In this document: one piece after another, positions 1-64,000 of the stretch
How the letters are laid out: every line of letters begins with the position of its first letter
Position numbering within the stretch: the first letter of the stretch is position 1
Source: an uncultured Bacteroidia bacterium
GTDB lineage: Bacteria > Bacteroidota > Bacteroidia > JAIBAJ01
Length of the DNA stretch: 64,000 nt
NCBI GenBank assembly: GCA_965284645.1
Contig: OZ260106.1
Coordinates: forward strand, 342,992 to 406,991
Reading direction: 5' to 3'
Notes under the pieces: model-generated
Database searches by the model: none
Told to the model about the DNA's origin: nothing
The model's input: the letters and a program-made list of their open reading frames with translations, nothing else
Translations under genes and position numbers: made by a program

Positions 1-75
1 TAGTCAAATTGATTAATTTGGGTTTAATTAGGTCTACCCCCATTAAGTAGTTTTAATACGGAATTTGGTTGAAAC

Positions 76-112
76 AAAAAACGCCCTGTTCTTAGATAAG
101 TCAGGGCGTTTT
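76..112 (-). terminator. Rho-independent terminator downstream of the beta-helix lipoprotein gene
   Basis: Perfect hairpin AACGCCCTG..(13 nt)..CAGGGCGTT at 80-110. On the minus strand it is followed by TTTTTTGTTTC. It lies 20 bp past the stop of the 131..1357 gene. Confidence 0.55.
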
Positions 113-130
113 GATTCGAAAGCTATTGTT

Positions 131-1357
131 CTAATTTTTTGCCTCAGCGTTTGGTTTCTGAACGGGCTCCAAGGTACAATCAAACGATTTAATATCAGTT
201 GATACGTTTTTGAAATTGTTCGGACCGTCTACATTGGCAAATGTTGCTGCGCCATTGTTTTTGATACAAATTCTGTTTTCAGGAGCTACACCCGTTTTGG
301 CATTTACCACAGCCGGATCATAAAAACCATCAAAAATGATATCCGGAATATTTGCACCAAATACTCCTGCCAAAAGTTTCCCAATCATTCGGGAAGTATC
401 AGGCAATGCCTCTTGACGCTTAATTTCATTGTCGTGTATATAAACTGCATAGGTGTAAGGATTGTAAAGTGTATCGCTATACTCTTTTCCAGAGGTAAGG
501 AAAGACGCTACACAAATGCCTAATGTATTGTTGTTAATTACTTTATTGTTGGTCAATTCTACATTATTGTAGGCCATAACCAACATTCCCATTCCTGCTG
601 GAACCAAGGCAACTGTATTACCCGGAGGGCCAAAGTTGGCAAGGTTGTTCTCATGCACATTGTTGTTATGTACATATACATCGCGACCATTTTTTACTGG
701 AACTTCAGGCATATCAAATACCATAATTCCTCCAGTATTGTTATAGGCTTCGTTTTCATAAACATCGGCAGCTGTTGTATTTTCAATTTCAATTCCAGCT
801 ACATTTTCATGAACTTTATTATTGCGAACGATTACATTTTTAGATTGTCCCACATAAATTCCAGCATCCGAAGCCCCATACACATCGCAGTTTTCAATCA
901 AAACACCATCGCAAGTAACTGGATATAGTCCGTATGCACCATTCGTGGTTTTTGGTCCTTCTGTCCAACCGATTCTCACATTTCTTACCACAATGTTTTT
1001 TGAGTTCTGAATTTTAATGGCATCACCTTTGGCATCTTCTACAGCAAATCCTTCCAAAGTGCAATTATCGGCTTTGATGCCCAATCCTTGAGGACCTTCG
1101 CTTTGTTCTTTAAAACTTAAAATGGTTTTGTCAGGACCTTTTCCTTTTATGGTAATGTTTGCTATGCCCTCCATTGTCAAACCTTTGGTAAAGCTGAACT
1201 TCCCTTCAGGCAATTCAATGGTTTCACCAGGTTTGGCATTAATAAGTTTTTCTTGGATTTCTTTAAATATGGCTTCATCATTTGGTTTTGAAGTGCCGCA
1301 AGAAGAAATCTGGAACGCCATTAAAGCAGATCCAAAGACATAAAGGAGTTTTTTCAT
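131..1357 (-). CDS. Right-handed parallel beta-helix repeat lipoprotein (pectate-lyase-fold, PbH1 repeats)
   Basis: 408-aa ORF with a lipoprotein signal (MKKLLYVFGSALMAFQISSCG). It has repeated Asn-rich PbH1-type turns (NVRIGW.., NCDVYGASDAGIYV, NNKVHENVAGIEIENTT, NEAYNNTGGIMVF, NNNVHENN, NNKVINNNTLGI). Confidence 0.75.
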   Translation of the reverse strand: MKKLLYVFGSALMAFQISSCGTSKPNDEAIFKEIQEKLINAKPGETIELPEGKFSFTKGLTMEGIANITIKGKGPDKTILSFKEQSEGPQGLGIKADNCTLEGFAVEDAKGDAIKIQNSKNIVVRNVRIGWTEGPKTTNGAYGLYPVTCDGVLIENCDVYGASDAGIYVGQSKNVIVRNNKVHENVAGIEIENTTAADVYENEAYNNTGGIMVFDMPEVPVKNGRDVYVHNNNVHENNLANFGPPGNTVALVPAGMGMLVMAYNNVELTNNKVINNNTLGICVASFLTSGKEYSDTLYNPYTYAVYIHDNEIKRQEALPDTSRMIGKLLAGVFGANIPDIIFDGFYDPAVVNAKTGVAPENRICIKNNGAATFANVDGPNNFKNVSTDIKSFDCTLEPVQKPNAEAKN

Positions 1358-1427
1358 TTAGGGGGGTTAAATAGGTTGGACGAAAATAACTAAATTTATT
1401 TATCTACCAAACCTTATCCTAAATTCC

Positions 1428-2723
1428 TTATTTGCCTGTTTGCATGAGATCTTCGATATGCTCGGCTTCAATTGGTATTTGTTCCATCAAGTCGACAGGT
1501 TTTCCCAAAGTAACCAGGATATTATTCTCAATTCGGATTCCCAAATCCTCTTCCTGGATATAGATACCTGGCTCACAGGTAAAGACCATTCCCGGTTGAA
1601 TTGGCGCAAATCGATCCCCGATATCGTGCACATCCAATCCTAAGAAATGTCCAATCCCATGTGGATAATATTTGAAGTAGGCTGGCCTTTCCGGACTAGC
1701 ACTTTTAACATCATCCTGAGAAATAAGTCCTAAAACCAGCAATTCTTCCTGAATCATCAAACCAGCCGCTTTACGGAGGTCATCTAAACACTTTCCGGGC
1801 ACCATCAAATCTTTAATTTGTTTGTGTACCCGCAATACTGAATTATAAACATCCTTTTGTCGTTGGGTGAATTTACCATTTACTGGTATGCAACGCGTTA
1901 AATCTGCATTGTAATTGGCATAATTAGCACCAAAATCCATCAACAGGATATCGCCATCCTTACATGGTTTATTGTTTTCAATATAGTGCAGCACGCAAGC
2001 GCTTCCTCCCGATGCAATAATTGGCTCATAGGCATGGCCGGTAGCTCTGTTTCGAATAAATTCATGGATGATTTCCGCCTCCACTTCATATTCCATTACA
2101 CCCGGTTTCACAAAGTTCAAAACCCTTCGGAAAGCACTGTCCGTTATCGAAATAGCCTTTCTTAGCATATCTACCTCAATGGAAGATTTTATAGCACGCA
2201 ATTCGGCCATAATTGGTCCTGATCGATGGTACGAATGCAACGGAAATTTGGCTTTTAGCTCGTTAGCAAAACGGAGGTCTTTGTAGGGAACTGTCCAGCT
2301 CGACCGGTCGTTTTCATTCAGGTTGAGGTATACGTTTTCAGCATGGCAGAGCACATAATTCAAAACTGCTTCAAAACTTTCAACCCACATTACTTTTCGA
2401 ATACCCGAAGTTGCGGTTGCTTCAGGTTTGGTATATTTATGACCTTCCCAAGTGGCCAAATGCTCGTTTGTTTCTACTACAAACAACACTTCTCTATAAT
2501 CCGAATTGGGGCAATCAGGTGCGAGAATCAAGATGGATTTTTCCTGATCAATCCCTGTTAAATAAAAGAAATCACTGTTTTGGCGAAACGGATAAATGGC
2601 GTCACCATTCAGCGGCATTTGTTCATTGGAATGAAAAATGGCCACCGAGTTGGATTTCAGTTTGTTTTTATAACGTTGGCGATTTTCTAAAAATAAATCG
2701 TTCGGAAGTGCAGTATATTTCAT
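1428..2723 (-). CDS. pepP: Xaa-Pro aminopeptidase (M24B family, aminopeptidase P-like)
   Basis: 431 aa. The N-terminal AMP_N-like region is followed by the pita-bread catalytic domain, with metal ligand motifs DFGANYANYNADLTRC and HGIGHFLGLDVHD and a GMVFTCEPGIY.. E-containing tail. Confidence 0.85.
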   Translation of the reverse strand: MKYTALPNDLFLENRQRYKNKLKSNSVAIFHSNEQMPLNGDAIYPFRQNSDFFYLTGIDQEKSILILAPDCPNSDYREVLFVVETNEHLATWEGHKYTKPEATATSGIRKVMWVESFEAVLNYVLCHAENVYLNLNENDRSSWTVPYKDLRFANELKAKFPLHSYHRSGPIMAELRAIKSSIEVDMLRKAISITDSAFRRVLNFVKPGVMEYEVEAEIIHEFIRNRATGHAYEPIIASGGSACVLHYIENNKPCKDGDILLMDFGANYANYNADLTRCIPVNGKFTQRQKDVYNSVLRVHKQIKDLMVPGKCLDDLRKAAGLMIQEELLVLGLISQDDVKSASPERPAYFKYYPHGIGHFLGLDVHDIGDRFAPIQPGMVFTCEPGIYIQEEDLGIRIENNILVTLGKPVDLMEQIPIEAEHIEDLMQTGK

Positions 2724-2892
2724 GAGAATATTTGCCCAAAGATAAAAGTTTGGGCTGCAGATTTAACCTGAAAAACAAACAAGATAAAAACCCCGAAGAA
2801 GGGCTTGGTTATTCAATTTTTTCGAACGACCTAAATTACTCCTCTTTAATTTTTCGAGCTTTTTCTTTTATAAATGTTAAAATTAGGGAATC

Positions 2893-4587
2893 CTATTTGA
2901 CGTGAACCACTTTTCGACTTAGCATATGGGTGGGCGATGATATCATAATGCCGTACACCCCTGAAGCTAGACCTAGGTCGGAGGCATTGATACCAATAGT
3001 ATGTTCACCAGCCTTGAACTCCGCATCAAGTAAAAGCAGATTTTTTTCATCCATACCACACATTTCCACCCTTATTTTTTGCTTTTGTGACAAGGTAAAT
3101 TTCAACTCCGCAGTTTTACTAAATGGATTAGGGAAAACTGTTACATCGGAAATCAAATGTTTGGAATTGGGAAGCTTTTGAATGGCAGTATTGGAAGTTG
3201 AATCTGCATCCTTAAACAAAGTAAAATGATCAATTATCTCTCCTTTTCCATTCAGGTGTTTACCATCTAACCGGTTATCTACTATATCCATTACAAAAGT
3301 TCCTACGCAGGTGTCGCAGCCATATCCAGCATACATTACAGGGTGATTTAGGGGAGCCGCATCATCGCTACTGCCTGAGTTACCGCAAATTACATAAACC
3401 GTACCTTGGTTAGCATTTGGACCAACCGTGTTTTTATGGTAAGCTTCTCCTAAATCTTCTCTACCTGAACCTGCATCCAAAACCATGGTTTGGGCATTAA
3501 AATCAGGCAAATCGGAGTAGAATCCCTTCATTAGGTATGATCGTTCATATACATGGCTGTGTCCACAAACCACTAAGTCTACTCCATATTGCTCTAAAAT
3601 TGGTATAATGTTCTCCCGCATAGCCTTCATATAAACTTCCCAAAAAGCATCTGCGTCATGACTTCCGGCAGTATACGGTGGCTGGTGAAAATAGGCAATA
3701 ACCCAAGGTTTGGTATTGGCCTGTAAATCGGCATGTAGCCAATTGGTAAATGGAGAGGAATTAAAGCTACTAATCAAATTCACACCAATCCAATCATCCG
3801 AAGAACTAAATAAAGAACCAATTTCAGAATTTAAGGATAAAAAGTGTGCATTGCCATAATCGTAAGAATAATACAATTCATTACCAGAGGCTACTCCACC
3901 ACTTTCTCCATTCCTAGGCACATCTACCATATCGAAATACGGACCACTGTGTTCGAGCGGTGGTTGTGGATTTGTTACAGGTGAAATCGAATTGTAATCG
4001 TGGTTGCCCGGCGATGGCATAAAAGGCAAAAAATTAAAAATGCTATCATATCCATAAACCGAATCAAAAACCTTTGCCTGGTATTCTGCATCCGTTCCAT
4101 CATCATAAACATTATCTCCAAACCAAATCCACAAATCAGTCTCTGACGCACCTTGGTAATTCATGTAGGCTCTTCTGCAATCCGTTTGTTTGCTATTTCC
4201 TTTACCGAAATCCCCAATACCCCATACACGAATGGGTTGAACTGTCCCCGGCATTGGCCAAGTTTTAAAACGATGCTGATTATCTCCTCCTTCCACAATG
4301 GTGCCAGCCGAATCGGCAATGGCATAATAATAGGTGGTATAAGAATCTAAACCAGTAATGGCAACGGTATGGTTAATTGCCATGCCAGGAACCGAGGCTG
4401 TATTGGTTAAATCATTCGGACTTAATCCATATTTTACCACTGAGGCTGTTTCTGCATCAGTACGCCACATTACCTTAATACCACTCCAGTTGGGACTTTG
4501 TAAATAAGGACCTCGAACGATGTTCTGTGCTTGAATGGTAATTAATCCGGTAAAACCAAACAGGGCAAGGGTAAATAGTTTTTTCAT
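2893..4587 (-). CDS. Calcineurin-like metallophosphoesterase (purple-acid-phosphatase-like) with T9SS C-terminal sorting domain
   Basis: The ORF track starts at 4632, but the likely start is Met16 (MKKLFTLALFGFTGLITIQAQN signal peptide). It carries GDFG.., GDNVYDDG and GNHDY phosphoesterase motifs. The C-terminal about 80 aa (VFPNPFSKTAELKF...GVYGIMISS..) is a typical T9SS (Por) CTD. Confidence 0.75.
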   Translation of the reverse strand: MKKLFTLALFGFTGLITIQAQNIVRGPYLQSPNWSGIKVMWRTDAETASVVKYGLSPNDLTNTASVPGMAINHTVAITGLDSYTTYYYAIADSAGTIVEGGDNQHRFKTWPMPGTVQPIRVWGIGDFGKGNSKQTDCRRAYMNYQGASETDLWIWFGDNVYDDGTDAEYQAKVFDSVYGYDSIFNFLPFMPSPGNHDYNSISPVTNPQPPLEHSGPYFDMVDVPRNGESGGVASGNELYYSYDYGNAHFLSLNSEIGSLFSSSDDWIGVNLISSFNSSPFTNWLHADLQANTKPWVIAYFHQPPYTAGSHDADAFWEVYMKAMRENIIPILEQYGVDLVVCGHSHVYERSYLMKGFYSDLPDFNAQTMVLDAGSGREDLGEAYHKNTVGPNANQGTVYVICGNSGSSDDAAPLNHPVMYAGYGCDTCVGTFVMDIVDNRLDGKHLNGKGEIIDHFTLFKDADSTSNTAIQKLPNSKHLISDVTVFPNPFSKTAELKFTLSQKQKIRVEMCGMDEKNLLLLDAEFKAGEHTIGINASDLGLASGVYGIMISSPTHMLSRKVVHVK

Positions 4588-4706
4588 GGTCAAATTATCG
4601 TCAAATATAGAAAAGTCAACGAAATAAAGCATAAGCCAAGATTATCTTTCCATAAATTTTTTATCGCCCCCAAATATTGTCTTATTTTGCAGAAAAGAAT
4701 CAAGCT

Positions 4707-5483
4707 ATGTCAAAACGTCCTACCATTCTGGTTACCAATGATGATGGAATTACTGCCCCTGGCATTCGGGCTTTAGTGGAAGCAATGCAGGAAATAGGAG
4801 ATGTGGTAGTGGTTGCCCCAGACAGTCCTCAAAGTGCTATGGGACATGCCATCACAATTAGCAAACCTTTACGATTATATAAAACCGAAATACACGGAGA
4901 GGTACTGGGCTACCAATGCAGCGGAACCCCTGTGGATTGTGTAAAACTAGCCGTAAACCAGATTTTACATAAGGCCCCAGATTTATGTGTGAGCGGAATC
5001 AATCATGGAAGCAATTCTTCCATCAACATCATTTATTCGGGCACCATGAGTGCCGCCATGGAAGGGGCCATTGAAGGTATTCCTAGTATCGGCTTTTCTT
5101 TGCTGAACTATTCCTTAGAAGCTGATTTTTCAGCTGCCAAAGAAGTGGCTTCCAGGGTGGTAAAACAGGTTTTGAAAAATGGTCTGCCAAAGGATACTTT
5201 GTTAAATGTTAATATTCCAAACCTCCCCTGGGATCAAATGAAAGGCATGAAAATTTGCCGACAAGCCCGGGCCAAATGGAAGGAAGAATTTGATGAAAGA
5301 AAAGACCCTACAGGTCGACCATACTATTGGCTTACTGGTAAATTCATTAACATGGACAAGGGTGAAGACACCGATGAATGGGCTTTGGAAAATGGGTATG
5401 TATCTATAGTTCCAGTACAATTTGATTTAACCGCCCACCATGCTGTTTCGTTGCTAAACCAATGGGAATTCAATGGAAAGTAA
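4707..5483 (+). CDS. surE: 5'/3'-nucleotidase SurE
   Basis: MSKRPTILVTNDDGITAPGIRAL.. is the canonical SurE N-terminus (DDG metal site). Length is about 258 aa. The start was chosen at the internal Met11 of the ORF-track ORF. Confidence 0.9.
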   Translation: MSKRPTILVTNDDGITAPGIRALVEAMQEIGDVVVVAPDSPQSAMGHAITISKPLRLYKTEIHGEVLGYQCSGTPVDCVKLAVNQILHKAPDLCVSGINHGSNSSINIIYSGTMSAAMEGAIEGIPSIGFSLLNYSLEADFSAAKEVASRVVKQVLKNGLPKDTLLNVNIPNLPWDQMKGMKICRQARAKWKEEFDERKDPTGRPYYWLTGKFINMDKGEDTDEWALENGYVSIVPVQFDLTAHHAVSLLNQWEFNGK

Positions 5484-5790
5484 AATAAAATTGCAAAAAG
5501 ACTCGAAACTAACGGGTTTCTTATCTGGGTTGGTTTTACCTCCCATCTTCATGTATTTGTACTGGTTAATTTTTCTAAGAACTAGCCTTCCCGATTTGGT
5601 AATTTTCCGATTGATGCATCAAAGCCAATTGGCACCTTTGATTGGCTTATCCCAATTGGTCAATGCCGGACTATTTTTCTTTTTTATCAAAAAATGGGAA
5701 GCCGATGAAAGCAGCAAAGGCGTCATTTTCGCGATGCTGGTTTATGGTGCTATCATCGTTTACCTAAAAATGGATACATTATGGATGTGA
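5473..5790 (+). CDS. Small hypothetical integral membrane protein (3 predicted TM segments)
   Basis: 105-aa ORF overlapping the surE stop by 11 nt. It has three hydrophobic stretches (LSGLVLPPIFMYLYWLIFL; LIGLSQLVNAGLFFFFI; VIFAMLVYGAIIVYL). No family was recognised. Confidence 0.45.
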   Translation: MESKIKLQKDSKLTGFLSGLVLPPIFMYLYWLIFLRTSLPDLVIFRLMHQSQLAPLIGLSQLVNAGLFFFFIKKWEADESSKGVIFAMLVYGAIIVYLKMDTLWM

Positions 5791-5793
5791 CGA

Positions 5794-8700
5794 TTACCAT
5801 TTCGTTTCTCTGTCAAATAGCTCCTTCGATGCATTTTCTCCATTTTTGAAATAGTAAATACCACCCCAGTTCCATTTTACTTTTTGGTATTCATTTACAT
5901 TAGTGGGTCCGCGGTTTACCACTACCCGAGTTATGGTTTTATTAGTTTCTTGAATAATATCCTCGGATACCCCTTCAGGATACTTCTTGTAAAGCTCAGC
6001 CATGTAATCCGCCTTGGTTTTTGCAAGCGGTGCAACTGAAACTTGTCCATTTTTGGCTGAATACTCTGCCTCCAATTTTGCCCTTAGTTCTTTTTCTATT
6101 TCTGCTTGTTTGCTCAAGGCGTCCTGTTTGGCCATTTCCTTAGCCTTCTTTTCAAAATCCTTTTTGGCATGAAACTCGGTAGAAGCCTGCCACTGCTCTT
6201 CATTGCGTTTGAGTCGGGCCGCTTCCATTTCAGCCTTTTCTTTAGCACTCATTTCTTTATGCTCTGCTGCAAGTTTTGCAGCCTCGGCTTTGTTCAGTCT
6301 ATCCAACTCCATTTGCCTTTCTTTTTCAATGGAGGCAGCAGTTTTAGCCGAATCTCTCTTCTGCATATCAAAGGCTAACTGTTCTTCCCTCGTTCTTTTT
6401 TTAGCCTCCTTTTCGGCCGTTGCTTTTTCAAGAGAGGTTTGTTTTGCCTCGGTATTGGCAGTGAGCTGTGCTTGTCTTAAGGAATCTTTCTCGGCTTTGG
6501 TTTCTGTTCTGTATTCTTTAGTTTTTTCTTGCCATTGGGCTTTTGCTGCATCGTATTCCTGCTTTTGCTTTTCTTTAAAGGCGGTTTCAGCTGCTTTCAC
6601 CGAATCCCTTACAAAAGCTTCTCTGGCAAGTTGCGCCTCCCTTTTCTGTTGAAATTCCGCTTTATCTTGGTCTGCCTTTTCTTTCGACACTTGTTTTTGG
6701 TTGTTAAAAACCTCCACTTGGCTTGTTCGAGTGGCATCCTTTTCCTGCTTTTGCTTTTCCCTGTATTCAGTTGTCATTTGAGTTAAACTCTCTTTCTCCA
6801 ACTGATGGATTTCGGCTTGTTTCGCCTTTTGCTCCTTTACAGCAGTTTGCACCGAGTCTCTTATCCTCGCCTCTCTTGCCAATTGCTCTTCCCTATTTAA
6901 TTGTCTTTCAGTTTTTGTAGTGGTAGCAATCTCCAAAGACCTCTGCTTGTCCGATTCGAATTCAGCCTTTTGAGCATTTCGAAGGCTATCCTTATTTTGT
7001 TTTTGGGTTTCTCTGTAGTTTGCCGTTTGGTGAAGCAATTCTTCCTTTTTCCTTTGGTATTCTGCTAATCGCGACTCCTTTTCCTGTTGGGCTTTCTGTT
7101 TAGCGGCTTCCCTTTCGGCAGTTTCCTCTTCTAAGAGTTTGGCCTTTTTCTCCTCATTCATCTTGGCTTCCAACTCATTCCTTATTTTCCTTTCCAACTC
7201 CATTCTTAGCGCTTCTTCTGCCTTTCTGTTTTCTTCTGCGGTGGTACTTTCTACAAATACTTCTGCTTCTAGCGCTTGTCGATCTTGCCAAGCTTCATCA
7301 TTCTTTGCCTTTTTCTCCTTTTGTTGTTCTAAATATAGTTTCTCTTGTTCCTTTTCGGCCAACCTTCTATTTTCCGCTTCCTCCCTTGCTTTTTGCAGGG
7401 CAAGGCGTTTTGCTTCTTCTTCCTGTCTTTTCTTTTCTTCGGCTTGAACCTTTCTTTGTTGGGCCTCTTCAAAGGCCTTTTGTTGTTTTTGACGTAATTC
7501 TTCTTCTGCACTTATGGCTGCTTTCTGCATCACCACTACATCTTGGGAGTGTGATTTGGCATCTGCTTCTTGTTTTGCCCTTTCCGAAGCTTCTTCTTTG
7601 GCCTTTTGTTGGGCCTTCATTTTCATTTCTATTTCAATTGCCTTTCTCTCTGCTTCTTGGGCAGCCCTTTGGTCGGCTTCTTCGGCTCCTTGTTGTTGGG
7701 CCAAAAGTGCCTTTTCCCTCTCTGCTTTGGCCTTGTTTTCAGCAGCAGTTCGGGCATCTTCTTCCGCCTTAGCTTGGGCTGCAGCCATACTTTTACGCCT
7801 TTCCTCCTCTTGTGCAATTTTTTCAGCTTGAGCCTTTGCAGAAACCTCTGCCGCTAGGCGCTTTTCTTCCTCTGCTTGGGCTAAGGCGGCGGCTATGGCA
7901 TTTTTCTTGGCTTCTTCTTGCGCTTTTTTGTCGGCCTCTGCCTTGGCCTTTGTCTCAGCTGCCATTCGTTTTTCTTCTTCGGCTTTTACCTTTGCTTCGG
8001 CTTCTGCCTTTTGCTTGTTTTCGGAAGCAATACGTTTATCCTCTTCGGCCTTAGCTTGGGCAGCAGCAATTGCCTTTTTCTTCGCCTCTTCTTGGGCTTT
8101 CTTTTCACTTTCGGCTTTTGATTGTGCCTCGGCAGCCAATCGTTTTTCCTCCTCTGCTTTGGCCTTTGCTTCTGCCTCTGCTTTCATTTTATTTTCTGCC
8201 GCAATCCGCTTATCTTCTTCTTCCTTCGCCTGTGCCGCTGCAATGGCTTTTTTCTTTGCTTCCTCCTTAGCCTTCTTTTCTGCTTCAGCTTGTGCCTCAG
8301 CTTCTGCTGCTAAACGTTTTTGTTCTTCAACCTTGGCTTTGGCCTCTGCTTCTGCCTTGGCTTTGGCTTCTGCGGCTATTCTTTTCTCTTCCTCCAATTT
8401 TGCTTTTGCCTCGGCTTCGGCCTTAGCTTTGGCTTCTGCGGCAATTCGAACGGCTTCTGCTTTGGCTTTGGCTTTTGCCTCAGCTTCAGCCTTGGCTTTC
8501 GCCTCAGCGGCCAAACGCTTTTCTTCTTCCGCTTTGGCTTTAGCTTCCGCCTCTGCTTTAGCTTTAGCCTCAGCAGCAATTCGAGCGGCCTCGGCCTTCG
8601 CCTTTGCTTCGGCTTCGGACTTTGCTTTCGCCTCGGCTTCGGCTTTTGCTTTGGCAGCTGCAGCCTCTTGCTTTTTAGCCTCTTCCATTGCCTTTTTTTC

Positions 8701-9234
8701 GGCCTGAGCTTTTGCTGCTGCCTCCGCTGCCTTTTTATCTTCAGCAATTTCAGCCGCCTTTTCTACTTCCTCCTGCTTCTTTTGGAACTGCATACTGTAA
8801 TCCAAGTCGTAGTTGAAATCCTGAGTTTTGTTGTCCCAACTGATTTTTGCAACCGGATTATTGTAAATCCCAACATTGGTATTGTCCTGGGGTTTGAACA
8901 ACTCCACAACAAAGGTAAACTCCGAGTTCCTAGAGGAACTATCATTCGGAATATCGGTTAGAAACTGAAGCTTTTTAGTAACATACCCTTCTTTCGAAAA
9001 CTCAACTATATATTCGGTTTTCAATCCAAGCTTATACAGAATTTTCCCGTTTTCGGTGGTTACAAATTCATCCTCTACCCTGCCCTTTTCGATATACTTA
9101 ACTGTAACTCCAGACAAGTTCTTTTTCCCTTCTTTCACTACTCCTTTTATCTCCAAATTTTGTGACCAAGTTTGAAGGGAAATAAAGAAGAACAGTATGA
9201 TGATTGGGAATTTCAGCCTACGTTTGTGCAGCAT
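5794..9234 (-). CDS. Secreted repeat protein: CarbopepD_reg-like N-domain, about 900-aa Ala/Glu/Lys-rich coiled-coil repeat region, small C-terminal globular domain
   Basis: The ORF track starts at 9276, but the likely start is Met15 (MLHKRRLKFPIIILFFFISLQTWSQN signal peptide). An N-terminal beta-sandwich-like segment (EIKGVVKEGKKNLSGVTVKYIEKGRV..) is followed by hundreds of residues of KAEAEAKAKAEEEKRLAAEAK-type imperfect tandem repeats (period about 58 aa), then Q/E/K/R-rich helix. The unique C-terminal end is ..ITRVVVNRGPTNVNEYQKVKWNWGGIYYFKNG... Codon usage is coherent over 3.4 kb. Confidence 0.7.
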   Translation of the reverse strand: MLHKRRLKFPIIILFFFISLQTWSQNLEIKGVVKEGKKNLSGVTVKYIEKGRVEDEFVTTENGKILYKLGLKTEYIVEFSKEGYVTKKLQFLTDIPNDSSSRNSEFTFVVELFKPQDNTNVGIYNNPVAKISWDNKTQDFNYDLDYSMQFQKKQEEVEKAAEIAEDKKAAEAAAKAQAEKKAMEEAKKQEAAAAKAKAEAEAKAKSEAEAKAKAEAARIAAEAKAKAEAEAKAKAEEEKRLAAEAKAKAEAEAKAKAKAEAVRIAAEAKAKAEAEAKAKLEEEKRIAAEAKAKAEAEAKAKVEEQKRLAAEAEAQAEAEKKAKEEAKKKAIAAAQAKEEEDKRIAAENKMKAEAEAKAKAEEEKRLAAEAQSKAESEKKAQEEAKKKAIAAAQAKAEEDKRIASENKQKAEAEAKVKAEEEKRMAAETKAKAEADKKAQEEAKKNAIAAALAQAEEEKRLAAEVSAKAQAEKIAQEEERRKSMAAAQAKAEEDARTAAENKAKAEREKALLAQQQGAEEADQRAAQEAERKAIEIEMKMKAQQKAKEEASERAKQEADAKSHSQDVVVMQKAAISAEEELRQKQQKAFEEAQQRKVQAEEKKRQEEEAKRLALQKAREEAENRRLAEKEQEKLYLEQQKEKKAKNDEAWQDRQALEAEVFVESTTAEENRKAEEALRMELERKIRNELEAKMNEEKKAKLLEEETAEREAAKQKAQQEKESRLAEYQRKKEELLHQTANYRETQKQNKDSLRNAQKAEFESDKQRSLEIATTTKTERQLNREEQLAREARIRDSVQTAVKEQKAKQAEIHQLEKESLTQMTTEYREKQKQEKDATRTSQVEVFNNQKQVSKEKADQDKAEFQQKREAQLAREAFVRDSVKAAETAFKEKQKQEYDAAKAQWQEKTKEYRTETKAEKDSLRQAQLTANTEAKQTSLEKATAEKEAKKRTREEQLAFDMQKRDSAKTAASIEKERQMELDRLNKAEAAKLAAEHKEMSAKEKAEMEAARLKRNEEQWQASTEFHAKKDFEKKAKEMAKQDALSKQAEIEKELRAKLEAEYSAKNGQVSVAPLAKTKADYMAELYKKYPEGVSEDIIQETNKTITRVVVNRGPTNVNEYQKVKWNWGGIYYFKNGENASKELFDRETKW

Positions 9235-10447
9235 TGAATTTCTTGTTCGATTAAAAAGTTTACAAATATCGTCCAATTACAATAAGATTCCAAAATTGGG
9301 AAAGCTTTTACACCATATTCCTCCTTTAAGTTACTGGGAAAGCCAGAATTTGCTCTTTAATCCTGATATTTTGGTCATTGGAGGTGGAATTGTCGGACTT
9401 AGTGCTGCCCTACATTCGAAATTGAGGTTCCCCCAAGCAAAAATCCTTGTTTTGGAAAGAGGCCTTTTACCCATGGGAGCCAGCACAAAAAATGCCGGTT
9501 TTGCTTGTTTTGGGAGTGCAGGCGAACTACGCGATGACCTCTCTACCCAATCTGAATCTGAGGTATTTGACCTAGTCAAAAACCGTTTCGACGGACTTTC
9601 CCTCCTGCGGCAAACCCTTGGCGATGAAGCCATCGAATTCGACCCTTGTGGAGGTTTCGAACTTTTTTCTCCAACCGAATCAGAACACTTTAATCATTGT
9701 CTTCATTCCCTTCCTCACCTCAACCAACAGTTACAAAGTATAACTGGTTATCCCGACACATACAGCCAAGTAGATGAAAAAATAGCTGCATTCGGATTCA
9801 AACAAACCTCGCATATGCTTTTTAACCGGTATGAAGGGGCCATCCATACCGGAAAAACAATGGTGGCATTGTGGAAAAAATGCATTGAACATGACATTAT
9901 GGTTTTGAACGGAATGGAATGCAAAGCGCTTGTTTCGCAATCCAATGGGACAAAGATTGAACTTCATACAGGCCATGATTTGTTTGCAGCAAAAACCATC
10001 CTAGCCACAAATGCCTTTGCTACTCAGCTTCTACCTGAATTGGATGTAAAACCCGGCCGTGCCCAAGTTTTGATAACCAATCCAATCGAAAACCTGCCCT
10101 TTTCAGGTACCTTTCATTTTGACCGGGGCTATTTTTATTTCAGAAATGTAGGGAATAGGGTGCTGTTTGGTGGAGGCAGAAACCTTGACTTTTCTGGAGA
10201 AACAAGCTTCGACTTCAAAACCACTTCCCGCGTTCAACTGCAACTCGAAACCTATTTAAGGGAAATGATCCTACCCGGAAAAAATTTCAAAATCGAGCAA
10301 CGCTGGAGTGGCATTATGGGATTAGGACCAAACCGAAGCAGTATTTTAAAAAAGCTGGACGAACATGTTATCATTGCCGTAAGAATGGGCGGAATGGGCG
10401 TGGCATTGGGTAGTTTGATTGGTAAGAAAGCAGCTGAAATGCTTTAA
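9197..10447 (+). CDS. FAD-dependent oxidoreductase (DAO / glycine-oxidase-like family)
   Basis: Rossmann dinucleotide motif DILVIGGGIVGLSAALH..LVLERG, plus a GG.. region near the C-terminus typical of DAO-family proteins. The ATG at 9197 overlaps the divergent upstream gene, so the true start may be a TTG at 9296 or 9350 (the latter gives M/LLFNPDILVIGGG). Confidence 0.75.
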   Translation: MMIGNFSLRLCSIEFLVRLKSLQISSNYNKIPKLGKLLHHIPPLSYWESQNLLFNPDILVIGGGIVGLSAALHSKLRFPQAKILVLERGLLPMGASTKNAGFACFGSAGELRDDLSTQSESEVFDLVKNRFDGLSLLRQTLGDEAIEFDPCGGFELFSPTESEHFNHCLHSLPHLNQQLQSITGYPDTYSQVDEKIAAFGFKQTSHMLFNRYEGAIHTGKTMVALWKKCIEHDIMVLNGMECKALVSQSNGTKIELHTGHDLFAAKTILATNAFATQLLPELDVKPGRAQVLITNPIENLPFSGTFHFDRGYFYFRNVGNRVLFGGGRNLDFSGETSFDFKTTSRVQLQLETYLREMILPGKNFKIEQRWSGIMGLGPNRSSILKKLDEHVIIAVRMGGMGVALGSLIGKKAAEML

Positions 10448-11424
10448 TTCTCTTTTTTAATATCCAATTTCTCCAAATCCACATCTTCCTCTTCATCGTA
10501 ATACCTTAGCCAAGGATCCTCAAAGGTTTTACGCGTATTGGCCTTATCGATACTCAATAACATGGAAGGAAGGATGAATAGATTGGAAAACATTGCAATC
10601 ACCAAGGTAAAAGATGTTAACACACCCAAGGCCTTTGTACCTCCAAAGGTAGAAAAGCTAAAAATGCCAAAGCCACAAAACAAGACTACCGAAGTATAAA
10701 TAATACCAATGCTGGCTTCTTTCAGGGCTGCATTTACCGCAGTTTTTATGTTCCAATCATGGTGCTTCAACTCTTGCCTGTATTTGGCCAAAAAGTGAAT
10801 GGTATTATCGACTGCGATACCAAAGGCAATGCTAAAAACTAAAATGGTAGATGGTTTAATGGCAATCCCTGCCACACCCATAATAGCGGCCGTAAGCACT
10901 AGTGGAATTAAATTAGGGACTAAACAAACGAAAACCATTTGCAGGTTTGAAAACATCCCAGCCATTAACAAGGCCGTTAAAACCAAGGCCCAGAACAAGC
11001 TAGAATATAAATCGTCAATCAAGTAATCGGTACCTTTCAAAAATACAATACTGGTTCCAGTCATGGTTACCTCGTATTTTTTGGGATCGAAAATGCTATC
11101 GATTTTGGGTCGCAATTCGGTTTTAATACGGTGCAGTTCCAAGGTTCCAATATCTTTCATATGAGCACTTACTCGGGTAATTTGCCTGTTGCTATCAATA
11201 AAACTTTTCAGCATGTTTTGCTTTTGCTTGCCTACCTGCACATATTGCAGAATGAATACCTGCTCTTGGCTGGAAGGCAGACTGTATTTCGTACTATCGC
11301 CATAGTAAAAGCCTTGCTTTGAAAACTTCAACACCTCGTTGACTGAAAGTGGACGGGCAAATTCCTTGTATTCGGCCAAAACATCCTGCAATTTCTCCAA
11401 TTTCCTGAATACACTCGGATTCAT
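10444..11424 (-). CDS. MMPL/RND-superfamily transporter, C-terminal half (end of periplasmic loop 2 plus TM8-12)
   Basis: 326 aa. A soluble N-terminal about 150 aa is followed by five hydrophobic helices (LFWALVLTALLMAGMF.., LVPNLIPLVLTAAIMGVAGIAI, ILVFSIAFGIAVDNTIHF, IIYTSVVLFCGFGIFSF, LTSFTLVIAMFSNLFILP). Its ATG overlaps the stop of the upstream half (ATGA). Confidence 0.7.
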   Translation of the reverse strand: MNPSVFRKLEKLQDVLAEYKEFARPLSVNEVLKFSKQGFYYGDSTKYSLPSSQEQVFILQYVQVGKQKQNMLKSFIDSNRQITRVSAHMKDIGTLELHRIKTELRPKIDSIFDPKKYEVTMTGTSIVFLKGTDYLIDDLYSSLFWALVLTALLMAGMFSNLQMVFVCLVPNLIPLVLTAAIMGVAGIAIKPSTILVFSIAFGIAVDNTIHFLAKYRQELKHHDWNIKTAVNAALKEASIGIIYTSVVLFCGFGIFSFSTFGGTKALGVLTSFTLVIAMFSNLFILPSMLLSIDKANTRKTFEDPWLRYYDEEEDVDLEKLDIKKEN

Positions 11425-12827
11425 AACCCCTCTTTTTTCTTGGTATCCACACTAATTTCGAACGGCATCACCCCGTGGTAATTTTCTTCAAAATAGTGGA
11501 GGTCGTTCAGCACTGGGTGATTTTGCGGAAGGTCGTCGACGATGTTTCCCGTTGTTTTAATCTTGGAAATGTAAAACCCGCCCAAGCCCACAAACAGGAA
11601 GGAAACAATATAAATTAGATTGCGGTGATAATGGATGATGTAGCTAATCCAATCAACAATTTTATTGGTGTACTTGCTTTCGAGGTGACTGGTATCCTTG
11701 TTGGAAGGAGCCGGCAGGTAGCTCAAAATAATAGGCATCAAGGTGATACTGTGCACATACAGAATCATAATAGCGATGGTACTGATTACCCCAAATTCCA
11801 TTATTACCTGACTTTCGGTAAACGCAAAGGTTACAAAGCCGGCCGCAGTGGTGGCATTGGTTAAAAAGGTAGAATTTCCTACTTTACTTATCACCCGCAT
11901 CAGGGCTTTTACTTTATTGCCATGCGAGCGAAATTCGAAGTGGTATTTGTTGAGGATAAATACGCAATTGGGGACGCCCAGCACAATCAACAGGGTGGGC
12001 ACTATCGCCGTAAGAACCGAAATTTTATACCCAAAAAGCACATTGAGTCCCATGCACCAAACCACGCCAATACCAACAGTAAGCATGGAATAGAAAACCA
12101 CACTGAAAGAGCGGAAGAAAAAGTACATGATCAAGGCAAGGGCCAAGGAGGCCAAGATCATAAACACCCGTAACTCGCGCTGAACCAGCACCGAAAGCAC
12201 CGTTCGGATGTAAGGCAAACCCGAATAATGGACTTCTATACCGGCTGATTTACTGTAGGCATCGCCGATTTCTTGAACCTTTTGGATAAATTCATTTCGG
12301 CCTTTGCTGTCCAGTAATTTGCGGTCCATGGTAACCGCCATCATATAGCTGTGGGTGGTGGGATTGTATAGAATATCGCGGTAAAAAGGCAAGGAAAAAA
12401 TCTGGGCCTTCAAAGAGTCTAATTCTGCTTGGGAACGGGGACGGCGGTTAAGAATAGGTTTGAACTCGAATTTCTTGAGCGAGTCGTTGCGGTTGAGATT
12501 AAACACACTGGCAACACTCACCACACCTTCTACTCCTTTCAGTTCTTTGAGGGTTTGACTAAGGTCGTACCATTTCAAAAAATGATCCAGTTGAAACAGG
12601 TTTGAGTCCGTGACACCAATTACAAATACGTTTCCATCTTCCCCAAAAGTCTTTTTAAACTTGTCGTATTCGATATAAGTGGTATCGTCGGTTGGCAGCA
12701 GTTTGGCAAAATCGTACCTAATTTCATTTTTACTTGAAAGCCAACCAAACCAAGCCGTAATAGCCAAGGTAACCAGCAAAATTGCCAATCGTTGTCTAAG
12801 GAGAATTCTACCGATAACTTGCCACAT
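11421..12827 (-). CDS. MMPL/RND-superfamily transporter, N-terminal half (TM1, periplasmic loop 1, TM2-7)
   Basis: 468 aa. TM1 (LAILLVTLAITAWFGWL) is followed by an about 180-aa loop with the MMPL-like FAKLLPTDD..Y..F...FGEDG signature, then six TM helices. Together with the downstream ORF it makes up an about 794-aa 12-TM RND/MMPL exporter architecture. Confidence 0.7.
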   Translation of the reverse strand: MWQVIGRILLRQRLAILLVTLAITAWFGWLSSKNEIRYDFAKLLPTDDTTYIEYDKFKKTFGEDGNVFVIGVTDSNLFQLDHFLKWYDLSQTLKELKGVEGVVSVASVFNLNRNDSLKKFEFKPILNRRPRSQAELDSLKAQIFSLPFYRDILYNPTTHSYMMAVTMDRKLLDSKGRNEFIQKVQEIGDAYSKSAGIEVHYSGLPYIRTVLSVLVQRELRVFMILASLALALIMYFFFRSFSVVFYSMLTVGIGVVWCMGLNVLFGYKISVLTAIVPTLLIVLGVPNCVFILNKYHFEFRSHGNKVKALMRVISKVGNSTFLTNATTAAGFVTFAFTESQVIMEFGVISTIAIMILYVHSITLMPIILSYLPAPSNKDTSHLESKYTNKIVDWISYIIHYHRNLIYIVSFLFVGLGGFYISKIKTTGNIVDDLPQNHPVLNDLHYFEENYHGVMPFEISVDTKKKEGL

Positions 12828-12949
12828 AGGTTTAAAACGGAGTGCGAAGGTAATGGATTTAATTGCAGTACAATAGCCTTCCGAGCTTGGATGCTACAAA
12901 GTTGAAAAAGTTTATTAGGGTGTATAAATCTATTGGGGCGTGCCGCTTT

Positions 12950-13312
12950 TGCCAAAACCTTTTGTGCCAGATTTCCAGATGGTGCTGGGCAAAAGCGTCG
13001 GGCTCTTCACTGCAAGTCCTCGCCCATCCTCCGCTAAGCTTCGGCTGGGCTGTGGGCTTTCCGTTGCGATCCCTCACGCGGGGTGTAGTGCTGGAATTAA
13101 CCCTGATTACTTTCAAATCGGATTGGTACAGTTTGTTTTTTAGCCAAAGCCAGGAGCGGGGTTTCGGGCAAGGATAGAGGCAGTCTAGCCCACAGGGATG
13201 CGGAGGCACGGAGCAGACCGAGGACTAGCGCCGAAAGCCTGACCCGACGCCCTTGCAGACTGCTTAGATTCAGCACCACAGCTGTATTAGGCGGAGGGGG
13301 CCCGCCAAAAAA
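12950..13312 (-). repeat. Family-1 GC-rich palindromic repeat, copy A (well-preserved right arm 13157-13312, degraded left arm about 12950-13090)
   Basis: 13157-13312 is the reverse complement of copy F (52101-52270) at near identity. It contains the core CCCACAGGGATGCGGAGGCACGGAGCAGACCGAGGACTAGCG and the terminus GGGGGCCCGCCAAAA. The left part keeps diverged arm remnants (CCTCGCCCATCCTCCGC..CTGTGGGCT). The small ORFs called here are spurious. Confidence 0.75.
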
Positions 13313-13318
13313 AGGAAT

Positions 13319-13350
13319 AAAAAAAAGCCGACACTTTTGGCATCGGCTTC
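13319..13350 (-). terminator. Probable Rho-independent terminator after the DUF3127 gene
   Basis: On the minus strand the sequence AAGCCGATGCCAAAAGTGTCGGCTTTTTTTTATT (7-bp stem plus T-run) lies about 20 bp past the 13371 stop. Confidence 0.45.
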
Positions 13351-13370
13351 GGGTATTAAGAAAGGATTAA

Positions 13371-13787
13371 TTAGAAAGGTAAATCGTCGTCGGCAGGGGC
13401 CAAACTTGGGTTAAACGAATCGGCACCGTTGCTGGCGGGTTGAGCATAGGCCGAAGCAGCTGCAGGTTGAACTTGTGGCTGGGCATAGGAAGCACCAGGC
13501 GTTGCTGTAGCGCCCAAACGTTCGATTTTCCAGGCACGCAAATCGGTGTACCAGCGGTCGTTGTATTCGCGACTTTCCACATCGAAAGCCACCCGCACCT
13601 CGTCGCCCACTTGGTAGGTTTTTACTTCATTGGCTTTATCGGTCCAAAAAAGCAAAGCCACCTTTTTGGGGTAGCGGTCGGTAGTTGTTTCAAGAATTAC
13701 GGTAGATTTTACCCATGGTCCATTGGCACCTTGTCCAGTAGTTTCGCCGGCGAACTTGAAAATGCGGCCGATGATTTCGTTTGGCAT
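13371..13787 (-). CDS. DUF3127-family protein with SSB-like acidic C-terminal tip (…ADDDLPF)
   Basis: 138 aa. MPNEIIGRI..G..W.KSTVILET..DRYPKK..LLFWTDKA..V..GDEVRVAFDVESREYNDRW.TDLRAWKIER matches the remembered DUF3127 pattern (..E..YPKK..F...GDK......G......D.ESRE..GRW....AWK.E.). The low-complexity A/Q/P linker and final DDDLPF resemble the SSB C-terminal protein-interaction tail (DDDIPF). Confidence 0.65.
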   Translation of the reverse strand: MPNEIIGRIFKFAGETTGQGANGPWVKSTVILETTTDRYPKKVALLFWTDKANEVKTYQVGDEVRVAFDVESREYNDRWYTDLRAWKIERLGATATPGASYAQPQVQPAAASAYAQPASNGADSFNPSLAPADDDLPF

Positions 13788-13914
13788 TGTATTGATATTG
13801 AAAAGGTTTAAAAAATAAAACCAAGAAAACGGAAGAACATTTCCGTCCTTGACGAATACAAAATTAGGATGTTTGTTCGAAAAAATTTCAATTGTTCATA
13901 ACTCTAAACAAGCA

Positions 13915-14577
13915 CTAATGCGATTTCTCTTCCAGGAGGGGAACAAATTTAAAATCGCCATATTTATAGGTTTCCACCTTTCCTTGGGGGTCTTTAACCA
14001 GGCTAAGCATTTCCTGTTTATCGCCTTCGCCCACCGGAATTACCATGATTCCGCCCGGCTTGAGTTGTTCCACCAAAGCCGGCGGAATAAAAGGAGCACC
14101 GGCCGTAACGATAATTTTATCGAAAGGCGCGTAGGTAGGCAGACCTTGGTACCCGTCGCCGTAAAACAATTTAGCTTGAAAACCCATGGCAGGCAAGGCC
14201 ACTTTGGTGCGGTCGTACAAGGCTTTTTGTCGCTCCACCGAAAACACCTTGGCGCCCAGTTCGCACAGAATGGCGGTTTGGTAGCCGCTGCCTGTTCCGA
14301 TTTCAAGCACCTTTTCGCCCTTTTCCACCATGAGCAATTGGCTTTGGAAACCTACAGTAGAAGGGTGTGAAATGGTTTGTCCGGCCCCGATTTTAAAAGC
14401 CATATCGGTATAAGCCTTGTCGTAAAAGGCCGAATCAAGAAACCAGTGGCGAGGCACCTTTTCAATCGCTTTCAAAACCAAGGGATCAACGATGCCCTTT
14501 TCTTTCAGTTGCAGACAAAGCTGCCTTCTTCTTCCTTGGTCTTTAAGGTGATCGACGTATCCGTTCATGACGGGCAA
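13915..14577 (-). CDS. pcm: Protein-L-isoaspartate O-methyltransferase
   Basis: 220 aa. Shows PCMT motifs (..VPRHWFLD.., SAM-binding VLEIGTGSGYQTAILCEL, ..IPVG..QEM). The length is typical. Confidence 0.9.
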   Translation of the reverse strand: MPVMNGYVDHLKDQGRRRQLCLQLKEKGIVDPLVLKAIEKVPRHWFLDSAFYDKAYTDMAFKIGAGQTISHPSTVGFQSQLLMVEKGEKVLEIGTGSGYQTAILCELGAKVFSVERQKALYDRTKVALPAMGFQAKLFYGDGYQGLPTYAPFDKIIVTAGAPFIPPALVEQLKPGGIMVIPVGEGDKQEMLSLVKDPQGKVETYKYGDFKFVPLLEEKSH

Positions 14578-14690
14578 AAATAACCTACAAATTCAAGCTT
14601 CCTTGCATTCTGAAAAACTAAATTTTTCAAATTTTTACGAATTATTTATACATTTGTAATCGAAATATAAATTATTAATTCCTTTCTTTT

Positions 14691-15980
14691 ATGACCGAAC
14701 GATTCCTTTTTTATCTCTGGCAATTTCGTCTATTCAACCTAGAAAACCTCAAAACAAGCACCGGCGAAGAGCTCAGCATTATCAAGCCTGGCGAGTTAAA
14801 CAGCCATGCCGGCCCCGACTTCCGAAATGGATTGATTAAGCTAGGACAAACCACCTGGGCAGGCAACATCGAAATCCATATCAATGCCAGCGACTGGAAC
14901 TTACACCAGCATACAGGTGACGAAAATTACGACAATATTATCTTACATGTCGTACTCGACAACGACCGAATCATACTCCGCAAAAACGGAGAACCCATAC
15001 CGACCTTGGAGCTTAAAAACAGAGTAGACTGGAAAATATGGGAAAACTATCGGCAATTGCTGCAATCCAGACAATGGATACCTTGTTCCAATGACTTTGT
15101 CCAGGCCGAACCCCTGGTGTTGAAAATGTGGGTGCAACGGTTGGCTATAAACCGCATAGAACGTAAAGCCGGAGAGATAGAAACCTACCTTAACCTCACC
15201 AAAAACAACCTCGACGAATCCTTCTATTTCCTATTGGCCAAGAATTTCGGGTTCTTTGTTAATTCCCTTCCCTTTGAAATGTTGGCCAAATCCATCCCAC
15301 TCAGCATCATCGGCAAACACCGTTCCACCCTCTTCCAAATCGAAGCCTTGCTGTTTGGACAGGCCGGATTGCTAGAAGAACAGTTGCAAGACACCTATTA
15401 CAATTCTCTGCAAAAAGAGTACGCCTTCTTGCAAAACAAATTCAAGCTTCAAGCCATGCCCGGTCACCTATGGAAATTCCTAAGACTAAGGCCTAGCAAC
15501 TTTCCTACCCTGCGAATAGCCCAATTTGCGGCCTTGCTGCACCAAAACGACCGGATACTATCCCAACTAGCTGAAGCAAGTTCCATACAAACAATCGAAA
15601 GTATCTTCCAAATCCAGCCATCAGATTATTGGCTGACCCATTATCGCTTTGGGAAAGAAGCCCAAACCAAGTCCAAACACCTAGGTGAAACAGCCATTCA
15701 AAGTATACTGATCAATTCGGTAGTCCCAATGCTATTTGAGTTAAATAAAAAGCAGTTGGGACAGCAGTTGCAGGAAAAGGCCATTCAATTTTTGGAAGAG
15801 ACAAAGGCAGAAGACAATTCATTGACAAGAGGATATGAAACCATAGGATTTAAGGCCGAGAATGCCTTGCAAAGTCAGGGATTGATTGAGCTGAAACACA
15901 ACTTTTGCGAAAGGCGAAAATGCCTGGAATGCAGCATCGGGAATCACTTATTGGTGAAAGGAAGGGTGGCCCAAGTTTAA
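14691..15980 (+). CDS. DUF2851-family protein
   Basis: 429 aa. The N-terminus FLFYLWQFRLFN... and the overall size match the Bacteroidetes DUF2851 family. There are no catalytic motifs. It ends ..RRKCLECSIGNHLL (Cys pair). Confidence 0.6.
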   Translation: MTERFLFYLWQFRLFNLENLKTSTGEELSIIKPGELNSHAGPDFRNGLIKLGQTTWAGNIEIHINASDWNLHQHTGDENYDNIILHVVLDNDRIILRKNGEPIPTLELKNRVDWKIWENYRQLLQSRQWIPCSNDFVQAEPLVLKMWVQRLAINRIERKAGEIETYLNLTKNNLDESFYFLLAKNFGFFVNSLPFEMLAKSIPLSIIGKHRSTLFQIEALLFGQAGLLEEQLQDTYYNSLQKEYAFLQNKFKLQAMPGHLWKFLRLRPSNFPTLRIAQFAALLHQNDRILSQLAEASSIQTIESIFQIQPSDYWLTHYRFGKEAQTKSKHLGETAIQSILINSVVPMLFELNKKQLGQQLQEKAIQFLEETKAEDNSLTRGYETIGFKAENALQSQGLIELKHNFCERRKCLECSIGNHLLVKGRVAQV

Positions 15981-16036
15981 AACTTGGGCCTTTGGGGATT
16001 AAAGTCTTAGACTTGAATAATTGAAACCATAATAAA

Positions 16037-16639
16037 ATGAACCATCGATATAAAATCAAAAATAACAATCCGCTTTACATAACCTTTACGGTCACTGGTT
16101 GGATTGATGTATTCACACAAAAAGAACATATTAATATGCTTTTGGAATCTATTGAGTACTGCCAAACCAATAAGGGGCTTAAGCTTTATGCTTGGTGCCT
16201 TTTGCCAAGCCGACTCCATATGATAGTAGATGTAGCTGAACCTTTTCAACTTTGGGAAATTGTCAGGGACCTTAAGAAATTTACAGCAAAAAAATTGGAA
16301 TCTACCTTGCAGGAAGAAACAGAAACGAAAAGAGAATGGCTTCTAGACAAACTCTCCTTCTATGGCAGGTACAATATTAATAACCAGTACTTTAAACTAT
16401 GGCAAGAAGGCTATCGACCGATTGAACTGTATAGTCAAAAATTCTTCTTTCAAAAGCTGGACTTTATCCATTCTATTCCTGTAAAAGAACTAATTGTGAC
16501 AAATCCCTGGGATTACAACCTGAGTAGTGCCAAAAACTATGCAGGGATGGCTGGGCTTTTGCAAGTTCAAATAATTGATCGCGACAATTTGGATAATACT
16601 CCGACTTACGTGAACAATCCGAACGAGGATGAAACTTGA
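16037..16639 (+). mobile_element. IS200-like single-domain HuH/Y1 transposase of the REP-associated (RAYT-like) type, about 200 aa
   Basis: PLYITFTVTGWIDVFT..(beta1)..KGLKLYAWCLLPSRLHMIVD (HuH motif = LHMIV) ...LWQEGYRPIELYSQKFFFQKLDFIHSIPV..YNLSSAKNYAG follows the architecture of the about 190-aa Bacteroidetes IS200-like/RAYT transposase family (Y..FTV.T..W..VF..., KG..I..W..MP.H.HMI, ..FW....H...E.....F..QKL.YIH.NPV). It is a single gene with no IS605 TnpB partner. A degenerate family-2 repeat lies immediately downstream. Confidence 0.8.
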
Positions 16640-16829
16640 AATACTATTTGAAAAGACATAAATTTACCGCATATAGTAAAGTTTGAAAGTGGATTCGGGC
16701 TGCACCAAAGGCAAAGCAAGTAAGTGCTTTCCCCAATTTCGATTTACCCGAAGAAACTATCACTTATCTCGATATTTGGGCCAAATCTTTCCAAGAGTTA
16801 TTGTTTTAAACCTTGCCGCGATTACGAAC

Positions 16830-16995
16830 TAATCAAATTAATAAAGAGGAGATTTAATTATCCGAACTTTCTGATTTTGTTGAGTTCACCCCTACCAAAG
16901 AAATTTCGGTACAGCAGCCGTTTTCGATTTGGCCAAACAATTTGATTTACAACTGGTTAATCGATTATCCATTACTAATTCGTAATCTGGGTCTA
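16830..16995 (-). repeat. Degenerate family-2 AT-rich repeat copy (reverse orientation) just downstream of the RAYT-like gene
   Basis: ATTAATAAAGAGGAGATTTAATTATCCGAACTTTCTGA...CCAAAGAAATTTCGG...TTTGATTTACAACTGGTTAATCGATTATCCATTACTAATTCGTAATCTGGGT aligns to the reverse complement of the family-2 consensus (…TTTACAACTGGTTAATCGTTTATGCATTTCTAATGCGTAATCTGGGTT) with many substitutions and indels. Confidence 0.6.
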
Positions 16996-17045
16996 TAACA
17001 GCCAGTCTAAGACTGGCAAAACCCAAATGACAAGTTAAAAACTTG

Positions 17046-17966
17046 TCATTCCATATACCTACCCCTTTTTATATACAAATGCCTTAAAAAAAACACACTC
17101 AAAACCAATGAAAGTATTACCGCTTTCAATCCATCACCGCTGCCTATTTTCTCTACCGACTGGTCTACAACCTTATGCTGAATCAAATAATAAAGTATTA
17201 CAGCAAAAGAATTGTTAACCGTATGAACCAAAACCGGCACCCAAATGCTGCCACTCCACAACAGCATGTATCCTAAGCCTACTCCTAAAACAAAACGAGG
17301 GAAAAAGCCATAAAACTGCATATGCAACGCGCTAAATAAAAAGGCCGTTAGAAAAATAGCCGCATGTCGATTGCCCAATTGCTTCTCAAACAAAGGCTGC
17401 AAGGTGCCTCGAAACAAAAACTCCTCACCTAGTCCAGCCAATATCCCAATCATAAATACGGTAATCAACAGATCTCCAATTCCTTCCATCTGCAAAAACA
17501 TCTCTATCACCTTCCCGTTTTTTTCCTCTGAATCCTTCATCCATTGCTCAAAACCAAAAGCATCCGGAAAATCCAATGAAGCATTCCACTCCGACATGAA
17601 ATTGATGATTGGCTGCATTGACAGAATAATCATAACACCTAAAGCCAGTTCAATCCATTTGGGTTTGGACAAGGCTCCTTTTACTTCCAATGCATTCCCG
17701 GTCGTTAATTGGGCAAAAAACAAGGAGGGAAGCACAAATCCACCAAGGGCTTGCGAAATTTGAAGAATGCGCAAAGCAGGCTTAGCCATCGGATTGGTAA
17801 GGTCCGACATCAAAACAGAAATATCCAACACGGCTATACCATAGACAAATTTTATTAGCATCAGCCCAATAAAACTCGATACGGAAAGGGAACAGAAACA
17901 AAGGATTAAGAAGGCCAAAAGCTGTAACCAAACAGATTTATTGGCTAAAGGTGGTGTTTGTTCCAT
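17046..17966 (-). CDS. CPBP-family intramembrane glutamic metalloprotease (CAAX-protease-like)
   Basis: 306 aa, polytopic. Shows signature motifs GLGEEFLFRG (EExxxR), FLFSALHMQ (FxxxH) and VLVHTVNN (HxxxN/D). Confidence 0.8.
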   Translation of the reverse strand: MEQTPPLANKSVWLQLLAFLILCFCSLSVSSFIGLMLIKFVYGIAVLDISVLMSDLTNPMAKPALRILQISQALGGFVLPSLFFAQLTTGNALEVKGALSKPKWIELALGVMIILSMQPIINFMSEWNASLDFPDAFGFEQWMKDSEEKNGKVIEMFLQMEGIGDLLITVFMIGILAGLGEEFLFRGTLQPLFEKQLGNRHAAIFLTAFLFSALHMQFYGFFPRFVLGVGLGYMLLWSGSIWVPVLVHTVNNSFAVILYYLIQHKVVDQSVEKIGSGDGLKAVILSLVLSVFFLRHLYIKRGRYME

Positions 17967-17968
17967 AG

Positions 17969-18685
17969 TTAAAATGCAAGTCCAAAATTAGCACCAAAGT
18001 TTAGTTTAAATGGCATGGAATAATAGCCATAGGCTTCATAAACCTCGTTCATCCTTGCCTTTCCTGATGCATCAATATAATACCAGTCGTTCTTTTTATA
18101 ACCTAAACCCGCATACAAATCGAAACAAACCCGACCAGCTATAAATTGATAGCCAAACAATAAATTCACATTCCAATGAGTAACCGAAATAGCATCAACA
18201 CTAGCTGTATTTTTAGGCTTAATCGTATAGTTCAAATAGGAAAAATGAGGACCAACCCATAAGCCTCTTGGGGCCCTAATTCTAGCAATAGGATAATACC
18301 GCAAACCTACCTGAAACCTAAAACCGTTTAAAGCAAGCTTGGGTGATCCATTTAGTTTGTTCGAATCCACATTCTCTATCATTCGAAGCATAACCCCTTT
18401 AAACAAATAAGAACCACTCAGCATAAGGGTGAGCTGCTTGTATAGAACCGTTTCGTTCATATACCTCAGTTCCGAATTGAAGGGCGTATTTCCTACCAAC
18501 AAGGTAAAAGGATTGGTTTTATGCACCATCCTAAATTGACGAACCTCCTTTCCGAGATCGTAACTTTGTATATGTGAATTCGCATCAATTCCTTCTTGCT
18601 GAGGGAAATAGTCAGGAATGGTATCTTGGGCCTGTAATCCTATTCCATACAAAAGAAAAAATAGAAGCAAAAAGTGCTTTACCAT
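17969..18685 (-). CDS. Putative outer-membrane beta-barrel protein (signal peptide, C-terminal Phe)
   Basis: Starts at Met15 of the track ORF (MVKHFLLLFFLLYGIGLQAQ). Shows an alternating hydrophobic/aromatic pattern and ends ..FKLNFGANFGLAF, typical of OMP beta-barrels. The family is not identified (DUF3575-like?). Confidence 0.55.
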   Translation of the reverse strand: MVKHFLLLFFLLYGIGLQAQDTIPDYFPQQEGIDANSHIQSYDLGKEVRQFRMVHKTNPFTLLVGNTPFNSELRYMNETVLYKQLTLMLSGSYLFKGVMLRMIENVDSNKLNGSPKLALNGFRFQVGLRYYPIARIRAPRGLWVGPHFSYLNYTIKPKNTASVDAISVTHWNVNLLFGYQFIAGRVCFDLYAGLGYKKNDWYYIDASGKARMNEVYEAYGYYSMPFKLNFGANFGLAF

Positions 18686-18738
18686 GTTTGACAAAGTTAA
18701 GTCAGAATTTGGAGATACACACCCCAAGTCTTTAATGG

Positions 18739-19170
18739 TTAAAACTGAACACCTTCAAACCCCTCGATTATTTCTTTGTAGCGTTGTGGAACTGGAATGG
18801 AGGTATGGTTTCTGAAACTCATAGTCACTTGCACTGTTAACCCCGTGGCCACCACCTCTTGCTTCCCCTCCTTGTCGGTGCGGATAAACACATAATCCAT
18901 GTCAAAACTTTTGGTTCCAAATCGGCAGGTCCGAACATGCAAATCAATGGTATCGGTAAGGAAAATAGGTTTCCTGAAATTAACTTCTGCCTTCGCCAAA
19001 ATAAACCCTTCTTCATTCCAATCAATGGATTGTCCAAAAAGGTCGTCAAAGTACTTTATCCGGGCTACCTCCATATAACTTAGGTATTTGGCATTGTTGA
19101 TATGGCCCAATGCATCGGTGTCGCCAAAACGGATCTGTACACGAATTTTACATTTATAATTCTCAGTCAT
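18739..19170 (-). CDS. Acyl-CoA thioesterase, hotdog fold (4HBT / YbgC-like)
   Basis: 143 aa. IRVQIRFGDTDALGHINNAKYLSYME.. is the classic 4HBT active-site region. Confidence 0.8.
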   Translation of the reverse strand: MTENYKCKIRVQIRFGDTDALGHINNAKYLSYMEVARIKYFDDLFGQSIDWNEEGFILAKAEVNFRKPIFLTDTIDLHVRTCRFGTKSFDMDYVFIRTDKEGKQEVVATGLTVQVTMSFRNHTSIPVPQRYKEIIEGFEGVQF

Positions 19171-19174
19171 AATT

Positions 19175-19729
19175 TTAGGGTTTTTCTCTTAAACGTTTGG
19201 CTAATTTGATTAATAGGAACAGTACCACAGCGAAGACGATAAATCCGCCCAAGGCTTTGGCTGCATCCAACGAACTTTTATACACAACAATAAATACAAT
19301 GGCTACCAACAATAAGGTGGCCACCTCATTCCACATCCGCAATTGACTGGATTTGTATTTTATTTCACCTCGCTGCAACTGCTTGTAAAGCAAATGACAA
19401 GAGTAATGGTAGGCTAGCAATAGAGCGACAAACAGCAATTTGGCATGCATCCAAGGATTGGCTTTCAAAGCCTCACCCGATTGGAAAATCCCCATCACCC
19501 AAGCGAGGGCTGGCCCCACCACGATGGTAAAAACCATAGATGGCTGGGTAATCACATTCCATAGCAAATACTCCATCTTGGTGTATTGCTTTTGAAGAAT
19601 GCTACGTTCAGGCTCGGCCAACTCCTTGGTCTCGGCATGGTAAATGAAAAGCCTAACGATGTAGAAAAGTCCGGCAAACCATGTTACCACAAAAATGATA
19701 TGCAAGGATTTGAGCAGGTTGTAATCCAT
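19175..19729 (-). CDS. hemJ: Protoporphyrinogen IX oxidase HemJ (CopD-like membrane protein)
   Basis: 184 aa. LKSLHIIFVVTWFAGLFYIVRLFIYH.. is the conserved HemJ N-terminus. There are 4-5 TM helices. Confidence 0.8.
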   Translation of the reverse strand: MDYNLLKSLHIIFVVTWFAGLFYIVRLFIYHAETKELAEPERSILQKQYTKMEYLLWNVITQPSMVFTIVVGPALAWVMGIFQSGEALKANPWMHAKLLFVALLLAYHYSCHLLYKQLQRGEIKYKSSQLRMWNEVATLLLVAIVFIVVYKSSLDAAKALGGFIVFAVVLFLLIKLAKRLREKP

Positions 19730-19740
19730 TGCTTACCTTC

Positions 19741-20886
19741 TTAAAGAGCTTCTTGGTAAATGTTTCTAAAATCTTGACGAGAAACGGGTTTCGGGTTATT
19801 TGGATGACAAAAATCTGCCTCAGCCAAATCAGCCAAGGTATCCAAATGCTCCTGTTTTACACCAATCGCACTTAATTTATGCGGAATGTTAATTTGGGTA
19901 TTCAAATCAAACAAGGCTTTCACTACAGCTTCGCCACTTTGCTCTTTCAATTCCATGGCTGTAGCAATGCGTTTGAAACGATGCTCAAATCCTTCGATAT
20001 TGAATTTCATGCCATAGGGAATATTCACCGCATTGGCCAAACCATGGTGGGTGTCTAACAAAGAACTGAGCGGATGCGCCAAGGAGTGAACCACACCCAA
20101 TCCTTTTTGAAAGGCAACAGCTCCCATCAACGAAGCTATCATCATTTTGCTACGGCTTTCTAAATCAGGTTTGTTGGTGGCCCTTTCAATCGAATTTACC
20201 ACCAAATTAATTCCTTCTAAGGCGATTCCGTCGGCCATAGGATGAAAACCTTTAGCCAAAAACGCTTCCATATTGTGGGTCAAGGCATCCATTCCGGTGG
20301 CTGCCGTAACAAAAGCCGGCAAATCCATGGTTAATAACGGATCGGCAAAAACCACTTTAGCCAACAACTTAGGCGAAAACAAAATCCGTTTGCGTTTGGT
20401 ATCGTCTTCGCTGATAATGGCCGAACGACCTACTTCGCTTCCCGTTCCACTGGTGGTAGGAAGGGTTACAAAATAAGGTACCTCTTCGGTTACATATTGG
20501 TCTCCACCGATCAAATCATCGTAATCGAACAAGTCGCGGCGGTGGTTGATGCGCAAACAAATGGCACGTGCCACATCCAAGGCGGCTCCCCCTCCTATCC
20601 CTACAATACAATCGCATTTTTCTGAATCGAACACGTCGCCGCCTTTAAGCACATCACTTTTCACCGGATTTTTATGGATATCAAAAAACGCCGTAGGTTT
20701 CAAACCTTGTGATTCGAGCGAGGCAAGCAACTGCTTGAAAAAGGGCAAATCTTTCACCACGGGGTCGGTTACCACCAACGGACGGGAAAAACCTTCTTGT
20801 TTCAAATGAGGCGCTACTTCGAGCATGGCTCCGGCACCAAAACGGATACGGGTTGGAAAATTGTATTGGTATATTTTATCGAACAT
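19741..20886 (-). CDS. Iron-containing (group III) alcohol dehydrogenase
   Basis: 381 aa. Shows the GGGAALDVA NAD motif and metal-site histidines (..DALTHNMEAF.., ..HSLAHPLS.., ..HHGLANA..). Confidence 0.85.
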   Translation of the reverse strand: MFDKIYQYNFPTRIRFGAGAMLEVAPHLKQEGFSRPLVVTDPVVKDLPFFKQLLASLESQGLKPTAFFDIHKNPVKSDVLKGGDVFDSEKCDCIVGIGGGAALDVARAICLRINHRRDLFDYDDLIGGDQYVTEEVPYFVTLPTTSGTGSEVGRSAIISEDDTKRKRILFSPKLLAKVVFADPLLTMDLPAFVTAATGMDALTHNMEAFLAKGFHPMADGIALEGINLVVNSIERATNKPDLESRSKMMIASLMGAVAFQKGLGVVHSLAHPLSSLLDTHHGLANAVNIPYGMKFNIEGFEHRFKRIATAMELKEQSGEAVVKALFDLNTQINIPHKLSAIGVKQEHLDTLADLAEADFCHPNNPKPVSRQDFRNIYQEAL

Positions 20887-20906
20887 GGTTAGGGGTGGAT
20901 TGTAGT

Positions 20907-21413
20907 TTATTCAAAAAGGACTTCCATCTTGGTTTTTACCCTTTGGATGGATTTACGATACGTTTCAACATTCACATCGTTGAGCGAATTGCGAATGGCA
21001 TTTTTATAACTTTCAATGGCCAATTTATACTCACCTTGCAATTCGTACATTATGCCAAACTCGTTATGAATGGTCGATTTCTCTACTCCGGCAACCGTTA
21101 GAGCCCGTTCCAGTATGCGTTTTAGCTCGTCGTATTTGCCCAAGGTAGACAGTACAACAGCCAAATTCACATAAACCGCCGGATATTCTGGCGCATAGGC
21201 AAAGCATTTTTTATAAAACTCCTCGGCCTTCAAATAATCCTTGTATTTGGTCTCGTAAATCCAGCCTAAATGGTTGTAGGCCTTACCATACGAGGGCTCG
21301 GAGGCAAGAATACTCTCGAGGGTTGAAATGGCTTCGGTAATTTTCCCTTGAGCAATCAAGGCGTCGGCTTCGAAAAACAACTCGTCGTACCGAAGGGATT
21401 CATAGGCATCCAT
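20907..21413 (-). CDS. Tetratricopeptide-repeat protein
   Basis: 168 aa with 4 TPR-like 34-mers (..AISTLESILASEPSYGKAYNHLGWIY.., ..AEEFYKKCFAYAPEYPAVYVNLAVV..). Confidence 0.7.
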   Translation of the reverse strand: MDAYESLRYDELFFEADALIAQGKITEAISTLESILASEPSYGKAYNHLGWIYETKYKDYLKAEEFYKKCFAYAPEYPAVYVNLAVVLSTLGKYDELKRILERALTVAGVEKSTIHNEFGIMYELQGEYKLAIESYKNAIRNSLNDVNVETYRKSIQRVKTKMEVLFE

Positions 21414-21573
21414 AGCTAGAATTTTGAGGGGGCAAAGGTAATGGAAAAGAAAGTAGGCCCATGAAGAATCAAGACTGGGAAATGGAAATTTTAAACCGAC
21501 TATTTTTGGGGAAAGGAACAGTCCAAAATCAAAGGACTAGCTTTCGAATGTAGTTGCATTTGATTGGATAGAA

Positions 21574-22082
21574 TTTTTTGGCGGGTCCCTTTTCGGCCAT
21601 AACCATACTACCCCGAATAAACCATTTTCCTGGGCCGAAAAGGTCGCGCTTTCGCTAATACTCCTCGGTCTGCTCCGTGCCTCCGCAGCCCTGTGGGGTA
21701 TCACGCTCTATCGCTACCCGGGGTTCTTCGTGCCCGGTTTTTGGTGAAGTACTGGGCAGTAGTATTCCATGCCGGGGCAATAAATAGGAGGGAAAAAGTA
21801 GTGAGGAAAGAGTAGTGAGAAAATAGAAAATAATACCGAACTACCAATCAAGGACATCCCATAACTCATATCTCATAACTCACTTCTCTTTTCTCTTTCC
21901 TCTCTACTCTTTTCTCTTTCCTCACTTTACCTTCTCCCGTCCGGGTAGGGATAGCAACGGATAGCCCACAGGGATGCGGAGGCACGGAGCAGACCGAGGA
22001 CTAGCAGTGAATAGCCCGACCATGAGCCCAGTATACTGCCAAATCAGCGGAGAATGCTTGTGGCGAATGGGACCCGCCTAAT
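21574..22082. repeat. Family-1 GC-rich palindromic (foldback) element, full-length copy B (about 510 bp)
   Basis: Terminal inverted repeats GGCGGGTCCC (21577) and GGGACCCGCC (22070). The left arm is ..CTCCTCGGTCTGCTCCGTGCCTCCGCAGCCCTGTGGGGTATCACGCTCTATCGCTACCCGG.. and the right arm is its reverse complement (..CCGGGTAGGGATAGCAACGGATAGCCCACAGGGATGCGGAGGCACGGAGCAGACCGAGG..). The AT-rich centre carries inverted AGTAGTGAG / CTCACTACT and CT-rich tracts. Confidence 0.85.
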
Positions 22083-22113
22083 AAAGAAAGAAAAACTATT
22101 ACTAATGTTAAAT

Positions 22114-22147
22114 ACCGAGGTTTTAGTAGGAAGGCCCACTATCTTTG
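22114..22147 (+). promoter_or_regulatory. Candidate Bacteroidetes sigma-A promoter (-7 TAnnTTTG) for the MBL-fold RNase gene
   Basis: TATCTTTG at 22140-22147 lies 17 bp upstream of the ATG at 22165, with a TTG-containing segment about 20 bp further upstream. Confidence 0.35.
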
Positions 22148-22164
22148 CACAAATTGTTTAGGTA

Positions 22165-23577
22165 TTGGAAGGACAACTTATTTTTCAAAGCTTTGGTGCT
22201 GGCGGAACGGTAACAGGTTCGAAGCACTTGGTGGTGACACCCAACGGCAACCGAATTTTGCTGGATTGTGGACTGTTTCAAGGTCATAACAAAGATAAAG
22301 ACGATCTGAACCGACATTTTGGATTTGACCCCCGAACTATCGATATGGTTGTACTTTCACATGCGCATATCGACCACTCGGGTTTGCTGCCCCGCCTTGT
22401 AAGAGAAGGATTTACTGGTAAAATTTATGCCACACCGGCCACGATTTCGTTGTGTAGAATTATGCTGGCCGATTCAGCCCATATCCAAACCGACGACCTC
22501 AAATACGTGAACAAAAGACGCTTGCTCCGCAACGAAGAACCTATCGAGCCTTTGTACGATGAGGCAGATGTGGAAGCCTGCTTGGAACTGTTTATCCCTT
22601 TGCCTTACAATACGCCATTTGACATTGCCGATGATACAGTTTTGGAATACACCGATGCCGGCCATTTGCTAGGTAGTGCAGCTGCTCACTTATCAATTTC
22701 AACGCCCGATGGTATCAAGCGCATTACCTTCACAGGCGATATTGGTCGCTACAATACGGCCATTTTGAAAGACCCAGCACCTTTCGCCCAATGCGATTAT
22801 TTGATTTGCGAAAGCACGTATGGAAATAGATTACACGACAGTTTGCCCGAAGCCGAAAAGCATATTTTAGAAATTGTAGAAAAAGTGTGTGTGCATAAAA
22901 AAGGGAAGCTGATTATTCCTGCCTTTAGCGTGGGAAGAACCCAAACCTTAATTTATGCCTTGGATAAACTGCAAAAAGTGGGTGCCCTCCCAAATATTCC
23001 GGTGTATGTAGACAGTCCGCTCTCGTACAAGGCAACCGAAGTGATGCTGCGCCATACCGAATGTTACAACCAGGATATTTTGGACTATATGAAAAAGGAC
23101 GAAAACCCCTTTCATTTCAAAAACCTGACCTACATTAAGGATGCCGAAGAAAGTAAAGCCTTGAATAAAAAGGAAGAACCCTGCATCATCGTTTCGGCCA
23201 GTGGAATGGCTGAAGCTGGCCGGGTAAAACACCATATCAAAAACAATATTGAAGATCCGAACAATGCGATTATGTTGATCGGGTATTGCACGCCGGATAG
23301 TCTTGGTGGTAGATTAAGGGATGGTAACAAAGAGGTAAAGATTTTTGGTGAACTATTCGAAGTAAAAGCTAGGATATACAACTTCGAAAGTTATAGTTCG
23401 CATGCTGATTACGAAGGTATTTTCACCTATTTGGAATGCCAGGACAAGACTAAAATTAAGGAGATATTTTTAGTGCATGGAGAGGAGCAAACTATATTGA
23501 GTTTCAAGGAGAAATTCATGGAACGAGGCTTTGGGAAAGTGAGTATTCCTCGCCGGAAGGAGTTGTTTGTGTTGTAG
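22165..23577 (+). CDS. MBL-fold metallo-hydrolase of the beta-CASP RNA-metabolising family (RNase J/CPSF-like)
   Basis: 470 aa. Shows the HxHxDH motif VLSHAHIDHSGLLP followed by ..DAGHLLGSAA.. and the beta-CASP region (..CESTYG.., ..SHAD..). The conserved order of metallo-beta-lactamase and beta-CASP motifs is present. Confidence 0.8.
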   Translation: MEGQLIFQSFGAGGTVTGSKHLVVTPNGNRILLDCGLFQGHNKDKDDLNRHFGFDPRTIDMVVLSHAHIDHSGLLPRLVREGFTGKIYATPATISLCRIMLADSAHIQTDDLKYVNKRRLLRNEEPIEPLYDEADVEACLELFIPLPYNTPFDIADDTVLEYTDAGHLLGSAAAHLSISTPDGIKRITFTGDIGRYNTAILKDPAPFAQCDYLICESTYGNRLHDSLPEAEKHILEIVEKVCVHKKGKLIIPAFSVGRTQTLIYALDKLQKVGALPNIPVYVDSPLSYKATEVMLRHTECYNQDILDYMKKDENPFHFKNLTYIKDAEESKALNKKEEPCIIVSASGMAEAGRVKHHIKNNIEDPNNAIMLIGYCTPDSLGGRLRDGNKEVKIFGELFEVKARIYNFESYSSHADYEGIFTYLECQDKTKIKEIFLVHGEEQTILSFKEKFMERGFGKVSIPRRKELFVL

Positions 23578-23819
23578 CCTAGCTTGAGCCTGAACGAAAT
23601 TAACCTTTGTTAAGCGCCAAGCCAAACCAGCGGTGGATATTTGCGGCATCAAACAACTAAAATCCACCTCAATGAAAAAGGCTTTAACAACATCGAATTC
23701 ACTCATGAACATTATTTTAGGTATTACCTGGGTTTGTCTATGCCTCTTGGTATTTACCCATTTAGGATAATTTCTCTCTGGAAAGGATTGGGATTTTTCC
23801 TGGAAAGATTGGAAGCAAA

Positions 23820-23850
23820 ATCGGCGGGTTGAAAAGCCCGCCTTTTTTGT
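23820..23850 (+). terminator. Rho-independent terminator
   Basis: CGGCGGGTTGAAAAGCCCGCC hairpin followed by TTTTTTG. It lies about 245 bp downstream of the RNase gene and directly after the small ORF 23641..23832. Confidence 0.5.
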
Positions 23851-23881
23851 CCCAAATTCATAGAACTCTGCTCAATTTTAT

Positions 23882-24046
23882 CCCAGATTACGCATTAGAA
23901 ATGCATAAAGGATTAACCAGTTGTAAATCAATTTGTATAGCCAAATTGACAACAACTGCTATCCCGAAATTTCTTCGGGAGGGGTAAACCCAACTAAATC
24001 AAGTAGTTCGGATTAATAAATCCTCCTATTGATTAATTTGGGTTTA
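23882..24046 (+). repeat. Family-2 AT-rich about 165-bp MITE-like repeat
   Basis: CCCAGATTACGCATTAGAAATGCATAAAGGATTAACCAGTTGTAAATCAATTTGTATAGCCAAATTGACAACAACTGCTATCCCGAAATTTCTTCGGGAGGGGTAAACCCAACTAAATCAAGTAGTTCGGATTAATAAATCCTCCTATTGATTAATTTGGGTT matches copies at 46012 and 52567 at above 95% identity. The termini are imperfect inverted repeats (AACCCAGATTA..CATTAG / CTATTGATTAATTTGGGTT). Confidence 0.85.
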
Positions 24047-24068
24047 TAGTGGATTCTTTAACCAATTC

Positions 24069-24107
24069 ACAAAAAAAAGCCTGCCCCAATTAAGGAGCAG
24101 GCTTTCC
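24069..24107 (-). terminator. Rho-independent terminator of the PKD/T9SS protein gene
   Basis: On the minus strand AAAGCCTGCTCCTTAATTGGGGCAGGCTTTTTTTTGTG lies 20 bp past the stop at 24127. Confidence 0.6.
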
Positions 24108-24126
24108 CATTAATTAACCATATAAA

Positions 24127-26403
24127 CTACAACTTCACAATTCTTTTCACGATACTAGTGTTTTCAGTAGCAACTTTAACAGAGTAGATACCAGCAGCTA
24201 AAGATTGTACAGGCAGAACAATGGTGTTTTGTCCTTTGTTGGCTTTAACAACTTGGCTGTTAACTACCATACCAGACATGTTTACGATTTGTACACTAAG
24301 CTCTCCTTCGATTTTTGAATTCAAATTCAATTGAACCGATTCTTTAGCTGGATTAGGGAACAAATCTGTCATTTCAACCAAAGCTGGGTTTTTTTCAATT
24401 CCGGTAGTTACACCATCCGAATTGATAACCACCTCAACATTATTGATTTCGGTATTACCTGGCTCAATGGTAACGATCACAGGCGTAGTTGGCAATCCTA
24501 ATACTTCGGTATACACTTGGTAAGTTCCATAAGGAAGATTAGGGAAAGCAAAGGCTCCATCAGCTCCAGTCATTTCGTAGGCAAAGGCTTGGTTGCTCAT
24601 GTTCAACACCATTACTTGGGCATTGTTAATCGGATCACCAGGGCCTTCGGTTTTGTTGGCACCTTGACTAACCAATCCACCAATGAAACCAGGACCACCA
24701 GGGTTGTTTCCACCTACTAAATCAATAATCAAATAAGTGCTTGAAGCAGAGAATACATATGAAGCACCCGACCAGAACAAGCTATTACCATAGTAAGTAG
24801 GCAAGAAATTAGCAAAGTCAGGTGAAGAGGAATTCAAAGCAGCTTTTACTAAGTAGGTTCCAGCGCTAAGTCCATCGAAATGGAAGTAACCATTTGAATC
24901 GGCTACGGCATCTACTAAATTTAAAGCTAAACCAAGATTAGTTGAATCAACAGAAATCAAATAAACAGTAGCGTCGGTCACATTCATTGAATCGGCCATA
25001 ACTGAGCCATAGATGGTATAGGTTGGCTGGAAAGTTCCTGTATTAACCTGTCCGCAGTAGGAGTTCTGACAACCATTAGCACCATAAACAGTTAAGCAAA
25101 CAGTGTAAAAAGAAGCTGAAGGATAAAGATGCGTTGGATTTGCTTGGGTTGACGAAGTATTATCACCAAAAGACCAAACATACTGCGCGTTTGGACTACT
25201 GTAAGAAGTAAATTGAACTTCTAAGTCGTTGGCTGGCGATAAGGTATAGGTGAAATAGGCATTACAAGAATCCCCTGAAATAACGGAGTCAGAAACAAAA
25301 ATATACTGGCAAGTAGTGCTTTGGCAACCGGCATTGTCGAAGATCGTTAAACATACATAAGCAGTATCATATTGACCAGATACAGCAAAAGTATGCGTTG
25401 GATCGCCTGTTGATGCACCAGAACCATCTCCGAAACTCCAAGAGTAATTGTATGAATTGGCAGGAGAAGAAGAGGTTTGTTGGAAGGCAATAGTATTGTT
25501 GCTTACATATGAATAGGTGAAAGATGCTTGGCAGTTTGGACCTACAACTGAATCATTCACAACAATAGTTTGACAAAATTGATCAAAACATGAATCAACC
25601 ATGTTGTAAACACTTAAACATACATTGTAAGTTCCGTTTGAGAAGTAATGATTTGGATACATAGATGTACCAAGCGCACTTCCATCACCAAAATCCCAAG
25701 AATAAATCAAATCCTGACTTGGACTATTTGGCAAGAAATAAATTACATTGGCAGTGCTGTCGTAGGTGGCAAAACTTGCATCACATCCTGAATTCGAATT
25801 AGGAATAGGGTAAATAAATTGACAACTTGTACTTTGACATCCATTTGAATTATAAATAGTTAAACACACTTGGAAACTATCCGATGGATTTCCAGAATAA
25901 ACATGCACCGGATCGCTCGTTGAAGCAGTTGAACCATCACCGAATGACCAGTCGTAATTGAATCCACTTCCAACAGTTTGCTGAAAATATACTTCGCCAG
26001 TATTGGAAAGGGAGTAAACAAAGGCCGACTGACAAGGCGTTGCAGATGGATCACAGCTCAAACTAAAATCACGGTCAACTTGAGTTACCGTACCTTGGTT
26101 GTTTTGAACCTGACCACTTGTTATAGTGCCACAAGCTAAAATAGAAACTGTATAAACTACATTTGGTCCAGGAATAGAACCACCTGGAATTCCGAACGAA
26201 TAATACCCATTCGAATCGGTGACGGTACAATCATAATAGCTAAAATTCGATTGAACCGTAGAGTCGGTAGCCACGCATACTTGTACATTTCCGGCGGGGC
26301 CATTGAGGCCGGAAACGGTGCCCGTAATGTAAAAATTACCTTGGGCGATTGCACTAAAGCATCCCGCTATAAATGCAAACATTAGGATTAATTTGTTTTT
26401 CAT
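24127..26403 (-). CDS. Secreted PKD-repeat protein with T9SS C-terminal sorting domain
   Basis: The start was chosen at Met43 (MKNKLILMFAFIAGCFSAIAQG signal peptide). At least four PKD-like modules carry the WSFGDGS / WDFGDGS signature. The C-terminus LFPNPAKESVQLNL...GIYSVKVATENTSIVKRIVKL is a T9SS CTD. Confidence 0.8.
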   Translation of the reverse strand: MKNKLILMFAFIAGCFSAIAQGNFYITGTVSGLNGPAGNVQVCVATDSTVQSNFSYYDCTVTDSNGYYSFGIPGGSIPGPNVVYTVSILACGTITSGQVQNNQGTVTQVDRDFSLSCDPSATPCQSAFVYSLSNTGEVYFQQTVGSGFNYDWSFGDGSTASTSDPVHVYSGNPSDSFQVCLTIYNSNGCQSTSCQFIYPIPNSNSGCDASFATYDSTANVIYFLPNSPSQDLIYSWDFGDGSALGTSMYPNHYFSNGTYNVCLSVYNMVDSCFDQFCQTIVVNDSVVGPNCQASFTYSYVSNNTIAFQQTSSSPANSYNYSWSFGDGSGASTGDPTHTFAVSGQYDTAYVCLTIFDNAGCQSTTCQYIFVSDSVISGDSCNAYFTYTLSPANDLEVQFTSYSSPNAQYVWSFGDNTSSTQANPTHLYPSASFYTVCLTVYGANGCQNSYCGQVNTGTFQPTYTIYGSVMADSMNVTDATVYLISVDSTNLGLALNLVDAVADSNGYFHFDGLSAGTYLVKAALNSSSPDFANFLPTYYGNSLFWSGASYVFSASSTYLIIDLVGGNNPGGPGFIGGLVSQGANKTEGPGDPINNAQVMVLNMSNQAFAYEMTGADGAFAFPNLPYGTYQVYTEVLGLPTTPVIVTIEPGNTEINNVEVVINSDGVTTGIEKNPALVEMTDLFPNPAKESVQLNLNSKIEGELSVQIVNMSGMVVNSQVVKANKGQNTIVLPVQSLAAGIYSVKVATENTSIVKRIVKL

Positions 26404-26632
26404 GTCTTTAATTTTAAAAGGTTGACGATGCAAATGTGCAACGGTATTTCCAAATAAAAAGACTCTTTTGAACAATATCTTACGCATCCACAACCGCATT
26501 TTTAGAACATTTTTCTCTAATAATACCACAAATCAAGGATTTTAAATTCTCTACTTCTTACGCATAGTTTTATTTGAAAACTGCCGAAAACTTGAAATTA
26601 ACCCCTGATTTTCTGCAAAAACAAACACAATC

Positions 26633-26752
26633 ACCTCAATCCACCCCATTTTCTCACTTCTCTTTTCCCTTTTCTCTCTTCTCTTTTCTCTCTTCTCTTT
26701 TCTCTCTTCTCTTTTCTCTCTTCTCTTTTCTCTCTTCTTCTTTCATTGTTAA
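26633..26752. repeat. CT-rich minisatellite, about 6 tandem copies of a 14-bp unit (CTCTTCTCTTTTCT)
   Basis: TTCTCACTTCTCTTTTCCCTTTTCTCTCTTCTCTTTTCTCTCTTCTCTTTTCTCTCTTCTCTTTTCTCTCTTCTCTTTTCTCTCTTCTTC. It shares the 15-mer CTCACTTCTCTTTTC with the central core of family-1 element B (21884-21898). Confidence 0.85.
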
Positions 26753-26769
26753 AATCTTGCCCTACCTTC

Positions 26770-26801
26770 TTTTTTTAGAATTCCATATTGCACTAAGTTT
26801 G
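26770..26801 (+). promoter_or_regulatory. Candidate Bacteroidetes sigma-A promoter (-7 TAnnTTTG) for recN
   Basis: TAAGTTTG at 26794-26801 lies 4 bp upstream of the recN ATG (26806). A TTG lies at about -33 (ATATTGCAC). Confidence 0.4.
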
Positions 26802-26805
26802 CAAC

Positions 26806-28461
26806 ATGCTTGAAAGTCTTTCCATAAAGAATTTTGCTATCATCGACGACCTGGAGGTGCGATTTTCCTCAGGATTCAATGTAATCACAGGCGAAACCGG
26901 TGCTGGAAAATCAATTATGGTGCAGGCTTTAGGACTTACACTGGGCGAAAGGGCCGATAGCACCTCCCTTCGCGACAAAACGCAAAAATGTGTGGTAGAA
27001 CTGGTGATGAGTCTTCAAAACCTTTCTGTTCAAGCTTTTTTTCAGGCAAACGATCTGGATTATGCCAACGAAACAATCATTCGCAGAGAAATCAATCCGG
27101 AAGGAAAATCCCGGGCATTTATCAATGACACCCCTGTAAACCTGGCCGTATTAAAGGAGTTTTCTCGATTGATTGTCGACCTTCACTCCCAACATCAAAA
27201 CCTGGATGCCGCCGACTCCCAATTCAGATTACGCTCCCTCGACCAATTTGCAGGAAATTCAGCCTTGCTGCTTGAAATCGGACAGCTTTTCAAACAGTTG
27301 GATGCCAAGAAAAAAGAACTTAGAGAACTTCAACAAAAGGAAGCGGAACTGAAACGTAACCTGGATTTCAACCAATTTCAATGGAACGAATTGGAAGAAG
27401 CCAAGTTGAGTCCGGGCATGGTAGAAGAGTTGGAAACGGAACAAAAACGATTGGAGAATACAGGTGAAATAAAAACCTTGGTAATTGGGGCAGTGGATGC
27501 TCTTCAAAATGGCGACTTTACCATCCTTTCCAACCTCAATACCTTAAAAGGCTTTTTGTCCAGTTTATCCAAACTTGATGAATCAACCCTGCCCTATTTG
27601 GAAAGGGTACAAACGGTTTTGGTCGATCTCAAAGACTTGGTGCAAGAACTTGATTCCTATGGCGATTCGGTGGTGGATAATCCGGCTCGATTGGATGAAG
27701 TAAACGAACGCCTCGATAAGGTTTACCGTTTGCTGCGTAAACACAACCTGCAACAAGTGGAACAACTCTTAAGCTTACAAACCCAATTGGAAGAAGCGAT
27801 TTCCAAAGCTGAGAATTTCGACGCCGAACGAACCAAAGCCGAATCAGAAGTAGAAAAAGCCTTGCAAGCCTACAAAGAAGTAGCCCAAAAACTTAGCATC
27901 GAGCGAAGTAAATATGCTACGGTGTTCGCTAAACTTGTATCCAACGTGCTGGTTGAACTTTCGATGCCTAATGCCCAATTCGAAATTCAAGTACAAACCT
28001 TACCAGAGCCTAGCCCTTTGGGAATGGATGCTATTTATTGGATGTTCAGCTCCAACAAAGGTTCTGAACTAAAAGATGCCTCTAAAGCGGCTTCGGGCGG
28101 GGAATTATCGCGTTTGATGCTGGCTATAAAAGCAAGCTTGGCCCAAAAAGCCGAACTGCCCAGTTTGATATTGGACGAAATCGATACCGGTGTTTCGGGC
28201 GAAGTAGCCTCCCGAATCGCTAATTTAATGAAAGGTATTTCGCAAAAAATGCAGGTGGTGGCCATTACCCACCTACCCCAAGTAGCTGCTCGAGCCCACC
28301 ATCATTTATTTGTATTCAAAGGGGAAATAAAAGGAAAAACAACCACCCAAATTAGAATTTTAAGTCCTGAAGAAAAAGTCAGTGCAGTGGCCGCTATGTT
28401 GAGCGACGGAAAAGTGTCGGCCCCCGCTATGGAAAATGCCCGAGCCTTAATCGAGGCTTAA
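26806..28461 (+). CDS. recN: DNA repair protein RecN
   Basis: 551 aa. Shows the Walker A motif ITGETGAGKS, a long coiled-coil, the C-terminal SMC signature ..ASGGELSRLMLA.. and Walker B LILDEIDTGVSG. Confidence 0.9.
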   Translation: MLESLSIKNFAIIDDLEVRFSSGFNVITGETGAGKSIMVQALGLTLGERADSTSLRDKTQKCVVELVMSLQNLSVQAFFQANDLDYANETIIRREINPEGKSRAFINDTPVNLAVLKEFSRLIVDLHSQHQNLDAADSQFRLRSLDQFAGNSALLLEIGQLFKQLDAKKKELRELQQKEAELKRNLDFNQFQWNELEEAKLSPGMVEELETEQKRLENTGEIKTLVIGAVDALQNGDFTILSNLNTLKGFLSSLSKLDESTLPYLERVQTVLVDLKDLVQELDSYGDSVVDNPARLDEVNERLDKVYRLLRKHNLQQVEQLLSLQTQLEEAISKAENFDAERTKAESEVEKALQAYKEVAQKLSIERSKYATVFAKLVSNVLVELSMPNAQFEIQVQTLPEPSPLGMDAIYWMFSSNKGSELKDASKAASGGELSRLMLAIKASLAQKAELPSLILDEIDTGVSGEVASRIANLMKGISQKMQVVAITHLPQVAARAHHHLFVFKGEIKGKTTTQIRILSPEEKVSAVAAMLSDGKVSAPAMENARALIEA

Positions 28462-28616
28462 CTAGGCTAAAAAACAGAAACCTTCTCCATTCTTCTTGGC
28501 CGATTGGAACTGAATTTTATTCAGACTTTAGTGTCAACTTGTCCAATGGATAGGTGGCCAACACCAAACTTTCAAAAATCTTTTTATTTAACCATTCTAT
28601 CTTCTATTTTTACCGC

Positions 28617-30461
28617 ATGCCACGCCTATACCTTTTTTTACTCCTCGTTTGGAGCGGCCTTTCTACGGCTTTGGGCACCAACCCTCTGAAATTTTCGGTA
28701 GACCTCACCAAAATTACCGACGATCGATTAAAAGTAGAACTGCAAACACCCAACTTTTCAGAAGAAAACCTAGTCTATTCCTTCCCTAAAATGGTGCCCG
28801 GAACCTACAAAGTGTATGATTTCGGACGCTTTGTGGAGGAGTTGAAAGCTTTCGACCAAACCGGAAACGAACTTAAAGTCGAACACCCCAATTCCTGCGA
28901 TTGGATCATTCCTCAGTCCAACAAATTGGCCAAAATCGAATATTGGGTAAACGACACTTGGGATGCCGACACTGCAAACTTTGTCTTCGAACCTGCCGGA
29001 ACCAACTTCCAAACAGATACCAATGTGGTATTGAACAACCATACGCTATTTGGCTATTTTAAAGGAAAAACCGAAACGCCCTATGAAATTACGGTTAAGA
29101 AGCCAAGCGGCTTTTATGGAGCTACAAGCCTTATTTCTTTGCAGTCATCAACCAACCAGGATGTATTTAAAACCATTCGCTACAACGACCTGGTCGATGC
29201 CCCGTTGATGTATTGCAAACCCGATACCACAGCCATGGAAATTGGAGGTGCACAAATTCTGTTTTCGGTTTACAGCCCCAACAAGCAAGTAAGTGCCAAG
29301 TTTGTCGGGCAACAGATTAAACCTATACTCGAAGCAGCGAAAAATTACCTCGGTGGACAATTACCAATCAAGAAATACGCTTTTATCATCTATTTGTTCG
29401 ATGGGTTCAGTGGTTCAGGTTCGGCAGGCGCCCTCGAACATAGCTACAGCAGCATGTATTTTTTACCCGAACAAGATAGCATTAGCATCAGCCAAACCGT
29501 TCGGGATGTGGCGGCCCATGAATTTTACCACATCATCACTCCTTTGAATATCCATTCAGAAGAAATCGGGAATTTCGATTTTTCAAACCCAAAAATGAGT
29601 CGACACCTCTGGCTTTATGAAGGGGTTACCGAATACACCGCCCACTATGTGCAATTGCGTGAAAAACTCAAAACAGAAAAGGAGTTTATGGAAGAAATGC
29701 AGCACAAAATTCGCACTTCACGCAAGTATTTCAACGACAGCCTACCTTTCACCGAAATGAGCTTGGGATGCCTCGGACAATACGAAGACCAGTACCAAAA
29801 TGTATACGAAAAAGGGGCCTTGATCGGACTTTGTTTGGATGTTAAATTGCGGCAGCTTACCAAGGGTGCCAAGGGGTTGCAGGACATAATCAATAGCTTG
29901 GCCAAGAAATATCCGAAAGAAAAATCCTTTAAAGATCCGGATTTGATTCCAGAAATAGTGGCCCTTACTTTTCCTGAAATTGGTGAGTTTTTCAAAAATT
30001 TCATTGAGGGCAACAAACCGCTCCCATTTGAGGAAATATTTTCGGCCATAGGCTACAGCTACCGGGCCAAGGAGTATTCCAAAGACTTTTCGTTTGGTAG
30101 TTTGAAAATGATTATTAACCAGGAAAACAAACGTTTGATCGTTTACGATACCAACGACATGGACGATTTTGGAAAGCTGCTAGGTTTTAAAGTTGGCGAC
30201 CAGATTATGGCCATCAACGGAAAGAATGTTAACCAGCTGAATTTCAGGGAGGTGAAAACAAATTGGTACAACGGTGTTAAAGAAGGCGACCTGTTCAAAA
30301 TAAAAGTAATGCGAATGAACGAAAACGGCCATTTACGTCGCAAGGTCTTAAAAGCCAGGGCTGTACGTGTACAATTGATGCGTGAGGATGTACTCGAAAA
30401 ACTCAGCAATCCAAGTCCGGAACAAGTTCAGATGCTAAACTGGTGGATAGGCAAAAGCTAG
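28617..30461 (+). CDS. Secreted M61-like zinc metallopeptidase with C-terminal PDZ domain
   Basis: The start was chosen at Met22 (MPRLYLFLLLVWSGLSTALG signal peptide). Shows HExxH as VAAHEFYHIITP and a C-terminal PDZ (GFKVGDQIMAINGKNV). This architecture equals peptidase M61 (glycyl aminopeptidase-like). Confidence 0.7.
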   Translation: MPRLYLFLLLVWSGLSTALGTNPLKFSVDLTKITDDRLKVELQTPNFSEENLVYSFPKMVPGTYKVYDFGRFVEELKAFDQTGNELKVEHPNSCDWIIPQSNKLAKIEYWVNDTWDADTANFVFEPAGTNFQTDTNVVLNNHTLFGYFKGKTETPYEITVKKPSGFYGATSLISLQSSTNQDVFKTIRYNDLVDAPLMYCKPDTTAMEIGGAQILFSVYSPNKQVSAKFVGQQIKPILEAAKNYLGGQLPIKKYAFIIYLFDGFSGSGSAGALEHSYSSMYFLPEQDSISISQTVRDVAAHEFYHIITPLNIHSEEIGNFDFSNPKMSRHLWLYEGVTEYTAHYVQLREKLKTEKEFMEEMQHKIRTSRKYFNDSLPFTEMSLGCLGQYEDQYQNVYEKGALIGLCLDVKLRQLTKGAKGLQDIINSLAKKYPKEKSFKDPDLIPEIVALTFPEIGEFFKNFIEGNKPLPFEEIFSAIGYSYRAKEYSKDFSFGSLKMIINQENKRLIVYDTNDMDDFGKLLGFKVGDQIMAINGKNVNQLNFREVKTNWYNGVKEGDLFKIKVMRMNENGHLRRKVLKARAVRVQLMREDVLEKLSNPSPEQVQMLNWWIGKS

Positions 30462-30480
30462 ATAAGCTTCTTTTTTACTT

Positions 30481-31015
30481 TTTGGCGGGTCCCTTTTCGG
30501 CCACAACCATACTACCCTGAATAAACTATTTTCCTGGGCCTAAAAGGTCGCGCTTTCGCTAGTACTCCTCGGTCTGCTCCGTGCCTACGCAGCCCTGTGG
30601 GGTACCACGCTCTATCGCTACCCGGGGTTCTTCGTGCCCGGGTGTAGGTGAAGTACGGGGCTGTGGTATTTCATGCCGTGGCAATAAAAATGAGGGAAAT
30701 AGTAGTGAGAAATAAGTAGTGAGAAAATAGAAAATAATACTGAACTACCAATCCAGGATATCCCATAACTCATATCCCATAACTCATATCTCACAACTCA
30801 TATCTCATATCTCATAACCTTCCTCACTACTCTTTTCTCTTTTCTCTTTTCTCACTTTACATTCTTCCGTCCGGGAAGGGATAGAAGCGGATAACCCACA
30901 GGGATGCGTAGGCACGGAGCAGACCGAGGATTAGAAGCGAATAGCCCGGTGCTTTCGCCAGGGTACACTATATTGTCTGGCACTACAGCTAAATGGCGAA
31001 AGCAGCCCGCCAAAT
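30481..31015. repeat. Family-1 GC-rich palindromic (foldback) element, full-length copy C (about 535 bp)
   Basis: TTTGGCGGGTCCCTTTTCGGCCACAACCATACTACCC.. on the left and ..CAGCCCGCCAAA on the right. The arms are CTCCTCGGTCTGCTCCGTGCCTACGCAGCCCTGTGGGGTACCACGCTCTATCGCTACCCGGGG.. and ..CCGGGAAGGGATAGAAGCGGATAACCCACAGGGATGCGTAGGCACGGAGCAGACCGAGG... The AT-rich centre has CCCATAACTCATATC repeats. It is collinear with copy B throughout. Confidence 0.85.
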
Positions 31016-31029
31016 CAAAAAAAATGGAC

Positions 31030-34000
31030 TTAAAACGCTCTGCTTATACCCAGCATCCACCTGAACTGGAAATTGGCAGGATCAATGGCTGGCGTGCGGT
31101 TTAGCCACAGTGGAAAATCGGCCCGAATGGTCAAAGGATGAACCTTTTGCAAAAAGCCCCATTTTTTTACGGTAAAGGCAATTCCAACCCCAGCATCGGC
31201 TCTGAAGGGTCCGAGCTTGAACTTTTCCTTAGGCAAATTGGCATTCAAAACACCGGCATCGGCAAACAAATAGGCATCCAAATCGAAGTATTCGCCCAGT
31301 TTTTTAGGCTTCCAACCAAAGTATTTGTCAAACTCAAGTTCCACGTTAACCGAAGCGCCCGAAGTAGAGGCATAATTCAAAATGATGTTTCCATTATCGT
31401 CGGTGGTAGGTGCCAAATAGCCCGCATATCCGCGTAAATTGAGCCCTCCCCCATATTGCATGTGTCGGATATTATCGCCCATGCCCGTCCAGGAAGTTGG
31501 AAAAAACGCAGCCGAACGAACATATTTATTGTCCATCATTTCTTCGGGACTAGCCCCGGCCAAATACAGTTTGCTCTCTTGTGGGATGCTGCTTCCAGTG
31601 CCCAATAAGGCGAAGAAACGGGTGTTGAAGCCAAACTTATCGAGACGATTTTTGTTTACTACTTGGAAAGCCATTTGCGAAAAATTGTACTGGCTACCCG
31701 GGCCAATGGTTTTTACCCAAAACTGAATATTCCCTTGTCCGTTTACATATTGGTATTTATGCTCCAACCCAACTATAACTTGGCTGTTGAGCTTATTCAT
31801 GGTCCAATCGTCGGGATTGTGGAGGTAATTCAACTGGTTGCTTCCATGGCGGTACATGCCTTTGAAATTCAAGAAAAACCGGTTTTTAGAATCCTTGCTG
31901 AACTTTTCGAAGCCTAGATTATAGCCTTGCATCCCATCCAACCATTTCAGGTTGAGGCTAATCCATGAATTTTTGGAAAGCCTATCGAGATTGGTTTTAT
32001 AGTTAAAATTGAACGATAAGATATCAAAACCATTGATGCCAGCGGAGGTATCGGGACGGTATTGCAAAAAGCCGGAATTGGCCCAAGCACTTAAACTGAA
32101 AATATGGGCATGGTTCAAATAATTACCGTTGACATTAAAGCCCAATTTCAAGCCATCGTAGAAATTATACCAGATATCAGGACGGGCATAAATTTCGTAA
32201 TGGCGCCAATCCGAAGCATTGGAAATTTGGCTATCGAAATGCAGCCGGGTTTTGCCTTTCTTATTGTTATTCAGCATGTTGATATCGGCCAAGCGGTTTG
32301 ACGGATCGATAACAACATCCTTGATACCGTTTTCAGCAACTACTTTGAAGGTGTAGGTAGGATTTACCTTTCCCCAGCCAATCCAGCGGGGTAAAACATT
32401 GGCATCCGTTTTCTTTACGAACCAGTTGTTGGGAATATGAAAATCATAGGAAGTCGTATCATCTACCACTACTTTGAAATCCAAGGGCATCTGCATTTCC
32501 TCCTTCCGTTCGAAAGTAATGGCATAGGTGTTTTTCTCCTCTGCTTTTCGGATCGATTTTACGGAATAGTCGATGCGTTTGGTTGTCTCGAGCCATTGGT
32601 CAAAAAACCAGTTGAGATCTACTTTTGTAAACCGAATAAAGCTATTGCGAAAATCTTCCATGTAAGGATGTGCGCAATGCCATTGTTTAAAATAGTTTTT
32701 CAGAGCGGCTGAAAAAAGGCTGTCGCCCAACACATATTGCAGGTTATGCAGCATGGTAGCTGTTTTGAAATACACATTTCGGTATCCACCGCCATGGCCT
32801 AGGGCCGTTTCAAACTCGTCGCTATGGGTATTCAAGGGTTTATCGTTTTCGCGAATAGCCTCGTTGAGGTAGTTATTCATAAAGTAACGGTCAGTCACTA
32901 AGTCGCGGCGTTTGAAATTACGCACATAGGCATTTTTGATGGGTGCTACGGTATCGTAATCGCCGTCGATTTTGCGTTGAGCAATGGTTTCGATATATTG
33001 GGTAAAGCCTTCGTCCAATGCAGCCCGGTAGGTTTCATTGTTTCCCACCATGCCATAAAACCAGTTATGTCCGATTTCGTGGGCAAACAGGCTTCGGTAA
33101 TCCGGGTCGCTGCCACCATCGAGGGTAAGCATAGGGTATTCCATTCCGTCGCGGGCATCGGCTACCACCATTTTCGGATAAATATACCGACCAATTTCCT
33201 TGCTATAGGTTTTTATGACTTCGGCGGTATATTCAGCAGCATTTTGCCATTTAGAGGCGTGGGGTTCCTGCACTACAGCAATGCAACGTATCCCTTGCCA
33301 ATTCACTTCTCCGATGCGGTAATTTGGATCGGCAGTGAAGGCAAAATCGTGCACATTTTCAGCATGGTATTTCCATGTTTTGGTAATTGTAGAGTCGTAT
33401 TCAATTACAACGGAAGGTTTGGAATCCCAAGGTTTGTCTTTGAAATTTTTGATATCCAAACGGGCTCTCAATTCTTTGGGAAGCACTTCGCTTTCGTTGA
33501 GCAGTTCGCCGGTTGCTTCCACGATGTAATTATTGGCAAAGGTGAGTTCCACATCGTAGGTTCCGTAATCGCCATAAAACTCTTTGCCTAAATGTTGCTG
33601 GGTATCCCAACCCATTTTTTCATCATAAACGGAGATTCGCGGATACCAATGAACACCATCAAAATGGAGGGAACCGGACGACATAAATACCTTCATTCGA
33701 CGTCGAAGGCTTCCGGCATCAAAAAAGGTTTTGAATTGCATGGTAAACGTGGTGCTTTGTCCGGGTAGCAAAGGCTCGGATAAATAAACCTTCATAATGG
33801 TATTGTCGAGTTCGGTAAGCAGCGCTTTTCCTTTCGATTCCATCTTTAACACCCGGGTTCCGAGCTTTCGCGATTCATAGCCACCATATTTAGGTGGGTT
33901 ACCATTGTTTTCGTTGAGGGAATGCGCATAACTGCCTGGTTGAAAGGCATTTTGGTACAAATGAAAATAGACGAACTTGAGTGTATCGGGCGAGTTATTC

Positions 34001-34209
34001 CAATAGGTCAACTCCTCCTGACCGGTAATGACCATGGTTTTTTCATTGACCGCAGCCTTGATTTTATACTGAACATCTTGCTGCCAGTAACCGGCTCGAG
34101 GCAAACGATTTTTCCAATAATGTGGGTTTTGCTGGCTACGGTAGAAGTTTTGAGCATTGACTTGGAAAAGACAAACTAATCCAATACAGGTAAAAAGGGA
34201 TCTAAGCAT
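31030..34209 (-). CDS. M1-family zinc metallopeptidase fused to a C-terminal outer-membrane beta-barrel-like domain
   Basis: 1059 aa. Has a signal peptide (MLRSLFTCIGLVCLFQVNAQN) and the gluzincin site HEIGHNWFYGMVGNNETYRAALDEGF (HExxH-x18-E) with an upstream DGMEYPM (GxMEN-like). The last about 400 aa show an amphipathic beta-strand pattern and end ..FRWMLGISRAF (terminal Phe). Confidence 0.7.
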   Translation of the reverse strand: MLRSLFTCIGLVCLFQVNAQNFYRSQQNPHYWKNRLPRAGYWQQDVQYKIKAAVNEKTMVITGQEELTYWNNSPDTLKFVYFHLYQNAFQPGSYAHSLNENNGNPPKYGGYESRKLGTRVLKMESKGKALLTELDNTIMKVYLSEPLLPGQSTTFTMQFKTFFDAGSLRRRMKVFMSSGSLHFDGVHWYPRISVYDEKMGWDTQQHLGKEFYGDYGTYDVELTFANNYIVEATGELLNESEVLPKELRARLDIKNFKDKPWDSKPSVVIEYDSTITKTWKYHAENVHDFAFTADPNYRIGEVNWQGIRCIAVVQEPHASKWQNAAEYTAEVIKTYSKEIGRYIYPKMVVADARDGMEYPMLTLDGGSDPDYRSLFAHEIGHNWFYGMVGNNETYRAALDEGFTQYIETIAQRKIDGDYDTVAPIKNAYVRNFKRRDLVTDRYFMNNYLNEAIRENDKPLNTHSDEFETALGHGGGYRNVYFKTATMLHNLQYVLGDSLFSAALKNYFKQWHCAHPYMEDFRNSFIRFTKVDLNWFFDQWLETTKRIDYSVKSIRKAEEKNTYAITFERKEEMQMPLDFKVVVDDTTSYDFHIPNNWFVKKTDANVLPRWIGWGKVNPTYTFKVVAENGIKDVVIDPSNRLADINMLNNNKKGKTRLHFDSQISNASDWRHYEIYARPDIWYNFYDGLKLGFNVNGNYLNHAHIFSLSAWANSGFLQYRPDTSAGINGFDILSFNFNYKTNLDRLSKNSWISLNLKWLDGMQGYNLGFEKFSKDSKNRFFLNFKGMYRHGSNQLNYLHNPDDWTMNKLNSQVIVGLEHKYQYVNGQGNIQFWVKTIGPGSQYNFSQMAFQVVNKNRLDKFGFNTRFFALLGTGSSIPQESKLYLAGASPEEMMDNKYVRSAAFFPTSWTGMGDNIRHMQYGGGLNLRGYAGYLAPTTDDNGNIILNYASTSGASVNVELEFDKYFGWKPKKLGEYFDLDAYLFADAGVLNANLPKEKFKLGPFRADAGVGIAFTVKKWGFLQKVHPLTIRADFPLWLNRTPAIDPANFQFRWMLGISRAF

Positions 34210-34221
34210 AAGGAATAAAGA

Positions 34222-34497
34222 CTATTGGCCGTGTTTCTTTTTCAAACGTTCGTATTCGCGTTGGGCTAAAATATCGGCATCTCCGCCATAGGCACTGAAG
34301 TAGGCAAAAACCACTCCCAATCCCCATCCGATGGTGCACCACATTGGCCAAGGATGACCTCTTTCGCCATCAGCCCCACCAATGGCCCAAAGTGCCCACA
34401 AAAAGGCATTTATTACCAAATAGGCCATCAAATGGCGTTGAAAACCGGCTCTTTTTTTGGCCATTTTCCATAACTCTTTGTCTTTTTTCGATTCCAT
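34222..34497 (-). CDS. 2TM-domain small membrane protein
   Basis: About 92 aa from Met40 of the track ORF (MESKKDKELWKMAKKRAGFQRHLMAYLVINAFLWALWAIGG...GWGLGVVFAYFSAYG). It has a basic amphipathic N-terminus plus two TM helices, matching the 2TM (PF13239-like) pattern. Confidence 0.6.
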   Translation of the reverse strand: MESKKDKELWKMAKKRAGFQRHLMAYLVINAFLWALWAIGGADGERGHPWPMWCTIGWGLGVVFAYFSAYGGDADILAQREYERLKKKHGQ

Positions 34498-34695
34498 GCT
34501 GGTTTGGAGATTTAGGAATGGTAAAAGTAGAATTTTTAGCAAAAGAAAGGTGATGGTTTTCCTTTGAAATTCTGAAACTTTCCAATTAGCCTTTTGCCTT
34601 ATTTTAATTAACATTGTGAATTAGAGAATTAGGAATTTAAATCCCAAGCCACAAAACCCGTACTTTTGTCCTACTAACAACCCTACTATTCGGTT

Positions 34696-37428
34696 ATGAA
34701 GAAAAAAATTCTTTACGGAATCCTATTGTTTTTTGCCCTTTTCATCGGAACTTTAGTTGCCATTCCCTTTTTGTTCAAAGACAAAATCATCGCCAAAGTA
34801 AAAGAAGAAGCCAATAAAAAGTTGGAAGCCAAAATGGACTTTGGTGATTTCGACCTTACCTTGATTCGAAGCTTCCCAAACCTTCGATTTGAATTGGAGA
34901 ACTTTTCATTGGTAGGAATAAAAGATTTTGAAGGCGACACCTTGGTTTCCATCAAATCCTTTTATGTGAATTTAGATTTGATGAGTGTTATCAATGGCGG
35001 ACAGTATAAGGTAAACGGACTTTTCTTGGACCAACCCAAAATCAAAGCCTTAAAACTTAGCAATGGAATGGCCAACTGGAACATCATGAAACCTAGTCCG
35101 GCCGAGGAAACTACACCAGAAAAGGAAGGAAGCACTTCTTTTAGCTTGTCTTTGAAAAAGTTAGAAATTACGGATGGTGTTATTCGTTTTGATGACGACA
35201 GTTCTAAAATCCATACGTATTTGAAAGATTTGGATTATACCTTGAGTGGAGACTTTTCGGAGGCCCAAACTAGTCTCGAAAATGAACTCAAAATTGAAAG
35301 GATGGATGTAAGCTATGGTGGAATTAGCTATTTCAACAAAACCAAAGTAGCTCTTGATGCCACAATTGATGCCGATTTGGTGAAGAGCAAATACGTTTTG
35401 AAAGACAATTCTTTGGTCTTAAACGCCTTGGAATTGGCTTGGGAAGGGTATGTTGAAATGCCCGCCAACGACATTACTATGGATTTAAAATTTGGAGCTA
35501 AAAAAACGGAGTTTAAGAATATTCTTTCTTTGATTCCGGCCATTTTCATGAAAGATTTTGAATCAGTAAAAACCAGCGGAAAACTTGGATTGGACGGCTA
35601 TGCCAAAGGTGTATACAACGAAAAAATGTTACCGGCTTTTGGGTTAAAAATCTTGGTCGAAAATGGCTACTTTAAATACCCAAGCTTACCGAAAGACGTA
35701 AAAAACATAGCTATCAATGTGGATATCAGCGGAAAAGGCACACCAGACAATACCGTAATCGATATTAAAAAGTTCCACTTCGACATTTCAGAAAACCCAG
35801 TTGATATTGCACTATTGATAAAAACACCTATATCAGACCCCGCTATCAAAGGAACAATACTAGGTAAAATCAATTTGGGTAGTTTGGGCGATGTCATTCC
35901 ATTGGAGAAGGAAGAGAAGTTGAACGGTTCGGTGATAGCAGATATCAAATTAGAAGGGAAACAAAGTATGATTGACCGCAAAGCATACGAGGAATTCAAA
36001 GCCGACGGACAGTTGATTTTAATGGATATTGTTTACAATACAAAGGCTGTAAAACTTCCGGTAGAGATTAAAAAGGCTTATTTGAATTTCTCTCCCCAAT
36101 TTTTGGATTTAAGTCAGTTTGAAGCTAAAATCGGCAAAAGTGATTTGAACATGAAAGGAAAAATTGAGAATTTCTTGGCCTACTACTTCAAAAATGAGAC
36201 CTTGAAAGGCGATTTCACATTCCAATCAAACACCTTAAATGCAGACGAACTCATGGCTAGTGTTCCTGAGGATGGAGAGCCTCAAGCACCAGATACAGCA
36301 GCGCTTACCGCACCAGATGTTCCAAGCAACCTGGATGTAAAATTGTCCACTACCATTGGTCATTTAACGTATGATGTATATGATTTGAAAAATATTAGTG
36401 GGGTTGTTACGGTAAAAAACAAACAAGCTGATCTTTCGAATTTAAAAGCCAATATGCTGGATGGACAAGTAGTGATGAACGGACGATACAATGTTGAAAA
36501 TAGCTTAAAACCCAAAGTAGATTTTGATTTGGCGGTAAGTGATTTTGATATTCAAAAAACCTTCAAAACTTTTAATACAGTTGAAAAGCTGGCCCCAATA
36601 GCCAAACAGGCCCAAGGCAAATTTAGCACAGGTATGAAATTCAATGCCGTATTTGACCAAGCCTTAAATCCCGATTTAAAATCCCTCAACGGAGGAGGAA
36701 TCCTTACAACGAAATCGGTTACCATAACCAACTTTGAACCCTTGAACAAAGTGGCCGATGCCTTGAAAATGGATAAGTACAAAAAACTTGCCCTAAACGA
36801 CGTAAAAGTTCAATATGAATTCAAAGATGGAAAAGTTGAAGTGAAACCCTACGATTTAGCCTTGGGCAAATCCAATGTCAACATTGCCGGATTTACAGGA
36901 TTTGACCAAAGTTTAGATTACAACATGAAATTTACCATTCCTACCAGCGAAATGCCAGCACAGGCAACCCAAGCCGTAAATGGACTTTTGGCACAAGCCA
37001 ATAAAGCCGCTGGAACCCAATTAAGTCTGGGCGAAAAGGTAAATATTGATGTAAAAGTCGGTGGAACCATCACCAAACCAACCGTTAAAACTGGATTAAA
37101 GGACGCCGCTAAAAATGCAGTAGACGATTTGAAAAAACAAGCCGAAGAATTGGCCAAACAAAAACTGAAAGAAGCTGAGGAAAGAGCAAAAGCGGAAGCC
37201 GAAAAACTAAAAAAACAAGCTCAGGATGAGGCTGCTAAGTTGAAAAAACAAGCAGAAGACAAGGCCAAAGCCGAAGCCGATAAATTAAAAGCAGAGGCCG
37301 AAAAGAAAAAGAAAGAACTGGAAGCAAAAGCCAAAGCAGAAGCAGAGAAAGCTAAAAAGGAAGCTGAAGAAAAAGCCAAAAAAGAAGCTGAAAAAGGTTT
37401 GAGAAATCTCTTTGGAGGTAAAAAATAA
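34696..37428 (+). CDS. AsmA-family protein with Lys/Ala/Glu-rich C-terminal tail
   Basis: 910 aa. Has an N-terminal signal anchor (ILYGILLFFALFIGTLVAIPFLF). The long beta-rich body is typical of AsmA/TamB-like proteins (..DFGDFDLTLIRSFPNLRFELENFSLVG..). The last about 110 aa are KAEAEKLKKQAQDEAAKLKKQAEDKAKAEADKLKAEAEKKKKELEAKAKAEAEKAKKEAEEKAKKEAEKG. A TACTTTTG -7-like motif lies at 34661. Confidence 0.75.
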   Translation: MKKKILYGILLFFALFIGTLVAIPFLFKDKIIAKVKEEANKKLEAKMDFGDFDLTLIRSFPNLRFELENFSLVGIKDFEGDTLVSIKSFYVNLDLMSVINGGQYKVNGLFLDQPKIKALKLSNGMANWNIMKPSPAEETTPEKEGSTSFSLSLKKLEITDGVIRFDDDSSKIHTYLKDLDYTLSGDFSEAQTSLENELKIERMDVSYGGISYFNKTKVALDATIDADLVKSKYVLKDNSLVLNALELAWEGYVEMPANDITMDLKFGAKKTEFKNILSLIPAIFMKDFESVKTSGKLGLDGYAKGVYNEKMLPAFGLKILVENGYFKYPSLPKDVKNIAINVDISGKGTPDNTVIDIKKFHFDISENPVDIALLIKTPISDPAIKGTILGKINLGSLGDVIPLEKEEKLNGSVIADIKLEGKQSMIDRKAYEEFKADGQLILMDIVYNTKAVKLPVEIKKAYLNFSPQFLDLSQFEAKIGKSDLNMKGKIENFLAYYFKNETLKGDFTFQSNTLNADELMASVPEDGEPQAPDTAALTAPDVPSNLDVKLSTTIGHLTYDVYDLKNISGVVTVKNKQADLSNLKANMLDGQVVMNGRYNVENSLKPKVDFDLAVSDFDIQKTFKTFNTVEKLAPIAKQAQGKFSTGMKFNAVFDQALNPDLKSLNGGGILTTKSVTITNFEPLNKVADALKMDKYKKLALNDVKVQYEFKDGKVEVKPYDLALGKSNVNIAGFTGFDQSLDYNMKFTIPTSEMPAQATQAVNGLLAQANKAAGTQLSLGEKVNIDVKVGGTITKPTVKTGLKDAAKNAVDDLKKQAEELAKQKLKEAEERAKAEAEKLKKQAQDEAAKLKKQAEDKAKAEADKLKAEAEKKKKELEAKAKAEAEKAKKEAEEKAKKEAEKGLRNLFGGKK

Positions 37429-37468
37429 TAAGGACTTTTTCTTAGCAATAAAATAGGAGATCTGTTGT

Positions 37469-39079
37469 ATGTCGGCCAAAGGCATTTCATTTCGTAAAAG
37501 CGGACTGTTTGATAGTTTAATTATTGATTTTGTAGAAGGCCAAAAAACAGCTCTTGAATTTGCCGGCCTGCCTATGGAAGCCGATTCAATTCTTGAAAAA
37601 GCAAAAGAAAGAACTACTTTACCGATCAACCGACAAGCTTTAGTTTCGTCCTTGAAGGAAGCTTATTCAGGCAAAGAAAGGGAATTCCCTTTGGCTGTGG
37701 CGCAAATTGAAAGACTTTCCCAGTCCAATAGCTTTACTATTACCACTGGTCACCAACTTTGTTTGTTTACCGGGCCTTTGTATTTCATTTATAAAATCTT
37801 TTCCGTTATTAAATTGGCCAAACAGATGGAGGAAAAGGCCAAAGAAAAAGGATTGGATTACCAGTTTGTACCTATTTACTGGATGCATACCGAAGACCAT
37901 GACCTGGCCGAAATAAACCATTTCTACCTCTTTGGAAAAAAAATAGAATGGCAACCCCTGGAAAAAGGAATGGCAGGAACTATTTCTACCCAAGGTTTGG
38001 AAAAGCTATTTAATGAGTTAGAAACCTTGTTTGGCACTTCTAGTCTTGGCCTTGAAATAGCAGCGTTTTTTAAAAGGATCTATTTAGAAAATCAAAACCT
38101 AGCGGCTGCCACCTTCCAACTAGCCAACGAACTGTTTGCCGAATATGGTTTAGTGGTTTTGGATCCTAGGGCCAATCAGCTGAAAGCACAGTTTAGCTCT
38201 TACCTTAAACATGATATTTTTCAAGGACAAAATGCAACTTTGGTAGAAGCTACCAATAGGCAACTGGAGGAAAAGGGCTATAAATCCATGGTAAATCCGC
38301 GAGAAATCAATGTTTTTTATACTGGTGATGGTTTTAGAGAGCGCTTGGTAAAGGAAGGCAATGACTATTTAGTGCTAAATACCTCGTTTCGTTTTACCAA
38401 AACAGAATTGGAAACAGAGTTGGATTCACACCCCGAACGGTTTAGTCCAAATGTAGTGCTTCGGCCCATGTTCCAAGAATTTATTTTGCCCAATGTGGCC
38501 TATGTTGGCGGAGCCGGTGAATTGGCTTATTGGATGCAGTACCGCTCTATGTTTCAGGCAAATGGCATTAGCTACCCAGTTTTGTGGCTTCGAAATTCCC
38601 TTGTTTGGATGGATCAAGGCATTGCAGCCCGCCTTTCCCGCCTAGGTTTAGCCCCGGAGGATCTTTTCCTGGAGGAAGAGCGTTTAGTTAAGCAGTTTGT
38701 AGCTCTCAATACGGATGTACTCGATTTGGAGGATATTAAAGCTGGTATGCGTCCTTGGTTGGATAAGGCCATTGCCTTAGCTGCTGAAACCGATAAAAGT
38801 TTGGAAGGTGCTGCCAGAGCGGAGGTTCAAAAAATAATCAATGGCTTAGAAAACCTGGAAAGCAAAATGATTCGGTCGTCAAAAGTAAAACTTGAAACCC
38901 AAATCAATCAAATCAAAAAGCTGAAGGAAAAGCTCTTTCCTAAAGGGGTCCTTCACGAACGTCAAGACAATTTCAGCAATTTCTACTTGCAATACGGAAA
39001 GGACTGGTTTACAACCGTATATAACACGATTCAACCCTTTGAAAAAGAGCTAAAAATCTGGGTAGATGGGGAAGTTTAA
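37469..39079 (+). CDS. bshC: Bacillithiol biosynthesis cysteine-adding enzyme BshC
   Basis: 536 aa. GHQLCLFTGPLYFIYKIFSVIKLAKQ and PIYWMHTEDHDLAEIN correspond to B. subtilis BshC GQQAGLLTGPLYTIHKIISIIQLAKQ and PVFWVAGEDHDLDEIN. The C-terminal coiled-coil is as in BshC. Confidence 0.85.
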   Translation: MSAKGISFRKSGLFDSLIIDFVEGQKTALEFAGLPMEADSILEKAKERTTLPINRQALVSSLKEAYSGKEREFPLAVAQIERLSQSNSFTITTGHQLCLFTGPLYFIYKIFSVIKLAKQMEEKAKEKGLDYQFVPIYWMHTEDHDLAEINHFYLFGKKIEWQPLEKGMAGTISTQGLEKLFNELETLFGTSSLGLEIAAFFKRIYLENQNLAAATFQLANELFAEYGLVVLDPRANQLKAQFSSYLKHDIFQGQNATLVEATNRQLEEKGYKSMVNPREINVFYTGDGFRERLVKEGNDYLVLNTSFRFTKTELETELDSHPERFSPNVVLRPMFQEFILPNVAYVGGAGELAYWMQYRSMFQANGISYPVLWLRNSLVWMDQGIAARLSRLGLAPEDLFLEEERLVKQFVALNTDVLDLEDIKAGMRPWLDKAIALAAETDKSLEGAARAEVQKIINGLENLESKMIRSSKVKLETQINQIKKLKEKLFPKGVLHERQDNFSNFYLQYGKDWFTTVYNTIQPFEKELKIWVDGEV

Positions 39080-39080
39080 G

Positions 39081-40391
39081 CTATCCTTTTGTCCGTAAAC
39101 AAAGCTCAAAGGTGCTCCCTTTTCCAGGTACACTTTCAATCAGTTTTACATATCCATGGTGAGCCTTGGCAATAAGCTTTACATAGTTTAGTCCAAGCCC
39201 AAAGCCCTTAACTTTATGGATATTCCCTGTTGAAACGCGGTAGAACTTATTAAAGATATGTTTTTGCGCATCCTTGCTCATTCCTATGCCATTGTCTTTG
39301 ATTTGGATATGCAGATACTTTTTTGAATTGAACGACTTAATCTCGATTTTTGGGTCTTCCACACTGTACTTGATAGCATTATCGAGTAGGTTGTAAATAA
39401 CATTGGTCAAGTGCACTTTATCGGCTTGTAGTATATGATTGGGTGCTTGTAATTGACACGATATCGAACCTTTCCTATCGTTTAAAAGCAATTCCATACT
39501 TTGGGCCGAATGTTCAATAACCTCGTGAATATCCAATTCCACCAAATTCAATTTCACTTCCCTATCATAAGCCGACATTTGCAGCAAACGCTCCACCATA
39601 TTGCGCAATCGGGTGGTTTCTTCGGTAATGATTGAAGCATACCTCGATATACGATCTGGGTCGTTTTGAACACCCGGTTTGGCCAACATCTCACCGGTAA
39701 TGCTAATCGTCGAAACCGGCGTCTTAAACTCATGGGTCATGTTATTGATAAAGTCGTTTCGGATTTCACTGAGTTTTTTTTGCCTTAGAATTACACTCAT
39801 CGAATATCCAAAAAAGGCTACTACCAATAGCAATACGCCGGAACTAAACCACCAAATCCCCATTTCCCCAATTAAAAACCTGGATTTATTAGGAAAATAA
39901 ACCCCAAAGTAGTGATTGTCCTTGTCCCACTTAGGAGGCTCCACCGTTTCAGGGGCATTTTCACCGGCCTTATGGGGAATGTACTTACTGAAAACGATTT
40001 TACTGGTAAAACAATCATAAATTACATATTCGAAATCTTCGTTGATATTCCGTCTGTCAAACTCCATTTTCAAGAGTCGCTCTAAAAGATACGGGTGAAG
40101 CGAATCATTCATACTTACCACGAAGTAATTCGAACTAACCTGGGTAACCTGCTGGTATGGCCTTTCTTCCTTGTTCATGATACTTATTACGTTGGCAACC
40201 CTTCTCAAAGCCAAATTTACACGGTCGTTAAACTCTCTGTCTTCAAAGCTAAATGCATTTTTTAGCCAAAAAACCTGAAGCGTCAAAACCCCTAAAATTG
40301 AAACTACCCCTAAGAAAATGAAAACACGCAAGGTTCTTCTACTCATAACTTTTAAAATCTGAGCGAAGATAGGCAAATTGAAAAAAGGCAA
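39081..40391 (-). CDS. Sensor histidine kinase (two N-terminal TM helices, HisKA, HATPase_c)
   Basis: 436 aa. Shows the H-box NMTHEFKTPVSTI, N-box LLDNAIKYS, G1 DNGIGM and G2 GFGLGLNYV. No response-regulator gene is adjacent. Confidence 0.85.
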   Translation of the reverse strand: MPFFNLPIFAQILKVMSRRTLRVFIFLGVVSILGVLTLQVFWLKNAFSFEDREFNDRVNLALRRVANVISIMNKEERPYQQVTQVSSNYFVVSMNDSLHPYLLERLLKMEFDRRNINEDFEYVIYDCFTSKIVFSKYIPHKAGENAPETVEPPKWDKDNHYFGVYFPNKSRFLIGEMGIWWFSSGVLLLVVAFFGYSMSVILRQKKLSEIRNDFINNMTHEFKTPVSTISITGEMLAKPGVQNDPDRISRYASIITEETTRLRNMVERLLQMSAYDREVKLNLVELDIHEVIEHSAQSMELLLNDRKGSISCQLQAPNHILQADKVHLTNVIYNLLDNAIKYSVEDPKIEIKSFNSKKYLHIQIKDNGIGMSKDAQKHIFNKFYRVSTGNIHKVKGFGLGLNYVKLIAKAHHGYVKLIESVPGKGSTFELCLRTKG

Positions 40392-40531
40392 TTCTTAATG
40401 AATTTTAAGAAAATCGCTAGGAATAGACTTGACTATTCAAAAAGGGTGTTAATTATTTTCCCAATGGCTCCAATTTTCTTGTTTGTATTTCAATTCAATT
40501 TGCATTTCCATTTATAATTTTTTCCTTTTTT

Positions 40532-41068
40532 ATGTTAAGCCCAACCACTCAATTACCTGAAATCATTTCCAACTCCATTCTCCTAATCCGCAATCAAAAG
40601 GTAATGTTGGATTCAGAACTAGCTAAACTTTATAGTGTACCAACCAAGCGCCTCAACGAACAAGTAAAAAGGAATTTGGAGCGTTTTCCAGAAGACTTTA
40701 TGTTTCAATTGTCTGAAAATGAATGGCAAAACTTGAGGTCGCAAAATGCGACTTCAAGTTTTGTTGAAACAGATTGGGGAGGGCGACGAACCTTGCCTTA
40801 CGCATTTACAGAACAAGGCATTTCCATGTTATCCTCTGTGTTGTCTAGTCCTACAGCTATTCAAGTGAATATTGCCATCATGCGGGTATTTGTCAATATT
40901 CGAAATTGGACATTAAATTATAAAGACCTCACCGATCAAATCCATGAAATCAATCAGCATCAGTTTGAACAGGACATGCAAATTCAACAAATTTATGAAA
41001 CGATTGATGCATTGATCAAACCTACCTATTCTGAGCGTAAACAAATTGGTTTTAAACGGGAAAGCTGA
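40532..41068 (+). CDS. ORF6N (KilA-N-like) domain protein
   Basis: 178 aa. ILLIRNQKVMLDSELAKLY.V.TKRLNEQVKRNLERFPEDFMFQLS..E......RRTLPYAFTEQGISMLSSVL matches the ORF6N/phage-antirepressor-like N-terminal domain common in Bacteroidetes. Confidence 0.75.
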   Translation: MLSPTTQLPEIISNSILLIRNQKVMLDSELAKLYSVPTKRLNEQVKRNLERFPEDFMFQLSENEWQNLRSQNATSSFVETDWGGRRTLPYAFTEQGISMLSSVLSSPTAIQVNIAIMRVFVNIRNWTLNYKDLTDQIHEINQHQFEQDMQIQQIYETIDALIKPTYSERKQIGFKRES

Positions 41069-41247
41069 ATAGCCAAGTTTAACCATATTCTGCCCGTGAA
41101 AGACCAAAACATTCAAGAAGTTGTCAATCAAGCTAAACCCAACAAATGCAAGCAGGTCAATTCTCTTGGGAATTTTACAGACGATTTCTTTGTTCATCAA
41201 TGCTTTACAAAAACGAATTGGTTTAGAAGTACATTTTTGAATATTAG

Positions 41248-41465
41248 TTTTTGGCGGGCCCCCAACCGCCATAACCATTCTACCGCTGTTTAAGCCTTTA
41301 CAAGGGCGGTTGGGTCAGGCTTTCGCTAATACTCCTCAGCCTGTAGCCCCCTAAAATGCATGGGGCTGCAGGCTTGCGGGGTATCACGCTCTATCCTTGC
41401 CCGACACCTCCGCATAACCTTGTACTGAAGCTGGGCCTTTGCATTTCACCCCAGTGTGGTCAAAT
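41248..41465 (+). repeat. Family-1 GC-rich repeat, short copy D (single arm with internal hairpin)
   Basis: TTTTGGCGGGCCCCCAACCGCCATAACCATTCTACC...GGCGGTTGGGTCAGGCTTTCGCTAATACTCCTCAGCCTGTAGCCCCCTAAAATGCATGGGGCTGCAGGCTTGCGGGGTATCACGCTCTATCCTTGCCCGA... The first 120 bp align to copies F and A. The internal inverted repeat is GCCTGTAGCCCC / GGGGCTGCAGGC. Confidence 0.75.
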
Positions 41466-41495
41466 GGAAAGACAAATACAACTAACCCCCAATTA

Positions 41496-41650
41496 ACCCA
41501 AATTAATCAATAGGAGGATTTAATAATCCGAACTACTTGATTTAGTTGGGTTTAACCCGATTTAGCAGTTGTTATCAATTTGGCCATACAAATTGATTTA
41601 CAACTGGTTAATCGTTTACTCATTTCTAATGCGTAATCTGGGATTAACCC
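41496..41650 (-). repeat. Family-2 AT-rich repeat (reverse orientation), first of a tandem pair
   Basis: AACCCAAATTAATCAATAGGAGGATTTAATAATCCGAACTACTTGATTTAGTTGGGTTTAACCCGATTTAGCAGTTGTTATCAATTTGGCCATACAAATTGATTTACAACTGGTTAATCGTTTACTCATTTCTAATGCGTAATCTGGG is the reverse complement of the family-2 consensus. It lacks the CCCGAAATTTCTTCGGG hairpin segment. Confidence 0.8.
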
Positions 41651-41815
41651 AAAATAATCAATAGCAGGATTTAATAATCCGAACTACTTGATTTAGTTGG
41701 GTTTAACCCTCCCGAAGAAATTTTTGGATAGCAGTTTTTATCAATTTGGAAAAAAAATTTATTTACAACTGGTTAACCGTTTATGCATTTCCATTGCATA
41801 ATCTGGGATTAACCC
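41647..41815 (-). repeat. Family-2 AT-rich repeat (reverse orientation), second of a tandem pair sharing the AACCC junction
   Basis: AACCCAAAATAATCAATAGCAGGATTTAATAATCCGAACTACTTGATTTAGTTGGGTTTAACCCTCCCGAAGAAATTTTTGGATAGCAGTTTTTATCAATTTGG...TTTACAACTGGTTAACCGTTTATGCATTTCCATTGCATAATCTGGGATTAACCCC. It overlaps the preceding copy by the 3-4-bp terminal AACC(C). Confidence 0.8.
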
Positions 41816-41896
41816 CAATAAAAAATGTGAGCGCTCTTTAGAAATTTGGGTTAAAAAAATCCAAAATTCATACTAGTCTTCTCTGCCTTTGGATTC

Positions 41897-43708
41897 TTGC
41901 TACTTTTGCGCCCTCCTATGAAGGCATTGTGGACGCTCAACAAGTATTTTGTCAAATATTGGCTTAGGCTTTCATGCGGAATTCTGTTTGTTGTCCTCTC
42001 CAACATTTTCTCGATTTATCCAGCACGTGTGGTTCGGTATGCTGTTGACCTCGTCATCGAAACAGCTAGTGTAGCTAAATCCTTCAAAGAATTCAACCTA
42101 AACAATGAGTTCCTAGAAATATTCTCTACAGCCCTAATCATCTGTGGAATCCTCTTGTTGTCTATGGCCCTCATGAAGGGTATTTTCATGTTCCTCATGC
42201 GTCAAACCTTAATCGTGATGAGCCGCTTGATCGAATACGACATGAAGAACGACATCTATGCCCATTACCAAAAACTTAGCTTATCGTTTTACAAATTAAA
42301 CAGCACTGGCGACTTGATGAACCGCATAAGTGAGGATGTCAGCCGCACGCGTATGTATATCGGTCCGGCCATAATGTATACAGCAAACCTCGCAGCCACC
42401 ATTGTTATTGTGCTCTATTGCATGTTTTCGGTGAATGTGGAACTTACCTTATATGCGCTACTCCCTTTGCCTATTATGTCTATCCTTATTTATTGGGTAA
42501 GCCAAAAAATCAATTTGCAGAGTGAAAGGGTTCAGGCCATGTTGAGTACCATCAGTTCCAATGTGCAACAGGCCTTCTCTGGTATTCGAATTATCAAAGC
42601 CTATAACCGTGAAGATGCTTACATAAAGCATTTTGCTAATGAAAGTGAGGCCTACAAAAAGGAATCGATGCAGCTGGCCTATATCAATTCTTTGTTCTTC
42701 CCTGTAATGATGGTTTTAATTGGCTTAAGCACCATTCTAACCATTTCAATTGGTGGTAAACAGGTTATTTCAGGCGAAATCAGCCAGGGAAATATTGCTG
42801 AATTCATTGTTTATATAAACATGCTCACTTGGCCCTTCGCCTCCATTGGATGGGTAAGCAGCATTGTTCAAAGAGCAGCAGCTTCCCAACAACGCATCAA
42901 TGAGTTTCTTTTAACCAAACCCGAAATCCAAAACCAAAACCTTTCTCCACAAACTATTCAAGGTAAAATCGAATTCAAAAACGTTAGCTTTGTTTATCCC
43001 GAAAGTGGCATAAAAGCATTGGACCAAGTTAATTTTTCAATTGAACCTGGACAAACTTTGGCCATCTTAGGACGAACCGGCAGCGGAAAAAGTACCATCG
43101 CCTCCCTCCTTCTTCGCCTTTTCGACACCAAAGAAGGTGAAGTGCTGGTGGATGATAATAATGTTCGCTCCATTAACCTGGATGTGCTTCGCCACCAAAC
43201 GGGTTACGTTCCCCAAGAGGTTTTCCTTTTCAGCGACACTATTGCCAACAATATTGCCTTCGGTTTAAAGGAAAAATCCAATCAAACCCTTATCGAACAA
43301 GCCGCCAAGGATGCTGATATTTACGACAATATTGCGGCCTTCCCCCAAGGCTTTGAAACAGTGGTGGGCGAAAGGGGCATCACGCTTTCGGGCGGACAAA
43401 AGCAAAGGGTGAGCATTGCAAGGGCCATTATCCGTAATCCTAAAATCCTCCTGTTCGATGATTGCTTATCGGCGGTGGATACCCAAACCGAAGAAAACAT
43501 TCTCGCCAACCTAAAGCGAATCATGAAGGGTAAAACCAGCATCATAATTAGTCACCGGGTTAGCTCGGTAAAAGATGCCGACAAAATCATTGTACTCGAC
43601 CAAGGTAAAATTGTGGAAGAAGGCAACCACCAAAGCCTAATGCTTGCCAAAGGAAACTACTTCGACCTTTACCAAAAACAAATTCGAGAGGAAGGTAAAA
43701 CCACATAA
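41897..43708 (+). CDS. ABC exporter, fused permease/ATPase half-transporter (MsbA-like, type I exporter)
   Basis: 603 aa (alternative start Met8 at 41918). Six TM helices are followed by the NBD with Walker A GRTGSGKST, signature LSGGQKQR, Walker B ILLFDDCLSAVD and an H-loop IIISHR. Confidence 0.85.
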   Translation: MLLLRPPMKALWTLNKYFVKYWLRLSCGILFVVLSNIFSIYPARVVRYAVDLVIETASVAKSFKEFNLNNEFLEIFSTALIICGILLLSMALMKGIFMFLMRQTLIVMSRLIEYDMKNDIYAHYQKLSLSFYKLNSTGDLMNRISEDVSRTRMYIGPAIMYTANLAATIVIVLYCMFSVNVELTLYALLPLPIMSILIYWVSQKINLQSERVQAMLSTISSNVQQAFSGIRIIKAYNREDAYIKHFANESEAYKKESMQLAYINSLFFPVMMVLIGLSTILTISIGGKQVISGEISQGNIAEFIVYINMLTWPFASIGWVSSIVQRAAASQQRINEFLLTKPEIQNQNLSPQTIQGKIEFKNVSFVYPESGIKALDQVNFSIEPGQTLAILGRTGSGKSTIASLLLRLFDTKEGEVLVDDNNVRSINLDVLRHQTGYVPQEVFLFSDTIANNIAFGLKEKSNQTLIEQAAKDADIYDNIAAFPQGFETVVGERGITLSGGQKQRVSIARAIIRNPKILLFDDCLSAVDTQTEENILANLKRIMKGKTSIIISHRVSSVKDADKIIVLDQGKIVEEGNHQSLMLAKGNYFDLYQKQIREEGKTT

Positions 43709-43806
43709 ACCCTCCAAAATCGGACAAGTTTTAGCGCCCGATTATCTTTATTTGTGTTTTATGGGATAAACTTTACTTTTGCCCTCCTTCACAAAAATCC
43801 GCTTAC

Positions 43807-45849
43807 ATGAAATTGGAAAAAACTCTTGGACTAGCTGCGCTGTCGAGCTTGGTTCTTTTTTATTCGTTTACCCCAGACGGCAAAGACAAAAAAACCAACA
43901 AAGCCATTGATTTGGCAAACATGGATAAATCCGTTCGTCCTCAGGATGATTTCTACGAATTTGCCAATGGAGGATGGTTAAAAAACAACCCCGTTCCTTC
44001 TACAGAAAGCAAATGGGGAAGCTTTTCTGCCCTTTTAGAAGAAAACCAAACCCGACTAAAAGGCATCTTGGAAGAAAACACCCAAAAGGCCAATGCTCCC
44101 GGTTCAAACGGACAAAAAATCGGTGATTATTATTTCACCTATATGGATTCGGCTAAGAAAAATAAAGAAGGGGTTAAACCTCTTACCCGCTTTTTGCAAC
44201 AGGTAGAAGAAATTAAATCCAACGACCAACTGATGGCCTATTTCGCTACTACCCAAATGAAAGGGGTGAAAGGTCTTTGGTCTTTCTATGTTTATGCCGA
44301 CCCAAAAAGTTCCAGCGTAAATATTGCCCAAGCCAACCAAGGCGGATTGGGAATGCCCGATCGCGATTACTACCTTCGTAACGACCCAGATTCCAAATCA
44401 CTTCAAGAGAAATACAAACAACTTTTAGTGAAAGATTTTGAATTGCTAGGCGATTCCAAAGAAAAAGCCGTTGCCAATGCAGATAAGGTTTATAACCTAG
44501 AAGTAGAACTGGCAAAATCATCCATGACCAACGTAGAATTGCGTGACTTGGAAAAACAATACAACAAATGGAACCTTGCCGAACTTGATGCCAAATACCC
44601 AAACATTAAATTCTCCAACTACCTAAAAGCCATAGGCTTGGGCGGAGCAAAGGAAGTTATCATCGGACAGCCTGAATTCTTCCAAAAAGCCAACGATCTT
44701 TTAATTTCCCAAAGTTTAGACAATTGGAAAGCCTATTTGCGTTGGAATATTATCACTTCGTTTTCTGATCAATTGAGCGACGAAGTTGCCCAAGTAAATT
44801 TCGATTTCTATGGCACAGCACTTTCCGGACAAAAGAAAATGAAACCAAGATGGAAACGAGCCATTTCTGAAGTTGACCAAATGATGGGCGAAGCACTCGG
44901 ACAATTGTTCGTTGCTAAATATTTCCCAGAAGAGTCCAAAAAGAAAGTGGATGAAATGGTAAACAACCTTATCACTGCATACCGTGAACGTATCAATGGT
45001 TTGGATTGGATGAGCGCAGAAACAAAAGAAAAGGCTCAAAAGAAACTCAATACCATCATTAAAAAACTGGGATATCCTGACACTTGGAGAGATTATAGCA
45101 AACTGACTATTGGCCGCAATTCCCACTTTGAAAACTATGTAAATGCAGTGGAATTCGAAATCAGACATAACTACGAAAAACTGCCCAAACCAGTTGACAA
45201 AATGGAATGGTTGATGAGCCCTCCTACGGTAAATGCCTATTACAACCCAACTAGCAACGAAATTACATTTCCTGCAGGTATTATGCAGCCTCCTTTCTAC
45301 TTTTCCGGAGCAGACGATGCCGTAAACTATGCCGCTATTGGTGCCGTAATCGGACATGAATTGACCCATGGTTTTGACGACCAAGGTTCCCAATTTGATG
45401 AGGAAGGAAATATGAAAGATTGGTGGACAGCCTCTGATAAAGAGAAGTTTTTATCCAAAACCAAAATGGTGGTTGAACAATTCAACGGCTATGTAGCTAT
45501 CGACACCTTGCACATCAATGGTGAACTTACCTTGGGTGAAAACATTGCCGACTTAGGCGGTTTATCCATTTCTTACGCAGCATTCCAAAAAACAGCCCAA
45601 GCCAAAGAAGGCAAAGCCATCGATGGATTTACACCTAACCAACGCTTTTTCATTAGCTGGGCCCAAATCTGGAGAACCAATTTTACACCAGCTGCCATGA
45701 AAAAACAGGTGAATACCAATCCACACTCCCCAGGAAAATTCAGAGGCAATGGACCTTTGACCAACCTTCCGGAGTTTTATGAAGCCTTCGGTGTGAAAGA
45801 AGGTGATAAAATGTGGGTGGCACCTGAAAAACGCGCCAAAATCTGGTAA
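43807..45849 (+). CDS. M13-family zinc metalloendopeptidase (neprilysin/PepO-like), secreted
   Basis: 680 aa. Shows a signal or lipoprotein-like N-terminus, HExxH as VIGHELTHGFDDQG, a downstream E in ..GENIADLGG.. and the typical M13 C-terminus ..PEFYEAFGV..W. The length matches PepO. Confidence 0.85.
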   Translation: MKLEKTLGLAALSSLVLFYSFTPDGKDKKTNKAIDLANMDKSVRPQDDFYEFANGGWLKNNPVPSTESKWGSFSALLEENQTRLKGILEENTQKANAPGSNGQKIGDYYFTYMDSAKKNKEGVKPLTRFLQQVEEIKSNDQLMAYFATTQMKGVKGLWSFYVYADPKSSSVNIAQANQGGLGMPDRDYYLRNDPDSKSLQEKYKQLLVKDFELLGDSKEKAVANADKVYNLEVELAKSSMTNVELRDLEKQYNKWNLAELDAKYPNIKFSNYLKAIGLGGAKEVIIGQPEFFQKANDLLISQSLDNWKAYLRWNIITSFSDQLSDEVAQVNFDFYGTALSGQKKMKPRWKRAISEVDQMMGEALGQLFVAKYFPEESKKKVDEMVNNLITAYRERINGLDWMSAETKEKAQKKLNTIIKKLGYPDTWRDYSKLTIGRNSHFENYVNAVEFEIRHNYEKLPKPVDKMEWLMSPPTVNAYYNPTSNEITFPAGIMQPPFYFSGADDAVNYAAIGAVIGHELTHGFDDQGSQFDEEGNMKDWWTASDKEKFLSKTKMVVEQFNGYVAIDTLHINGELTLGENIADLGGLSISYAAFQKTAQAKEGKAIDGFTPNQRFFISWAQIWRTNFTPAAMKKQVNTNPHSPGKFRGNGPLTNLPEFYEAFGVKEGDKMWVAPEKRAKIW

Positions 45850-45867
45850 GCAAGCTATCCTTTCTAA

Positions 45868-45917
45868 AAAAACCCGAGTCTACCTCCAAACATGGTAAAC
45901 TCGGGTTTTTTATTTTG
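45868..45917 (+). terminator. Rho-independent terminator of the M13 peptidase gene
   Basis: AACCCGAGT-(20 nt)-ACTCGGGTT hairpin followed by TTTTTATTTT, about 20 bp after the stop. Confidence 0.6.
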
Positions 45918-45934
45918 GGAAAGGCTTGAATTTA

Positions 45935-46017
45935 ACCCAGAATCCGCATTAGAATTGCCTAACGATTTTGTAGTTTGAAGTAGTAAATTCTTCTATTGTA
46001 AATTTTAGGTTGAACCC
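45935..46017 (+). repeat. Miniature (about 85-bp) relative of the family-2/3 repeats
   Basis: AACCCAGAATCCGCATTAGAATTGCCTAACGATTTTGTAGTTTGAAGTAGTAAATTCTTCTATTGTAAATTTTAGGTTGAACCC. The ends resemble the shared TIR (AACCCAGA-T-CGCATTAGAA / ..TTAGGTTGAACCC). It sits immediately before a full family-2 copy. Confidence 0.55.
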
Positions 46018-46182
46018 AGATTACGCATTAGAAATGCATAAACGATTAACCAGTTGTAAATCAATTTGTATGGCCAAATTGATAACAACTGCTATCCCGA
46101 AATTTCTTCGGGAGGGGTAAACCCAACTAAATCAAGTAGTTCGGATTAATAAATCCTCCTATTGATTAATTTGGGTTGAAAT
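46012..46182 (+). repeat. Family-2 AT-rich about 170-bp MITE-like repeat
   Basis: It is near-identical to 23882-24046 and 52567-52735 (AACCCAGATTACGCATTAGAAATGCATAAACGATTAACCAGTTGTAAATCAATTTGTATGGCCAAATTGATAACAACTGCTATCCCGAAATTTCTTCGGGAGGGGTAAACCC...CCTCCTATTGATTAATTTGGGTT). Confidence 0.9.
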
Positions 46183-46237
46183 GAAAAACTTCTCTGCAAC
46201 CAGACATGGAAAACTGCAGCCCAATTTACAATTAAAA

Positions 46238-46475
46238 CCCAGGCACGGAGACCATCGGGCAACGATAGAGGCAGTGTAGCCCACAAGGCTGTGCAGGGCG
46301 GCACCATTTGGTAAAACCAGAACAAGGTGTAAAAGTTCATTTACAAAGAAAAAAAGGGAAATGGGTGAGGTGCCGCCCTGCACAGACTGAGGACTACCGC
46401 CGAAAGCGTGACCCGGCCGCCTGGCACACTCTTTTTTTCTTGGTACAATGGTTTTGGGCGGACGGGGGCCCGCCT
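46238..46475 (-). repeat. Family-1 GC-rich repeat, copy E (reverse orientation, about 240 bp, internal hairpin)
   Basis: The right end GGGGGCCCGCCTA is the reverse complement of TAGGCGGGCCCCC. It contains GGACTACCGCCGAAAGCGTGACCCGGCCGCC (cf. copy A GGACTAGCGCCGAAAGCCTGACCCGACGCC) and an internal inverted repeat CTGTGCAGGGCGGCACC / GGTGCCGCCCTGCACAG around an AT-rich loop. It ends about 15 bp before the S41 peptidase ORF boundary. Confidence 0.75.
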
Positions 46476-46490
46476 AAGCATCCCTCAACA

Positions 46491-48221
46491 CTATCCCTTC
46501 TTTTTTCCTTTGCTTTGGAAGTCTTTTACCTTGTCTTTTAATGGAGAATTGTCGGTTACGTCGCTTAATTTGCTTTTGTAAAGGCTAGGATTTTCCAATA
46601 TTTTTAGTGCTTCTTTGATTTCGGGATCGTCCTTTAACATGCTCTCTACCCGTCCTTTGCTGTAATAATACCGGCTCAGAATCTCGCTTTTTAGTAACTC
46701 GGTAATTTCAGTTCTGAAGAGCACCAAATCCTTTTCCTTATTGGGCGATAGCTTTTTCGAAATCTCTTCAAATTCCTTTTTGATACCTTCGAAGTACTTT
46801 TCCTTTTCGGCTGTTTCTTTCAAGACTTTCAAATCCAACTCACTTTGACTTTCGTAAGTAAAATCTTGCTTTTTGACAAAATCCGTAAACTGCTGGTACA
46901 ACTCGTCGGTAACCACAAAATCGCGGGGAGCAGGAACGGTTTTATGGTTTTGGCAATACAAGGTAGCAAAATCAAAAACAACGCTTTTGTCGATCAAAGC
47001 CTTTGAAATTTCGGAATAATACTCGGGCTCCAATTTCACATCAGGGGTAATTCCACCCCCATCGTACACTGGCCTTTTGTTTTTCAGGGTGTAAAAACGA
47101 GAAATAAGAGAATCGGGAATTTTACCCACGGAGCCATCTTCGTTGCGGTTTCCATAATCAATTGCTTGTATGCAGCGACCGCTTGGAATGTAATATTTGG
47201 CAGTGGTAACTTTGAGCTGGGTGTTGTAGCTTAATGGACGCGTAGTTTGCACCAATCCTTTGCCATAGGTGCGCTGCCCAACCACAACGGCCCTGTCTAA
47301 ATCTTGGAAAGTGCCCGATACAATTTCAGAGGCAGAAGCAGAACCGCTGTTGACCAAAACTACCAATGGAATTTCGGTGTCGATGGGATTTCCTTGGGTT
47401 TTGTAGGTGGCATTCCATTCCTGAACTTTTCCTTTGGTAAACACAACCGTTTGGCCTTTTTCAATAAACAGGTTGCATAAATTTACCGCCTCTTTAAGCA
47501 GTCCACCGGGATTGCCTCGAAGGTCGAGTACCAAGCCTTCCAGCTTATTCCCAGCTTTTAGCTGTTGATAGGCTTCTTTGATTTCGCCAGAGCAGTTGTC
47601 GGTAAAGGAGGTTAAATTGATATAACCCACTTTACTGTCGAGCATACCGGAATAAGGAACAGCTTTTACTTTAATTTCCTCCCGACTCACGTTAAAATTC
47701 AACTTTCCGCTTTGTCCGGGTCTTTCAACCGAAATTTTCACATCGGTACCGGGTTGGCCTTTTAATACGGAACTGATATCGTCGTAGGACCGGCCCTCCG
47801 TGCTTTTTCCATTCACCTCCAAAAGGATATCGCCGGCCTTTAATCCTGCTTTGGCAGCGGGTGAATTTTCGTAAGGCTCGGCAATAATTACTTTGTTGTC
47901 TTTGGCCCGAATAATGGCACCTATTCCACCATATTGTCCGGTGGTCATAAAACGGTAATCTTCAATATCGCTTTCGGCAATGAAATTGGTGTAGGGGTCT
48001 AAACCTTCCAACATGGCATCAATGCCGTTTTTCATCAAATCGCCAGCATTGGTTTCATCCACATAGTACAGGTTCAATTCCTTAAACAGAGTGGTGAAAA
48101 TGTCGAGGTTTTTAGAAATTTCGAAATATTGGTCGTCAATCTTGGCAGCCGAAATAAAAACAAGCGGCAAGGCTAAGGCGCCGAGCAACCAAATTTTGGT
48201 GTTGTAAAGGAATTTTTTCAT
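46491..48221 (-). CDS. S41-family C-terminal processing (tail-specific) peptidase
   Basis: Starts at Met11 (MKKFLYNTKIWLLGALALPLVFISAA signal). Shows a PDZ domain (GLKAGDILLEVNGKS), a catalytic Ser region LVVLVNSGSASASEIVSG and a Lys further downstream (..TYGKGLVQ). About 576 aa. Confidence 0.85.
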   Translation of the reverse strand: MKKFLYNTKIWLLGALALPLVFISAAKIDDQYFEISKNLDIFTTLFKELNLYYVDETNAGDLMKNGIDAMLEGLDPYTNFIAESDIEDYRFMTTGQYGGIGAIIRAKDNKVIIAEPYENSPAAKAGLKAGDILLEVNGKSTEGRSYDDISSVLKGQPGTDVKISVERPGQSGKLNFNVSREEIKVKAVPYSGMLDSKVGYINLTSFTDNCSGEIKEAYQQLKAGNKLEGLVLDLRGNPGGLLKEAVNLCNLFIEKGQTVVFTKGKVQEWNATYKTQGNPIDTEIPLVVLVNSGSASASEIVSGTFQDLDRAVVVGQRTYGKGLVQTTRPLSYNTQLKVTTAKYYIPSGRCIQAIDYGNRNEDGSVGKIPDSLISRFYTLKNKRPVYDGGGITPDVKLEPEYYSEISKALIDKSVVFDFATLYCQNHKTVPAPRDFVVTDELYQQFTDFVKKQDFTYESQSELDLKVLKETAEKEKYFEGIKKEFEEISKKLSPNKEKDLVLFRTEITELLKSEILSRYYYSKGRVESMLKDDPEIKEALKILENPSLYKSKLSDVTDNSPLKDKVKDFQSKGKKKG

Positions 48222-48593
48222 GCAATAGGATTCCGAATGGCGAAAATACAAATTATACCGATGGTATTGGAGAAATAGTCCAATTGTCCATTTAGAGAAT
48301 TAGCCTTAAAATGGCCGATAGTACAAGGGTATAATACCAATTTTAATTTATAAATAGTCCAAAGGCTATTTGTAAATTTAGATTGGTAAATGCCGAGGAT
48401 ACAGTATGTTAGTCCAACTTTTTCTAAAAAATGTGAGCCTAAAATTGGACTGTACATAATGTCCATTCGGTATAATTTCATTTTTCAATAACAAATCATT
48501 GGATAAACTGGGTTTTCTCTTTTTGTGAATTCGGTAAAGAGAACGGTAAAAACGAATGGTTTGGTGCCAAAACTTAAAAATTGACATATTTTA

Positions 48594-48776
48594 ACCCAGA
48601 TTACGCATTAGAAATCGTAATGAAGCTTTCAAATGCAATAAAGACGAGGGTTTCAGGTTAATTTTTGGGTGAAGGAATAGTAAACTATTTTGAAGTCAAA
48701 AATTGTTCTGAAATCCTTGTATTTGAAGCAGTTGAAAGCTGTAATAGATTTCTAATGCTGAATTTGGGTTTAACCC
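48594..48776 (+). repeat. Family-3 AT-rich about 183-bp MITE-like repeat (same TIR as family 2, different interior)
   Basis: AACCCAGATTACGCATTAGAAATCGTAATGAAGCTTTCAAATGCAATAAAGACGAGGGTTTCAGGTTAATTTTTGGGTGAAGGAATAGTAAACTATTTTGAAGTCAAAAATTGTTCTGAAATCCTTGTATTTGAAGCAGTTGAAAGCTGTAATAGATTTCTAATGCTGAATTTGGGTTTAACCC. Shows a perfect-ish TIR ATTTCTAATGC. It is about 96% identical to 52272-52455. Confidence 0.9.
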
Positions 48777-49002
48777 TACATCGCAAGTTGAAGCGAAGTA
48801 AAGAAGGGCAAATGGCTTGTCTCCGAACTTAGGCAAAGACCTATTTTCACCTTCCCAATTCCATGAAATTGCACTAGTCTTGAAACAAGGTTCAAAATTT
48901 CCAGCGAAGCTTTCAGATTTTTACCAAAGCATAAAATCCTAATCCCGCAACGTGAGCGGAAAATAGCTTCCATTTGCTACCCTTCTTTTCCCTAATCCGT
49001 CA

Positions 49003-50628
49003 TTAAAGGGCTACTTGGCACCTTTTCAGATCCAACATATTCAGTGGATTGTTGGAAAGCGATTTGACTCGTTTGTTCAGAAACCTTAAAGATTCATCAT
49101 AAAACAACACAACCATGGGTGCTTCAGCCAAAGCTAGACTGTCCATTTTTGAATACATGGCCTCTCTATTCGCCTCCGAAATGGTTTGCATACTTTGGTC
49201 ATACCAGGCATCAAAGGTGGCATTGGCATACAGGGTATAGTTTGGACCGTTGGGGGTAAAATTTTTAGAATAAAGCAAACTCAGGTAATTCTCGGCATCA
49301 GGATAATCGGCTACCCACGATTTACGGAAAAAGGGGGCCTGACCTTTCGCTACTATTTCTCCATGGGTGCCGGGTGGATTTACTTCCAAACTAGCTTTTA
49401 TTCCAATCGCCTCCAATTCATGTTGTATAAACTCGCATAAATCGGCATATTGGGCGGTAATAAACAGTTTAACCGGAACCGGATTTTTGAGATAACCCGA
49501 TTTTTCTAATAATTCCTTGGCCAATCGAGGATCATAGGTATAACCTTTCACCCTATTCTCTGCTGATTTGTACAATGAAGGTGGCACCAAGCCCTGCTCA
49601 CCCGGTATACCAATATTGTTGCGGAGGTAGTGGATCATTTTTCTTCTATCCAAGGCATAGTTGACGGCCTTACGGAAATTTGGGTTTGTAACCGGACTAT
49701 TAATCACCGCACTGGCCGTATCCGAAACCAAAAAGCCCAGGTACTCAGTGTTTAGAAAGGCCGATCGTTTGAGGTAGATTTTATCGGTCAATTCCTGCTT
49801 CAATTGTCCCGACCGGGTAAGTATGGCATCTTTGTAACTACCATCATCCAAGCCGTTTAGCATATCTGTACGTCCTTGTACAAAAGCCATAAACGAGGAT
49901 TGGGCATCGCTGATGAAACTCACCGAAACGGCATCCAAATACGGAAGGCGCAACCCTTTTTCATCGAGCTCAAAATAATGGGGATTTTTGTGCACCACCA
50001 GTTTAATACCTTCTTTCCAAATAAAAAATTGGAATGGTCCTGTTCCTACTGGGTGCATCCTGAAATCATTTCCATACATTTCAATAGCCTCATGCGGAAC
50101 CACGGAGCAATAGTGCATGGCCAACATCCCCAAAAAAGGAGGAAAGGCCTGCTTCAAACTAATCACCAGTTCGGTGTCAGAAACAGCCTTAAATGCATCT
50201 TCAGAAGGTTGGGAAACATTGGCAAAAACCCATTTCCCGGGCGAGGCAACCTGGGCATCTAAAATCCGACGGAAGGAATACACAAAATCCTGGGCAACAA
50301 CAGTTCGGGAGCTGTCTTTACCAAAGCAAGGATCTACATGAAAGCGAACATCCTTTCTCAAAAAGAAACGGTAGGTTTTTCCATCTGCACTGATGGTCCA
50401 GCGCTTGGCAATGGCCGCTTGTATGTTTAATTGACTATCCAATTGCACCAGCCCGTTAAACAACAGGTTAATTCCCCAGGTATTGGACATGCTTCGGGCA
50501 AAAGCCGGATCCAAGGAGGTTATTCCTTTGGGTTCGTTATACCGAAATATTTTCTTATCGGCATGGGTTTTCCTTTCCCCGCAGGAAATCAAAAAAAGCA
50601 ATCCGGTAAGCAAGATTAATGCACGCAT
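49003..50628 (-). CDS. ABC-transporter substrate-binding lipoprotein, family 5 (peptide/nickel-binding, OppA/DppA-like); no cognate permease genes nearby
   Basis: 541 aa. Has a lipoprotein signal (LLFLISCGERK) and family-5 SBP features (..YNEPKGITSLDPA.., ..GTGPFQF.., ..W.ADYPD..). Confidence 0.75.
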   Translation of the reverse strand: MRALILLTGLLFLISCGERKTHADKKIFRYNEPKGITSLDPAFARSMSNTWGINLLFNGLVQLDSQLNIQAAIAKRWTISADGKTYRFFLRKDVRFHVDPCFGKDSSRTVVAQDFVYSFRRILDAQVASPGKWVFANVSQPSEDAFKAVSDTELVISLKQAFPPFLGMLAMHYCSVVPHEAIEMYGNDFRMHPVGTGPFQFFIWKEGIKLVVHKNPHYFELDEKGLRLPYLDAVSVSFISDAQSSFMAFVQGRTDMLNGLDDGSYKDAILTRSGQLKQELTDKIYLKRSAFLNTEYLGFLVSDTASAVINSPVTNPNFRKAVNYALDRRKMIHYLRNNIGIPGEQGLVPPSLYKSAENRVKGYTYDPRLAKELLEKSGYLKNPVPVKLFITAQYADLCEFIQHELEAIGIKASLEVNPPGTHGEIVAKGQAPFFRKSWVADYPDAENYLSLLYSKNFTPNGPNYTLYANATFDAWYDQSMQTISEANREAMYSKMDSLALAEAPMVVLFYDESLRFLNKRVKSLSNNPLNMLDLKRCQVAL

Positions 50629-50702
50629 CGCGACAAAAATACAGGGAAGTCCCTACCTTTGTTCACTAAGATTCATCAACTAATGAGGTCTTTTTTCAAC
50701 TA

Positions 50703-52100
50703 TTGCTTATGCGCCTACTTTTAATTGCTTCCCTTTGTTTTTGTTTCGAAACGGTTTTTTCCCAGGTTTACGATTCGCAAAATGTAAATCTGTTGGGGCA
50801 TTGGGACGATTCCACGGTTGTTCCTGAACCCCAGCTGGGTATTCGTTACAATGGCTGTTTTGGCTGGGAAAACCCCAACGATGGCCGCCGCTATGCCATC
50901 ATAGGCTCCTCTCGCTCCACCCATGTTATCGAGGTTACCAACCCCAATCAGCCTGTTTTTCGTTGGGAAATAATTGGTTCCCGCATCAATTGCATTTGGC
51001 GCGAAATCAAAACCTTTGGCAAATATGTGTATATCGTTAGCGACGATGGCTATCCCAACCGCTTTCAAATTGCCGATTTAAGCTATTTACCCGATTCGGT
51101 TCATTTGGTAATGGATTCGGATAGCATTTTCGCCCGCACCCATACCATTTTCATTGATGGCAACAAACTTTACTGCGCCAGTGTACATTCAGCTGGGCAA
51201 AATGGTAGCTATTCGGCCATGAATGTGTATTCCTTGGCCAATCCCGAAAAACCACTTTTGCTGCGCCGTTTGGATCAAGACTATCAATCTATCAGCCAAG
51301 TCCACGATATGTGGGTACGCAACGACACCATTTTTGCTTCCTCTGCTTATCAAGGCCTAAGTATACTCACTTTTGATACAATTCAAAACAGGTTCAACCT
51401 AGTCTCTACCCTAACCGTTTACGACAATGCGGGCTACAACCACAGCAGCACTTGGTCGAAAGATGGAAAAACCCTGGTAATGATGGACGAGGTTCCGAAT
51501 AGTTTGCCTGCCAAGGTGGTCAATGTGTCGGATATCACTCAACCCTACGTTACCGCCTATTTTAACAGTTCCGATTCTACTACACCCCACAACCCTTATT
51601 TCATTGGCGATTCGAAAATTTTTGTAGGCGCACACTACGAAGATGGCACCCAGATTTACGATGTATCCAACGAAAACAATCCGGTTCGTCTCGGCTATTT
51701 CGATACACATTGGCAAACCACGCCCGCAACTAATACAGGCGATTACCGCGGCAATTGGGGTTCCTATGTGGATTTCGGTGGCGGATTGGTTATCTCCGGC
51801 GATATGCAAAACGGCCTGTTTGTCCTGGATATTAGTCCCAGTTTAACCGGTATCGAACAGCGCATTCCCCAGCAGGCAAAGGTGTGGCCCCTCCCTTCCA
51901 AATCCCTGGTTTTCATTGATCCGGTATTGGCACAAACCTGCACAACTTGGACCTTGGAAAATACGTTCGGACAGGTGGTTAAATCGGGACAATTTATTAG
52001 CAATCAAGGACTTACTATTCAAGAATTGGCCAGTGGATTTTATCATCTATCTATTCGCACGGCTAGTCAAGAGTACGTTCTGAAGGTGGTCAAAGAATAG
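50703..52100 (+). CDS. Choice-of-anchor-B (LVIVD-repeat beta-propeller-like) protein with T9SS C-terminal sorting domain
   Basis: 465 aa. Has a signal peptide and the N-terminal YDSQNVNLLGHWDD... plus repeated beta-propeller-like blades. The C-terminal about 80 aa (VWPLPSKSLVFIDPVL....GFYHLSIRTASQEYVLKVVKE) is T9SS CTD-like. Confidence 0.65.
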   Translation: MLMRLLLIASLCFCFETVFSQVYDSQNVNLLGHWDDSTVVPEPQLGIRYNGCFGWENPNDGRRYAIIGSSRSTHVIEVTNPNQPVFRWEIIGSRINCIWREIKTFGKYVYIVSDDGYPNRFQIADLSYLPDSVHLVMDSDSIFARTHTIFIDGNKLYCASVHSAGQNGSYSAMNVYSLANPEKPLLLRRLDQDYQSISQVHDMWVRNDTIFASSAYQGLSILTFDTIQNRFNLVSTLTVYDNAGYNHSSTWSKDGKTLVMMDEVPNSLPAKVVNVSDITQPYVTAYFNSSDSTTPHNPYFIGDSKIFVGAHYEDGTQIYDVSNENNPVRLGYFDTHWQTTPATNTGDYRGNWGSYVDFGGGLVISGDMQNGLFVLDISPSLTGIEQRIPQQAKVWPLPSKSLVFIDPVLAQTCTTWTLENTFGQVVKSGQFISNQGLTIQELASGFYHLSIRTASQEYVLKVVKE

Positions 52101-52270
52101 TTTATTTTGGCGGGCCCCCAACCGCAAATACCGCTTCCTACGTCTATTATAGTTGGTGCATGGCGGTTGGGTCAGGCTTTCGGCGCTAGTCCTCGGTCTG
52201 CTCCGTTCCTCCGCATCCCTGTGGGCTAGACTGCCTCTATCCTTGCCCGAAGGCCTCCGTGCCCGGCTTT
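52101..52270 (+). repeat. Family-1 GC-rich repeat, short copy F (about 170 bp)
   Basis: TTTTGGCGGGCCCCCAACCGCAAATACCGC...GGCGGTTGGGTCAGGCTTTCGGCGCTAGTCCTCGGTCTGCTCCGTTCCTCCGCATCCCTGTGGGCTAGACTGCCTCTATCCTTGCCCGAAGGCC... It starts exactly at the stop of the upstream gene and is the reverse complement of copy A's right arm. Confidence 0.85.
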
Positions 52271-52271
52271 T

Positions 52272-52455
52272 AACCCAGATTACGCATTAGAAATCGTAAT
52301 GAAGCTTTCAAATGCAATAAAGACGAGGGTTTCAGGTTAATTTTTGGGTGAAGGAATAGTAAACTATTTTGAATGCAAAAATTGTTTTTAAATCCTTGTA
52401 TTTGAAGCAGTTGGAAGCTGTAATAGATTTCTAATGCTGAATCTGGGTTTAACGG
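52272..52455 (+). repeat. Family-3 AT-rich repeat
   Basis: AACCCAGATTACGCATTAGAAATCGTAATGAAGC...ATTTCTAATGCTGAATCTGGGTTTAAC. It is a near-identical copy of 48594-48776 and directly abuts family-1 copy F. Confidence 0.9.
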
Positions 52456-52527
52456 TATATTGAGCAGGTGCTTTCCATGTCCGGTTGTAGAATAATTTTT
52501 TCCTATACCCTAAATAAATCAGCTAGG

Positions 52528-52570
52528 AAAAATTGAATAATCCGAACTACTTGAATGGCTTGGTTTAAAC
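52528..52570 (-). repeat. Fragment of a family-2 repeat (reverse orientation)
   Basis: AATAATCCGAACTACTTGA...GGTTTAAACCC is the reverse complement of the TCAAGTAGTTCGGATTATT segment of family 2. It joins the next full copy at AAACCC. Confidence 0.45.
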
Positions 52571-52735
52571 CCAAATTAAGCATTAGAAATGCATAAACGA
52601 TTAACCAGTTGTAAATCAATTTGTATGGCCAAATTGATAACAACTGCTATCCCGAAATTTCTTCGGGAGGGGTAAACCCAACTAAATCAAGTAGTTCGGA
52701 TTAATAAATCCTCCTATTGATTAATTTGGGTTAAA
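52567..52735 (+). repeat. Family-2 AT-rich repeat, ending inside or at the stop codon of the giant adhesin gene
   Basis: AACCCAAATTAAGCATTAGAAATGCATAAACGATTAACCAGTTGTAAATCAATTTGTATGGCCAAATTGATAACAACTGCTATCCCGAAATTTCTTCGGGAGGGGTAAACCC...CCTCCTATTGATTAATTTGGGTTAAAG. The element's last bases overlap the TAA of the 52731..>64000 gene. Confidence 0.9.
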
Positions 52736-55700
52736 GCACCGTAACTGTACCAGAGACTGTTTTGGTGTTACCATTGGGGAATTTCACTTCAATTTGGTAC
52801 ACATACATATCTGATTTAAGTGTCCCTTTGTAGGTACCATCCCATCCTGTTTCAATATCGTCGCTTACAAAGATTTGCTCGCCCCAACGTGTGAAGATAC
52901 GCATATAAAACCGTTTTAATCCCTCTGGTGCATAAGCTTTAAACACATCGTTTGTACCATCGTTGTTGGGCGAAATAGCGTTGGGAACCCATATAGCATT
53001 GTCGATTAGGCGCACAAATACGGTATCATAGGCTTCACAGCCATTGCTGTCAATAACGGTGAGGATAATTTCCGATTCTTCCCTAATTTGACCGGTAATA
53101 CTGGCGCAGGTATCGCATTCGTTCAAAGTCTCTGGATACCAATGGTAAGTATAACCTGGCGTTCCACCACTGCCAAATCCATCAATTTCAAACTCCTCCA
53201 TAGGTAAAATATCGTTTTCAGATTGAATTTCGGCGGTAACCTGGGTCGGCTGTTGAATGGTTGTAGCCAGCGATAATTCACAACCATTGCTATCCACCAC
53301 AGTAACCGCATAAAGACCAGCGCTTAAGTTAGAAATGGAATCGCCCATCAAGCCATTGCTCCAAAGAATAGCGTATGGTTCGGTGCCTCCGCGAAGGGTA
53401 ATACCAATTGCTCCGTCGCTGTAGCCGAAGCATGAAACATCGCGATAAGATAAAGTTCCAAGCAATTCGTTGGGTTGGGTAAGCTCAAAGCTCTCGGAAG
53501 CAGTGCAGGCTTGAGCATCTGTAATTAGCACAGTAAAGGTTCCAGCGGGCACTCCCGAAATAGAACTGGTGGTGCTTCCTGAATTCCATTGGTAAGTATA
53601 GGGCCCTGTACCACCCGTCACTGTAACAGAGGCCATACCATCTGCCAATCCAAAACAAGAAATGTTGCTTGAATCACTACTCAACTCTAATGCAGTTGGC
53701 TGGTTGATAGTTGCGCTGCCTGTTACGGTGCATCCATTGGCATCGGTAAGCTCGATAGCATATGTTCCTGCGATAAGGTTGGTTACATCCTCCGTATTCG
53801 CTCCCGACGACCAAACAAAACTATAAGGTAAACTTCCGCCTTGTGCTGTGATATCAATGCTTCCATCCGAAAGACCAAAACAACTAACATCCACCACAGT
53901 TAAAGCGTTAATGGCTAATAATGGAGGTTCTGTTATATCTAATCCTTGAATAGTGGAACATCCGTTGGCATCCGATACAGTCACATCATAATGGCCTTGC
54001 GCTAGATCGTTTCGAGAGGCTGCAACAGTACCATCGGCCCAAACAAATTGGTAAGCGGGGGTTCCTCCACTGGCCGAAAGGGTAGCTGACCCATCGGATA
54101 GTCCGAAACAACTAACCGCTGTAGTGGCATCCAAAGCAGACTGCAATGGACTTGGCTCTGCAATTGTTCCAGCTATCGTAGTAGTACAACCTTTAGAATC
54201 GGTAATATTAGCGGTATAATTGCCTTGTGGTAAGTTCGACTCGGTTAACCCGGCATTCCCACTTGGCCAAAGAATCGTATAGGCAGGTGTACCTCCGGTT
54301 ATGTCGATAGTTAAACTACCATCCGAACCTCCATTACAAGTAACATCGCTCGATGCAACCAAACTAGCCGATAAAACCGTTGGTTCTAAAATTGTTGCTT
54401 GATCCGAGGCTGTGCAACCCATATTATCCGTAGCAGTGACATCAATTGGTCCTGCTGGCAATTGTGTTGTGTTTGCACCCGTACCTGCATTACTCCAAGC
54501 ATAGCTAACAGGAGCTGTTCCTCCTTGGGCTAAGGCATCTGCCGTACCATCATTACCTCCAAAACATGATACATCTGTTGTGGAGGTAATGGATACTACA
54601 AATAAGGAAGGCTCAGCGATGGTGGCCACAGCAGAGGCTGTACATCCGTTGGCATCCGTAATGGTGGCTGTATAAATTCCTGCTGCTAAGTTTTGAGCCT
54701 GCTGAAGCAAATCGCCGTTGGTCCAGCTATATGAATAAGGTTGTGTTCCTCCGTTTCCAGAAACCTGTGCACTTCCATCTGTATAGCCAAAACAAGAAGC
54801 ATCCACCGTATTGGTAATGGTAGCCGTCAATTGAGACGGTTCATTAATCAAAGCAGTAGCCGTGGCGGTACAACCTAGTGCATCTGTAACCGTAATATCA
54901 TAACTTCCAACCAAAAGGTTAGCAGCATTGTCTAATGCATCCCCATTGGTCCACAAATAAGTATATACAGGCGTACCTCCCGAAGCAAGGGCCGAGGCAG
55001 TTCCATTGTTGCCACCAAAGCAGGAAACATCGGTGGTGCTGGTAATAAGCACATTTAACTGGGTAGGCTCGGTAATAGTAGCAGTAGTGGAAACTGTGCA
55101 TCCGTTGAGGTCAACTAAAGTAGAGGTGTAAGTTCCGGCTGAAAGATTGGTGGCTGTTGGCGCATTGGTTTGGCCATTGGTCCAGGTATTGGTATATGGC
55201 GGAGTTCCACCTGAAGCCGTCGTTGTAGCCGTGCCATCACTTCCTCCAAAACAAGATACATTAGTGGTAGATGCAACAGAATGTAGCAATAAAGTAGGTT
55301 CGGTAATAGTGGCATTAGCTGTGGATGTACAGCCGTTTCCGTCGGTCGCTGTAACTGTATAATTTCCTGCAACCAAGTTATTTATTGTAATCGCATTGGA
55401 TCCGCCTGTCCATAGATATGTTACACCAGCCACTCCTCCAGTAATTGAAGCGGTAGCGCTACCATCACTTCCACCAAAGCAAGACACATTGGTAATTGTT
55501 GGAATAGTGGCAACAAATAAGGCTGGTTGATTTATTGTAGCGGTTGCAGTTGTTACACAAGCATTGGCATCTGTTATGGTGGCGGTGTAGGAGCCAGCCA
55601 AAAGGTTGCTGGTTTGGGCTGTTTGATCACCATTTGACCAGCTAAAGGTGTAAGGAGCTGTTCCTCCTCCTCCGGCAACTGTGGCATCTCCATCAGCATA

Positions 55701-58700
55701 GCCAAAACAAGATACATCCGTGGTAGCCGTGATAGTAGCAGTAAGCTGGGTAGGTTGGGTAATAGTAGTAGTGGCCGTAGCGGTACAACCCTTGCTATCG
55801 GTAGCGGTAACGGTAAAACTAGTGGCCGTTAGGTTAGTAGCGGTGGCTGTGTTGTTGCCATTGGTCCAGCTGTAGGTGTAAGGTGCAGTGCCTCCCGCAG
55901 CCAAAGCTGTTGCGGTTCCATCATTGCCACCAAAGCAAGATACGTTGGTGGTAGTGGGAATGCTAACCGATAATTGGCTTGGTTCGGTAATAGTTGCCGT
56001 GGCGGTAGCGGTGCAACCATTGGCATCGGTAACGGTAGCAGTGAAACTACCCGCAGTAAGCAAACTGGCATTGGCGGTGGTATTGCCATTGGTCCAGGAA
56101 TAGGTATAGCCCGGTGTTCCACCCGCTGCTGCAACCGTTGCTGTTCCATCGTTGCCACCCAAACAAGAGACATCGGTAGTGGCTGAAATGGTAGCGGTCA
56201 ATAATGTGGGTTCGGTAATCGTGGTATTGGCTGTAGCGGTGCAACCATTGCCATCGGTAGCGGTTACGGTATAAGTTCCAGCAGTGAGGTTATTGGCTGT
56301 TATGGTATTGGCGCCACTTGTCCAGACATAGCTTACACCTGCTACTCCGCCAGTAACTGATGCAGTAGCACTACCATCACCTCCACCAAAGCAAGACACA
56401 TTGGTAATTGTTGGAATAGAGGCAACCAATAAGGCCGGTTGATTTATTGTAGCGGTTGCAGTTGTTACACAAGCATTGGCATCTGTTATGGTGGCGGTGT
56501 AGGCGCCAGCCAAAAGGTTGCTGGTTTGGGCTGTTTGATCACCATTTGACCAGCTAAAGGTGTAAGGAGCTGTTCCTCCGCCTCCGGCAACTGTGGCATC
56601 TCCATCAGCATAGCCAAAACAAGAAACATCCGTGGTAGCCGTAATTGTAGCAGTAAGTTGGGTAGGTTGGGTAATAGTAGTGGTGGCCGTAGCGGTGCAA
56701 CCCTTGCTATCTGTAGCGGTAACGGTAAAGCTAGTGGCCGTTAGGTTGGTAGCGGTGGCTGTGTTGTTGCCGTTGGTCCAGCTGTAGGTGTAAGGTGCAG
56801 TGCCTCCCGCAGCCAAAGCTGTTGCGGTTCCATCATTGCCACCAAAGCAAGATACGTTGGTGGTAGTGGGAATGCTAACCGATAATTGGCTTGGTTCGGT
56901 AATAGTTGCCGTGGCGGTAGCGGTGCAACCATTGGCATCGGTAACGGTAGCAGTGAAACTACCCGCAGTAAGCAAACTGGCATTGGCGGTGGTATTGCCA
57001 TTGGTCCAGGAATAGGTATAGCCCGGTGTTCCACCCGCTGCTGTAACCGTTGCAGTTCCATCGTTGCCACCCAAACAAGAGACATCGGTAGTGGCTGAAA
57101 TGGTAGCGGTCAATAATGTGGGTTCGGTAATCGTGGTATTGGCTGTAGCTGTGCAACCGTTGCCATCGGTAGCGGTTACGGTATAAGTTCCGGCAGTGAG
57201 GTTATTGGCTGTTATGGTATTGGCGCCACTTGTCCAGACATAGCTTACACCTGCTACTCCGCCAGTAACTGATGCAGTAGTACTACCATCACTTCCACCA
57301 AAGCAAGACACATTGGTAATTGTTGGAATAGAGGCAACCAATAAGGCCGGTTGATTTATTGTAGCGGTTGCAGTTGTTACACAAGCATTGGCATCTGTTA
57401 TGGTGGCGGTGTAGGCGCCAGCCAAAAGGTTGCTGGTTTGGGCTGTTTGATCACCATTTGACCAGCTAAAGGCGTAAGGAGCTGTTCCTCCTCCTCCGGC
57501 AACTGTGGCATCTCCATCAGCATAGCCAAAACAAGATACATCCGTGGTAGCCGTGATAGTAGCAGTAAGTTGGGTAGGTTGGGTAATAGTAGTAGTGGCC
57601 GTAGCGGTACAACCCTTGCTATCGGTAGCGGTAACGGTAAAACTAGTGGCCGTTAGGTTGGTAGCGGTGGCTGTGTTGTTGCCATTGGTCCAGCTGTAGG
57701 TGTAAGGTGCAGTGCCTCCCGCAGCCAAAGCTGTTGCGGTTCCATCATTGCCACCAAAGCAAGATACGTTGGTGGTAGTGGGAATGCTAACCGATAATTG
57801 GCTTGGTTCGGTAATAGTTGCCGTGGCGGTAGCGGTGCAACCATTGGCATCGGTAACGGTAGCAGTGAAACTACCCGCAGTAAGCAAACTGGCATTGGCG
57901 GTGGTATTGCCATTGGTCCAGGAATAGGTATAGCCCGGTGTTCCGCCCGCTGCTGTAACCGTTGCAGTTCCATCGTTGCCACCCAAACAAGATACGTTGG
58001 TAGTGGCTGAAATGGTAGCGGTCAATAATGTGGGTTCGGTAATCGTGGTATTGGCCGTAGCGGTGCAACCGTTGCCATCGGTAGCGGTTACGGTATAAGT
58101 TCCGGCAGTGAGGTTATTGGCTGTTATGGTATTGGCGCCACTTGTCCAGGCATAGGTAACACCCGCTACTCCGCCAGTTACAGAGGCAGTAGCACTACCA
58201 TTGTTTCCACCGAAACAGGATACATTGGTGGTGGTGGGTATGCTGGCAACAAATAAAGCCGGTTGATTGATGGTAGCTGTTGCTGTGGCGGTGCAGCCTT
58301 TGGCATCAGTTACCGTGGCCGTAAAGGTACCAGCCGCCAAATTGCTAGCCTGGGCCGTGTTGTTTCCATTGGTCCAGCTATACGTGTAAGGAGCTGTTCC
58401 TCCGCCTCCGGCTACTGTGGCATCTCCATCAGCATAGCCAAAACAAGAAACATCCGTGGTAGCCGTAATTGTAGCAGTAAGTTGGGTAGGTTCGGTAATA
58501 GTAGTAGTGGCAGTAGCGGTGCAACCCTTGCTATCCGTAGCGGTAACGGTAAAGCTAGTGGCCGTTAGGTTGGTAGCAGTGGCTGTGTTGTTGCCATTGG
58601 TCCAGCTGTAGGTGTAAGGTGCAGTGCCTCCTGCAGCCAAAGCTGTGGCGGTTCCATCATTGCCACCAAAGCAAGATACGTTGGTGGTAGTGGGAATGCT

Positions 58701-61700
58701 AACCGATAATTGGCTTGGTTCGGTAATAGTTGCCGTGGCGGTAGCAGTGCAACCATTGGCATCGGTAACGGTAGCAGTGAAACTACCCGCAGTAAGCAGA
58801 CTGGCATTGGCGGTGGTATTGCCATTGGTCCAGGAATAGGTATAGCCCGGTGTTCCGCCCGCTGCTGCAACCGTTGCAGTTCCATCGTTGCCACCCAAAC
58901 AAGATACGTTGGTAGTGGCTGAAATGGTAGCGGTCAATAATGTCGGTTCGGTAATCGTGGTATTGGCCGTAGCGGTGCAACCGTTGCCATCGGTAGCGGT
59001 TACGGTATAAGTTCCGGCAGTGAGGTTATTAGCTGTTATGGTATTGGCGCCACTTGTCCAGACATAGCTTACACCTGCTACTCCGCCAGTTACAGAGGCA
59101 GTAGCACTACCATTGTTTCCACCGAAACAGGATACATTGGTGGTGGTGGGTATGCTGGCAACAAATAAGGCCGGTTGATTGATGGTAGCTGTTGCAGTTG
59201 CGGTGCAGCCTTTGGCATCAGTTACCGTGGCCGTAAAGGTACCAGCCGCCAAATTGCTAGCCTGGGCCGTGTTGTTTCCATTGGTCCAGCTAAAAGTGTA
59301 AGGAGCTGTTCCTCCGCCTCCGGCTACTGTGGCATCTCCATCAGCATAGCCAAAACAAGAAACATCCGTGGTAGCTGTGATGGTAGCTGTAAGCTGGGTA
59401 GGTTGGGTAATAGTAGTAGTGGCCGTAGCGGTACAACCCTTGCTATCGGTAGCGGTAACGGTAAAGCTAGTGGCCGTTAGGTTGGTAGCGGTGGCTGTGT
59501 TGTTGCCATTGGTCCAGCTGTAGGTGTAAGGTGCAGTGCCTCCCGCAGCCAAAGCTGTGGCAGTTCCATCATTGCCACCCAAGCAAGACACATTGGTGGT
59601 AGTGGGAATGCTAACCGTTAATTGGGTAGGTTGGGTAATAGTTGCCGTGGCGGTAGCGGTGCAACCATTGGCATCGGTTACCGTGGCAGTGAAATTACCC
59701 GCAGTAAGCAGACTGGCATTGGCGGTGGTATTGCCATTTGTCCAGGAATAGGTATAGCCCGGTGTTCCACCCGCTGCTGCAACCGTTGCTGTTCCATCGT
59801 TGCCACCCAAACAAGAGACATCGGTAGTGGCTGAAATGGTAGCGGTCAATAATGTGGGTTCGGTAATCGTGGTATTGGCTGTAGCGGTGCAACCATTGCC
59901 ATCGGTAGCGGTTACGGTATAAGTTCCGGCAGTGAGGTTATTGGCTGTTATGGTATTGGCGCCACTTGTCCAAACATAGCTAACACCCGCTACTCCCCCA
60001 GTTACAGATGCAGTAGCACTACCATTGTTTCCACCGAAACAGGATACATTGGTGGTGGTGGGTATGCTGGCAACAAATAAAGCCGGTTGATTGATGGTAG
60101 CTGTTGCAGTTGCGGTGCAGCCTTTGGCATCAGTTACCGTGGCCGTAAAGGTACCAGCCGCCAAATTGCTAGCCTGGGCCGTGTTGTTTCCATTGGTCCA
60201 GCTAAAAGTGTAAGGAGCTGTTCCTCCTCCTCCGGCAACTGTGGCATCTCCATCAGCATAGCCAAAACAAGATACATCCGTGGTAGCCGTGATAGTAGCA
60301 GTAAGCTGGGTAGGTTCGGTAATAGTAGTAGTGGCCGTAGCGGTACAACCCTTGCTATCGGTAGCGGTAACGGTAAAGCTAGTGGCCGTTAGGTTGGTAG
60401 CGGTGGCTGTGTTGTTGCCATTGGTCCAGCTGTAGGTGTAAGGTGCAGTGCCTCCCGCAGCCAAAGCTGTGGCAGTTCCATCATTGCCACCCAAGCAAGA
60501 CACATTGGTGGTAGTGGGAATGCTAACCGTTAATTGGGTAGGTTGGGTAATAGTTGCCGTGGCGGTAGCGGTGCAACCATTGGCATCGGTTACCGTGGCA
60601 GTGAAATTACCCGCAGTAAGCAGACTGGCATTGGCGGTGGTATTGCCATTTGTCCAGGAATAAGTGTAGCCCGGTGTTCCACCCGCTGCTGTAACCGCTG
60701 CTGTTCCATCGTTGCCACCCAAACAAGATACGTTGGTGGTGGCTGAAATGGTAGCGGTCAATAATGTGGGTTCGGTAATCGTGGTATTGGCTGTAGCTGT
60801 GCAACCGTTGCCATCGGTAGCGGTTACGGTATAAGTTCCGGCAGTGAGGTTATTGGCTGTTATGGTATTGGCGCCACTTGTCCAGACATAGCTTACACCC
60901 GCTACTCCGCCAATAACTGAGGCAGTAGCACTACCATTGTTTCCACCGAAGCAGGATACATTGGTGGTGGTGGGTATGCTGGCAACAAATAAGGCCGGTT
61001 GATTGATCGTAGCTGTTGCAGTTGCAGTGCAGCCTTTGGCATCAGTTACCGTGGCCGTAAAGGTACCAGCCGCCAAATTGCTAGCCTGGGCCGTGTTGTT
61101 TCCATTGGTCCAGCTATACGTGTAAGGAGCTGTTCCTCCTCCTCCGGCAACTGTGGCATCTCCATCAGCATAGCCAAAACAAGATACATCCGTGGTAGCC
61201 GTGATAGTAGCAGTAAGCTGGGTAGGTTGGGTAATAGTAGCAGTGGCAGTAGCGGTACAACCTTTGCTATCGGTAGCGGTAACGGTAAAGCTAGTGGCCG
61301 TTAGGTTGGTAGCGGTGGCTGTGTTGTTGCCATTGGTCCAGCTGTAGGTGTAAGGTGCAGTGCCTCCCGCAGCCAAAGCTGTGGCGGTTCCATCATTGCC
61401 ACCCAAGCAAGACACGTTGGTGGTAGTGGGAATGCTAACCGTTAATTGGGTTGGTTGGGTAATAGTTGCCGTGGCGGTAGCGGTACAACCATTGGCATCG
61501 GTAACGGTAGCAGTGAAATTACCCGCAGTAAGCAGACTGGCATTGGCGGTGTTATTGCCATTGGTCCAGGAATAGGTATAGCCCGGTGTTCCGCCTGCTG
61601 CTGTTACCGTTGCAGTTCCATCGTTGCCACCCAAACAAGATACGTTGGTAGTGGCTGAAATAGTAGCGGTCAATAATGTGGGTTCGGTAATCGTGGTATT

Positions 61701-64000
61701 GGCAGTAGCGGTGCAACCGTTGCCATCGGTAGCGGTTACGGTAAAATTGCCTTGGGTGAGTCCGGTACCAAGCGCGGCATTTCCTCCAAGGCTTGACCAA
61801 GAGTAGGAATAATTGGGTGTTCCGCCAGTGGCTAATGCGGTGGCTGTACCATCATTTCCGCCATTGCATGAAACATTGGTTGTTCCAGTTATGGAAACGG
61901 AAAGGGCTGTAGGTTGCGAAACCGAAGCTGTAGCAGTTGCGGAACAGCCATTGGCATCATTCACTTGGACGGTATAACTACCTGCACTTAATCCAGTTGC
62001 AGCAGCCGTATTGGAGCTATTTCCTTGCCAAATGTAAGTGTAACCAGGGGTGCCACCCGTTGCGGTAACGTTCATAGTTCCATTGGCTCCGCCATTGCAG
62101 CTTACTGGTGTTGTAGCAGTTGTCAGGCTTACCGAAGTGGGTTGATTAATAAAGACATTTCTTGTAATTTGGCAATTGTTTCCATCAGTAATGGTGCAGG
62201 TATAATTTCCCGTACATAAAGATGAAGCAGTAGCATTGTTACCTCCGGAGGGAGACCAAGCATAGGAATAAGCGGTTGTTCCTCCGCTCGGAGTTACGGT
62301 GGCGGTTCCATTGCAAAGTCCATTGCAGGTTGCATCCGTGAGGCTAGTTACTGCGGTTAAGGCTGTAGGTTGGGTGATGGTAACAGACCGAGTAATATTG
62401 CAATTGTTTGCATCTGTAATGGTACAGGTATACGTACCATTGCCTAAATTACTTGCTGTGGCCAAATTTCCTCCACTTGGCGACCATGCATACGTATAAT
62501 TGGGGGTTCCACCAGTTGCAGTAACCGTTGCAGTGCCATTTGTTCCGCCATTGCAAGAAACATTGGTTTGCCCAGTGGTAGCCGAAAGAGCCGAAGGTTC
62601 GGTTATGGTGAAATTGCTGGTGGTTGAACATCCCGGACCAGTTGAAATGGTGCAGACGTAATTACCAGGGCAGAGTCCTGTGGCTGTAGCATTGGAGCCA
62701 CCCGAAGGCGACCAAGCATAGGTGTATGAACCGCTACCTCCGCTTGGAGTAACCGTAGCCGTTCCATTGCAAGCTCCATTGCAGCTAACATTGGTAAAAC
62801 TTTGTGTGGCCGAAATTGCTGTTGGTTGGGTGATGGTAACCGAAGCCGTATTCGAGCATCCATTTGAAGCAGTTGCTGTTACCGTATAAGTTCCGGCTGT
62901 AAGGTTTGTGGCTGTTTGAGTAGTTTGTCCACCGGGACTCCATGAATAGGTATAGGGGCCTGGTTGACCAGATGGATTCGCTGTGGCGGAGCCATTGTTT
63001 CCTCCGAAGCAAGTCACATTGGTTTGGGTGGTGGCTACCGTTAAGCTAGCAGATGCATTGGGAATTACCGTAGAAGATTGAACAGGAACCGTACATGACA
63101 ATTGGTCATTTACAACCACAGTATAAGAAACTCCTGGACAAAGGTTGGAAATGGTTTGTGTAGTTTGGCCATTGCTCCAATTGTAGTTGTATGGAGGCAA
63201 ACCGCCGGTTGGGTTGGCAGTTGCCGTTCCCGTGCAACCACAAAGTGGGGCTGTTACAGAGGTGGTTACTGCAAGTGGGTTAGAACATTGAATGAAATCA
63301 ATAAAAACCCCGGAATCATAAGCCCAGTCGTATGAATCAGCGATAGCAATCTTAAAATGGTAGGTGGCACAAGGACAAAGTGTAACCGTTCTGGTAAGGG
63401 CGGTTGTTAGTCCATCGTATTGCAAACCTGAAGCACCGGCCACATAGTAAGCACTGTTGTTATTGGCATTAACGTTATCAATGGTTACCGTTGTGGTATT
63501 GTTGGGAAGGGTTGCCACATTGGTATTGTTGTAGGCCGCACCACCACAATTTGGACCTGGTCCGGTAATAAAGAAACCAAAGGCATCATTGTAGTTTGAG
63601 CTTACATATTCTGGGTATTCATCTGATCCAAAGATGAAACGAATTTGCAAGGAATTACATTGAGGCGTGATATCGAACTCAATGATACAGACATCATTTT
63701 TGGCCCTACTATCGATGGCGAGGAGTTGGGGATCGTTATAAATTGTACCAAAACCAGCCGAAATCCCTGAAGAACTATTGGGGCCAATGGCATTGGTGGC
63801 AAAACCAGTTGTTAGTAAAATACCATTGCTCATGGCCAACCCTCCACCACTGTTGGTAAAGGTACCATAAGCAGCAGCGTTGCAATTGATTGTGAGGTTA
63901 TTAACAGTAAGACCTTGTCCTGCAAAAGAAGAAATAAGTTGAGCAGGAGTAGACCCCGCACTAACAACAAGTTGGGCTTTACCAGAAAAATGAACCAACG
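52731..64000 (-). CDS. Giant SprB-like cell-surface adhesin (5'-truncated by window end): choice-of-anchor-L-like N-region, about 40 SprB repeats, type-B T9SS (gliding-motility-associated) C-terminal domain
   Basis: More than 3755 aa are in the window, and the ORF is still open at 63998. About 76-aa repeats carry the SprB-repeat signature C.G..DG.A......GG...Y.Y.W.NG........L.AG.Y..TVTD.NGC.......I..P repeated throughout. The C-terminus ..WVPNAISPNNDGTNDVFKAYAPEGLKRFYMRIFTRWGEQIF....GWDGTYKG..... matches the type-B (CHU_C / TIGR04131-like) T9SS CTD. The most N-terminal part seen (DEYPEYVSSNYNDAFGFFITGPG..) resembles a choice-of-anchor-L domain. Confidence 0.85.
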   Translation of the reverse strand, partial: LVHFSGKAQLVVSAGSTPAQLISSFAGQGLTVNNLTINCNAAAYGTFTNSGGGLAMSNGILLTTGFATNAIGPNSSSGISAGFGTIYNDPQLLAIDSRAKNDVCIIEFDITPQCNSLQIRFIFGSDEYPEYVSSNYNDAFGFFITGPGPNCGGAAYNNTNVATLPNNTTTVTIDNVNANNNSAYYVAGASGLQYDGLTTALTRTVTLCPCATYHFKIAIADSYDWAYDSGVFIDFIQCSNPLAVTTSVTAPLCGCTGTATANPTGGLPPYNYNWSNGQTTQTISNLCPGVSYTVVVNDQLSCTVPVQSSTVIPNASASLTVATTQTNVTCFGGNNGSATANPSGQPGPYTYSWSPGGQTTQTATNLTAGTYTVTATASNGCSNTASVTITQPTAISATQSFTNVSCNGACNGTATVTPSGGSGSYTYAWSPSGGSNATATGLCPGNYVCTISTGPGCSTTSNFTITEPSALSATTGQTNVSCNGGTNGTATVTATGGTPNYTYAWSPSGGNLATASNLGNGTYTCTITDANNCNITRSVTITQPTALTAVTSLTDATCNGLCNGTATVTPSGGTTAYSYAWSPSGGNNATASSLCTGNYTCTITDGNNCQITRNVFINQPTSVSLTTATTPVSCNGGANGTMNVTATGGTPGYTYIWQGNSSNTAAATGLSAGSYTVQVNDANGCSATATASVSQPTALSVSITGTTNVSCNGGNDGTATALATGGTPNYSYSWSSLGGNAALGTGLTQGNFTVTATDGNGCTATANTTITEPTLLTATISATTNVSCLGGNDGTATVTAAGGTPGYTYSWTNGNNTANASLLTAGNFTATVTDANGCTATATATITQPTQLTVSIPTTTNVSCLGGNDGTATALAAGGTAPYTYSWTNGNNTATATNLTATSFTVTATDSKGCTATATATITQPTQLTATITATTDVSCFGYADGDATVAGGGGTAPYTYSWTNGNNTAQASNLAAGTFTATVTDAKGCTATATATINQPALFVASIPTTTNVSCFGGNNGSATASVIGGVAGVSYVWTSGANTITANNLTAGTYTVTATDGNGCTATANTTITEPTLLTATISATTNVSCLGGNDGTAAVTAAGGTPGYTYSWTNGNTTANASLLTAGNFTATVTDANGCTATATATITQPTQLTVSIPTTTNVSCLGGNDGTATALAAGGTAPYTYSWTNGNNTATATNLTATSFTVTATDSKGCTATATTTITEPTQLTATITATTDVSCFGYADGDATVAGGGGTAPYTFSWTNGNNTAQASNLAAGTFTATVTDAKGCTATATATINQPALFVASIPTTTNVSCFGGNNGSATASVTGGVAGVSYVWTSGANTITANNLTAGTYTVTATDGNGCTATANTTITEPTLLTATISATTDVSCLGGNDGTATVAAAGGTPGYTYSWTNGNTTANASLLTAGNFTATVTDANGCTATATATITQPTQLTVSIPTTTNVSCLGGNDGTATALAAGGTAPYTYSWTNGNNTATATNLTATSFTVTATDSKGCTATATTTITQPTQLTATITATTDVSCFGYADGDATVAGGGGTAPYTFSWTNGNNTAQASNLAAGTFTATVTDAKGCTATATATINQPALFVASIPTTTNVSCFGGNNGSATASVTGGVAGVSYVWTSGANTITANNLTAGTYTVTATDGNGCTATANTTITEPTLLTATISATTNVSCLGGNDGTATVAAAGGTPGYTYSWTNGNTTANASLLTAGSFTATVTDANGCTATATATITEPSQLSVSIPTTTNVSCFGGNDGTATALAAGGTAPYTYSWTNGNNTATATNLTATSFTVTATDSKGCTATATTTITEPTQLTATITATTDVSCFGYADGDATVAGGGGTAPYTYSWTNGNNTAQASNLAAGTFTATVTDAKGCTATATATINQPALFVASIPTTTNVSCFGGNNGSATASVTGGVAGVTYAWTSGANTITANNLTAGTYTVTATDGNGCTATANTTITEPTLLTATISATTNVSCLGGNDGTATVTAAGGTPGYTYSWTNGNTTANASLLTAGSFTATVTDANGCTATATATITEPSQLSVSIPTTTNVSCFGGNDGTATALAAGGTAPYTYSWTNGNNTATATNLTATSFTVTATDSKGCTATATTTITQPTQLTATITATTDVSCFGYADGDATVAGGGGTAPYAFSWSNGDQTAQTSNLLAGAYTATITDANACVTTATATINQPALLVASIPTITNVSCFGGSDGSTTASVTGGVAGVSYVWTSGANTITANNLTAGTYTVTATDGNGCTATANTTITEPTLLTATISATTDVSCLGGNDGTATVTAAGGTPGYTYSWTNGNTTANASLLTAGSFTATVTDANGCTATATATITEPSQLSVSIPTTTNVSCFGGNDGTATALAAGGTAPYTYSWTNGNNTATATNLTATSFTVTATDSKGCTATATTTITQPTQLTATITATTDVSCFGYADGDATVAGGGGTAPYTFSWSNGDQTAQTSNLLAGAYTATITDANACVTTATATINQPALLVASIPTITNVSCFGGGDGSATASVTGGVAGVSYVWTSGANTITANNLTAGTYTVTATDGNGCTATANTTITEPTLLTATISATTDVSCLGGNDGTATVAAAGGTPGYTYSWTNGNTTANASLLTAGSFTATVTDANGCTATATATITEPSQLSVSIPTTTNVSCFGGNDGTATALAAGGTAPYTYSWTNGNNTATATNLTATSFTVTATDSKGCTATATTTITQPTQLTATITATTDVSCFGYADGDATVAGGGGTAPYTFSWSNGDQTAQTSNLLAGSYTATITDANACVTTATATINQPALFVATIPTITNVSCFGGSDGSATASITGGVAGVTYLWTGGSNAITINNLVAGNYTVTATDGNGCTSTANATITEPTLLLHSVASTTNVSCFGGSDGTATTTASGGTPPYTNTWTNGQTNAPTATNLSAGTYTSTLVDLNGCTVSTTATITEPTQLNVLITSTTDVSCFGGNNGTASALASGGTPVYTYLWTNGDALDNAANLLVGSYDITVTDALGCTATATALINEPSQLTATITNTVDASCFGYTDGSAQVSGNGGTQPYSYSWTNGDLLQQAQNLAAGIYTATITDANGCTASAVATIAEPSLFVVSITSTTDVSCFGGNDGTADALAQGGTAPVSYAWSNAGTGANTTQLPAGPIDVTATDNMGCTASDQATILEPTVLSASLVASSDVTCNGGSDGSLTIDITGGTPAYTILWPSGNAGLTESNLPQGNYTANITDSKGCTTTIAGTIAEPSPLQSALDATTAVSCFGLSDGSATLSASGGTPAYQFVWADGTVAASRNDLAQGHYDVTVSDANGCSTIQGLDITEPPLLAINALTVVDVSCFGLSDGSIDITAQGGSLPYSFVWSSGANTEDVTNLIAGTYAIELTDANGCTVTGSATINQPTALELSSDSSNISCFGLADGMASVTVTGGTGPYTYQWNSGSTTSSISGVPAGTFTVLITDAQACTASESFELTQPNELLGTLSYRDVSCFGYSDGAIGITLRGGTEPYAILWSNGLMGDSISNLSAGLYAVTVVDSNGCELSLATTIQQPTQVTAEIQSENDILPMEEFEIDGFGSGGTPGYTYHWYPETLNECDTCASITGQIREESEIILTVIDSNGCEAYDTVFVRLIDNAIWVPNAISPNNDGTNDVFKAYAPEGLKRFYMRIFTRWGEQIFVSDDIETGWDGTYKGTLKSDMYVYQIEVKFPNGNTKTVSGTVTVL
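53900..61810. repeat. Intragenic tandem array of a 912-bp unit (= 4 SprB repeats, 304 aa), with about 6.5 near-identical copies at 55800-61810 and more diverged copies at 53900-55800
   Basis: Antisense-frame ORFs recur at exactly 912-bp spacing with near-identical translations. The 71-aa ORFs are at 55888, 56800, 57712, 58624, 59536, 60448 and 61360, the 65-aa ORFs at 56047, 56959, 57871, 58783, 59695 and 60607, and the 101-aa ORFs at 58263, 59175, 60087 and 60999. In the sense protein the 304-aa block ..TITEPTLLTATISATT[N/D]VSCLGGNDGTATV.AAGGTPGYTYSWTNGN.. occurs 7 times. Confidence 0.9.

Follow-up and report, generated by a model that had tools for sequence, protein, structure and literature searches.

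Short repeats bearing the terminus of an IS1380-family insertion sequence: probable MITEs in a Bacteroidota genome

Repeats of the window and their boundaries

The window, that is, the whole 64-kb stretch of DNA analysed here, contains 11 elements, complete or partial and all intergenic, that bear the terminus CCCAGATTACGCATTAGAAAT. They are listed below as copies of two putative MITE families, numbered 2 and 3, together with their flanks.

1-22, +: right end of a family-2 element, truncated by the window start; ...CAAATTGATTAATTTGGG then TTTAA, matching the family-2 right end
16834-16991, -: old degenerate family-2 element; nhmmer E 1.2e-35, ends decayed, without intact target duplication
23882-24042, +: family-2 element, 161 nt; TTTAT at 23877-23881 and 24043-24047, convergent genes on either side
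41497-41642, -: family-2 element, 146-nt variant without the CCCGAAATTTCTTCGGG hairpin (CCCGAA hairpin); target duplication ATTAA
41648-41810, -: diverged family-2 element, about 90% identical; ATTAA flanks
45936-46009, +: family-2 derivative, 74 nt, internally deleted and degenerate; flanks TTTAA and TTGAA
46015-46175, +: family-2 element, 161 nt; TTGAA at 46010-46014 and 46176-46180
48595-48768, +: family-3 element, 174 nt, foldback (near-palindrome); TTTAA duplication, empty site in the relative L139
52274-52447, +: family-3 element, 174 nt; TTTAA duplication, empty site in the relative L139
52507-52564, -: right-half fragment of an older family-2 copy; adjoins the insertion point of copy 52570-52730
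52570-52730, +: family-2 element, 161 nt; TTAAA at 52565-52569 and 52731-52735

A sequence-only reading of this DNA had proposed two MITE families with one common terminal recognition sequence, and the counts agree: the 23-mer terminus has 10 matches in the window with at most 3 mismatches, versus 0 in 100 shuffles. The elements measure 146-174 nt, none is part of any ORF of at least 100 aa, and the 64 kb contain 11 copies or fragments: they have the size (below about 300-500 bp), the lack of coding capacity and the dispersed, multi-copy character of MITEs.

The same reading put the identity within each family above 95%. This holds for the three family-2 copies on the forward strand (96.9-98.8%), for the 146-nt variant compared with them (95.2-97.3%, counting ungapped columns only; it has a 15-nt deletion) and for the two family-3 copies (96.6%), but not for the copies at 41648-41810 and 16834-16991, which are 78-91% identical to the rest; the degenerate one, at 16834-16991, reaches 78-85% with the other family-2 copies. 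A miniature variant of about 85 bp, placed at 45935-46017, is indeed a derivative but is 74 nt long, and the degenerate or partial copies are real, with extents revised to 16834-16991, 52507-52564 and 1-22.

The elements had thus been recognised, but their exact boundaries had not: an element runs from CCC to GGG, and the outer AA and TT belong to a duplicated target, TTWAA. All intact copies of the window, seven in number, are flanked by perfect 5-bp target-site duplications, namely TTTAT, TTGAA, TTAAA, TTTAA or ATTAA. When the elements delimited in the window and at loci of other genomes are pooled, 37 of 54 have such duplications, an offset control gives 0 of 54, and the target logo is T73 T96 W A95 A84 (n=112); the search for duplications and a preferred insertion motif that had been suggested thus yields both. 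A model with a 4-bp TTAA duplication around an element A-CCC...GGG-T was rejected, because the duplications TTTAT and TTGAA are compatible with the 5-bp model alone.

These boundaries also change the interpretation of abutting copies, which had been thought to share AACCC. What they have in common is 5 bp of duplicated target: ATTAA at 41643-41647 and TTGAA at 46010-46014. The copy at 41648-41810 lies inside the ATTAA duplication of its neighbour, so that ATTAA occurs three times, at 41492-41496, 41643-41647 and 41811-41815. The SprB-repeat gene at 52731-63998 on the reverse strand has its TAA stop codon within the right TTAAA of copy 52570-52730.

The claim that both families share the terminal inverted repeat holds in full for family 3 only. 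Its inverted repeats are 21-23 nt long with 2-3 mismatches, and the whole element is a foldback of two arms of about 87 nt. In family 2 the left repeat is full, but the right end has only about 9-11 nt in common with it (TAATTTGGG), and an internal pseudo-repeat pairs with this right end. In ends that were not selected by the search, 17 nt are conserved.

A partner insertion sequence and the mobility of the repeats

A designed DNA pattern located full-length insertion sequences with the same 21-bp ends, CCCAGATT..., in metagenomes. They are 1.40-1.47 kb long and have one ORF of about 440 aa. The copy L118, of 1403 bp, matches 21 of 21 nucleotides at each end; other full-length copies are L109, L128, L134, L136, L137 and L141-L144. 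The transposase scores 265.4 bits against NF033539, the NCBIfam model of IS1380-family transposases (cutoff 180), its residues 5-411 covering profile positions 2-416 of 419, and it also matches PF13701 (181 bits) and PF01609. In ISfinder, the IS1380 family is characterised by a single ORF, short inverted repeats starting with CC and a target duplication of 4-5 bp: the partner has a single ORF, CC-initial inverted repeats and a 5-bp duplication, TTTAA for L109 and TTTAT for L136. Several full-length copies on short metagenome contigs have unequal flanks (TTAAA...TTTAA); these probably reflect recombination or the way in which multi-copy repeats are assembled.

On its left side, the insertion sequence carries a conserved hairpin and a triple repeat. 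At its right end, the C-terminus of the transposase, ...ISNA, and the stop codon fall inside the terminal repeat (ATT TCT AAT GCG TAA). This dual constraint may add to the conservation of the 21-bp terminus. A structural model of the transposase has Tn5 (E 3e-9), then piggyBac 6x67 (E 2e-6), as its closest solved structures, and no sequence similarity to any solved structure was detected.

The 21-bp terminus of the short elements is identical to both ends of this insertion sequence, as expected of MITEs and their autonomous element. It caps at least nine unrelated interior clusters, in Flavobacterium, Chitinophagaceae, Saprospiraceae and others. The sequence-only reading had counted on further copies elsewhere: they are numerous in other genomes, where the same architectures recur, and many matches are located at contig ends. 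A blastn search of a plasmid collection with families 2 and 3 gave no relevant match.

Neither the 64-kb window nor the loci of relatives gave an autonomous copy or a transposase remnant in tblastn searches with the ISEcp1 and the new transposases. The sole match was a fragment on L034; this contig, from a MAG with the label Flavobacteriales, begins within the 3' end of the insertion sequence. With this fragment as query, homology searching yielded a sister lineage alone, with C-termini SLRN or SLTG, and no full-length protein. The ORFs adjoining all 103 genome loci are housekeeping genes, with no transposase among the neighbours. Exact look-ups of three proteins encoded in the window gave no match.

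Could the short elements be decayed remnants, solo ends or internal deletions, of full-length insertion sequences that once stood at each site? Their terminus is that of an insertion sequence, and the partial copies at 1-22, 52507-52564 and 45936-46009 have the look of remnants. Within a family, however, one interior foreign to the insertion sequence recurs at 97-99% identity across different loci, and the same architectures occur in other genomes; independent decay could not yield such identical short elements, and we hold this explanation to be extremely improbable. The related proposal that the interiors are deleted ends of the insertion sequence was rejected, as no similarity to it extends beyond the repeat. 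With no transposase nearby and interiors unlike the insertion sequence, the copies are not the fragments of a neighbouring element that the sequence-only reading had named as the alternative.

Another explanation would make the repeats similar to REP/BIME or PATE elements, moved by a Y1 tyrosine transposase of IS200/RAYT type. The window does contain a RAYT-like gene at 16037-16639 (NF047646 78.8 bits, cutoff 80; PF01797 26 bits); the distance to the degenerate family-2 copy is 195 nt, and the elements are rich in hairpins. Yet Y1 transposases make no target duplication, insert beside a fixed tetra- or pentanucleotide and move elements without terminal inverted repeats, the IS200/IS605-derived PATE and REP elements having subterminal hairpins instead. 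The variable 5-bp duplications already contradict this origin; moreover, the inverted repeats of the elements are genuine and identical to those of an insertion sequence of DDE type, and the palindromes on either side of the RAYT-like gene (CAAGTTWAAAACTTG) bear no relation to the elements. We give a Y1 origin practically no chance.

Families 2 and 3 are thus very probably MITEs: non-coding elements with the terminal repeat of an IS1380-family insertion sequence of 1.40-1.47 kb. Mobilisation in trans by one transposase, as had been proposed, is supported by the 5-bp duplications, the empty sites described below, the insertion sequence with identical 21-bp ends and the diversity of interiors under one terminus. 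For family 2, whose right end matches the terminus of the insertion sequence over about 9-11 nt, we infer mobilisation by the IS1380-family transposase from the target duplications.

Evidence of recent mobility comes from L139, a syntenic relative with 87% nucleotide identity. Each of the two family-3 copies has a precise empty site there, the insertion polymorphism expected of mobile elements; empty sites are known for family 3 only, as the intergenic DNA of L139 is not alignable at the family-2 copies. Over 22 kb of synteny, L139 has no copy of either family, where the window carries eight or nine. Since the younger copies are near-identical and absent from this relative, sequence comparison indicates a recent burst of MITEs in the source lineage.

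The following mechanism can be proposed. A transposase acting in trans, either encoded by a full-length element at another place in the genome or acquired transiently, would bind the outer 17-21 bp or so (CCCARATTMNGCAWTAG), pair both ends, excise the element and insert it via 5-bp staggered cuts at TTWAA. Excision would probably proceed through hairpin intermediates, as in Tn5 and piggyBac, the structurally closest enzymes. The target would be regenerated on both sides, and a new copy could then enter the duplication of an older one, producing abutting pairs. Finally, the target TTWAA includes TAA, and insertions at other places are presumably counter-selected; together these would explain why copies gather at the 3' ends of genes and between convergent genes.

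Folded structure

The internal stem-loops announced for family 2 are present. Family-2-like elements have three internal hairpins, one of which incorporates the terminal repeat's variable dinucleotide (TT-NN-GCAT-TAGAA-ATGC-N'N'-AA). The folds of the repeats are strong, with z-scores of -6.8 and -10.8. In family-2-like elements from at least five assemblies, 36 pairs are kept, 11 of them with compensatory changes; 92.5% of all cells are paired, versus 83.2% in shuffles, a value that 0 of 500 shuffles reach, and the covariation score is 0.254, versus 0.03-0.07 in slid controls. The assemblies are labelled Chitinophagaceae, Bacteroidales and unclassified Bacteroidia or Bacteroidota. Wobble strand asymmetry, which bears on RNA versus DNA structure, favours no strand: G.U and A.C mismatches are about equal in frequency.

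It could then be argued that the repeats are multi-copy genes for structured non-coding RNAs, or cis-regulatory RNAs, and that their inverted ends are RNA helices and not transposase sites. The compensatory pairing and the strong folds speak for this view; the 5-bp duplications that vary from copy to copy, the precise empty sites, a terminus that forms both ends of an insertion sequence, and the occurrence of copies in either orientation and at the 3' ends of genes speak against it. The hairpins do covary, the point that a suggested check had raised. Rfam 15 gave no match at gathering score over the window, and only chance-level matches (E of 0.25 or more) over 41000-53000 with E up to 1. As a replacement for MITEs the RNA explanation is very unlikely; it fails in that role only, since structure and mobility are compatible.

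Family-2-like MITEs might be more than passive passengers, with selection acting on a folded single strand, a reading that we regard as tentative and rather doubtful. If true, it could take two forms. The structure, of DNA or RNA, might be required by IS1380-type transposition, a need paralleled by the left-end hairpin and triple repeat of the insertion sequence; or it might have been exapted for a host role, for example as a terminator or a stabiliser of RNA 3' ends brought to TAA stops by the TTWAA preference.

Significance and comparison with known systems

These elements are an ordinary kind of mobile DNA, related to a type of insertion sequence common in Bacteroidota, but no earlier description of this superfamily seems to exist: MITEs of the IS1380 family did not come up in the literature that we searched. 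Present in the genomes of many Bacteroidota, the superfamily now has an IS1380 origin, exact boundaries, a TTWAA target and an autonomous partner. The repeats fragment MAG assemblies, so that the result helps both annotation and assembly, and they can be used as strain-level markers. The dual constraint on C-terminus and repeat could explain why a 21-bp terminus is conserved across orders. The TTWAA preference puts copies on TAA stops, one of them exactly on that of a giant SprB adhesin, and could affect 3' UTRs or termination. Compensatory hairpins and piggyBac-like ends and target are modest, testable leads on the poorly studied mechanism of IS1380.

The closest characterised relative is ISEcp1, with ends CCTAGATTCTACGT and CCTAAATTCCACGT and 5-bp direct repeats, which mobilises adjacent DNA by using a right end that poorly matches the left (PMC6061673). 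ISEcp1 and IS1380 resemble the partner in having a single DDE transposase (NCBIfam IS1380 model) and ends starting with CC; the end pattern CCyArATTnnrCrT is common to ISEcp1 and the partner, ISEcp1 and the present elements both make 5-bp, AT-rich target duplications, and the weak right end of family 2 recalls the poorly matching one of ISEcp1. The partner differs from ISEcp1 in being shorter and in an ORF that extends into the right repeat, and the two transposases are only 28% identical. Unlike ISEcp1 and IS1380, the target here is a defined, palindrome-like TTWAA, and the window holds non-autonomous derivatives only.

The termini of piggyBac are CCC...GGG, with extra subterminal copies of the repeat. 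The elements described here likewise have CCC...GGG ends, subterminal repeat copies and a target, TTWAA, that resembles the TTAA of piggyBac (PMC10813416), but their duplication is 5 bp long, not 4 bp. The prokaryotic outgroup used for piggyBac consists of IS1380 transposases (PMC10813416). As a side reading, the partner clade could be the closest prokaryotic counterpart of piggyBac; we do not claim membership in the piggyBac superfamily, and Tn5 is a slightly better structural match to the partner transposase.

Among bacterial MITEs, the Correia elements of Neisseria duplicate TA. Those elements, MITECca01 of Cardinium and the MITEs of an automated Bacteroidota census (PMC11602168) are, like ours, short, non-coding, multi-copy and intergenic, with inverted repeats, target duplications, the ends of a parental insertion sequence and strong folding. 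The parental family differs: MITECca01 derives from IS982 (PMC9769881), and not from IS1380 as here. What sets the present elements apart from other bacterial MITEs is that one terminus stands over many unrelated interiors in several orders of Bacteroidota, and that the family-2-like architecture shows compensatory changes.

Copies, boundaries and target duplications

The window elements are very probably miniature inverted-repeat elements (MITEs) of an IS1380-family insertion sequence (IS), mobilised in trans. Their terminal 23-mer, AACCCAGATTACGCATTAGAAAT, has ten matches in the window with at most three mismatches, against none in 100 shuffles. The inventory below combines a direct-repeat search, a reading of the sequence and a profile search of the window; all copies are intergenic, the majority between convergent genes.

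Family-2 and family-3 copies in the window, with target duplications
23882-24042, plus strand: family 2, 161 nt; TTTAT
46015-46175, plus strand: family 2, 161 nt; TTGAA
52570-52730, plus strand: family 2, 161 nt; TTAAA
41497-41642, minus strand: family 2, 146-nt variant; ATTAA
41648-41810, minus strand: family 2, diverged; ATTAA
16834-16991, minus strand: family 2, decayed
52507-52564, minus strand: family-2 fragment, right half only
1-22, plus strand: family-2 fragment, right end, truncated at the window edge
45936-46009, plus strand: family-2 derivative, 74 nt, internally deleted
48595-48768, plus strand: family 3, 174 nt; TTTAA
52274-52447, plus strand: family 3, 174 nt; TTTAA

Pairwise identity is 96.9-98.8% among the three plus-strand family-2 copies and 96.6% between the two family-3 copies. 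Deletion aside, identity of the 146-nt variant to the plus-strand trio is 95-97%, and the copies at 41648-41810 and 16834-16991 show 78-91% identity to the remaining family-2 copies.

The limits of the elements are CCC...GGG: the sequence-only reading had drawn the boundaries to include AA and TT, both of which are target sequence. The same five bases stand on either side of each intact copy. In a set of 54 delimited elements, drawn from the window and from the 103 loci listed for other genomes, 37 have a perfect 5-bp duplication, against none of the 54 in an offset control. The bases that precede 112 left ends are T (73%), T (96%), A/T, A (95%) and A (84%), which gives the consensus target TTWAA. 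Abutting copies are accounted for by insertion into the duplicated target of a neighbouring copy: ATTAA is present three times around the 41.5-kb doublet, and TTGAA separates the 74-nt derivative from the copy at 46015. For the copy at 52570-52730, the right duplicate includes the TAA stop codon of a giant gene, listed first below.

Neighbouring features of the window
52731-63998, minus strand: giant ORF, more than 3755 aa, running off the window end; its 43 SprB repeats (228-nt units within a 912-nt super-repeat) and CHU_C type IX secretion signal mark it as a gliding-motility-type adhesin
16037-16639, plus strand: 200-aa ORF resembling a REP-associated tyrosine transposase, RAYT (NF047646, 78.8 bits, cutoff 80; PF01797, 26 bits)
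15972-15986 and 17031-17045: two near-identical palindromes around the RAYT-like gene, CAAGTTTAAAACTTG and CAAGTTAAAAACTTG, with no further occurrence in the window; the decayed family-2 copy separates the gene from the second palindrome
13214-13311 (minus), 21557-21720, 30475-30576, 41230-41400, 46290-46480 (minus) and 52105-52262: a third repeat family, G+C-rich, about 100-170 nt, TTTTGGCGGGCCCCC...GGGTCAGGCTTTCG...CTCTATCCTTGCCCGA, directly adjoined by several MITE insertions; its fold is unremarkable (z about -1.5), one copy has an 80-nt insertion, and Rfam gives no match
21575-22018 and 30479-30948: intergenic segments of about 440 nt, about 90% identical, each a G+C-rich repeat followed by heptamer tracts (CATAACT/CATATCT and CTCTTTT/CTCTCTT)
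21843-21941, 26631-26750 and 30747-30866: the tracts; the CT-rich one at 26631-26750 is similar to the heptamer tracts and stands alone
5794-9276, minus strand: 1160-aa ORF, mainly low-complexity Lys/Ala/Glu repeats, with GCTTTTGCCTCGGCTTC-type repeats in its DNA and no Pfam match

The RAYT-like gene at 16037-16639 would speak for a mobilisation of the RAYT/IS200 type, but this is contradicted by the target duplications and by the true inverted repeats of the elements.

Relatives of the window and distribution of the terminus

A JGI metagenome contig, L139, is syntenic with window positions 33203-56552 at about 87% nucleotide identity, and contains the empty site of one family-3 copy: it reads TTGACATTTTTTAACCCTAAATTG, where the window has TTGACATATTTTAA, family 3 and TTTAACCCTACATCG. 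At the second family-3 site, the two sequences are collinear after removal of the element and of one TTTAA. If the copies were purely an RNA gene family, neither such empty sites nor target duplications would be expected, nor a terminus identical to the ends of an IS; this explanation is contradicted.

Both families are absent from L139 across the 22 kb in which the window holds eight or nine copies, which indicates a recent burst in the lineage of the window. The intergenic DNA around the family-2 copies differs in L139, and no empty site could be aligned for them. A second relative, L140 (MAG GCA_019695265.1), has an older, shortened family-2 copy downstream of the same M13 peptidase gene, in the orientation opposite to that of the window. 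The G+C-rich repeat is also present in both relatives (L139, 12356-12513; L140, 4725-4880 and 5140-5310).

A scan of a genome collection with the degenerate 21-mer CCCARATTNNGCATTAGAAAT yields at least 103 loci. Among the matches listed, hosts include Flavobacterium, other Flavobacteriales, Chitinophagaceae, Saprospiraceae, Pedobacter, Sediminibacterium and Bacteroidales MAGs. A MAG labelled Pseudomonadales also contributes several loci, L003, L011, L056 and L071, on contigs of 1.2-1.4 Mb; single listed matches are labelled Campylobacteraceae, Ignavibacteria, Pyrinomonadaceae and Akkermansia. Loci labelled outside Bacteroidota have the same terminus and TTWAA-like flanks: either the IS/MITE superfamily crossed phyla, or the bins are mislabelled.

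In the matches listed, TTTAA or TTAAA nearly always stands before the motif, and the interiors behind it differ; clustering the interiors of 58 delimited elements gives nine groups. At the ends that lie outside the selection made by the search pattern, 17 nt are still conserved, CCCARATTMNGCAWTAG. One family-2 copy, in a Sediminibacterium MAG (L019), is 97-99% identical to the three plus-strand window copies; positions 6137-6294 of that locus have weak similarity to the 440-nt segments.

The autonomous IS1380-family partner

None of the 103 loci listed has a transposase within an element. The ends of the window elements resemble those of ISEcp1, a member of the IS1380 family with left repeat CCTAGATTCTACGT and 5-bp direct repeats (PMC6061673); read directly in plasmid pC15-1a, its ends are CCTAGATTCTACGT and CCTAAATTCCACGT. 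With the ISEcp1 transposase as tblastn query, one fragment was found, in the locus L034, whose first 125 nt encode, in frame, ...KKRRSWFDGLWNYAKIFEFPFVISNA and a stop codon. This codon sits within ATT TCT AAT GCG TAA TCT GGG, inside the repeat, and the conserved terminus thus doubles as the 3' end of the transposase gene.

A pattern designed from W-F/Y...L codons and the repeat retrieved 34 loci from metagenomes, a large number of them at the ends of contigs. The transposase ORF is full-length in eight of the 34, six of which could be delimited at both ends.

IS copies in metagenome loci
L118: 1403 bp, CCCAGATTACGCATTAGAAAT at both ends
L109: 1413 bp, TTTAA flank on either side
L136: 1462 bp, TTTAT flank on either side
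L128, L134 and L137: both ends delimited
L113 and L120: same full-length ORF, left end starting CCGAG instead of CCCAG
L141-L144: four more copies, 1402 bp

The transposase is a single ORF of about 440 aa that matches NF033539 (IS1380 family transposase) over its full length, with 265 bits for a cutoff of 180, as well as PF13701 and PF01609. Metagenomes are very rich in this lineage, with 3098 clusters at E <=1e-40, mostly on contigs of 1.4-2 kb. A 345-kb contig has a copy at a distance of two genes from a Por_Secre_tail gene (type IX secretion), in keeping with a Bacteroidota host. The motif occurs three times at the left end of the IS: as the terminal repeat, in inverted orientation about 25 nt further in, and in direct orientation immediately upstream of the start codon. 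The terminal repeat pairs with the inverted copy in a 16-bp hairpin.

L034 has a second, truncated IS1380-family transposase gene at 208-891, of a sister lineage, with C-terminus ...FPLSLRN and a diverged right end, ATTAAATTCTACTGTCTATTTGCGG then TTTAA; the gene and the end of the main IS are 83 nt apart. The protein database has relatives of it only as fragments, 325 aa long at most.

At the level of sequence, the transposase matches no solved structure. Its AlphaFold model (pLDDT 70, pTM 0.72) is closest to Tn5 transposase (E 3e-9), then to piggyBac (6x67, E 2e-6), piggyBat and ISCth4. Judging from the duplications and these fold relatives, the transposase would cleave the paired ends of an element, probably through hairpin intermediates, and would integrate it at TTWAA with a 5-bp stagger.

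Folding of the families and comparison with known systems

The interiors of families 2 and 3 have no similarity to the IS beyond the repeat. Elements of this kind might be full IS copies that decayed in situ, but their non-IS interiors are identical across different loci, which contradicts such an origin.

Family 3 is a foldback: the element aligns with its reverse complement, and it folds as a single long hairpin (-40 kcal/mol, z -10.8); family 2 folds into four local hairpins (z -6.8). The right end of family 2 has only TAATTTGGG in common with the terminal repeat, and pairs with the internal segment CCCAACTAAATCAAGTAG. A common architecture could be aligned across ten family-2-like elements, which come from at least five assemblies; of the 36 pairs that RNAalifold gives for it, 11 show compensatory changes. 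Paired cells on the named structure amount to 92.5%, against 83.2% in shuffles, none of 500 reaching the observed value; covariation scores 0.254, compared with 0.093 in shuffles and 0.03-0.07 in slid controls. One covarying helix includes the terminal repeat's own two free positions. In the helices, G.U exceptions are about as common as A.C exceptions, which favours neither strand, and the structure may be one of RNA or of DNA. The covariation could reflect selection on structure; in helix 5, it could stem from both arms having to fit one transposase; template-switch correction of quasipalindromes could also produce it.

No paper of the literature searched contains the terminal sequence and, judged by titles and abstracts, none of those naming both IS1380 and MITEs has an IS1380-derived MITE as its subject. 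A Cardinium MITE is derived from IS982 (PMC9769881). Copies of the present superfamily are probably already catalogued, because an automated census lists 81,380 Bacteroidota MITEs, without characterisation (PMC11602168). Finally, IS1380 transposases serve as an outgroup to piggyBac (PMC10813416), and the CCC...GGG ends and TTWAA target of the present IS clade thus form a neat but modest parallel with piggyBac.

Follow-up and report, generated by a model that had tools for sequence, protein, structure and literature searches.

The window analysed here, a 64,000-nucleotide stretch of DNA from an uncultured Bacteroidia bacterium (GCA_965284645.1 OZ260106.1:342992-406991), carries on its minus strand an ORF for a putatively exported protein of 1146 amino acids, in which an N-terminal beta-sandwich (N-domain) and a small C-terminal domain (C-domain) are joined by a very long charged spacer (Table 1). 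The neighbouring genes are surE, a 105-aa ORF and genes for a DAO oxidoreductase and MMPL-type transporters, and a scan for promoters and terminators gave signals at background level. A TTG at 9276 is a possible alternative start that would lengthen the ORF; the metagenomic fragment P0001, which is 98% identical, starts at the same point as the frame in Table 1 (MLHKRRL...). Across ten loci encoding this protein or its relatives, no conserved partner gene was found: the flanks are made up of housekeeping genes that differ by lineage and give no functional clue, the exceptions being the divergent DAO oxidoreductase gene, which one relative shares, and a lone GldM-domain gene close to the gene for the family member P0010.

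Table 1. Features of the ORF and its product, with positions counted from the first letter of the window.
Feature	Position	Strand	Details and basis
Complete ORF	5794..9234	minus	1146 codons plus stop (5794-5796); ATG 9232-9234; 1146-aa product
Sec/SPase I signal peptide, residues 1-24	9163..9234	minus	Read from the sequence; predicted cleavage
N-domain, residues 25-143	8806..9162	minus	AF2 model, family-level PF13620 matches, Foldseek
Spacer, residues 144-1075, 932 aa	6010..8805	minus	Putative continuous alpha-helix, from composition and likeness to TolA domain II
About five tandem 22-aa units (AAEAKAKAEAEAKAKxEEEKRI), residues 196-306	8317..8649	minus	Repeat analysis; TRF periods of 66 and 24 nt
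Three tandem 58-aa units, residues 303-476, 64-83% identical	7807..8328	minus	Repeat analysis; TRF period of 174 nt
Three diverged 84-aa units, residues 722-973, 37-46% identical	6316..7071	minus	Repeat analysis
C-domain, residues 1076-1146, 71 aa	5797..6009	minus	phmmer family and AF2 model

The strand opposite the repeat tract shows long but spurious ORFs, and HMM scans of the whole protein are empty, both of which would suit a low-complexity ORF that is decaying or spurious and has no function. Against this reading, the frame runs unbroken for 1146 codons, the two end domains are conserved and give high-confidence models, homologue clusters number in the hundreds, and an orthologue is 49% identical across ~850 aligned columns. 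The homologues already refute a functionless ORF, to which we give practically no credence. The ORF is thus a genuine and intact frame, as originally predicted, and its plentiful homologues dispose of the proviso made beforehand that it might be a pseudogene remnant without any.

The N terminus (MLHKRRLKFPIIILFFFISLQTWS followed by Q) has the layout of a signal peptide: KRRLK supplies the basic n-region, the hydrophobic core spans 12 residues, and cleavage is predicted between TWS and Q. Bacteroidetes signal peptides follow a Q-rule, with Gln at position +1 (PMC5837995), and Gln occupies this position after the hydrophobic segment in 56 of the 59 family members. Because it has a signal peptide that conforms to the Q-rule, we judge the protein to be exported, in support of the secretion proposed originally. 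A lipobox Cys is absent from the N terminus and, as read from its sequence, the protein is a Sec-exported, non-lipidated envelope protein.

Past the predicted cleavage site, AF2 models the N-domain with a pLDDT of 94.1 as a seven-strand sandwich of the CarboxypepD_reg/transthyretin-like type, to which a conserved extra hairpin (NPVAKI...DFNYDLDY) is added. The match of this N-domain alone to CarboxypepD_reg is weak (E 0.04; 14.8 bits, against a Pfam cut-off of 32.3), the corresponding match to SdrD_B has an E of 7e-4, and a PDB sequence search with the N-domain profile returned generic sandwiches only. At the level of the family, PF13620 was matched by 35 of 40 N-domains (E<=0.01; best 4.8e-9), and Foldseek paired the model with the teneurin TTR domain, the SusC NTE (9hfj, E 2.4e-4) and carboxypeptidases D and M. 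Together with the AF2 model, these matches bear out the CarbopepD_reg-like beta-sandwich of the original prediction: the N-domain is a CarboxypepD_reg-like (transthyretin-like) domain, with PF13620/PF13715 affinity and a prealbumin-like sandwich. The same fold is found in the NTE of SusC-like TonB-dependent transporters, which is periplasmic in Bacteroidota. Compared with that NTE, the N-domain adds the conserved hairpin (P103, D119, Y122) and continues into a helix, whereas the NTE precedes a plug and barrel. K63 and D119 are invariant in the N-domain alignment (A2), and the domain runs directly into the long predicted helix of the spacer.

The C-domain bears the motif LAxKYPxGxTEE...EYxKVxxxWGGxYYFKNG...FxxET, has 11 aromatic residues among its 71, and is predicted to fold as a helix, a five-strand antiparallel sheet and a second helix (AF2 pLDDT 90.9). 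It had been described as a unique module of ~80 aa; it measures ~71 aa and is borne by 492 representative clusters at 50% identity (phmmer, E<1e-3), in essentially all of which it ends the protein (a median of 1 residue follows). Only an exhaustive phmmer search revealed this family. Word-indexed searches, whether started from either end domain or from the C-domain alignment, returned nearly nothing, namely fragments and entries called 'hypothetical protein', and none of the cluster names of the family is informative. The absence of a named family, as originally supposed, was confirmed by scans of Pfam and NCBIfam, which were empty for the whole protein and for the C-domain. The latter also matched no PDB sequence, and a literature search for the motif YYFKNG returned no paper. 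A Foldseek search with the C-domain model gave nothing significant (best E 0.03 in PDB and 0.06 in BFVD); the TylM1 methyltransferase and SMC-head sheets, which head the list, match only in part and were not taken as homologues. As the C-domain is without a structural neighbour, it offers no function to borrow.

The N-domain is also present in 71 of the 79 C-domain representatives of at least 400 aa, and the same order of parts is seen in orthologues and paralogues from seven Bacteroidota MAG contigs. The 1146-aa protein itself combines the signal peptide with +1 Gln, an N-domain matched by the A2 HMM (E 1.1e-42) and, at the extreme end, a C-domain matched by the HMM of the C-domain alignment (A1; E 3.4e-31); no other ORF within the window was matched by either HMM. 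These proteins make up a widespread, so far unnamed family in which two conserved end modules are joined by a highly variable spacer, and which looks restricted to Bacteroidota. The spacers of most relatives contain TPRs (for example, P0002, P0015, P0021, P0029, P0038, P0043 and P0089); scans of the full length and of residues 637-1063 found none in the 1146-aa protein. The C-domain-defined family, its coupling to the N-domain and its variable, usually TPR-bearing spacers are new relative to the original prediction.

The spacer of the 1146-aa protein is rich in Ala, Glu and Lys, which account for 80% of residues 160-500 (A 0.37, E 0.22, K 0.21) and 74% of residues 161-620; this tract and the Q/E/K/R-rich second half are both present as first described. 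Residues 160-1060 contain zero Pro and one Gly. Charged residues make up 46% of the spacer, with 215 K+R and 210 D+E. A DNA-level repeat, which had also been noticed at the outset, was located by TRF at ~7807-8652, with periods of 174 nt at 7967-8321, 66 nt at 8300-8565 and 24 nt at 8586-8652. The 58-aa period assigned to the whole tract is true of three units, whereas the residues from 196 to 306 form 22-aa units. The A/E/K tract differs between the two closest orthologues, being shorter by ~156 residues in L001. The spacer has grown by three rounds of tandem duplication, of 22-, 58- and 84-aa units. The 84-aa set, which is absent from the earlier description, carries conserved D-S-[VLA] motifs and is kept in the L001 orthologue.

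The original prediction regarded the spacer as a coiled coil that spans the periplasm or the surface. In a canonical coiled coil, hydrophobic a/d positions make up ~29% of residues and recur with a 3.5-residue periodicity. Bulky hydrophobics make up 4-10% of residues 160-500 and 10-22% of residues 620-1060, so the core positions of the first of these segments could not be filled, and the Fourier power at 3.5 residues equals background in both halves of the spacer. The 1146-aa protein is therefore probably not a coiled coil. Spanning the periplasm fares no better. A straight helix of 932 residues would have a contour length of ~140 nm, several times the width of any periplasm, and the spacers of 76 family members are anywhere between 33 and 2037 aa long (a 60-fold span). 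Both observations argue against a ruler fitted to the width of the envelope, and a helix of this length would have to run along the wall or double back, a requirement that a surface fibril would satisfy equally well. The absence of helix breakers from the central 900 residues is what a canonical dimeric or trimeric coiled-coil rod, acting as a rigid periplasm-spanning strut of defined length, would call for, and residues 620-1060 have enough bulky hydrophobics to allow local coiled-coil or helical-bundle segments. Ala-rich helices can, in addition, pack as 'alacoils'. Given the shortage of a/d candidates, the background-level periodicity, the spread of lengths in the family and even between close orthologues, and a contour length far in excess of periplasmic width, we consider such a rod distinctly unlikely.

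Low hydrophobic content and near-neutral charge, as seen here, are also features of single alpha-helix (ER/K) domains and of Ala-based (i, i+4) E/K peptides, and the AEAKAKAEAEAKAK pattern of the spacer pairs nearly every charged residue with an opposite charge at i+4. Opposite-charge i/i+3 and i/i+4 pairs number 0.45 per residue, compared with 0.28 in E. coli TolA domain II, and this charge pattern, along with the composition (net charge of +5 over 932 aa), would suit a candidate single alpha-helix. Single alpha-helix domains, at tens to ~200 residues, occur mainly in cytoplasmic proteins of eukaryotes, whereas the spacer is 932 aa long and belongs to an exported protein, with a helix that is read from composition. 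The spacer is a near-neutral polyampholyte whose composition is close to that of TolA domain II and of single-alpha-helix segments, and unlike that of a coiled coil with a hydrophobic core. If helical throughout, it would be among the longest uninterrupted Ala/Glu/Lys polyampholyte helices, and a natural place to see how single alpha-helices behave beyond the cytoplasm.

The compositional likeness to TolA domain II that had been pointed out originally is sound, the E. coli segment having A 0.40, K 0.19 and E 0.15. It raises the possibility of a TolA/TonB-type energy transducer, or a functional substitute for TolA, in a phylum in which no tol-pal loci have been identified (PMC12204202). The protein and TolA share a three-part plan, with an N-terminal hydrophobic segment, a long breaker-free helix (putative in the former) exposed to the periplasm and a small C-terminal globule. 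Yet composition-corrected BLASTP against E. coli TolA found nothing (best E 8.6), the uncorrected matches being purely compositional. The C-domain is unrelated to TolA III/TonB_C: the A1 HMM scored 2.0 bits on E. coli TolA, BLASTP gave no match, and no TonB_C or TolA model of Pfam or NCBIfam was matched. Assignment of a terminal domain to a well-characterised family such as the TolA C-domain, which was to count against the original prediction, has thus not come about for the C-domain. Residues 9-20 (FPIIILFFFISL) contain no His and no SHLS motif, and the TWS and Q that follow lead into a folded domain, so that the segment resembles a cleavable signal peptide ahead of a beta-sandwich rather than the SHLS transmembrane anchor of TolA. 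The helix would be 3.5 times longer than that of TolA (~260 aa), and no tolQ/R, exbB/D, tolB or pal gene is adjacent. With motif, domain III homology and gene context all failing, and only domain II composition in agreement, membership of the TolA group was rejected, and a TolA-type role is very improbable.

Whether the protein resides in the periplasm or on the cell surface bears on how the C-domain is read. Like the CTDs of T9SS cargo, the C-domain is strictly C-terminal, of similar size (70-90 aa for the CTDs) and apparently restricted to Bacteroidota. The host genome carries T9SS cargo of both types, and a 140-nm helix would suit the outside of the cell better than the periplasm. On these grounds the protein could be a surface or extracellular fibril or adhesin with a projecting helix, and the C-domain a new signal for outer-membrane export or anchoring, a third type of T9SS-like CTD. 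However, models of type A (Por_Secre_tail/TIGR04183) and type B (CHU_C/TIGR04131) matched neither the C-domain nor 66 family C-domains, although they found true T9SS cargo in the window (E 1e-14 and 1.6e-15, respectively). Solved T9SS CTDs form a 3+4 seven-strand Ig-like sandwich (PMC11285876), unlike the alpha/beta fold with five strands that AF2 predicts for the C-domain. Membership of either cargo type was thus rejected on HMM match and on predicted fold. In the relative P0010, a Zn-ribbon is followed by a TM segment with basic residues ahead of it and then by two tandem C-domains, an order that, with the usual topology, would place the C-domain on the periplasmic side of the inner membrane; a cleaved export signal does not explain two copies behind an inner-membrane anchor. 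Finally, D(S/T)(A/I/L/V/M/T) O-glycosylation sequons are enriched in the 1146-aa protein (5 observed, 0.93 expected), although their location within duplicated units means that they do not all count as independent. The orthologue conserves them as well. P. gingivalis uses such sequons mainly on periplasm-exposed or inner-membrane proteins and avoids abundant surface proteins (PMC8729774), which points away from an abundant surface protein here. We regard the surface reading as unlikely.

Periplasmic proteins of the PorE (PG1058) type offer a closer comparison. They combine TPRs with a CarboxypepD_reg-like fold in the Bacteroidota periplasm (PMC12204202, PMC12773672) and are exported, Bacteroidota-specific assemblies of a sandwich, TPR or helical modules and a C-terminal binding module (PMC5053529, PMC12773672, PMC12204202); the TPRs of the relatives of the 1146-aa protein add to the likeness. 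In contrast to PorE, the sandwich comes first here, lipobox, beta-propeller and OmpA_C are absent, an unrelated 70-aa domain forms the C terminus, and recognisable TPRs have been lost from the 1146-aa protein. We propose that the protein, a Sec-exported member of a Bacteroidota family, acts, probably within the periplasm, as a tether or scaffold with two heads, a reading that we consider about evenly balanced between right and wrong. Each end would bind a partner, with the long charged helix as an extended soluble spacer between them. Like its counterparts in PorE and SusC-type transporters, which bind protein partners, the sandwich may bind a protein, and the C-domain may bind a component of the envelope, putatively a glycan such as peptidoglycan. 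A bolder version, to which we attach a slight probability, makes the C-domain a new envelope-anchoring module (for peptidoglycan, LPS or another wall component) in the slot that OmpA_C occupies in PorE-like proteins, and the family a set of very long, longitudinal periplasmic tethers or tracks. Were this true, the tracks could, for example, belong to a hitherto unrecognized scaffold that organises the gliding and T9SS machinery or, alternatively, to a wall-stabilising system in a phylum without Tol-Pal.

Bacteroidota have no recognisable Tol-Pal; the organisation of their periplasm depends on multidomain proteins, PorE among them, that are still poorly understood. The family described here is sizeable and unannotated, and its hundreds of 50%-identity clusters are enough to seed a new Pfam entry. 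Its C-domain is confidently modelled, has no neighbour among sequence families or solved structures, and is almost obligatorily paired with a specialised CarboxypepD_reg domain. Two small, well-behaved domains are now open to ligand tests. Should the family prove to be only a generic periplasmic scaffold, it would be a routine extra entry among domains of unknown function. The device that the 1146-aa protein had been proposed to share with an AsmA-family protein reduces to a likeness of composition; the tail itself is real, the DUF748/AsmA-like protein encoded at 34696..37428 ending in ~100 aa of K/A/E-rich sequence.

The 1,146-residue main protein is encoded by an intact, genuine gene, as originally predicted: its ORF is unbroken on the minus strand, and the same start methionine is found in a metagenomic fragment of 98% identity. 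An in-frame TTG upstream of the ATG is a possible but less likely alternative start. At the N terminus, a basic n-region precedes a hydrophobic core of 12 residues and the sequence TWS|Q; there is no lipobox. Of 59 full-length members of the family, 56 have glutamine immediately after the hydrophobic segment, which fits the Q-rule described for signal peptidase I substrates in Bacteroidetes (PMC5837995, PMC10653852).

A word-indexed search with the last 90 residues of the protein returned nothing. An exhaustive phmmer search for the C-domain over 1.84 billion representatives matched 492 proteins at E ≤ 1e-3 (37 at E ≤ 1e-10), so the C-terminal module, originally described as unique, is not. 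In all but a handful of proteins, the match reaches to within a few residues of the C terminus (median, 1 residue after the domain). The consensus of the aligned family C-domains is LAxKYPxGxTEE...NxxIxRxIV...EYxKVxxxWGGxYYFKNGxSI...FxxET, and the structural model (pLDDT 90.9) consists of a helix, five antiparallel strands and a second helix. When 66 members were each scanned separately against Pfam and NCBIfam, only scattered chance matches were obtained; the best E was 0.76 in a sequence-profile search of the PDB, and 0.03 (PDB) and 0.06 (BFVD) with Foldseek. The C-domain is thus widespread yet unannotated, with no recognizable structural relative in the libraries searched.

The N-terminal region of the main protein alone matches SdrD_B (E 7e-4) and CarboxypepD_reg (E 0.04), both under Pfam's cut-offs. 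Among 40 aligned family N-domains, 35 match PF13620 (best E 4.8e-9). In a confident AlphaFold2 model (pLDDT 94.1, pTM 0.87), seven strands are followed by a short helix, then by an additional hairpin of two strands and finally by the beginning of the long helix. Foldseek matches the model to sandwiches of the transthyretin-like type: the N-terminal, periplasmic extension of a SusC transporter (9hfj), SdrD B, teneurin TTR and carboxypeptidases D and M. Together, the family matches, model and Foldseek results bear out the CarbopepD_reg-like β-sandwich originally assigned here.

The main protein belongs to an unnamed, fairly large and apparently Bacteroidota-restricted family of exported proteins, in which a CarboxypepD_reg-like N-domain and the unmatched C-domain are joined by a helical or TPR spacer that is hypervariable. 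This arrangement recurs in proteins encoded on seven Bacteroidota MAG contigs, and the N-domain is present in 71 of 79 C-domain representatives of at least 400 aa. The spacer ranges from 33 to 2037 residues (median 448) and contains TPR repeats in most members; in a subset comprising the main protein and its relatives on contigs L001 and L003–L007, it is TPR-free, nearly devoid of Pro and Gly and highly charged. The closest orthologue, on L001, shares 49% identity across ~850 aligned columns, and its A/E/K tract is shorter by ~156 residues, indicating that this tract grows and shrinks. Elsewhere, the C-domain lies behind MORN-variant repeats, or behind a single TPR-like unit and a Pro/Glu-rich linker. 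Among the ORFs of the window, the N- and C-domain profiles match only the main-protein ORF.

Composition is ordinary at both ends of the main protein. Ala accounts for 33%, Glu for 22% and Lys for 19% of residues 161-620, and E, K, A, Q and R are abundant in residues 621-1060, which agrees with the composition first described. The 58-residue period noted originally is also real, but it extends over 174 residues rather than about 450; the 84-residue units had gone unnoticed. Pro is absent from residues 160-1060 and Gly occurs there once; the spacer as a whole has 215 K+R and 210 D+E (net charge +5). Bulky hydrophobic residues make up only 4–10% of residues 160-500, and no Fourier peak at 3.5 residues is seen in either spacer half; a canonical heptad core is therefore impossible in the A/E/K part, and the remainder shows no sign of one, which argues against the coiled coil originally proposed. 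Instead, the AEAKAKAEAEAKAK pattern places opposite charges at i and i+4 all along, and opposite-charge pairs at i/i+3 and i/i+4 number 0.45 per residue, versus 0.28 in Escherichia coli TolA domain II. Ala-based E/K helices and single-α-helix domains are built in this way. If fully helical, as is presumed, the spacer would measure ~140 nm. This length, and the 60-fold variation in spacer length within the family, argue against a strut fitted to the width of the periplasm, and hence against the periplasm-spanning role first suggested.

E. coli tolA was retrieved and compared directly with the main protein. The composition of TolA domain II is near-identical to that of the tract, and uncorrected BLASTP gives 35–47% 'identity' in many registers; with composition correction, however, BLASTP left no match (best E 8.6), and TolA scores ~2 bits against the C-domain profile. 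TolA's SHLS transmembrane anchor is absent from the main protein, as is the tolQRB-pal context around its gene. The main protein was therefore rejected as a TolA, the likeness being physical and confined to domain II. In a published survey, tol-pal loci were not found in Bacteroidetes and a helical domain II was mainly gamma-proteobacterial (PMC12204202).

The type-A sorting domain on the 790-aa protein of the window indicates that the host has a type IX secretion system (T9SS). The 3700-aa ORF was scanned over its C-terminal 599 aa only; the final 600 residues hold multiple SprB repeats followed by a T9SS signal domain of type B (CHU_C), from which the product is predicted to be a giant cargo protein for gliding or adhesion, similar to SprB. 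With both proteins as positive controls, the CHU_C and Por_Secre_tail models gave no match to the main-protein C-domain. Solved T9SS C-terminal domains are seven-strand sandwiches (PMC11285876), which the predicted C-domain fold is not, and T9SS cargo was rejected as an identity for the main protein. The main rival reading, a surface fibril, would call for a C-terminal sorting or anchoring signal of a new kind, and we consider it unlikely. Two observations indirectly favour the periplasm. One related protein, P0010 (298 aa), begins with a Cys-rich Zn-ribbon and continues with a single transmembrane segment and a tandem pair of C-domains, an architecture that would tie the C-domain to the inner membrane. 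The main protein also contains five copies of the Bacteroidota O-glycosylation sequon, D(S/T)(A/I/L/V/M/T), versus 0.93 expected by shuffling (~1 in 1000 shuffles reach five). All are D-S-(V/L/A), at residues 750, 794, 878, 918 and 962, spaced by the 84-aa repeat, and their positions are conserved from one 84-aa unit to the next and also in the orthologue on L001, which suggests that the spacer may be O-glycosylated. In Porphyromonas gingivalis, O-glycosylation is characteristic of inner-membrane proteins and of proteins exposed to the periplasm, and abundant surface proteins avoid it (PMC8729774); sequon enrichment would accordingly favour periplasmic exposure. Our preferred reading, to which we give about an even chance, makes the main protein a long tether or scaffold with two heads, located in the envelope and probably in the periplasm. 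The original overall description was largely right, and the protein is a variation on the sandwich/TPR design already known among envelope proteins of Bacteroidota, here with an undescribed C-terminal domain.

Coordinates of the features described (window positions unless residues or another contig are named)
Feature	Location	Strand	Remarks
Main-protein ORF	5794-9234	-	ATG at 9234, stop codon 5794-5796; 1146 codons
In-frame TTG	9276	-	Upstream of ATG
174-nt repeat	7967-8321		Tandem Repeats Finder
66-nt repeat	8300-8565		Tandem Repeats Finder
24-nt repeat	8586-8652		Tandem Repeats Finder
22-aa units, about five	Residues 196-306		Protein-level counterpart of DNA repeats
58-aa units, three	Residues 303-476		64-83% identical
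84-aa units, three	Residues 722-973		37-46% identical
Five sequons	6346-6990 (residues 749-963)	-	
ORFs opposite repeat tract	7895-8707, 8320-8961, 7305-7772	+	Products Ala/Ser/Phe- or Leu/Phe-rich
surE			Convergent with main gene
105-aa hydrophobic ORF	5473-5790	+	Convergent with main gene; overlaps surE end, stops 3 nt from main gene's stop codon
DAO-type FAD oxidoreductase	9197-10447	+	Divergent from main gene
MMPL/RND-type ORF pair	10444-11424, 11421-12827	-	4-nt overlap
790-aa PKD/CarboxypepD_reg protein	24127-26499	-	Type-A Por_Secre_tail end, E 1e-14
DUF748/AsmA-like protein	34696-37428	+	DUF748 E 7.5e-15; K/A/E-rich tail ~37117-37425
BshC homologue (bacillithiol biosynthesis)	37469-39079	+	E 9e-111; directly downstream of AsmA-like gene
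3700-aa SprB-repeat ORF	52731-63833	-	CHU_C at end, E 1.6e-15
DAO-type neighbour of relative P0005	L008 5750-6907		44% identity
P0010 gene	L012 1201-2097		
Gene with GldM third and fourth domains	L012 4328-5167		Same strand as P0010 gene, ~2 kb downstream

No conserved operon partner was found among the family loci, and the main gene thus appears to stand alone. A DAO-type oxidoreductase with 44% identity to that of the window likewise diverges from the gene for P0005, and a gene with GldM domains follows that of the distant member P0010; housekeeping neighbours differ in other lineages. Alignment of the window's oxidoreductase begins at residue 38, which places its true start probably near 9305, clear of the main gene. 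The 105-aa ORF has no Pfam match and is a candidate gene. The long ORFs opposite the repeat tract were rejected as genes, being by-products of GCx/GAA/AAA codon repeats. The AsmA-like protein does end in the tail originally noted, ~100 K/A/E-rich residues with a composition like that of the main protein's spacer; for the 'shared device' proposed from it, the likeness is one of composition alone. Both ORFs of the overlapping pair match MMPL/RND-type transporter domains; they are either two separate genes or a single transporter gene that a frameshift has broken in two.

Follow-up and report, generated by a model that had tools for sequence, protein, structure and literature searches.

Six GC-rich, palindromic elements had been noted between the genes of a 64-kb stretch of Bacteroidia DNA (hereafter the window). 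They were thought to be of foldback, MITE or REPIN-like type, or possibly a structured RNA, and no family could be assigned. We asked to which family these repeats belong, how they fold and what they might do for the host.

Units, pairs and composites

All six loci (A–F) were recovered where the sequence-only reading had placed them, and every one is intergenic, as it had claimed. A covariance model derived from the copies, used with a reporting limit of E ≤ 1, resolves them into exactly nine GC-rich units of about 160 nt, here termed arms, with no further match within the 64 kb (Table 1). A, B and C each hold two arms, set tail to tail, and D, E and F hold one. The motifs that had been proposed as common to the copies recur far above chance in the window: the 37-nt core is found six times with up to three mismatches (0 expected) and the terminus TTTTGGCGGGYCCC five times (0.17 expected). 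A T-rich tract precedes GGCGGG in every arm. The arms had also been called GC-skewed, which is the wrong term; they are GC-rich (0.53–0.59, compared with 0.43 for the window and 0.34–0.40 for other spacers).

Pairwise identity between arms within the window is 50–91%, with 91% for B1 and C1. Arms F and A1 have cores that are 95% complementary. In B and C, the two arms are of different subtypes (type 1 and type 2), which are 64–65% identical overall and 83% complementary across a 71-nt core. Both elements had been described as palindromes of about 0.5 kb, but their arms do not strictly match as reverse complements. At its right-hand terminus, C reads GGCGGGCTG rather than GGCGGGTCCC. Locus A has two arms as well: beside A1 there is a second, diverged one (A2).

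Table 1. Positions of the arms and associated segments in the window.
Feature	Position	Strand	Description	Covariance model score (bits)
Arm A2	12922..13083	+	diverged unit, partner of A1; P1 is GCGTG/CACGC, as in flavobacterial Flavo-1	98.4
Arm A1 (type 1b)	13161..13320	-	64 nt past stop codon of DUF3127 gene	152.8
Arm B1 (type 1a)	21566..21724	+	three-way junction P1, P2, P3	166
3' extension of B1	21725..21775	+	kept in type-1 arms; CCGGG..CCCGG hairpin, T run, then GGTGAAGTACTGGGCAGTAGTATTCCATGCC	
Centre of B	21776..21937	.	AG-rich half, then CT-rich half; own hairpin of ~14-nt tandem repeats (family D14)	
Arm B2 (type 2)	21938..22092	-		142.3
Arm C1 (type 1a)	30470..30628	+	GGCGGG 22 nt past stop of M61 peptidase gene	163
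3' extension of C1 and centre of C	30629..30867	.	AG/CT tandem-repeat centre; repeat families D14, D17	
Arm C2 (type 2)	30868..31025	-	GGCGGG 14 nt past stop of M1 peptidase gene	126.6
Arm D, single	41239..41407	+	different P3-tip hairpin (AGCCTGTAGCCCC...GGGGCTGCAGGCT)	117.2
Arm E, single	46252..46488	-	~80-nt P3-tip expansion lengthening the helix; GGCGGG 16 nt past stop of S41 peptidase gene	129.8
Arm F (type 1b) with short tail, single	52095..52270 (model unit 52095-52253)	+	GGCGGG 8 nt past stop of ORF 50703-52100	154.9

The composite of about 0.5 kb, consisting of a type-1 arm, a centre and a type-2 arm, is present at at least four loci with 84–92% identity, so duplication or gene conversion of the whole unit has occurred. 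The 3' extension of type-1 arms is common to B1, C1 and the loci L002, L003, L005 (minus strand) and L008. It has the form CCGGG(N10)CCCGG, followed by TTTTT in B1, L002 and L005 and by GTGTAGG in C1. Our terminator scan allows loops of no more than 8 nt and so missed these hairpins. The centre of B varies in length between strains, being about 60 nt longer in L010 and absent from the L019 pair; it also gave spurious miRNA-precursor matches in Rfam.

The arm fold and its relation to Flavo-1

The arms fold as three-way junctions closed by P1 (CGGGY/RCCCG). P2, a variable hairpin of 10–11 bp, has free sequence and a loop of 35–40 nt, and P3 is a long hairpin broken by conserved pyrimidine loops (CTWTYC/CTATC), with a U.G pair that is invariant and a tip that varies. 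Among 24 arms aligned to the covariance model, 96.2% of the cells are paired and compensatory changes occur in 24 of the 30 pairs. None of 500 shuffles reached the observed values, and slid controls pair only 37–52% of the cells. The same helices were obtained by RNAalifold on MAFFT alignments. A 3-bp helix occurs as GCG/CGC, AGG/CCT, GGG/CCC and ACG/CGT, and a 2-bp helix as GC/GC, AC/GT, GT/AC and GG/CC. Single-sequence folding z-scores of the arms are weak (−0.6 to −1.9). It had been predicted that B would form one long hairpin, and the minimum-energy fold of the whole element is indeed of this kind (−126 kcal/mol, z = −12.9), but covariation favours folding within each arm, which the single arms show as well.

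The Flavo-1 motif (RF01705) of Bacteroidota was described by Weinberg et al. (2010) with no known function (PMC2864571) and is among the most abundant ‘sRNA’ families of Rfam (PMC9029176). Rfam lists it as ‘Gene; sRNA’, on the strand complementary to the one that reads GGCGGG. In a search of the window with the Rfam covariance models, which the sequence-only reading had suggested, no arm attained the Flavo-1 gathering score of 42 bits. Below this threshold the Flavo-1 model matched A2 (29.7 bits, 12992–13088) and B2 (27.4 bits, 21940–22025, plus strand), in both cases on the strand opposite to the arm, and left the remaining seven of nine arms undetected at E ≤ 1.

The arms can also be set directly against the published seed alignment. 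Flavo-1 seeds read GGGAUAG.AAGC.GG...GCGGAUAGCCCGACC, which matches the P3 base of the window arms in reverse complement. The characteristic hairpin, whose two sides are GGGAUAG...GC...GG and ...GC..GAUAGCCCGACC and whose two short covarying helices have conserved loops between them, is present in the arms. All five seeds that we folded show P1 (GCGUG/CACGC, GCGUU/AACGC), the Flavo-1 hairpin and then P2, and five further seeds have corresponding P1/P2 sequences by inspection, including GCAUU/AAUGC. The tip CCCACAG...CGAGGAC is common to many seeds and to the core that had been noted in the window. One copy lies in a Sediminibacterium MAG, and the nearest named homologues of the flanking proteins come from Bacteroidia/Bacteroidota MAGs. 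As judged by sequence homology, the arms are divergent members of the Flavo-1 family. The repeats can therefore be assigned after all, as a variant of a known element and not a new transposon, and the structured RNA option is supported by this homology together with the strong covariation. With these features the family, of which current annotation detects nothing in this genome, can be searched for with a better model.

Retention, gene context and strand

Comparison of insertion sites among related strains had been proposed, and shared sites were indeed found. Strain L009, with 91–96% nucleotide identity, has orthologues of B1 and of both A arms (94% identity for A2). Its arms, A1 included, differ from those of the window mainly in the P2 loops. 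B1 has orthologues in L010, L011 and L019 as well. L019 is a syntenic relative; at the protein level its M61 peptidase has 77% identity. It carries a convergent arm pair at the corresponding position, upstream of the beta-CASP gene, and no other spacer sequence of L019 can still be aligned with the window. Its P2 and P3-tip sequences differ, with compensatory changes, and the fold is unchanged. The C-locus orthologue in L019 is a collapsed remnant of 141 nt. The arms are dispersed and retained at orthologous sites, and occupied sites can persist between relatives split at about genus level.

The placement of several copies at gene ends was confirmed for F, C2 and E, and C1 is placed likewise (distances in Table 1). 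Eight of nine single arms of this lineage directly follow a co-oriented ORF. Since the arms in C, E and F lie close behind stop codons and the terminator scan found no terminator-like site in these spacers, transcription of the preceding gene would have to run on into them, reading the GGCGGG strand. Co-oriented genes do not precede the B pair or arm A2. A1 lies beyond the own terminator hairpin of the DUF3127 gene (13350–13324), and the L007 arm is likewise beyond a separate canonical terminator. Among canonical Flavo-1 seeds, about five of the nine informative ones are co-oriented, which does not uphold a bias towards gene 3' ends. In Flavobacterium psychrophilum, Flavo-1 matches are reported to lie sense as well as antisense to transcribed regions, and many of them to show no transcription (PMC9723704).

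Evidence for the strand used by the arms is mixed. Consensus pairs on the GGCGGG strand include 30 G.U against one A.C, although 20 of the 30 derive from one invariant position; this U.G pair is kept in flavobacterial seeds and is replaced by C-G in one of the L019 arms. In minimum free energy the other strand has a slight advantage (mean 1.8 kcal/mol), the seeds fold better by 1.6–9.2 kcal/mol on the Rfam strand, and on that strand the internal loops are rich in GA, as is more usual for loops in RNA. On balance the evidence leans towards the GGCGGG strand.

Possible roles and known systems

We favour, with about an even chance of being right, the explanation that the arms are Flavo-1-type three-way junctions which resemble REP/BIME elements and serve as a structured 3'-end module. 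An arm in single-stranded form folds into the junction. Arms stand alone or tail to tail, the ‘foldback’ being such a pair, joined in B and C by a variable AG/CT repeat centre. In its behaviour the family resembles enterobacterial REP/BIME: it is dispersed, modular and locally homogenised, and it has long been kept at the same positions between genes, with selection on the fold. Most arms in this lineage begin 8–66 nt past the stop codon of a co-oriented gene. There, the arm and the hairpin and T run that follow it in type 1 may help to stop transcription, the module may block 3'-to-5' exonucleases, and arm pairs may insulate convergent genes. We infer the 3'-end function, the strand used and the mode of copy spread.

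Purely selfish DNA is an unlikely alternative to such a module, though one with several observations in its favour. The arms would then be non-autonomous MITE- or REPIN-like elements, useless to the host, with a fold recognised by a transposase supplied in trans, probably of the single-stranded-DNA type. They do form a dispersed multi-copy family with subfamilies, and the composite recurs with its unstructured centre included; to this extent the original MITE/REPIN-like reading stands. Metagenome assemblies break at the element, both strands fold about equally, canonical copies occur in both orientations relative to genes, the L019 remnant has collapsed, and the constant T-rich tract could reflect a target preference. 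However, the target-site duplications for which a search at the termini had been suggested are absent: the flanks of A, B, C and the single arms contain no direct repeat, only the T-rich tract. In the window no parent IS was found, nor any IS with GGCGGGYCCC ends, and searches of PLSDB and IMG/VR found no copies of the arms. The copies in the window are only 50–91% identical, unlike the near-identical population of a REPIN system within one genome. Ever since the L019 lineage split off, the same site has stayed occupied and has evolved by compensatory changes, while neighbouring spacers have diverged beyond alignment.

The sole HUH transposase homologue in the window, a RAYT-like ORF (16037–16639), scores 78.8 bits against NCBIfam REP_Tyr_transpos (cut-off 80) and 26.2 bits against Pfam Y1_Tnp (cut-off 23). 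It looks inactive from its sequence, as SRLH replaces the HUH motif and F the catalytic Y. It lies 2.7 and 4.9 kb from the nearest arms, and on its 3' side it is followed by an AT-rich repeat (16851–17000) of a different family. The loci of RAYT homologues (L016–L018) have no arms, and the arms, as 160-nt junctions without a GTAG foot, do not contain the 20–40-nt palindrome with 5' GTAG/GTGG foot that marks REP/REPIN elements.

That each arm is an independent trans-acting small RNA gene on the Rfam strand, with pairs as divergent genes driven from the centre, would agree with the Rfam curation, with the stability of the seeds and the GA-rich loops on that strand, and with locus B, where both arms point at the flanking genes in Rfam orientation. 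We consider it quite improbable. On this strand the unit ends in CCCGCC and an A-rich tract with no terminator, and a conserved C.A mismatch replaces the U.G of the other strand. Arms abutting stop codons would be transcribed head-on into the gene, scanning and inspection revealed no consistent promoter motif on either side, and many of the F. psychrophilum matches are untranscribed. Very unlikely, in our view, is a transcription-independent element acting as DNA, in which cruciforms or single-stranded hairpins are bound by a nucleoid or replication/recombination protein. REP/BIME elements bind IHF and gyrase, and the similar folding of both strands, the long hairpin of B, the occurrence of copies in both orientations and the strictly intergenic positions would suit such a role. 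But the conserved loops are strand-asymmetric, as is the 30:1 ratio of G.U to A.C, DNA cruciforms bound by proteins are not usually single, complex junctions whose tips vary in length, and no candidate binding protein was identified.

Extended beyond this lineage, the favoured explanation becomes rather doubtful: Flavo-1 would be the core of a Bacteroidota-wide three-way-junction module with a REP/BIME role, not a stand-alone sRNA. It would be read opposite to the Rfam strand, spread via single-stranded DNA or RNA independently of GTAG-REP/RAYT, and be co-opted as 3'-end or insulator element of many genes. 

Flavo-1 is abundant, yet has had no assigned function since 2010. The present locus and the flanks of the published seeds suggest that its curated hairpin is one limb of a larger junction, that the units form modular inverted pairs and that, in at least one lineage, they follow immediately upon stop codons, on the strand which the annotation does not use.

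Among known systems, bacterial MITEs such as that of Porphyromonas gingivalis, which contains a minisatellite (PMC4596501), resemble the pairs in being intergenic, multi-copy and about 0.5 kb long, with inverted ends and a variable central tandem repeat. They differ in that the window shows neither target-site duplication nor a related IS, that the ends of the pairs are whole structured units also occurring singly, and that orthologous copies persist across a split at about genus level. The REP/BIME and REPIN-RAYT systems of enterobacteria and Pseudomonas are likewise exclusively intergenic structured repeats, single or in inverted pairs, with modular mosaics, frequent location at gene 3' ends, long vertical persistence and a RAYT homologue in the genome. 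There, however, the units are 20–40-nt hairpins with a GTAG foot, whereas the arms are 160-nt three-way junctions and far more diverged, and the RAYT-like gene here is not flanked by arms and appears catalytically dead. The AT-rich repeat beside it resembles the repeats, made of several hairpins, that surround a RAYT homologue of Pedobacter type (locus L017). From Flavo-1 the arms differ in that the Rfam model covers the hairpin alone, without the junction; that P1 is mostly GGCGGGY/RCCCG instead of GCGUG/CACGC; that arms often occur here in tail-to-tail pairs around an AG/CT repeat centre, no such pair having been found in the Flavo-1 literature searched; and that the evidence leans to the strand opposite to that of Rfam. 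They share with it the homologous P3 base with two small covarying helices, the P1/P2 layout in the flanks of the published seeds, and the occurrence in Bacteroidota in many copies per genome, here as nine units in 64 kb.

Arms and paired elements in the window

The sequence-only reading had reported repeated GC-rich elements at six loci, and these could be confirmed with corrections. With up to three mismatches allowed, six copies of the 37-nt core are present where none is expected in the window, and the terminus TTTTGGCGGGYCCC is found five times against 0.17 expected. A covariance model trained on 20 arms (GC-rich units of ~160 nt starting with GGCGGG) detects exactly nine arms, with no other match in the window at E ≤ 1. 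All six loci of the earlier inventory are thus real, but the second arm of A (A2) had been overlooked. A, B and C consist of two arms each, facing one another, while D, E and F are lone arms. As claimed before, all copies (9/9 arms) are intergenic; their GC content is 53–59%, compared with 43% in the window and 34–40% in other spacers. Identity between arms in the window ranges from 50 to 91%. ARAGORN revealed no tRNA or tmRNA gene in the whole window, and such an origin of the arms was rejected.

Coordinates of arms, other repeats and selected ORFs in the window
Feature	Position	Strand	Basis or description
Arm A2	12922-13083	+	covariance model
Arm A1	13161-13320	-	covariance model
Arm B1	21566-21724	+	covariance model
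Arm B2	21938-22092	-	covariance model
Arm C1	30470-30628	+	covariance model
Arm C2	30868-31025	-	covariance model
Arm D	41239-41407	+	covariance model
Arm E	46252-46488	-	covariance model
Arm F	52095-52253	+	covariance model
AT-rich repeat	16851-17000		3' neighbour of RAYT-like gene
AT-rich repeat	23872-24047
AT-rich repeat	41484-41660
AT-rich repeat	41643-41815
AT-rich repeat	45995-46180
AT-rich repeat	52551-52735
193-nt repeat	48589-48781
193-nt repeat	52268-52460		immediately after arm F
~14-nt repeats	21843-21941		B centre
~14-nt repeats	26631-26750
~14-nt repeats	30747-30866		C centre
Terminator	23823-23842		bidirectional
RAYT-like ORF	16037-16639	+	200 aa
Low-complexity ORF	5794-9276	-	1160 aa
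Giant ORF	52731-63998	-	at least 3755 aa, reaches window end

Type-1 arms continue at their 3' side into a conserved extension that consists of a CCGGG(N10)CCCGG hairpin, usually followed by a T run, and then GGTGAAGTACTGGGCAGTAGTATTCCATGCC. Type-2 arms end with CCCGGACGG, followed by an AG-rich tract. The two arms within one pair are of different subtypes and only 64–65% identical. In B and C, an AG-rich half and then a CT-rich half, each composed of ~14-nt tandem repeats (family D14), form a centre whose length differs from strain to strain. Folded as one strand, the whole B element preferentially pairs with itself over its length (-126 kcal/mol, z = -12.9), the single long hairpin that had been predicted for RNAfold. 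Matches to plant miRNA precursors at the B centre are an artefact of this low-complexity AG/CT hairpin.

The ~14-nt repeats, CT-rich on one strand and AG-rich on the other (e.g. TCTCTTTTCTCTCT, TCATAACTCATATC), are found within foldback centres, standing alone upstream of recN, and in comparison locus L001 (7590-7830). Their copy number in L010 and L011 differs from that in the window, and in a Sediminibacterium locus they precede the arm instead of following it. The beta-CASP gene is followed by a canonical bidirectional terminator whose stem, GGCGGG/CCCGCC, is the hexamer opening the arms; this may be a coincidence or a fully collapsed arm pair.

Fold of the arm and kinship with Flavo-1

A three-way junction emerges both from RNAalifold on MAFFT alignments and from pair counts in an alignment of 24 arms to the model. 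The unit is closed by helix P1 (CGGGY/RCCCG; T-A and C-G variants occur). P2 is a hairpin of 10–11 bp with free sequence (CCTTTTCGGCC/GGCCGAAAAGG, CCCAACCGC/GCGGTTGGG, TGCTTTCGCCA/TGGCGAAAGCA, CACTTGCGCC/GGCGCAAGTG) and a loop of 35–40 nt. P3 is a long hairpin with a 3-bp helix (GCG/CGC, AGG/CCT, GGG/CCC, ACG/CGT) and a 2-bp helix (GC/GC, AC/GT, GT/AC, GG/CC), between which the loops CTWTYC (5' side) and CTATC (3' side) are conserved. Its inner part is a helix xAxTCC/GGGxTx, including an invariant U.G, and a variable tip. In arm E an insertion of ~80 nt at the tip merely makes the helix longer; arm D has a different hairpin there.

The covariation of this fold is strong. In the 24-arm alignment, itself fitted to the covariance model, 96.2% of the cells are paired and 24 of 30 pairs show changes on both sides; none of 500 shuffles matched these values, and slid controls had 37–52% of cells paired. 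A MAFFT-based alignment of nine sequences gave the same result (16/28 pairs compensatory). Single-sequence folding energies are unremarkable (z = -0.6 to -1.9). A riboswitch-like alternative pairing of AGGCUUUCGG with CCGAAGGCCU in arm F was rejected, as it is not conserved among the other arms.

Searching Rfam at curated thresholds gave no match in the window. Below threshold, Flavo-1 (RF01705), a motif of Bacteroidota, matched B2 (27.4 bits) and A2 (29.7 bits; gathering score 42), both on the strand opposite to GGCGGG. Homology was checked against the published Flavo-1 seed alignment (Weinberg et al. 2010, supplement). Seeds read GGGAUAGAAGCGGCAUCCC...GAUACAGCGGAUAGCCCGACC where the reverse-complemented arms read GGGAUAGCAACGGAUAGCCC...GACUAGCAGUGAAUAGCCCGACC, and the tip CCCACAG..CCU..GACGA..AGG..GUGCGAGGAC of many seeds is the counterpart of the core described previously. 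The seed flanks, which lie outside the Rfam model, contain the same additional helices: P1 with the variants GCGUG/CACGC, GCGUU/AACGC and GCAUU/AAUGC, and a P2 hairpin between GCCCGACC and the 3' strand of P1. RNAfold gave the three-way junction for all five seeds tested. P1 of arm A2 is of the flavobacterial type (GCGTG/CACGC). The seed alignment settles the homology. Given these matches and the helices in the seed flanks, the arms are therefore a divergent Flavo-1 lineage, and Flavo-1 is a single limb of a larger module. A structured family, which the sequence-only reading had considered without being able to assign it, is thus borne out by covariation and has received a name.

Orthologous sites, the RAYT-like gene and other repeats

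An exact-core scan found at least one copy in a Sediminibacterium MAG among the matches listed, and seven metagenome contigs with the core. The same scan of IMG/VR and a BLAST search of PLSDB gave no match, and a phage or plasmid origin was rejected. Loci elsewhere that share the exact core can be aligned to the window within the element only, and contigs of the same species frequently end at an element. Two comparison loci (L005, L008) contain the complete composite, a type-1 arm joined through the centre to a type-2 arm, at 84–91% identity to B or C; the composite itself is therefore a repeated unit.

In a close strain (L009, 91–96% nucleotide identity), both A arms and B1 occupy identical sites, the differences being concentrated in the P2 loops. 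A more distant relative (L019) is syntenic for beta-CASP, a PKD protein, RecN, M61 and M1, with the M61 peptidase 77% identical. At the corresponding position upstream of its beta-CASP gene, two convergent arms are present; this pair is the sole spacer sequence alignable with the window. P2 and P3-tip sequences have changed and the AG/CT centre is absent; the fold is kept. One of these arms retains the B1-type P3 base exactly, with U.G replaced by C-G. At the orthologue of the C locus, L019 (11924-12064) has a 141-nt remnant with two P1/P2 heads facing each other (GCGGGCCCCCTCCGCCC ... GGGCGGAAGGGGCCCGCC) and both P3 limbs lost, which suggests collapse through internal deletion between inverted arms. 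In relatives with an M61 peptidase of 69% identity, 10–12 kb contained no arms. Taken together, distribution, orthologous sites, the remnant and the range of arm identities describe an old, structurally constrained family, whole units of which are occasionally duplicated or converted and occasionally decay. This does not look like a young transposition burst, and the specific features tested fail to support the proposed MITE/REPIN nature.

The window encodes a RAYT homologue (78.8 bits, NCBIfam REP_Tyr_transpos cut-off 80; 26.2 bits, Pfam Y1_Tnp cut-off 23) resembling Bacteroidetes subclass 2.6 of Quentin et al.; L009 has the gene at the same syntenic position. Its HUH motif is SRLH, a change common to the two closest homologues (P0001, P0002). 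The catalytic Tyr is replaced by Phe in the window ORF only and kept in both homologues. The ORF looks inactivated or domesticated. The nearest arm is 2.7 kb away, the 3' neighbour is an AT-rich repeat of ~170 nt distinct from the arms, RAYT-homologue loci L016-L018 contain neither arms nor Flavo-1 matches, and published REPs of subclass 2.6 are unlike the arms. On these grounds, RAYT was rejected as the mobiliser of the arms. That the arms are purely selfish, mobilised via single-stranded DNA, we consider unlikely; whole units are indeed repeated, and sites persist with compensatory change.

The AT-rich family has six copies of ~165–175 nt (mean identity 84%) with ends of roughly CCCAGATTA...TTAATTTGGG and several small internal hairpins (GCATTAGAAATGC, CCCGAAATTTCTTCGGG, GGATTAATAAATCC). 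The copy adjoining the RAYT-like gene is absent from the same site in L009, that at 23.9 kb in L019. On Pedobacter-type contigs, AT-rich multi-hairpin repeats that match this family in style flank RAYT homologues; at one such locus (L017, 4544-5410), a ~240-nt unit containing the RAYT ORF's 3' end occurs in several tandem copies. The AT-rich family, rather than the GC-rich arms, may be the cognate repeat of the window RAYT. A third repeat (193 nt, 95% identity) occurs twice in the window and in L010 (1-137). The giant ORF contains 228-nt (76-aa) repeats within a 912-nt super-repeat, copies being up to 99% identical, and probably encodes a repetitive cell-surface protein. The 1160-aa ORF contains a long low-complexity DNA repeat GCTTTNGCCTCNGC (44-nt pattern, 26 times), probably encoding an Ala/Lys/Glu-rich coiled segment.

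Position behind genes, strand and proposed role

Eight of nine single arms follow a co-oriented ORF (D, E, F and those of comparison loci L001, L003, L004, L006 and L007; L002 is the exception). For F, C2, E and C1, only 8–22 nt separate the stop codon from GGCGGG, and a scan listed no terminator-like site in these spacers; those genes must therefore be transcribed into the arm. Exceptions to this 3'-end picture are the B pair and arm A2. Among Flavo-1 seeds, a co-oriented ORF preceded four of the first five and one of the next four informative cases (about 5/9 overall). The general rule was therefore dropped, and co-orientation is claimed for this lineage only.

On the GGCGGG strand, consensus pairs comprise 30 G.U against one A.C, 20 of the G.U falling at one invariant pair and about seven coming from one sublineage. 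The invariant U.G is kept in flavobacterial seeds and is C-G in L019. We lean towards this strand, for which the G.U excess, the kept U.G pair, the co-oriented single arms and the short terminator-free spacers speak. Counting against it or for the Rfam strand are minimum free energies (slightly better there for arms, more clearly so for seeds), loops that are GA-rich on that strand, the seed counts, and the B pair and A2.

Upstream of GGCGGG, inspection revealed no Bacteroidetes-type TAnnTTTG box at consistent spacing, and sigma-70-type sites near arms are at background level; an own promoter was thus rejected. That the arms are separate sRNA genes read from the Rfam strand, to which energies and loops point, appears quite improbable. 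A structural site acting at the DNA level, which might be thought of for a long foldback such as B, is in our opinion very improbable in view of the G.U excess. To the reading that the arms are REP/BIME-like structured modules, in this lineage mainly transcribed 3'-end elements, we give about an even chance. Selection would act on the arm fold, the transcribed arms would help to end transcription or hold up exonucleases, and pairs would insulate convergent genes.

In the literature searched, no function is assigned to Flavo-1. In F. psychrophilum, its matches are described as 'indistinctly' sense or antisense with respect to transcribed regions, and frequently as untranscribed (PMC9723704). 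New in comparison are a Flavo-1 lineage below threshold, missed by current annotation; the placing of the Flavo-1 hairpin within a three-way junction; pairs of arms in a 'foldback' layout whose tandem-repeat centre varies in length; the persistence of sites with compensatory change; and a leaning towards the complement of the curated strand.
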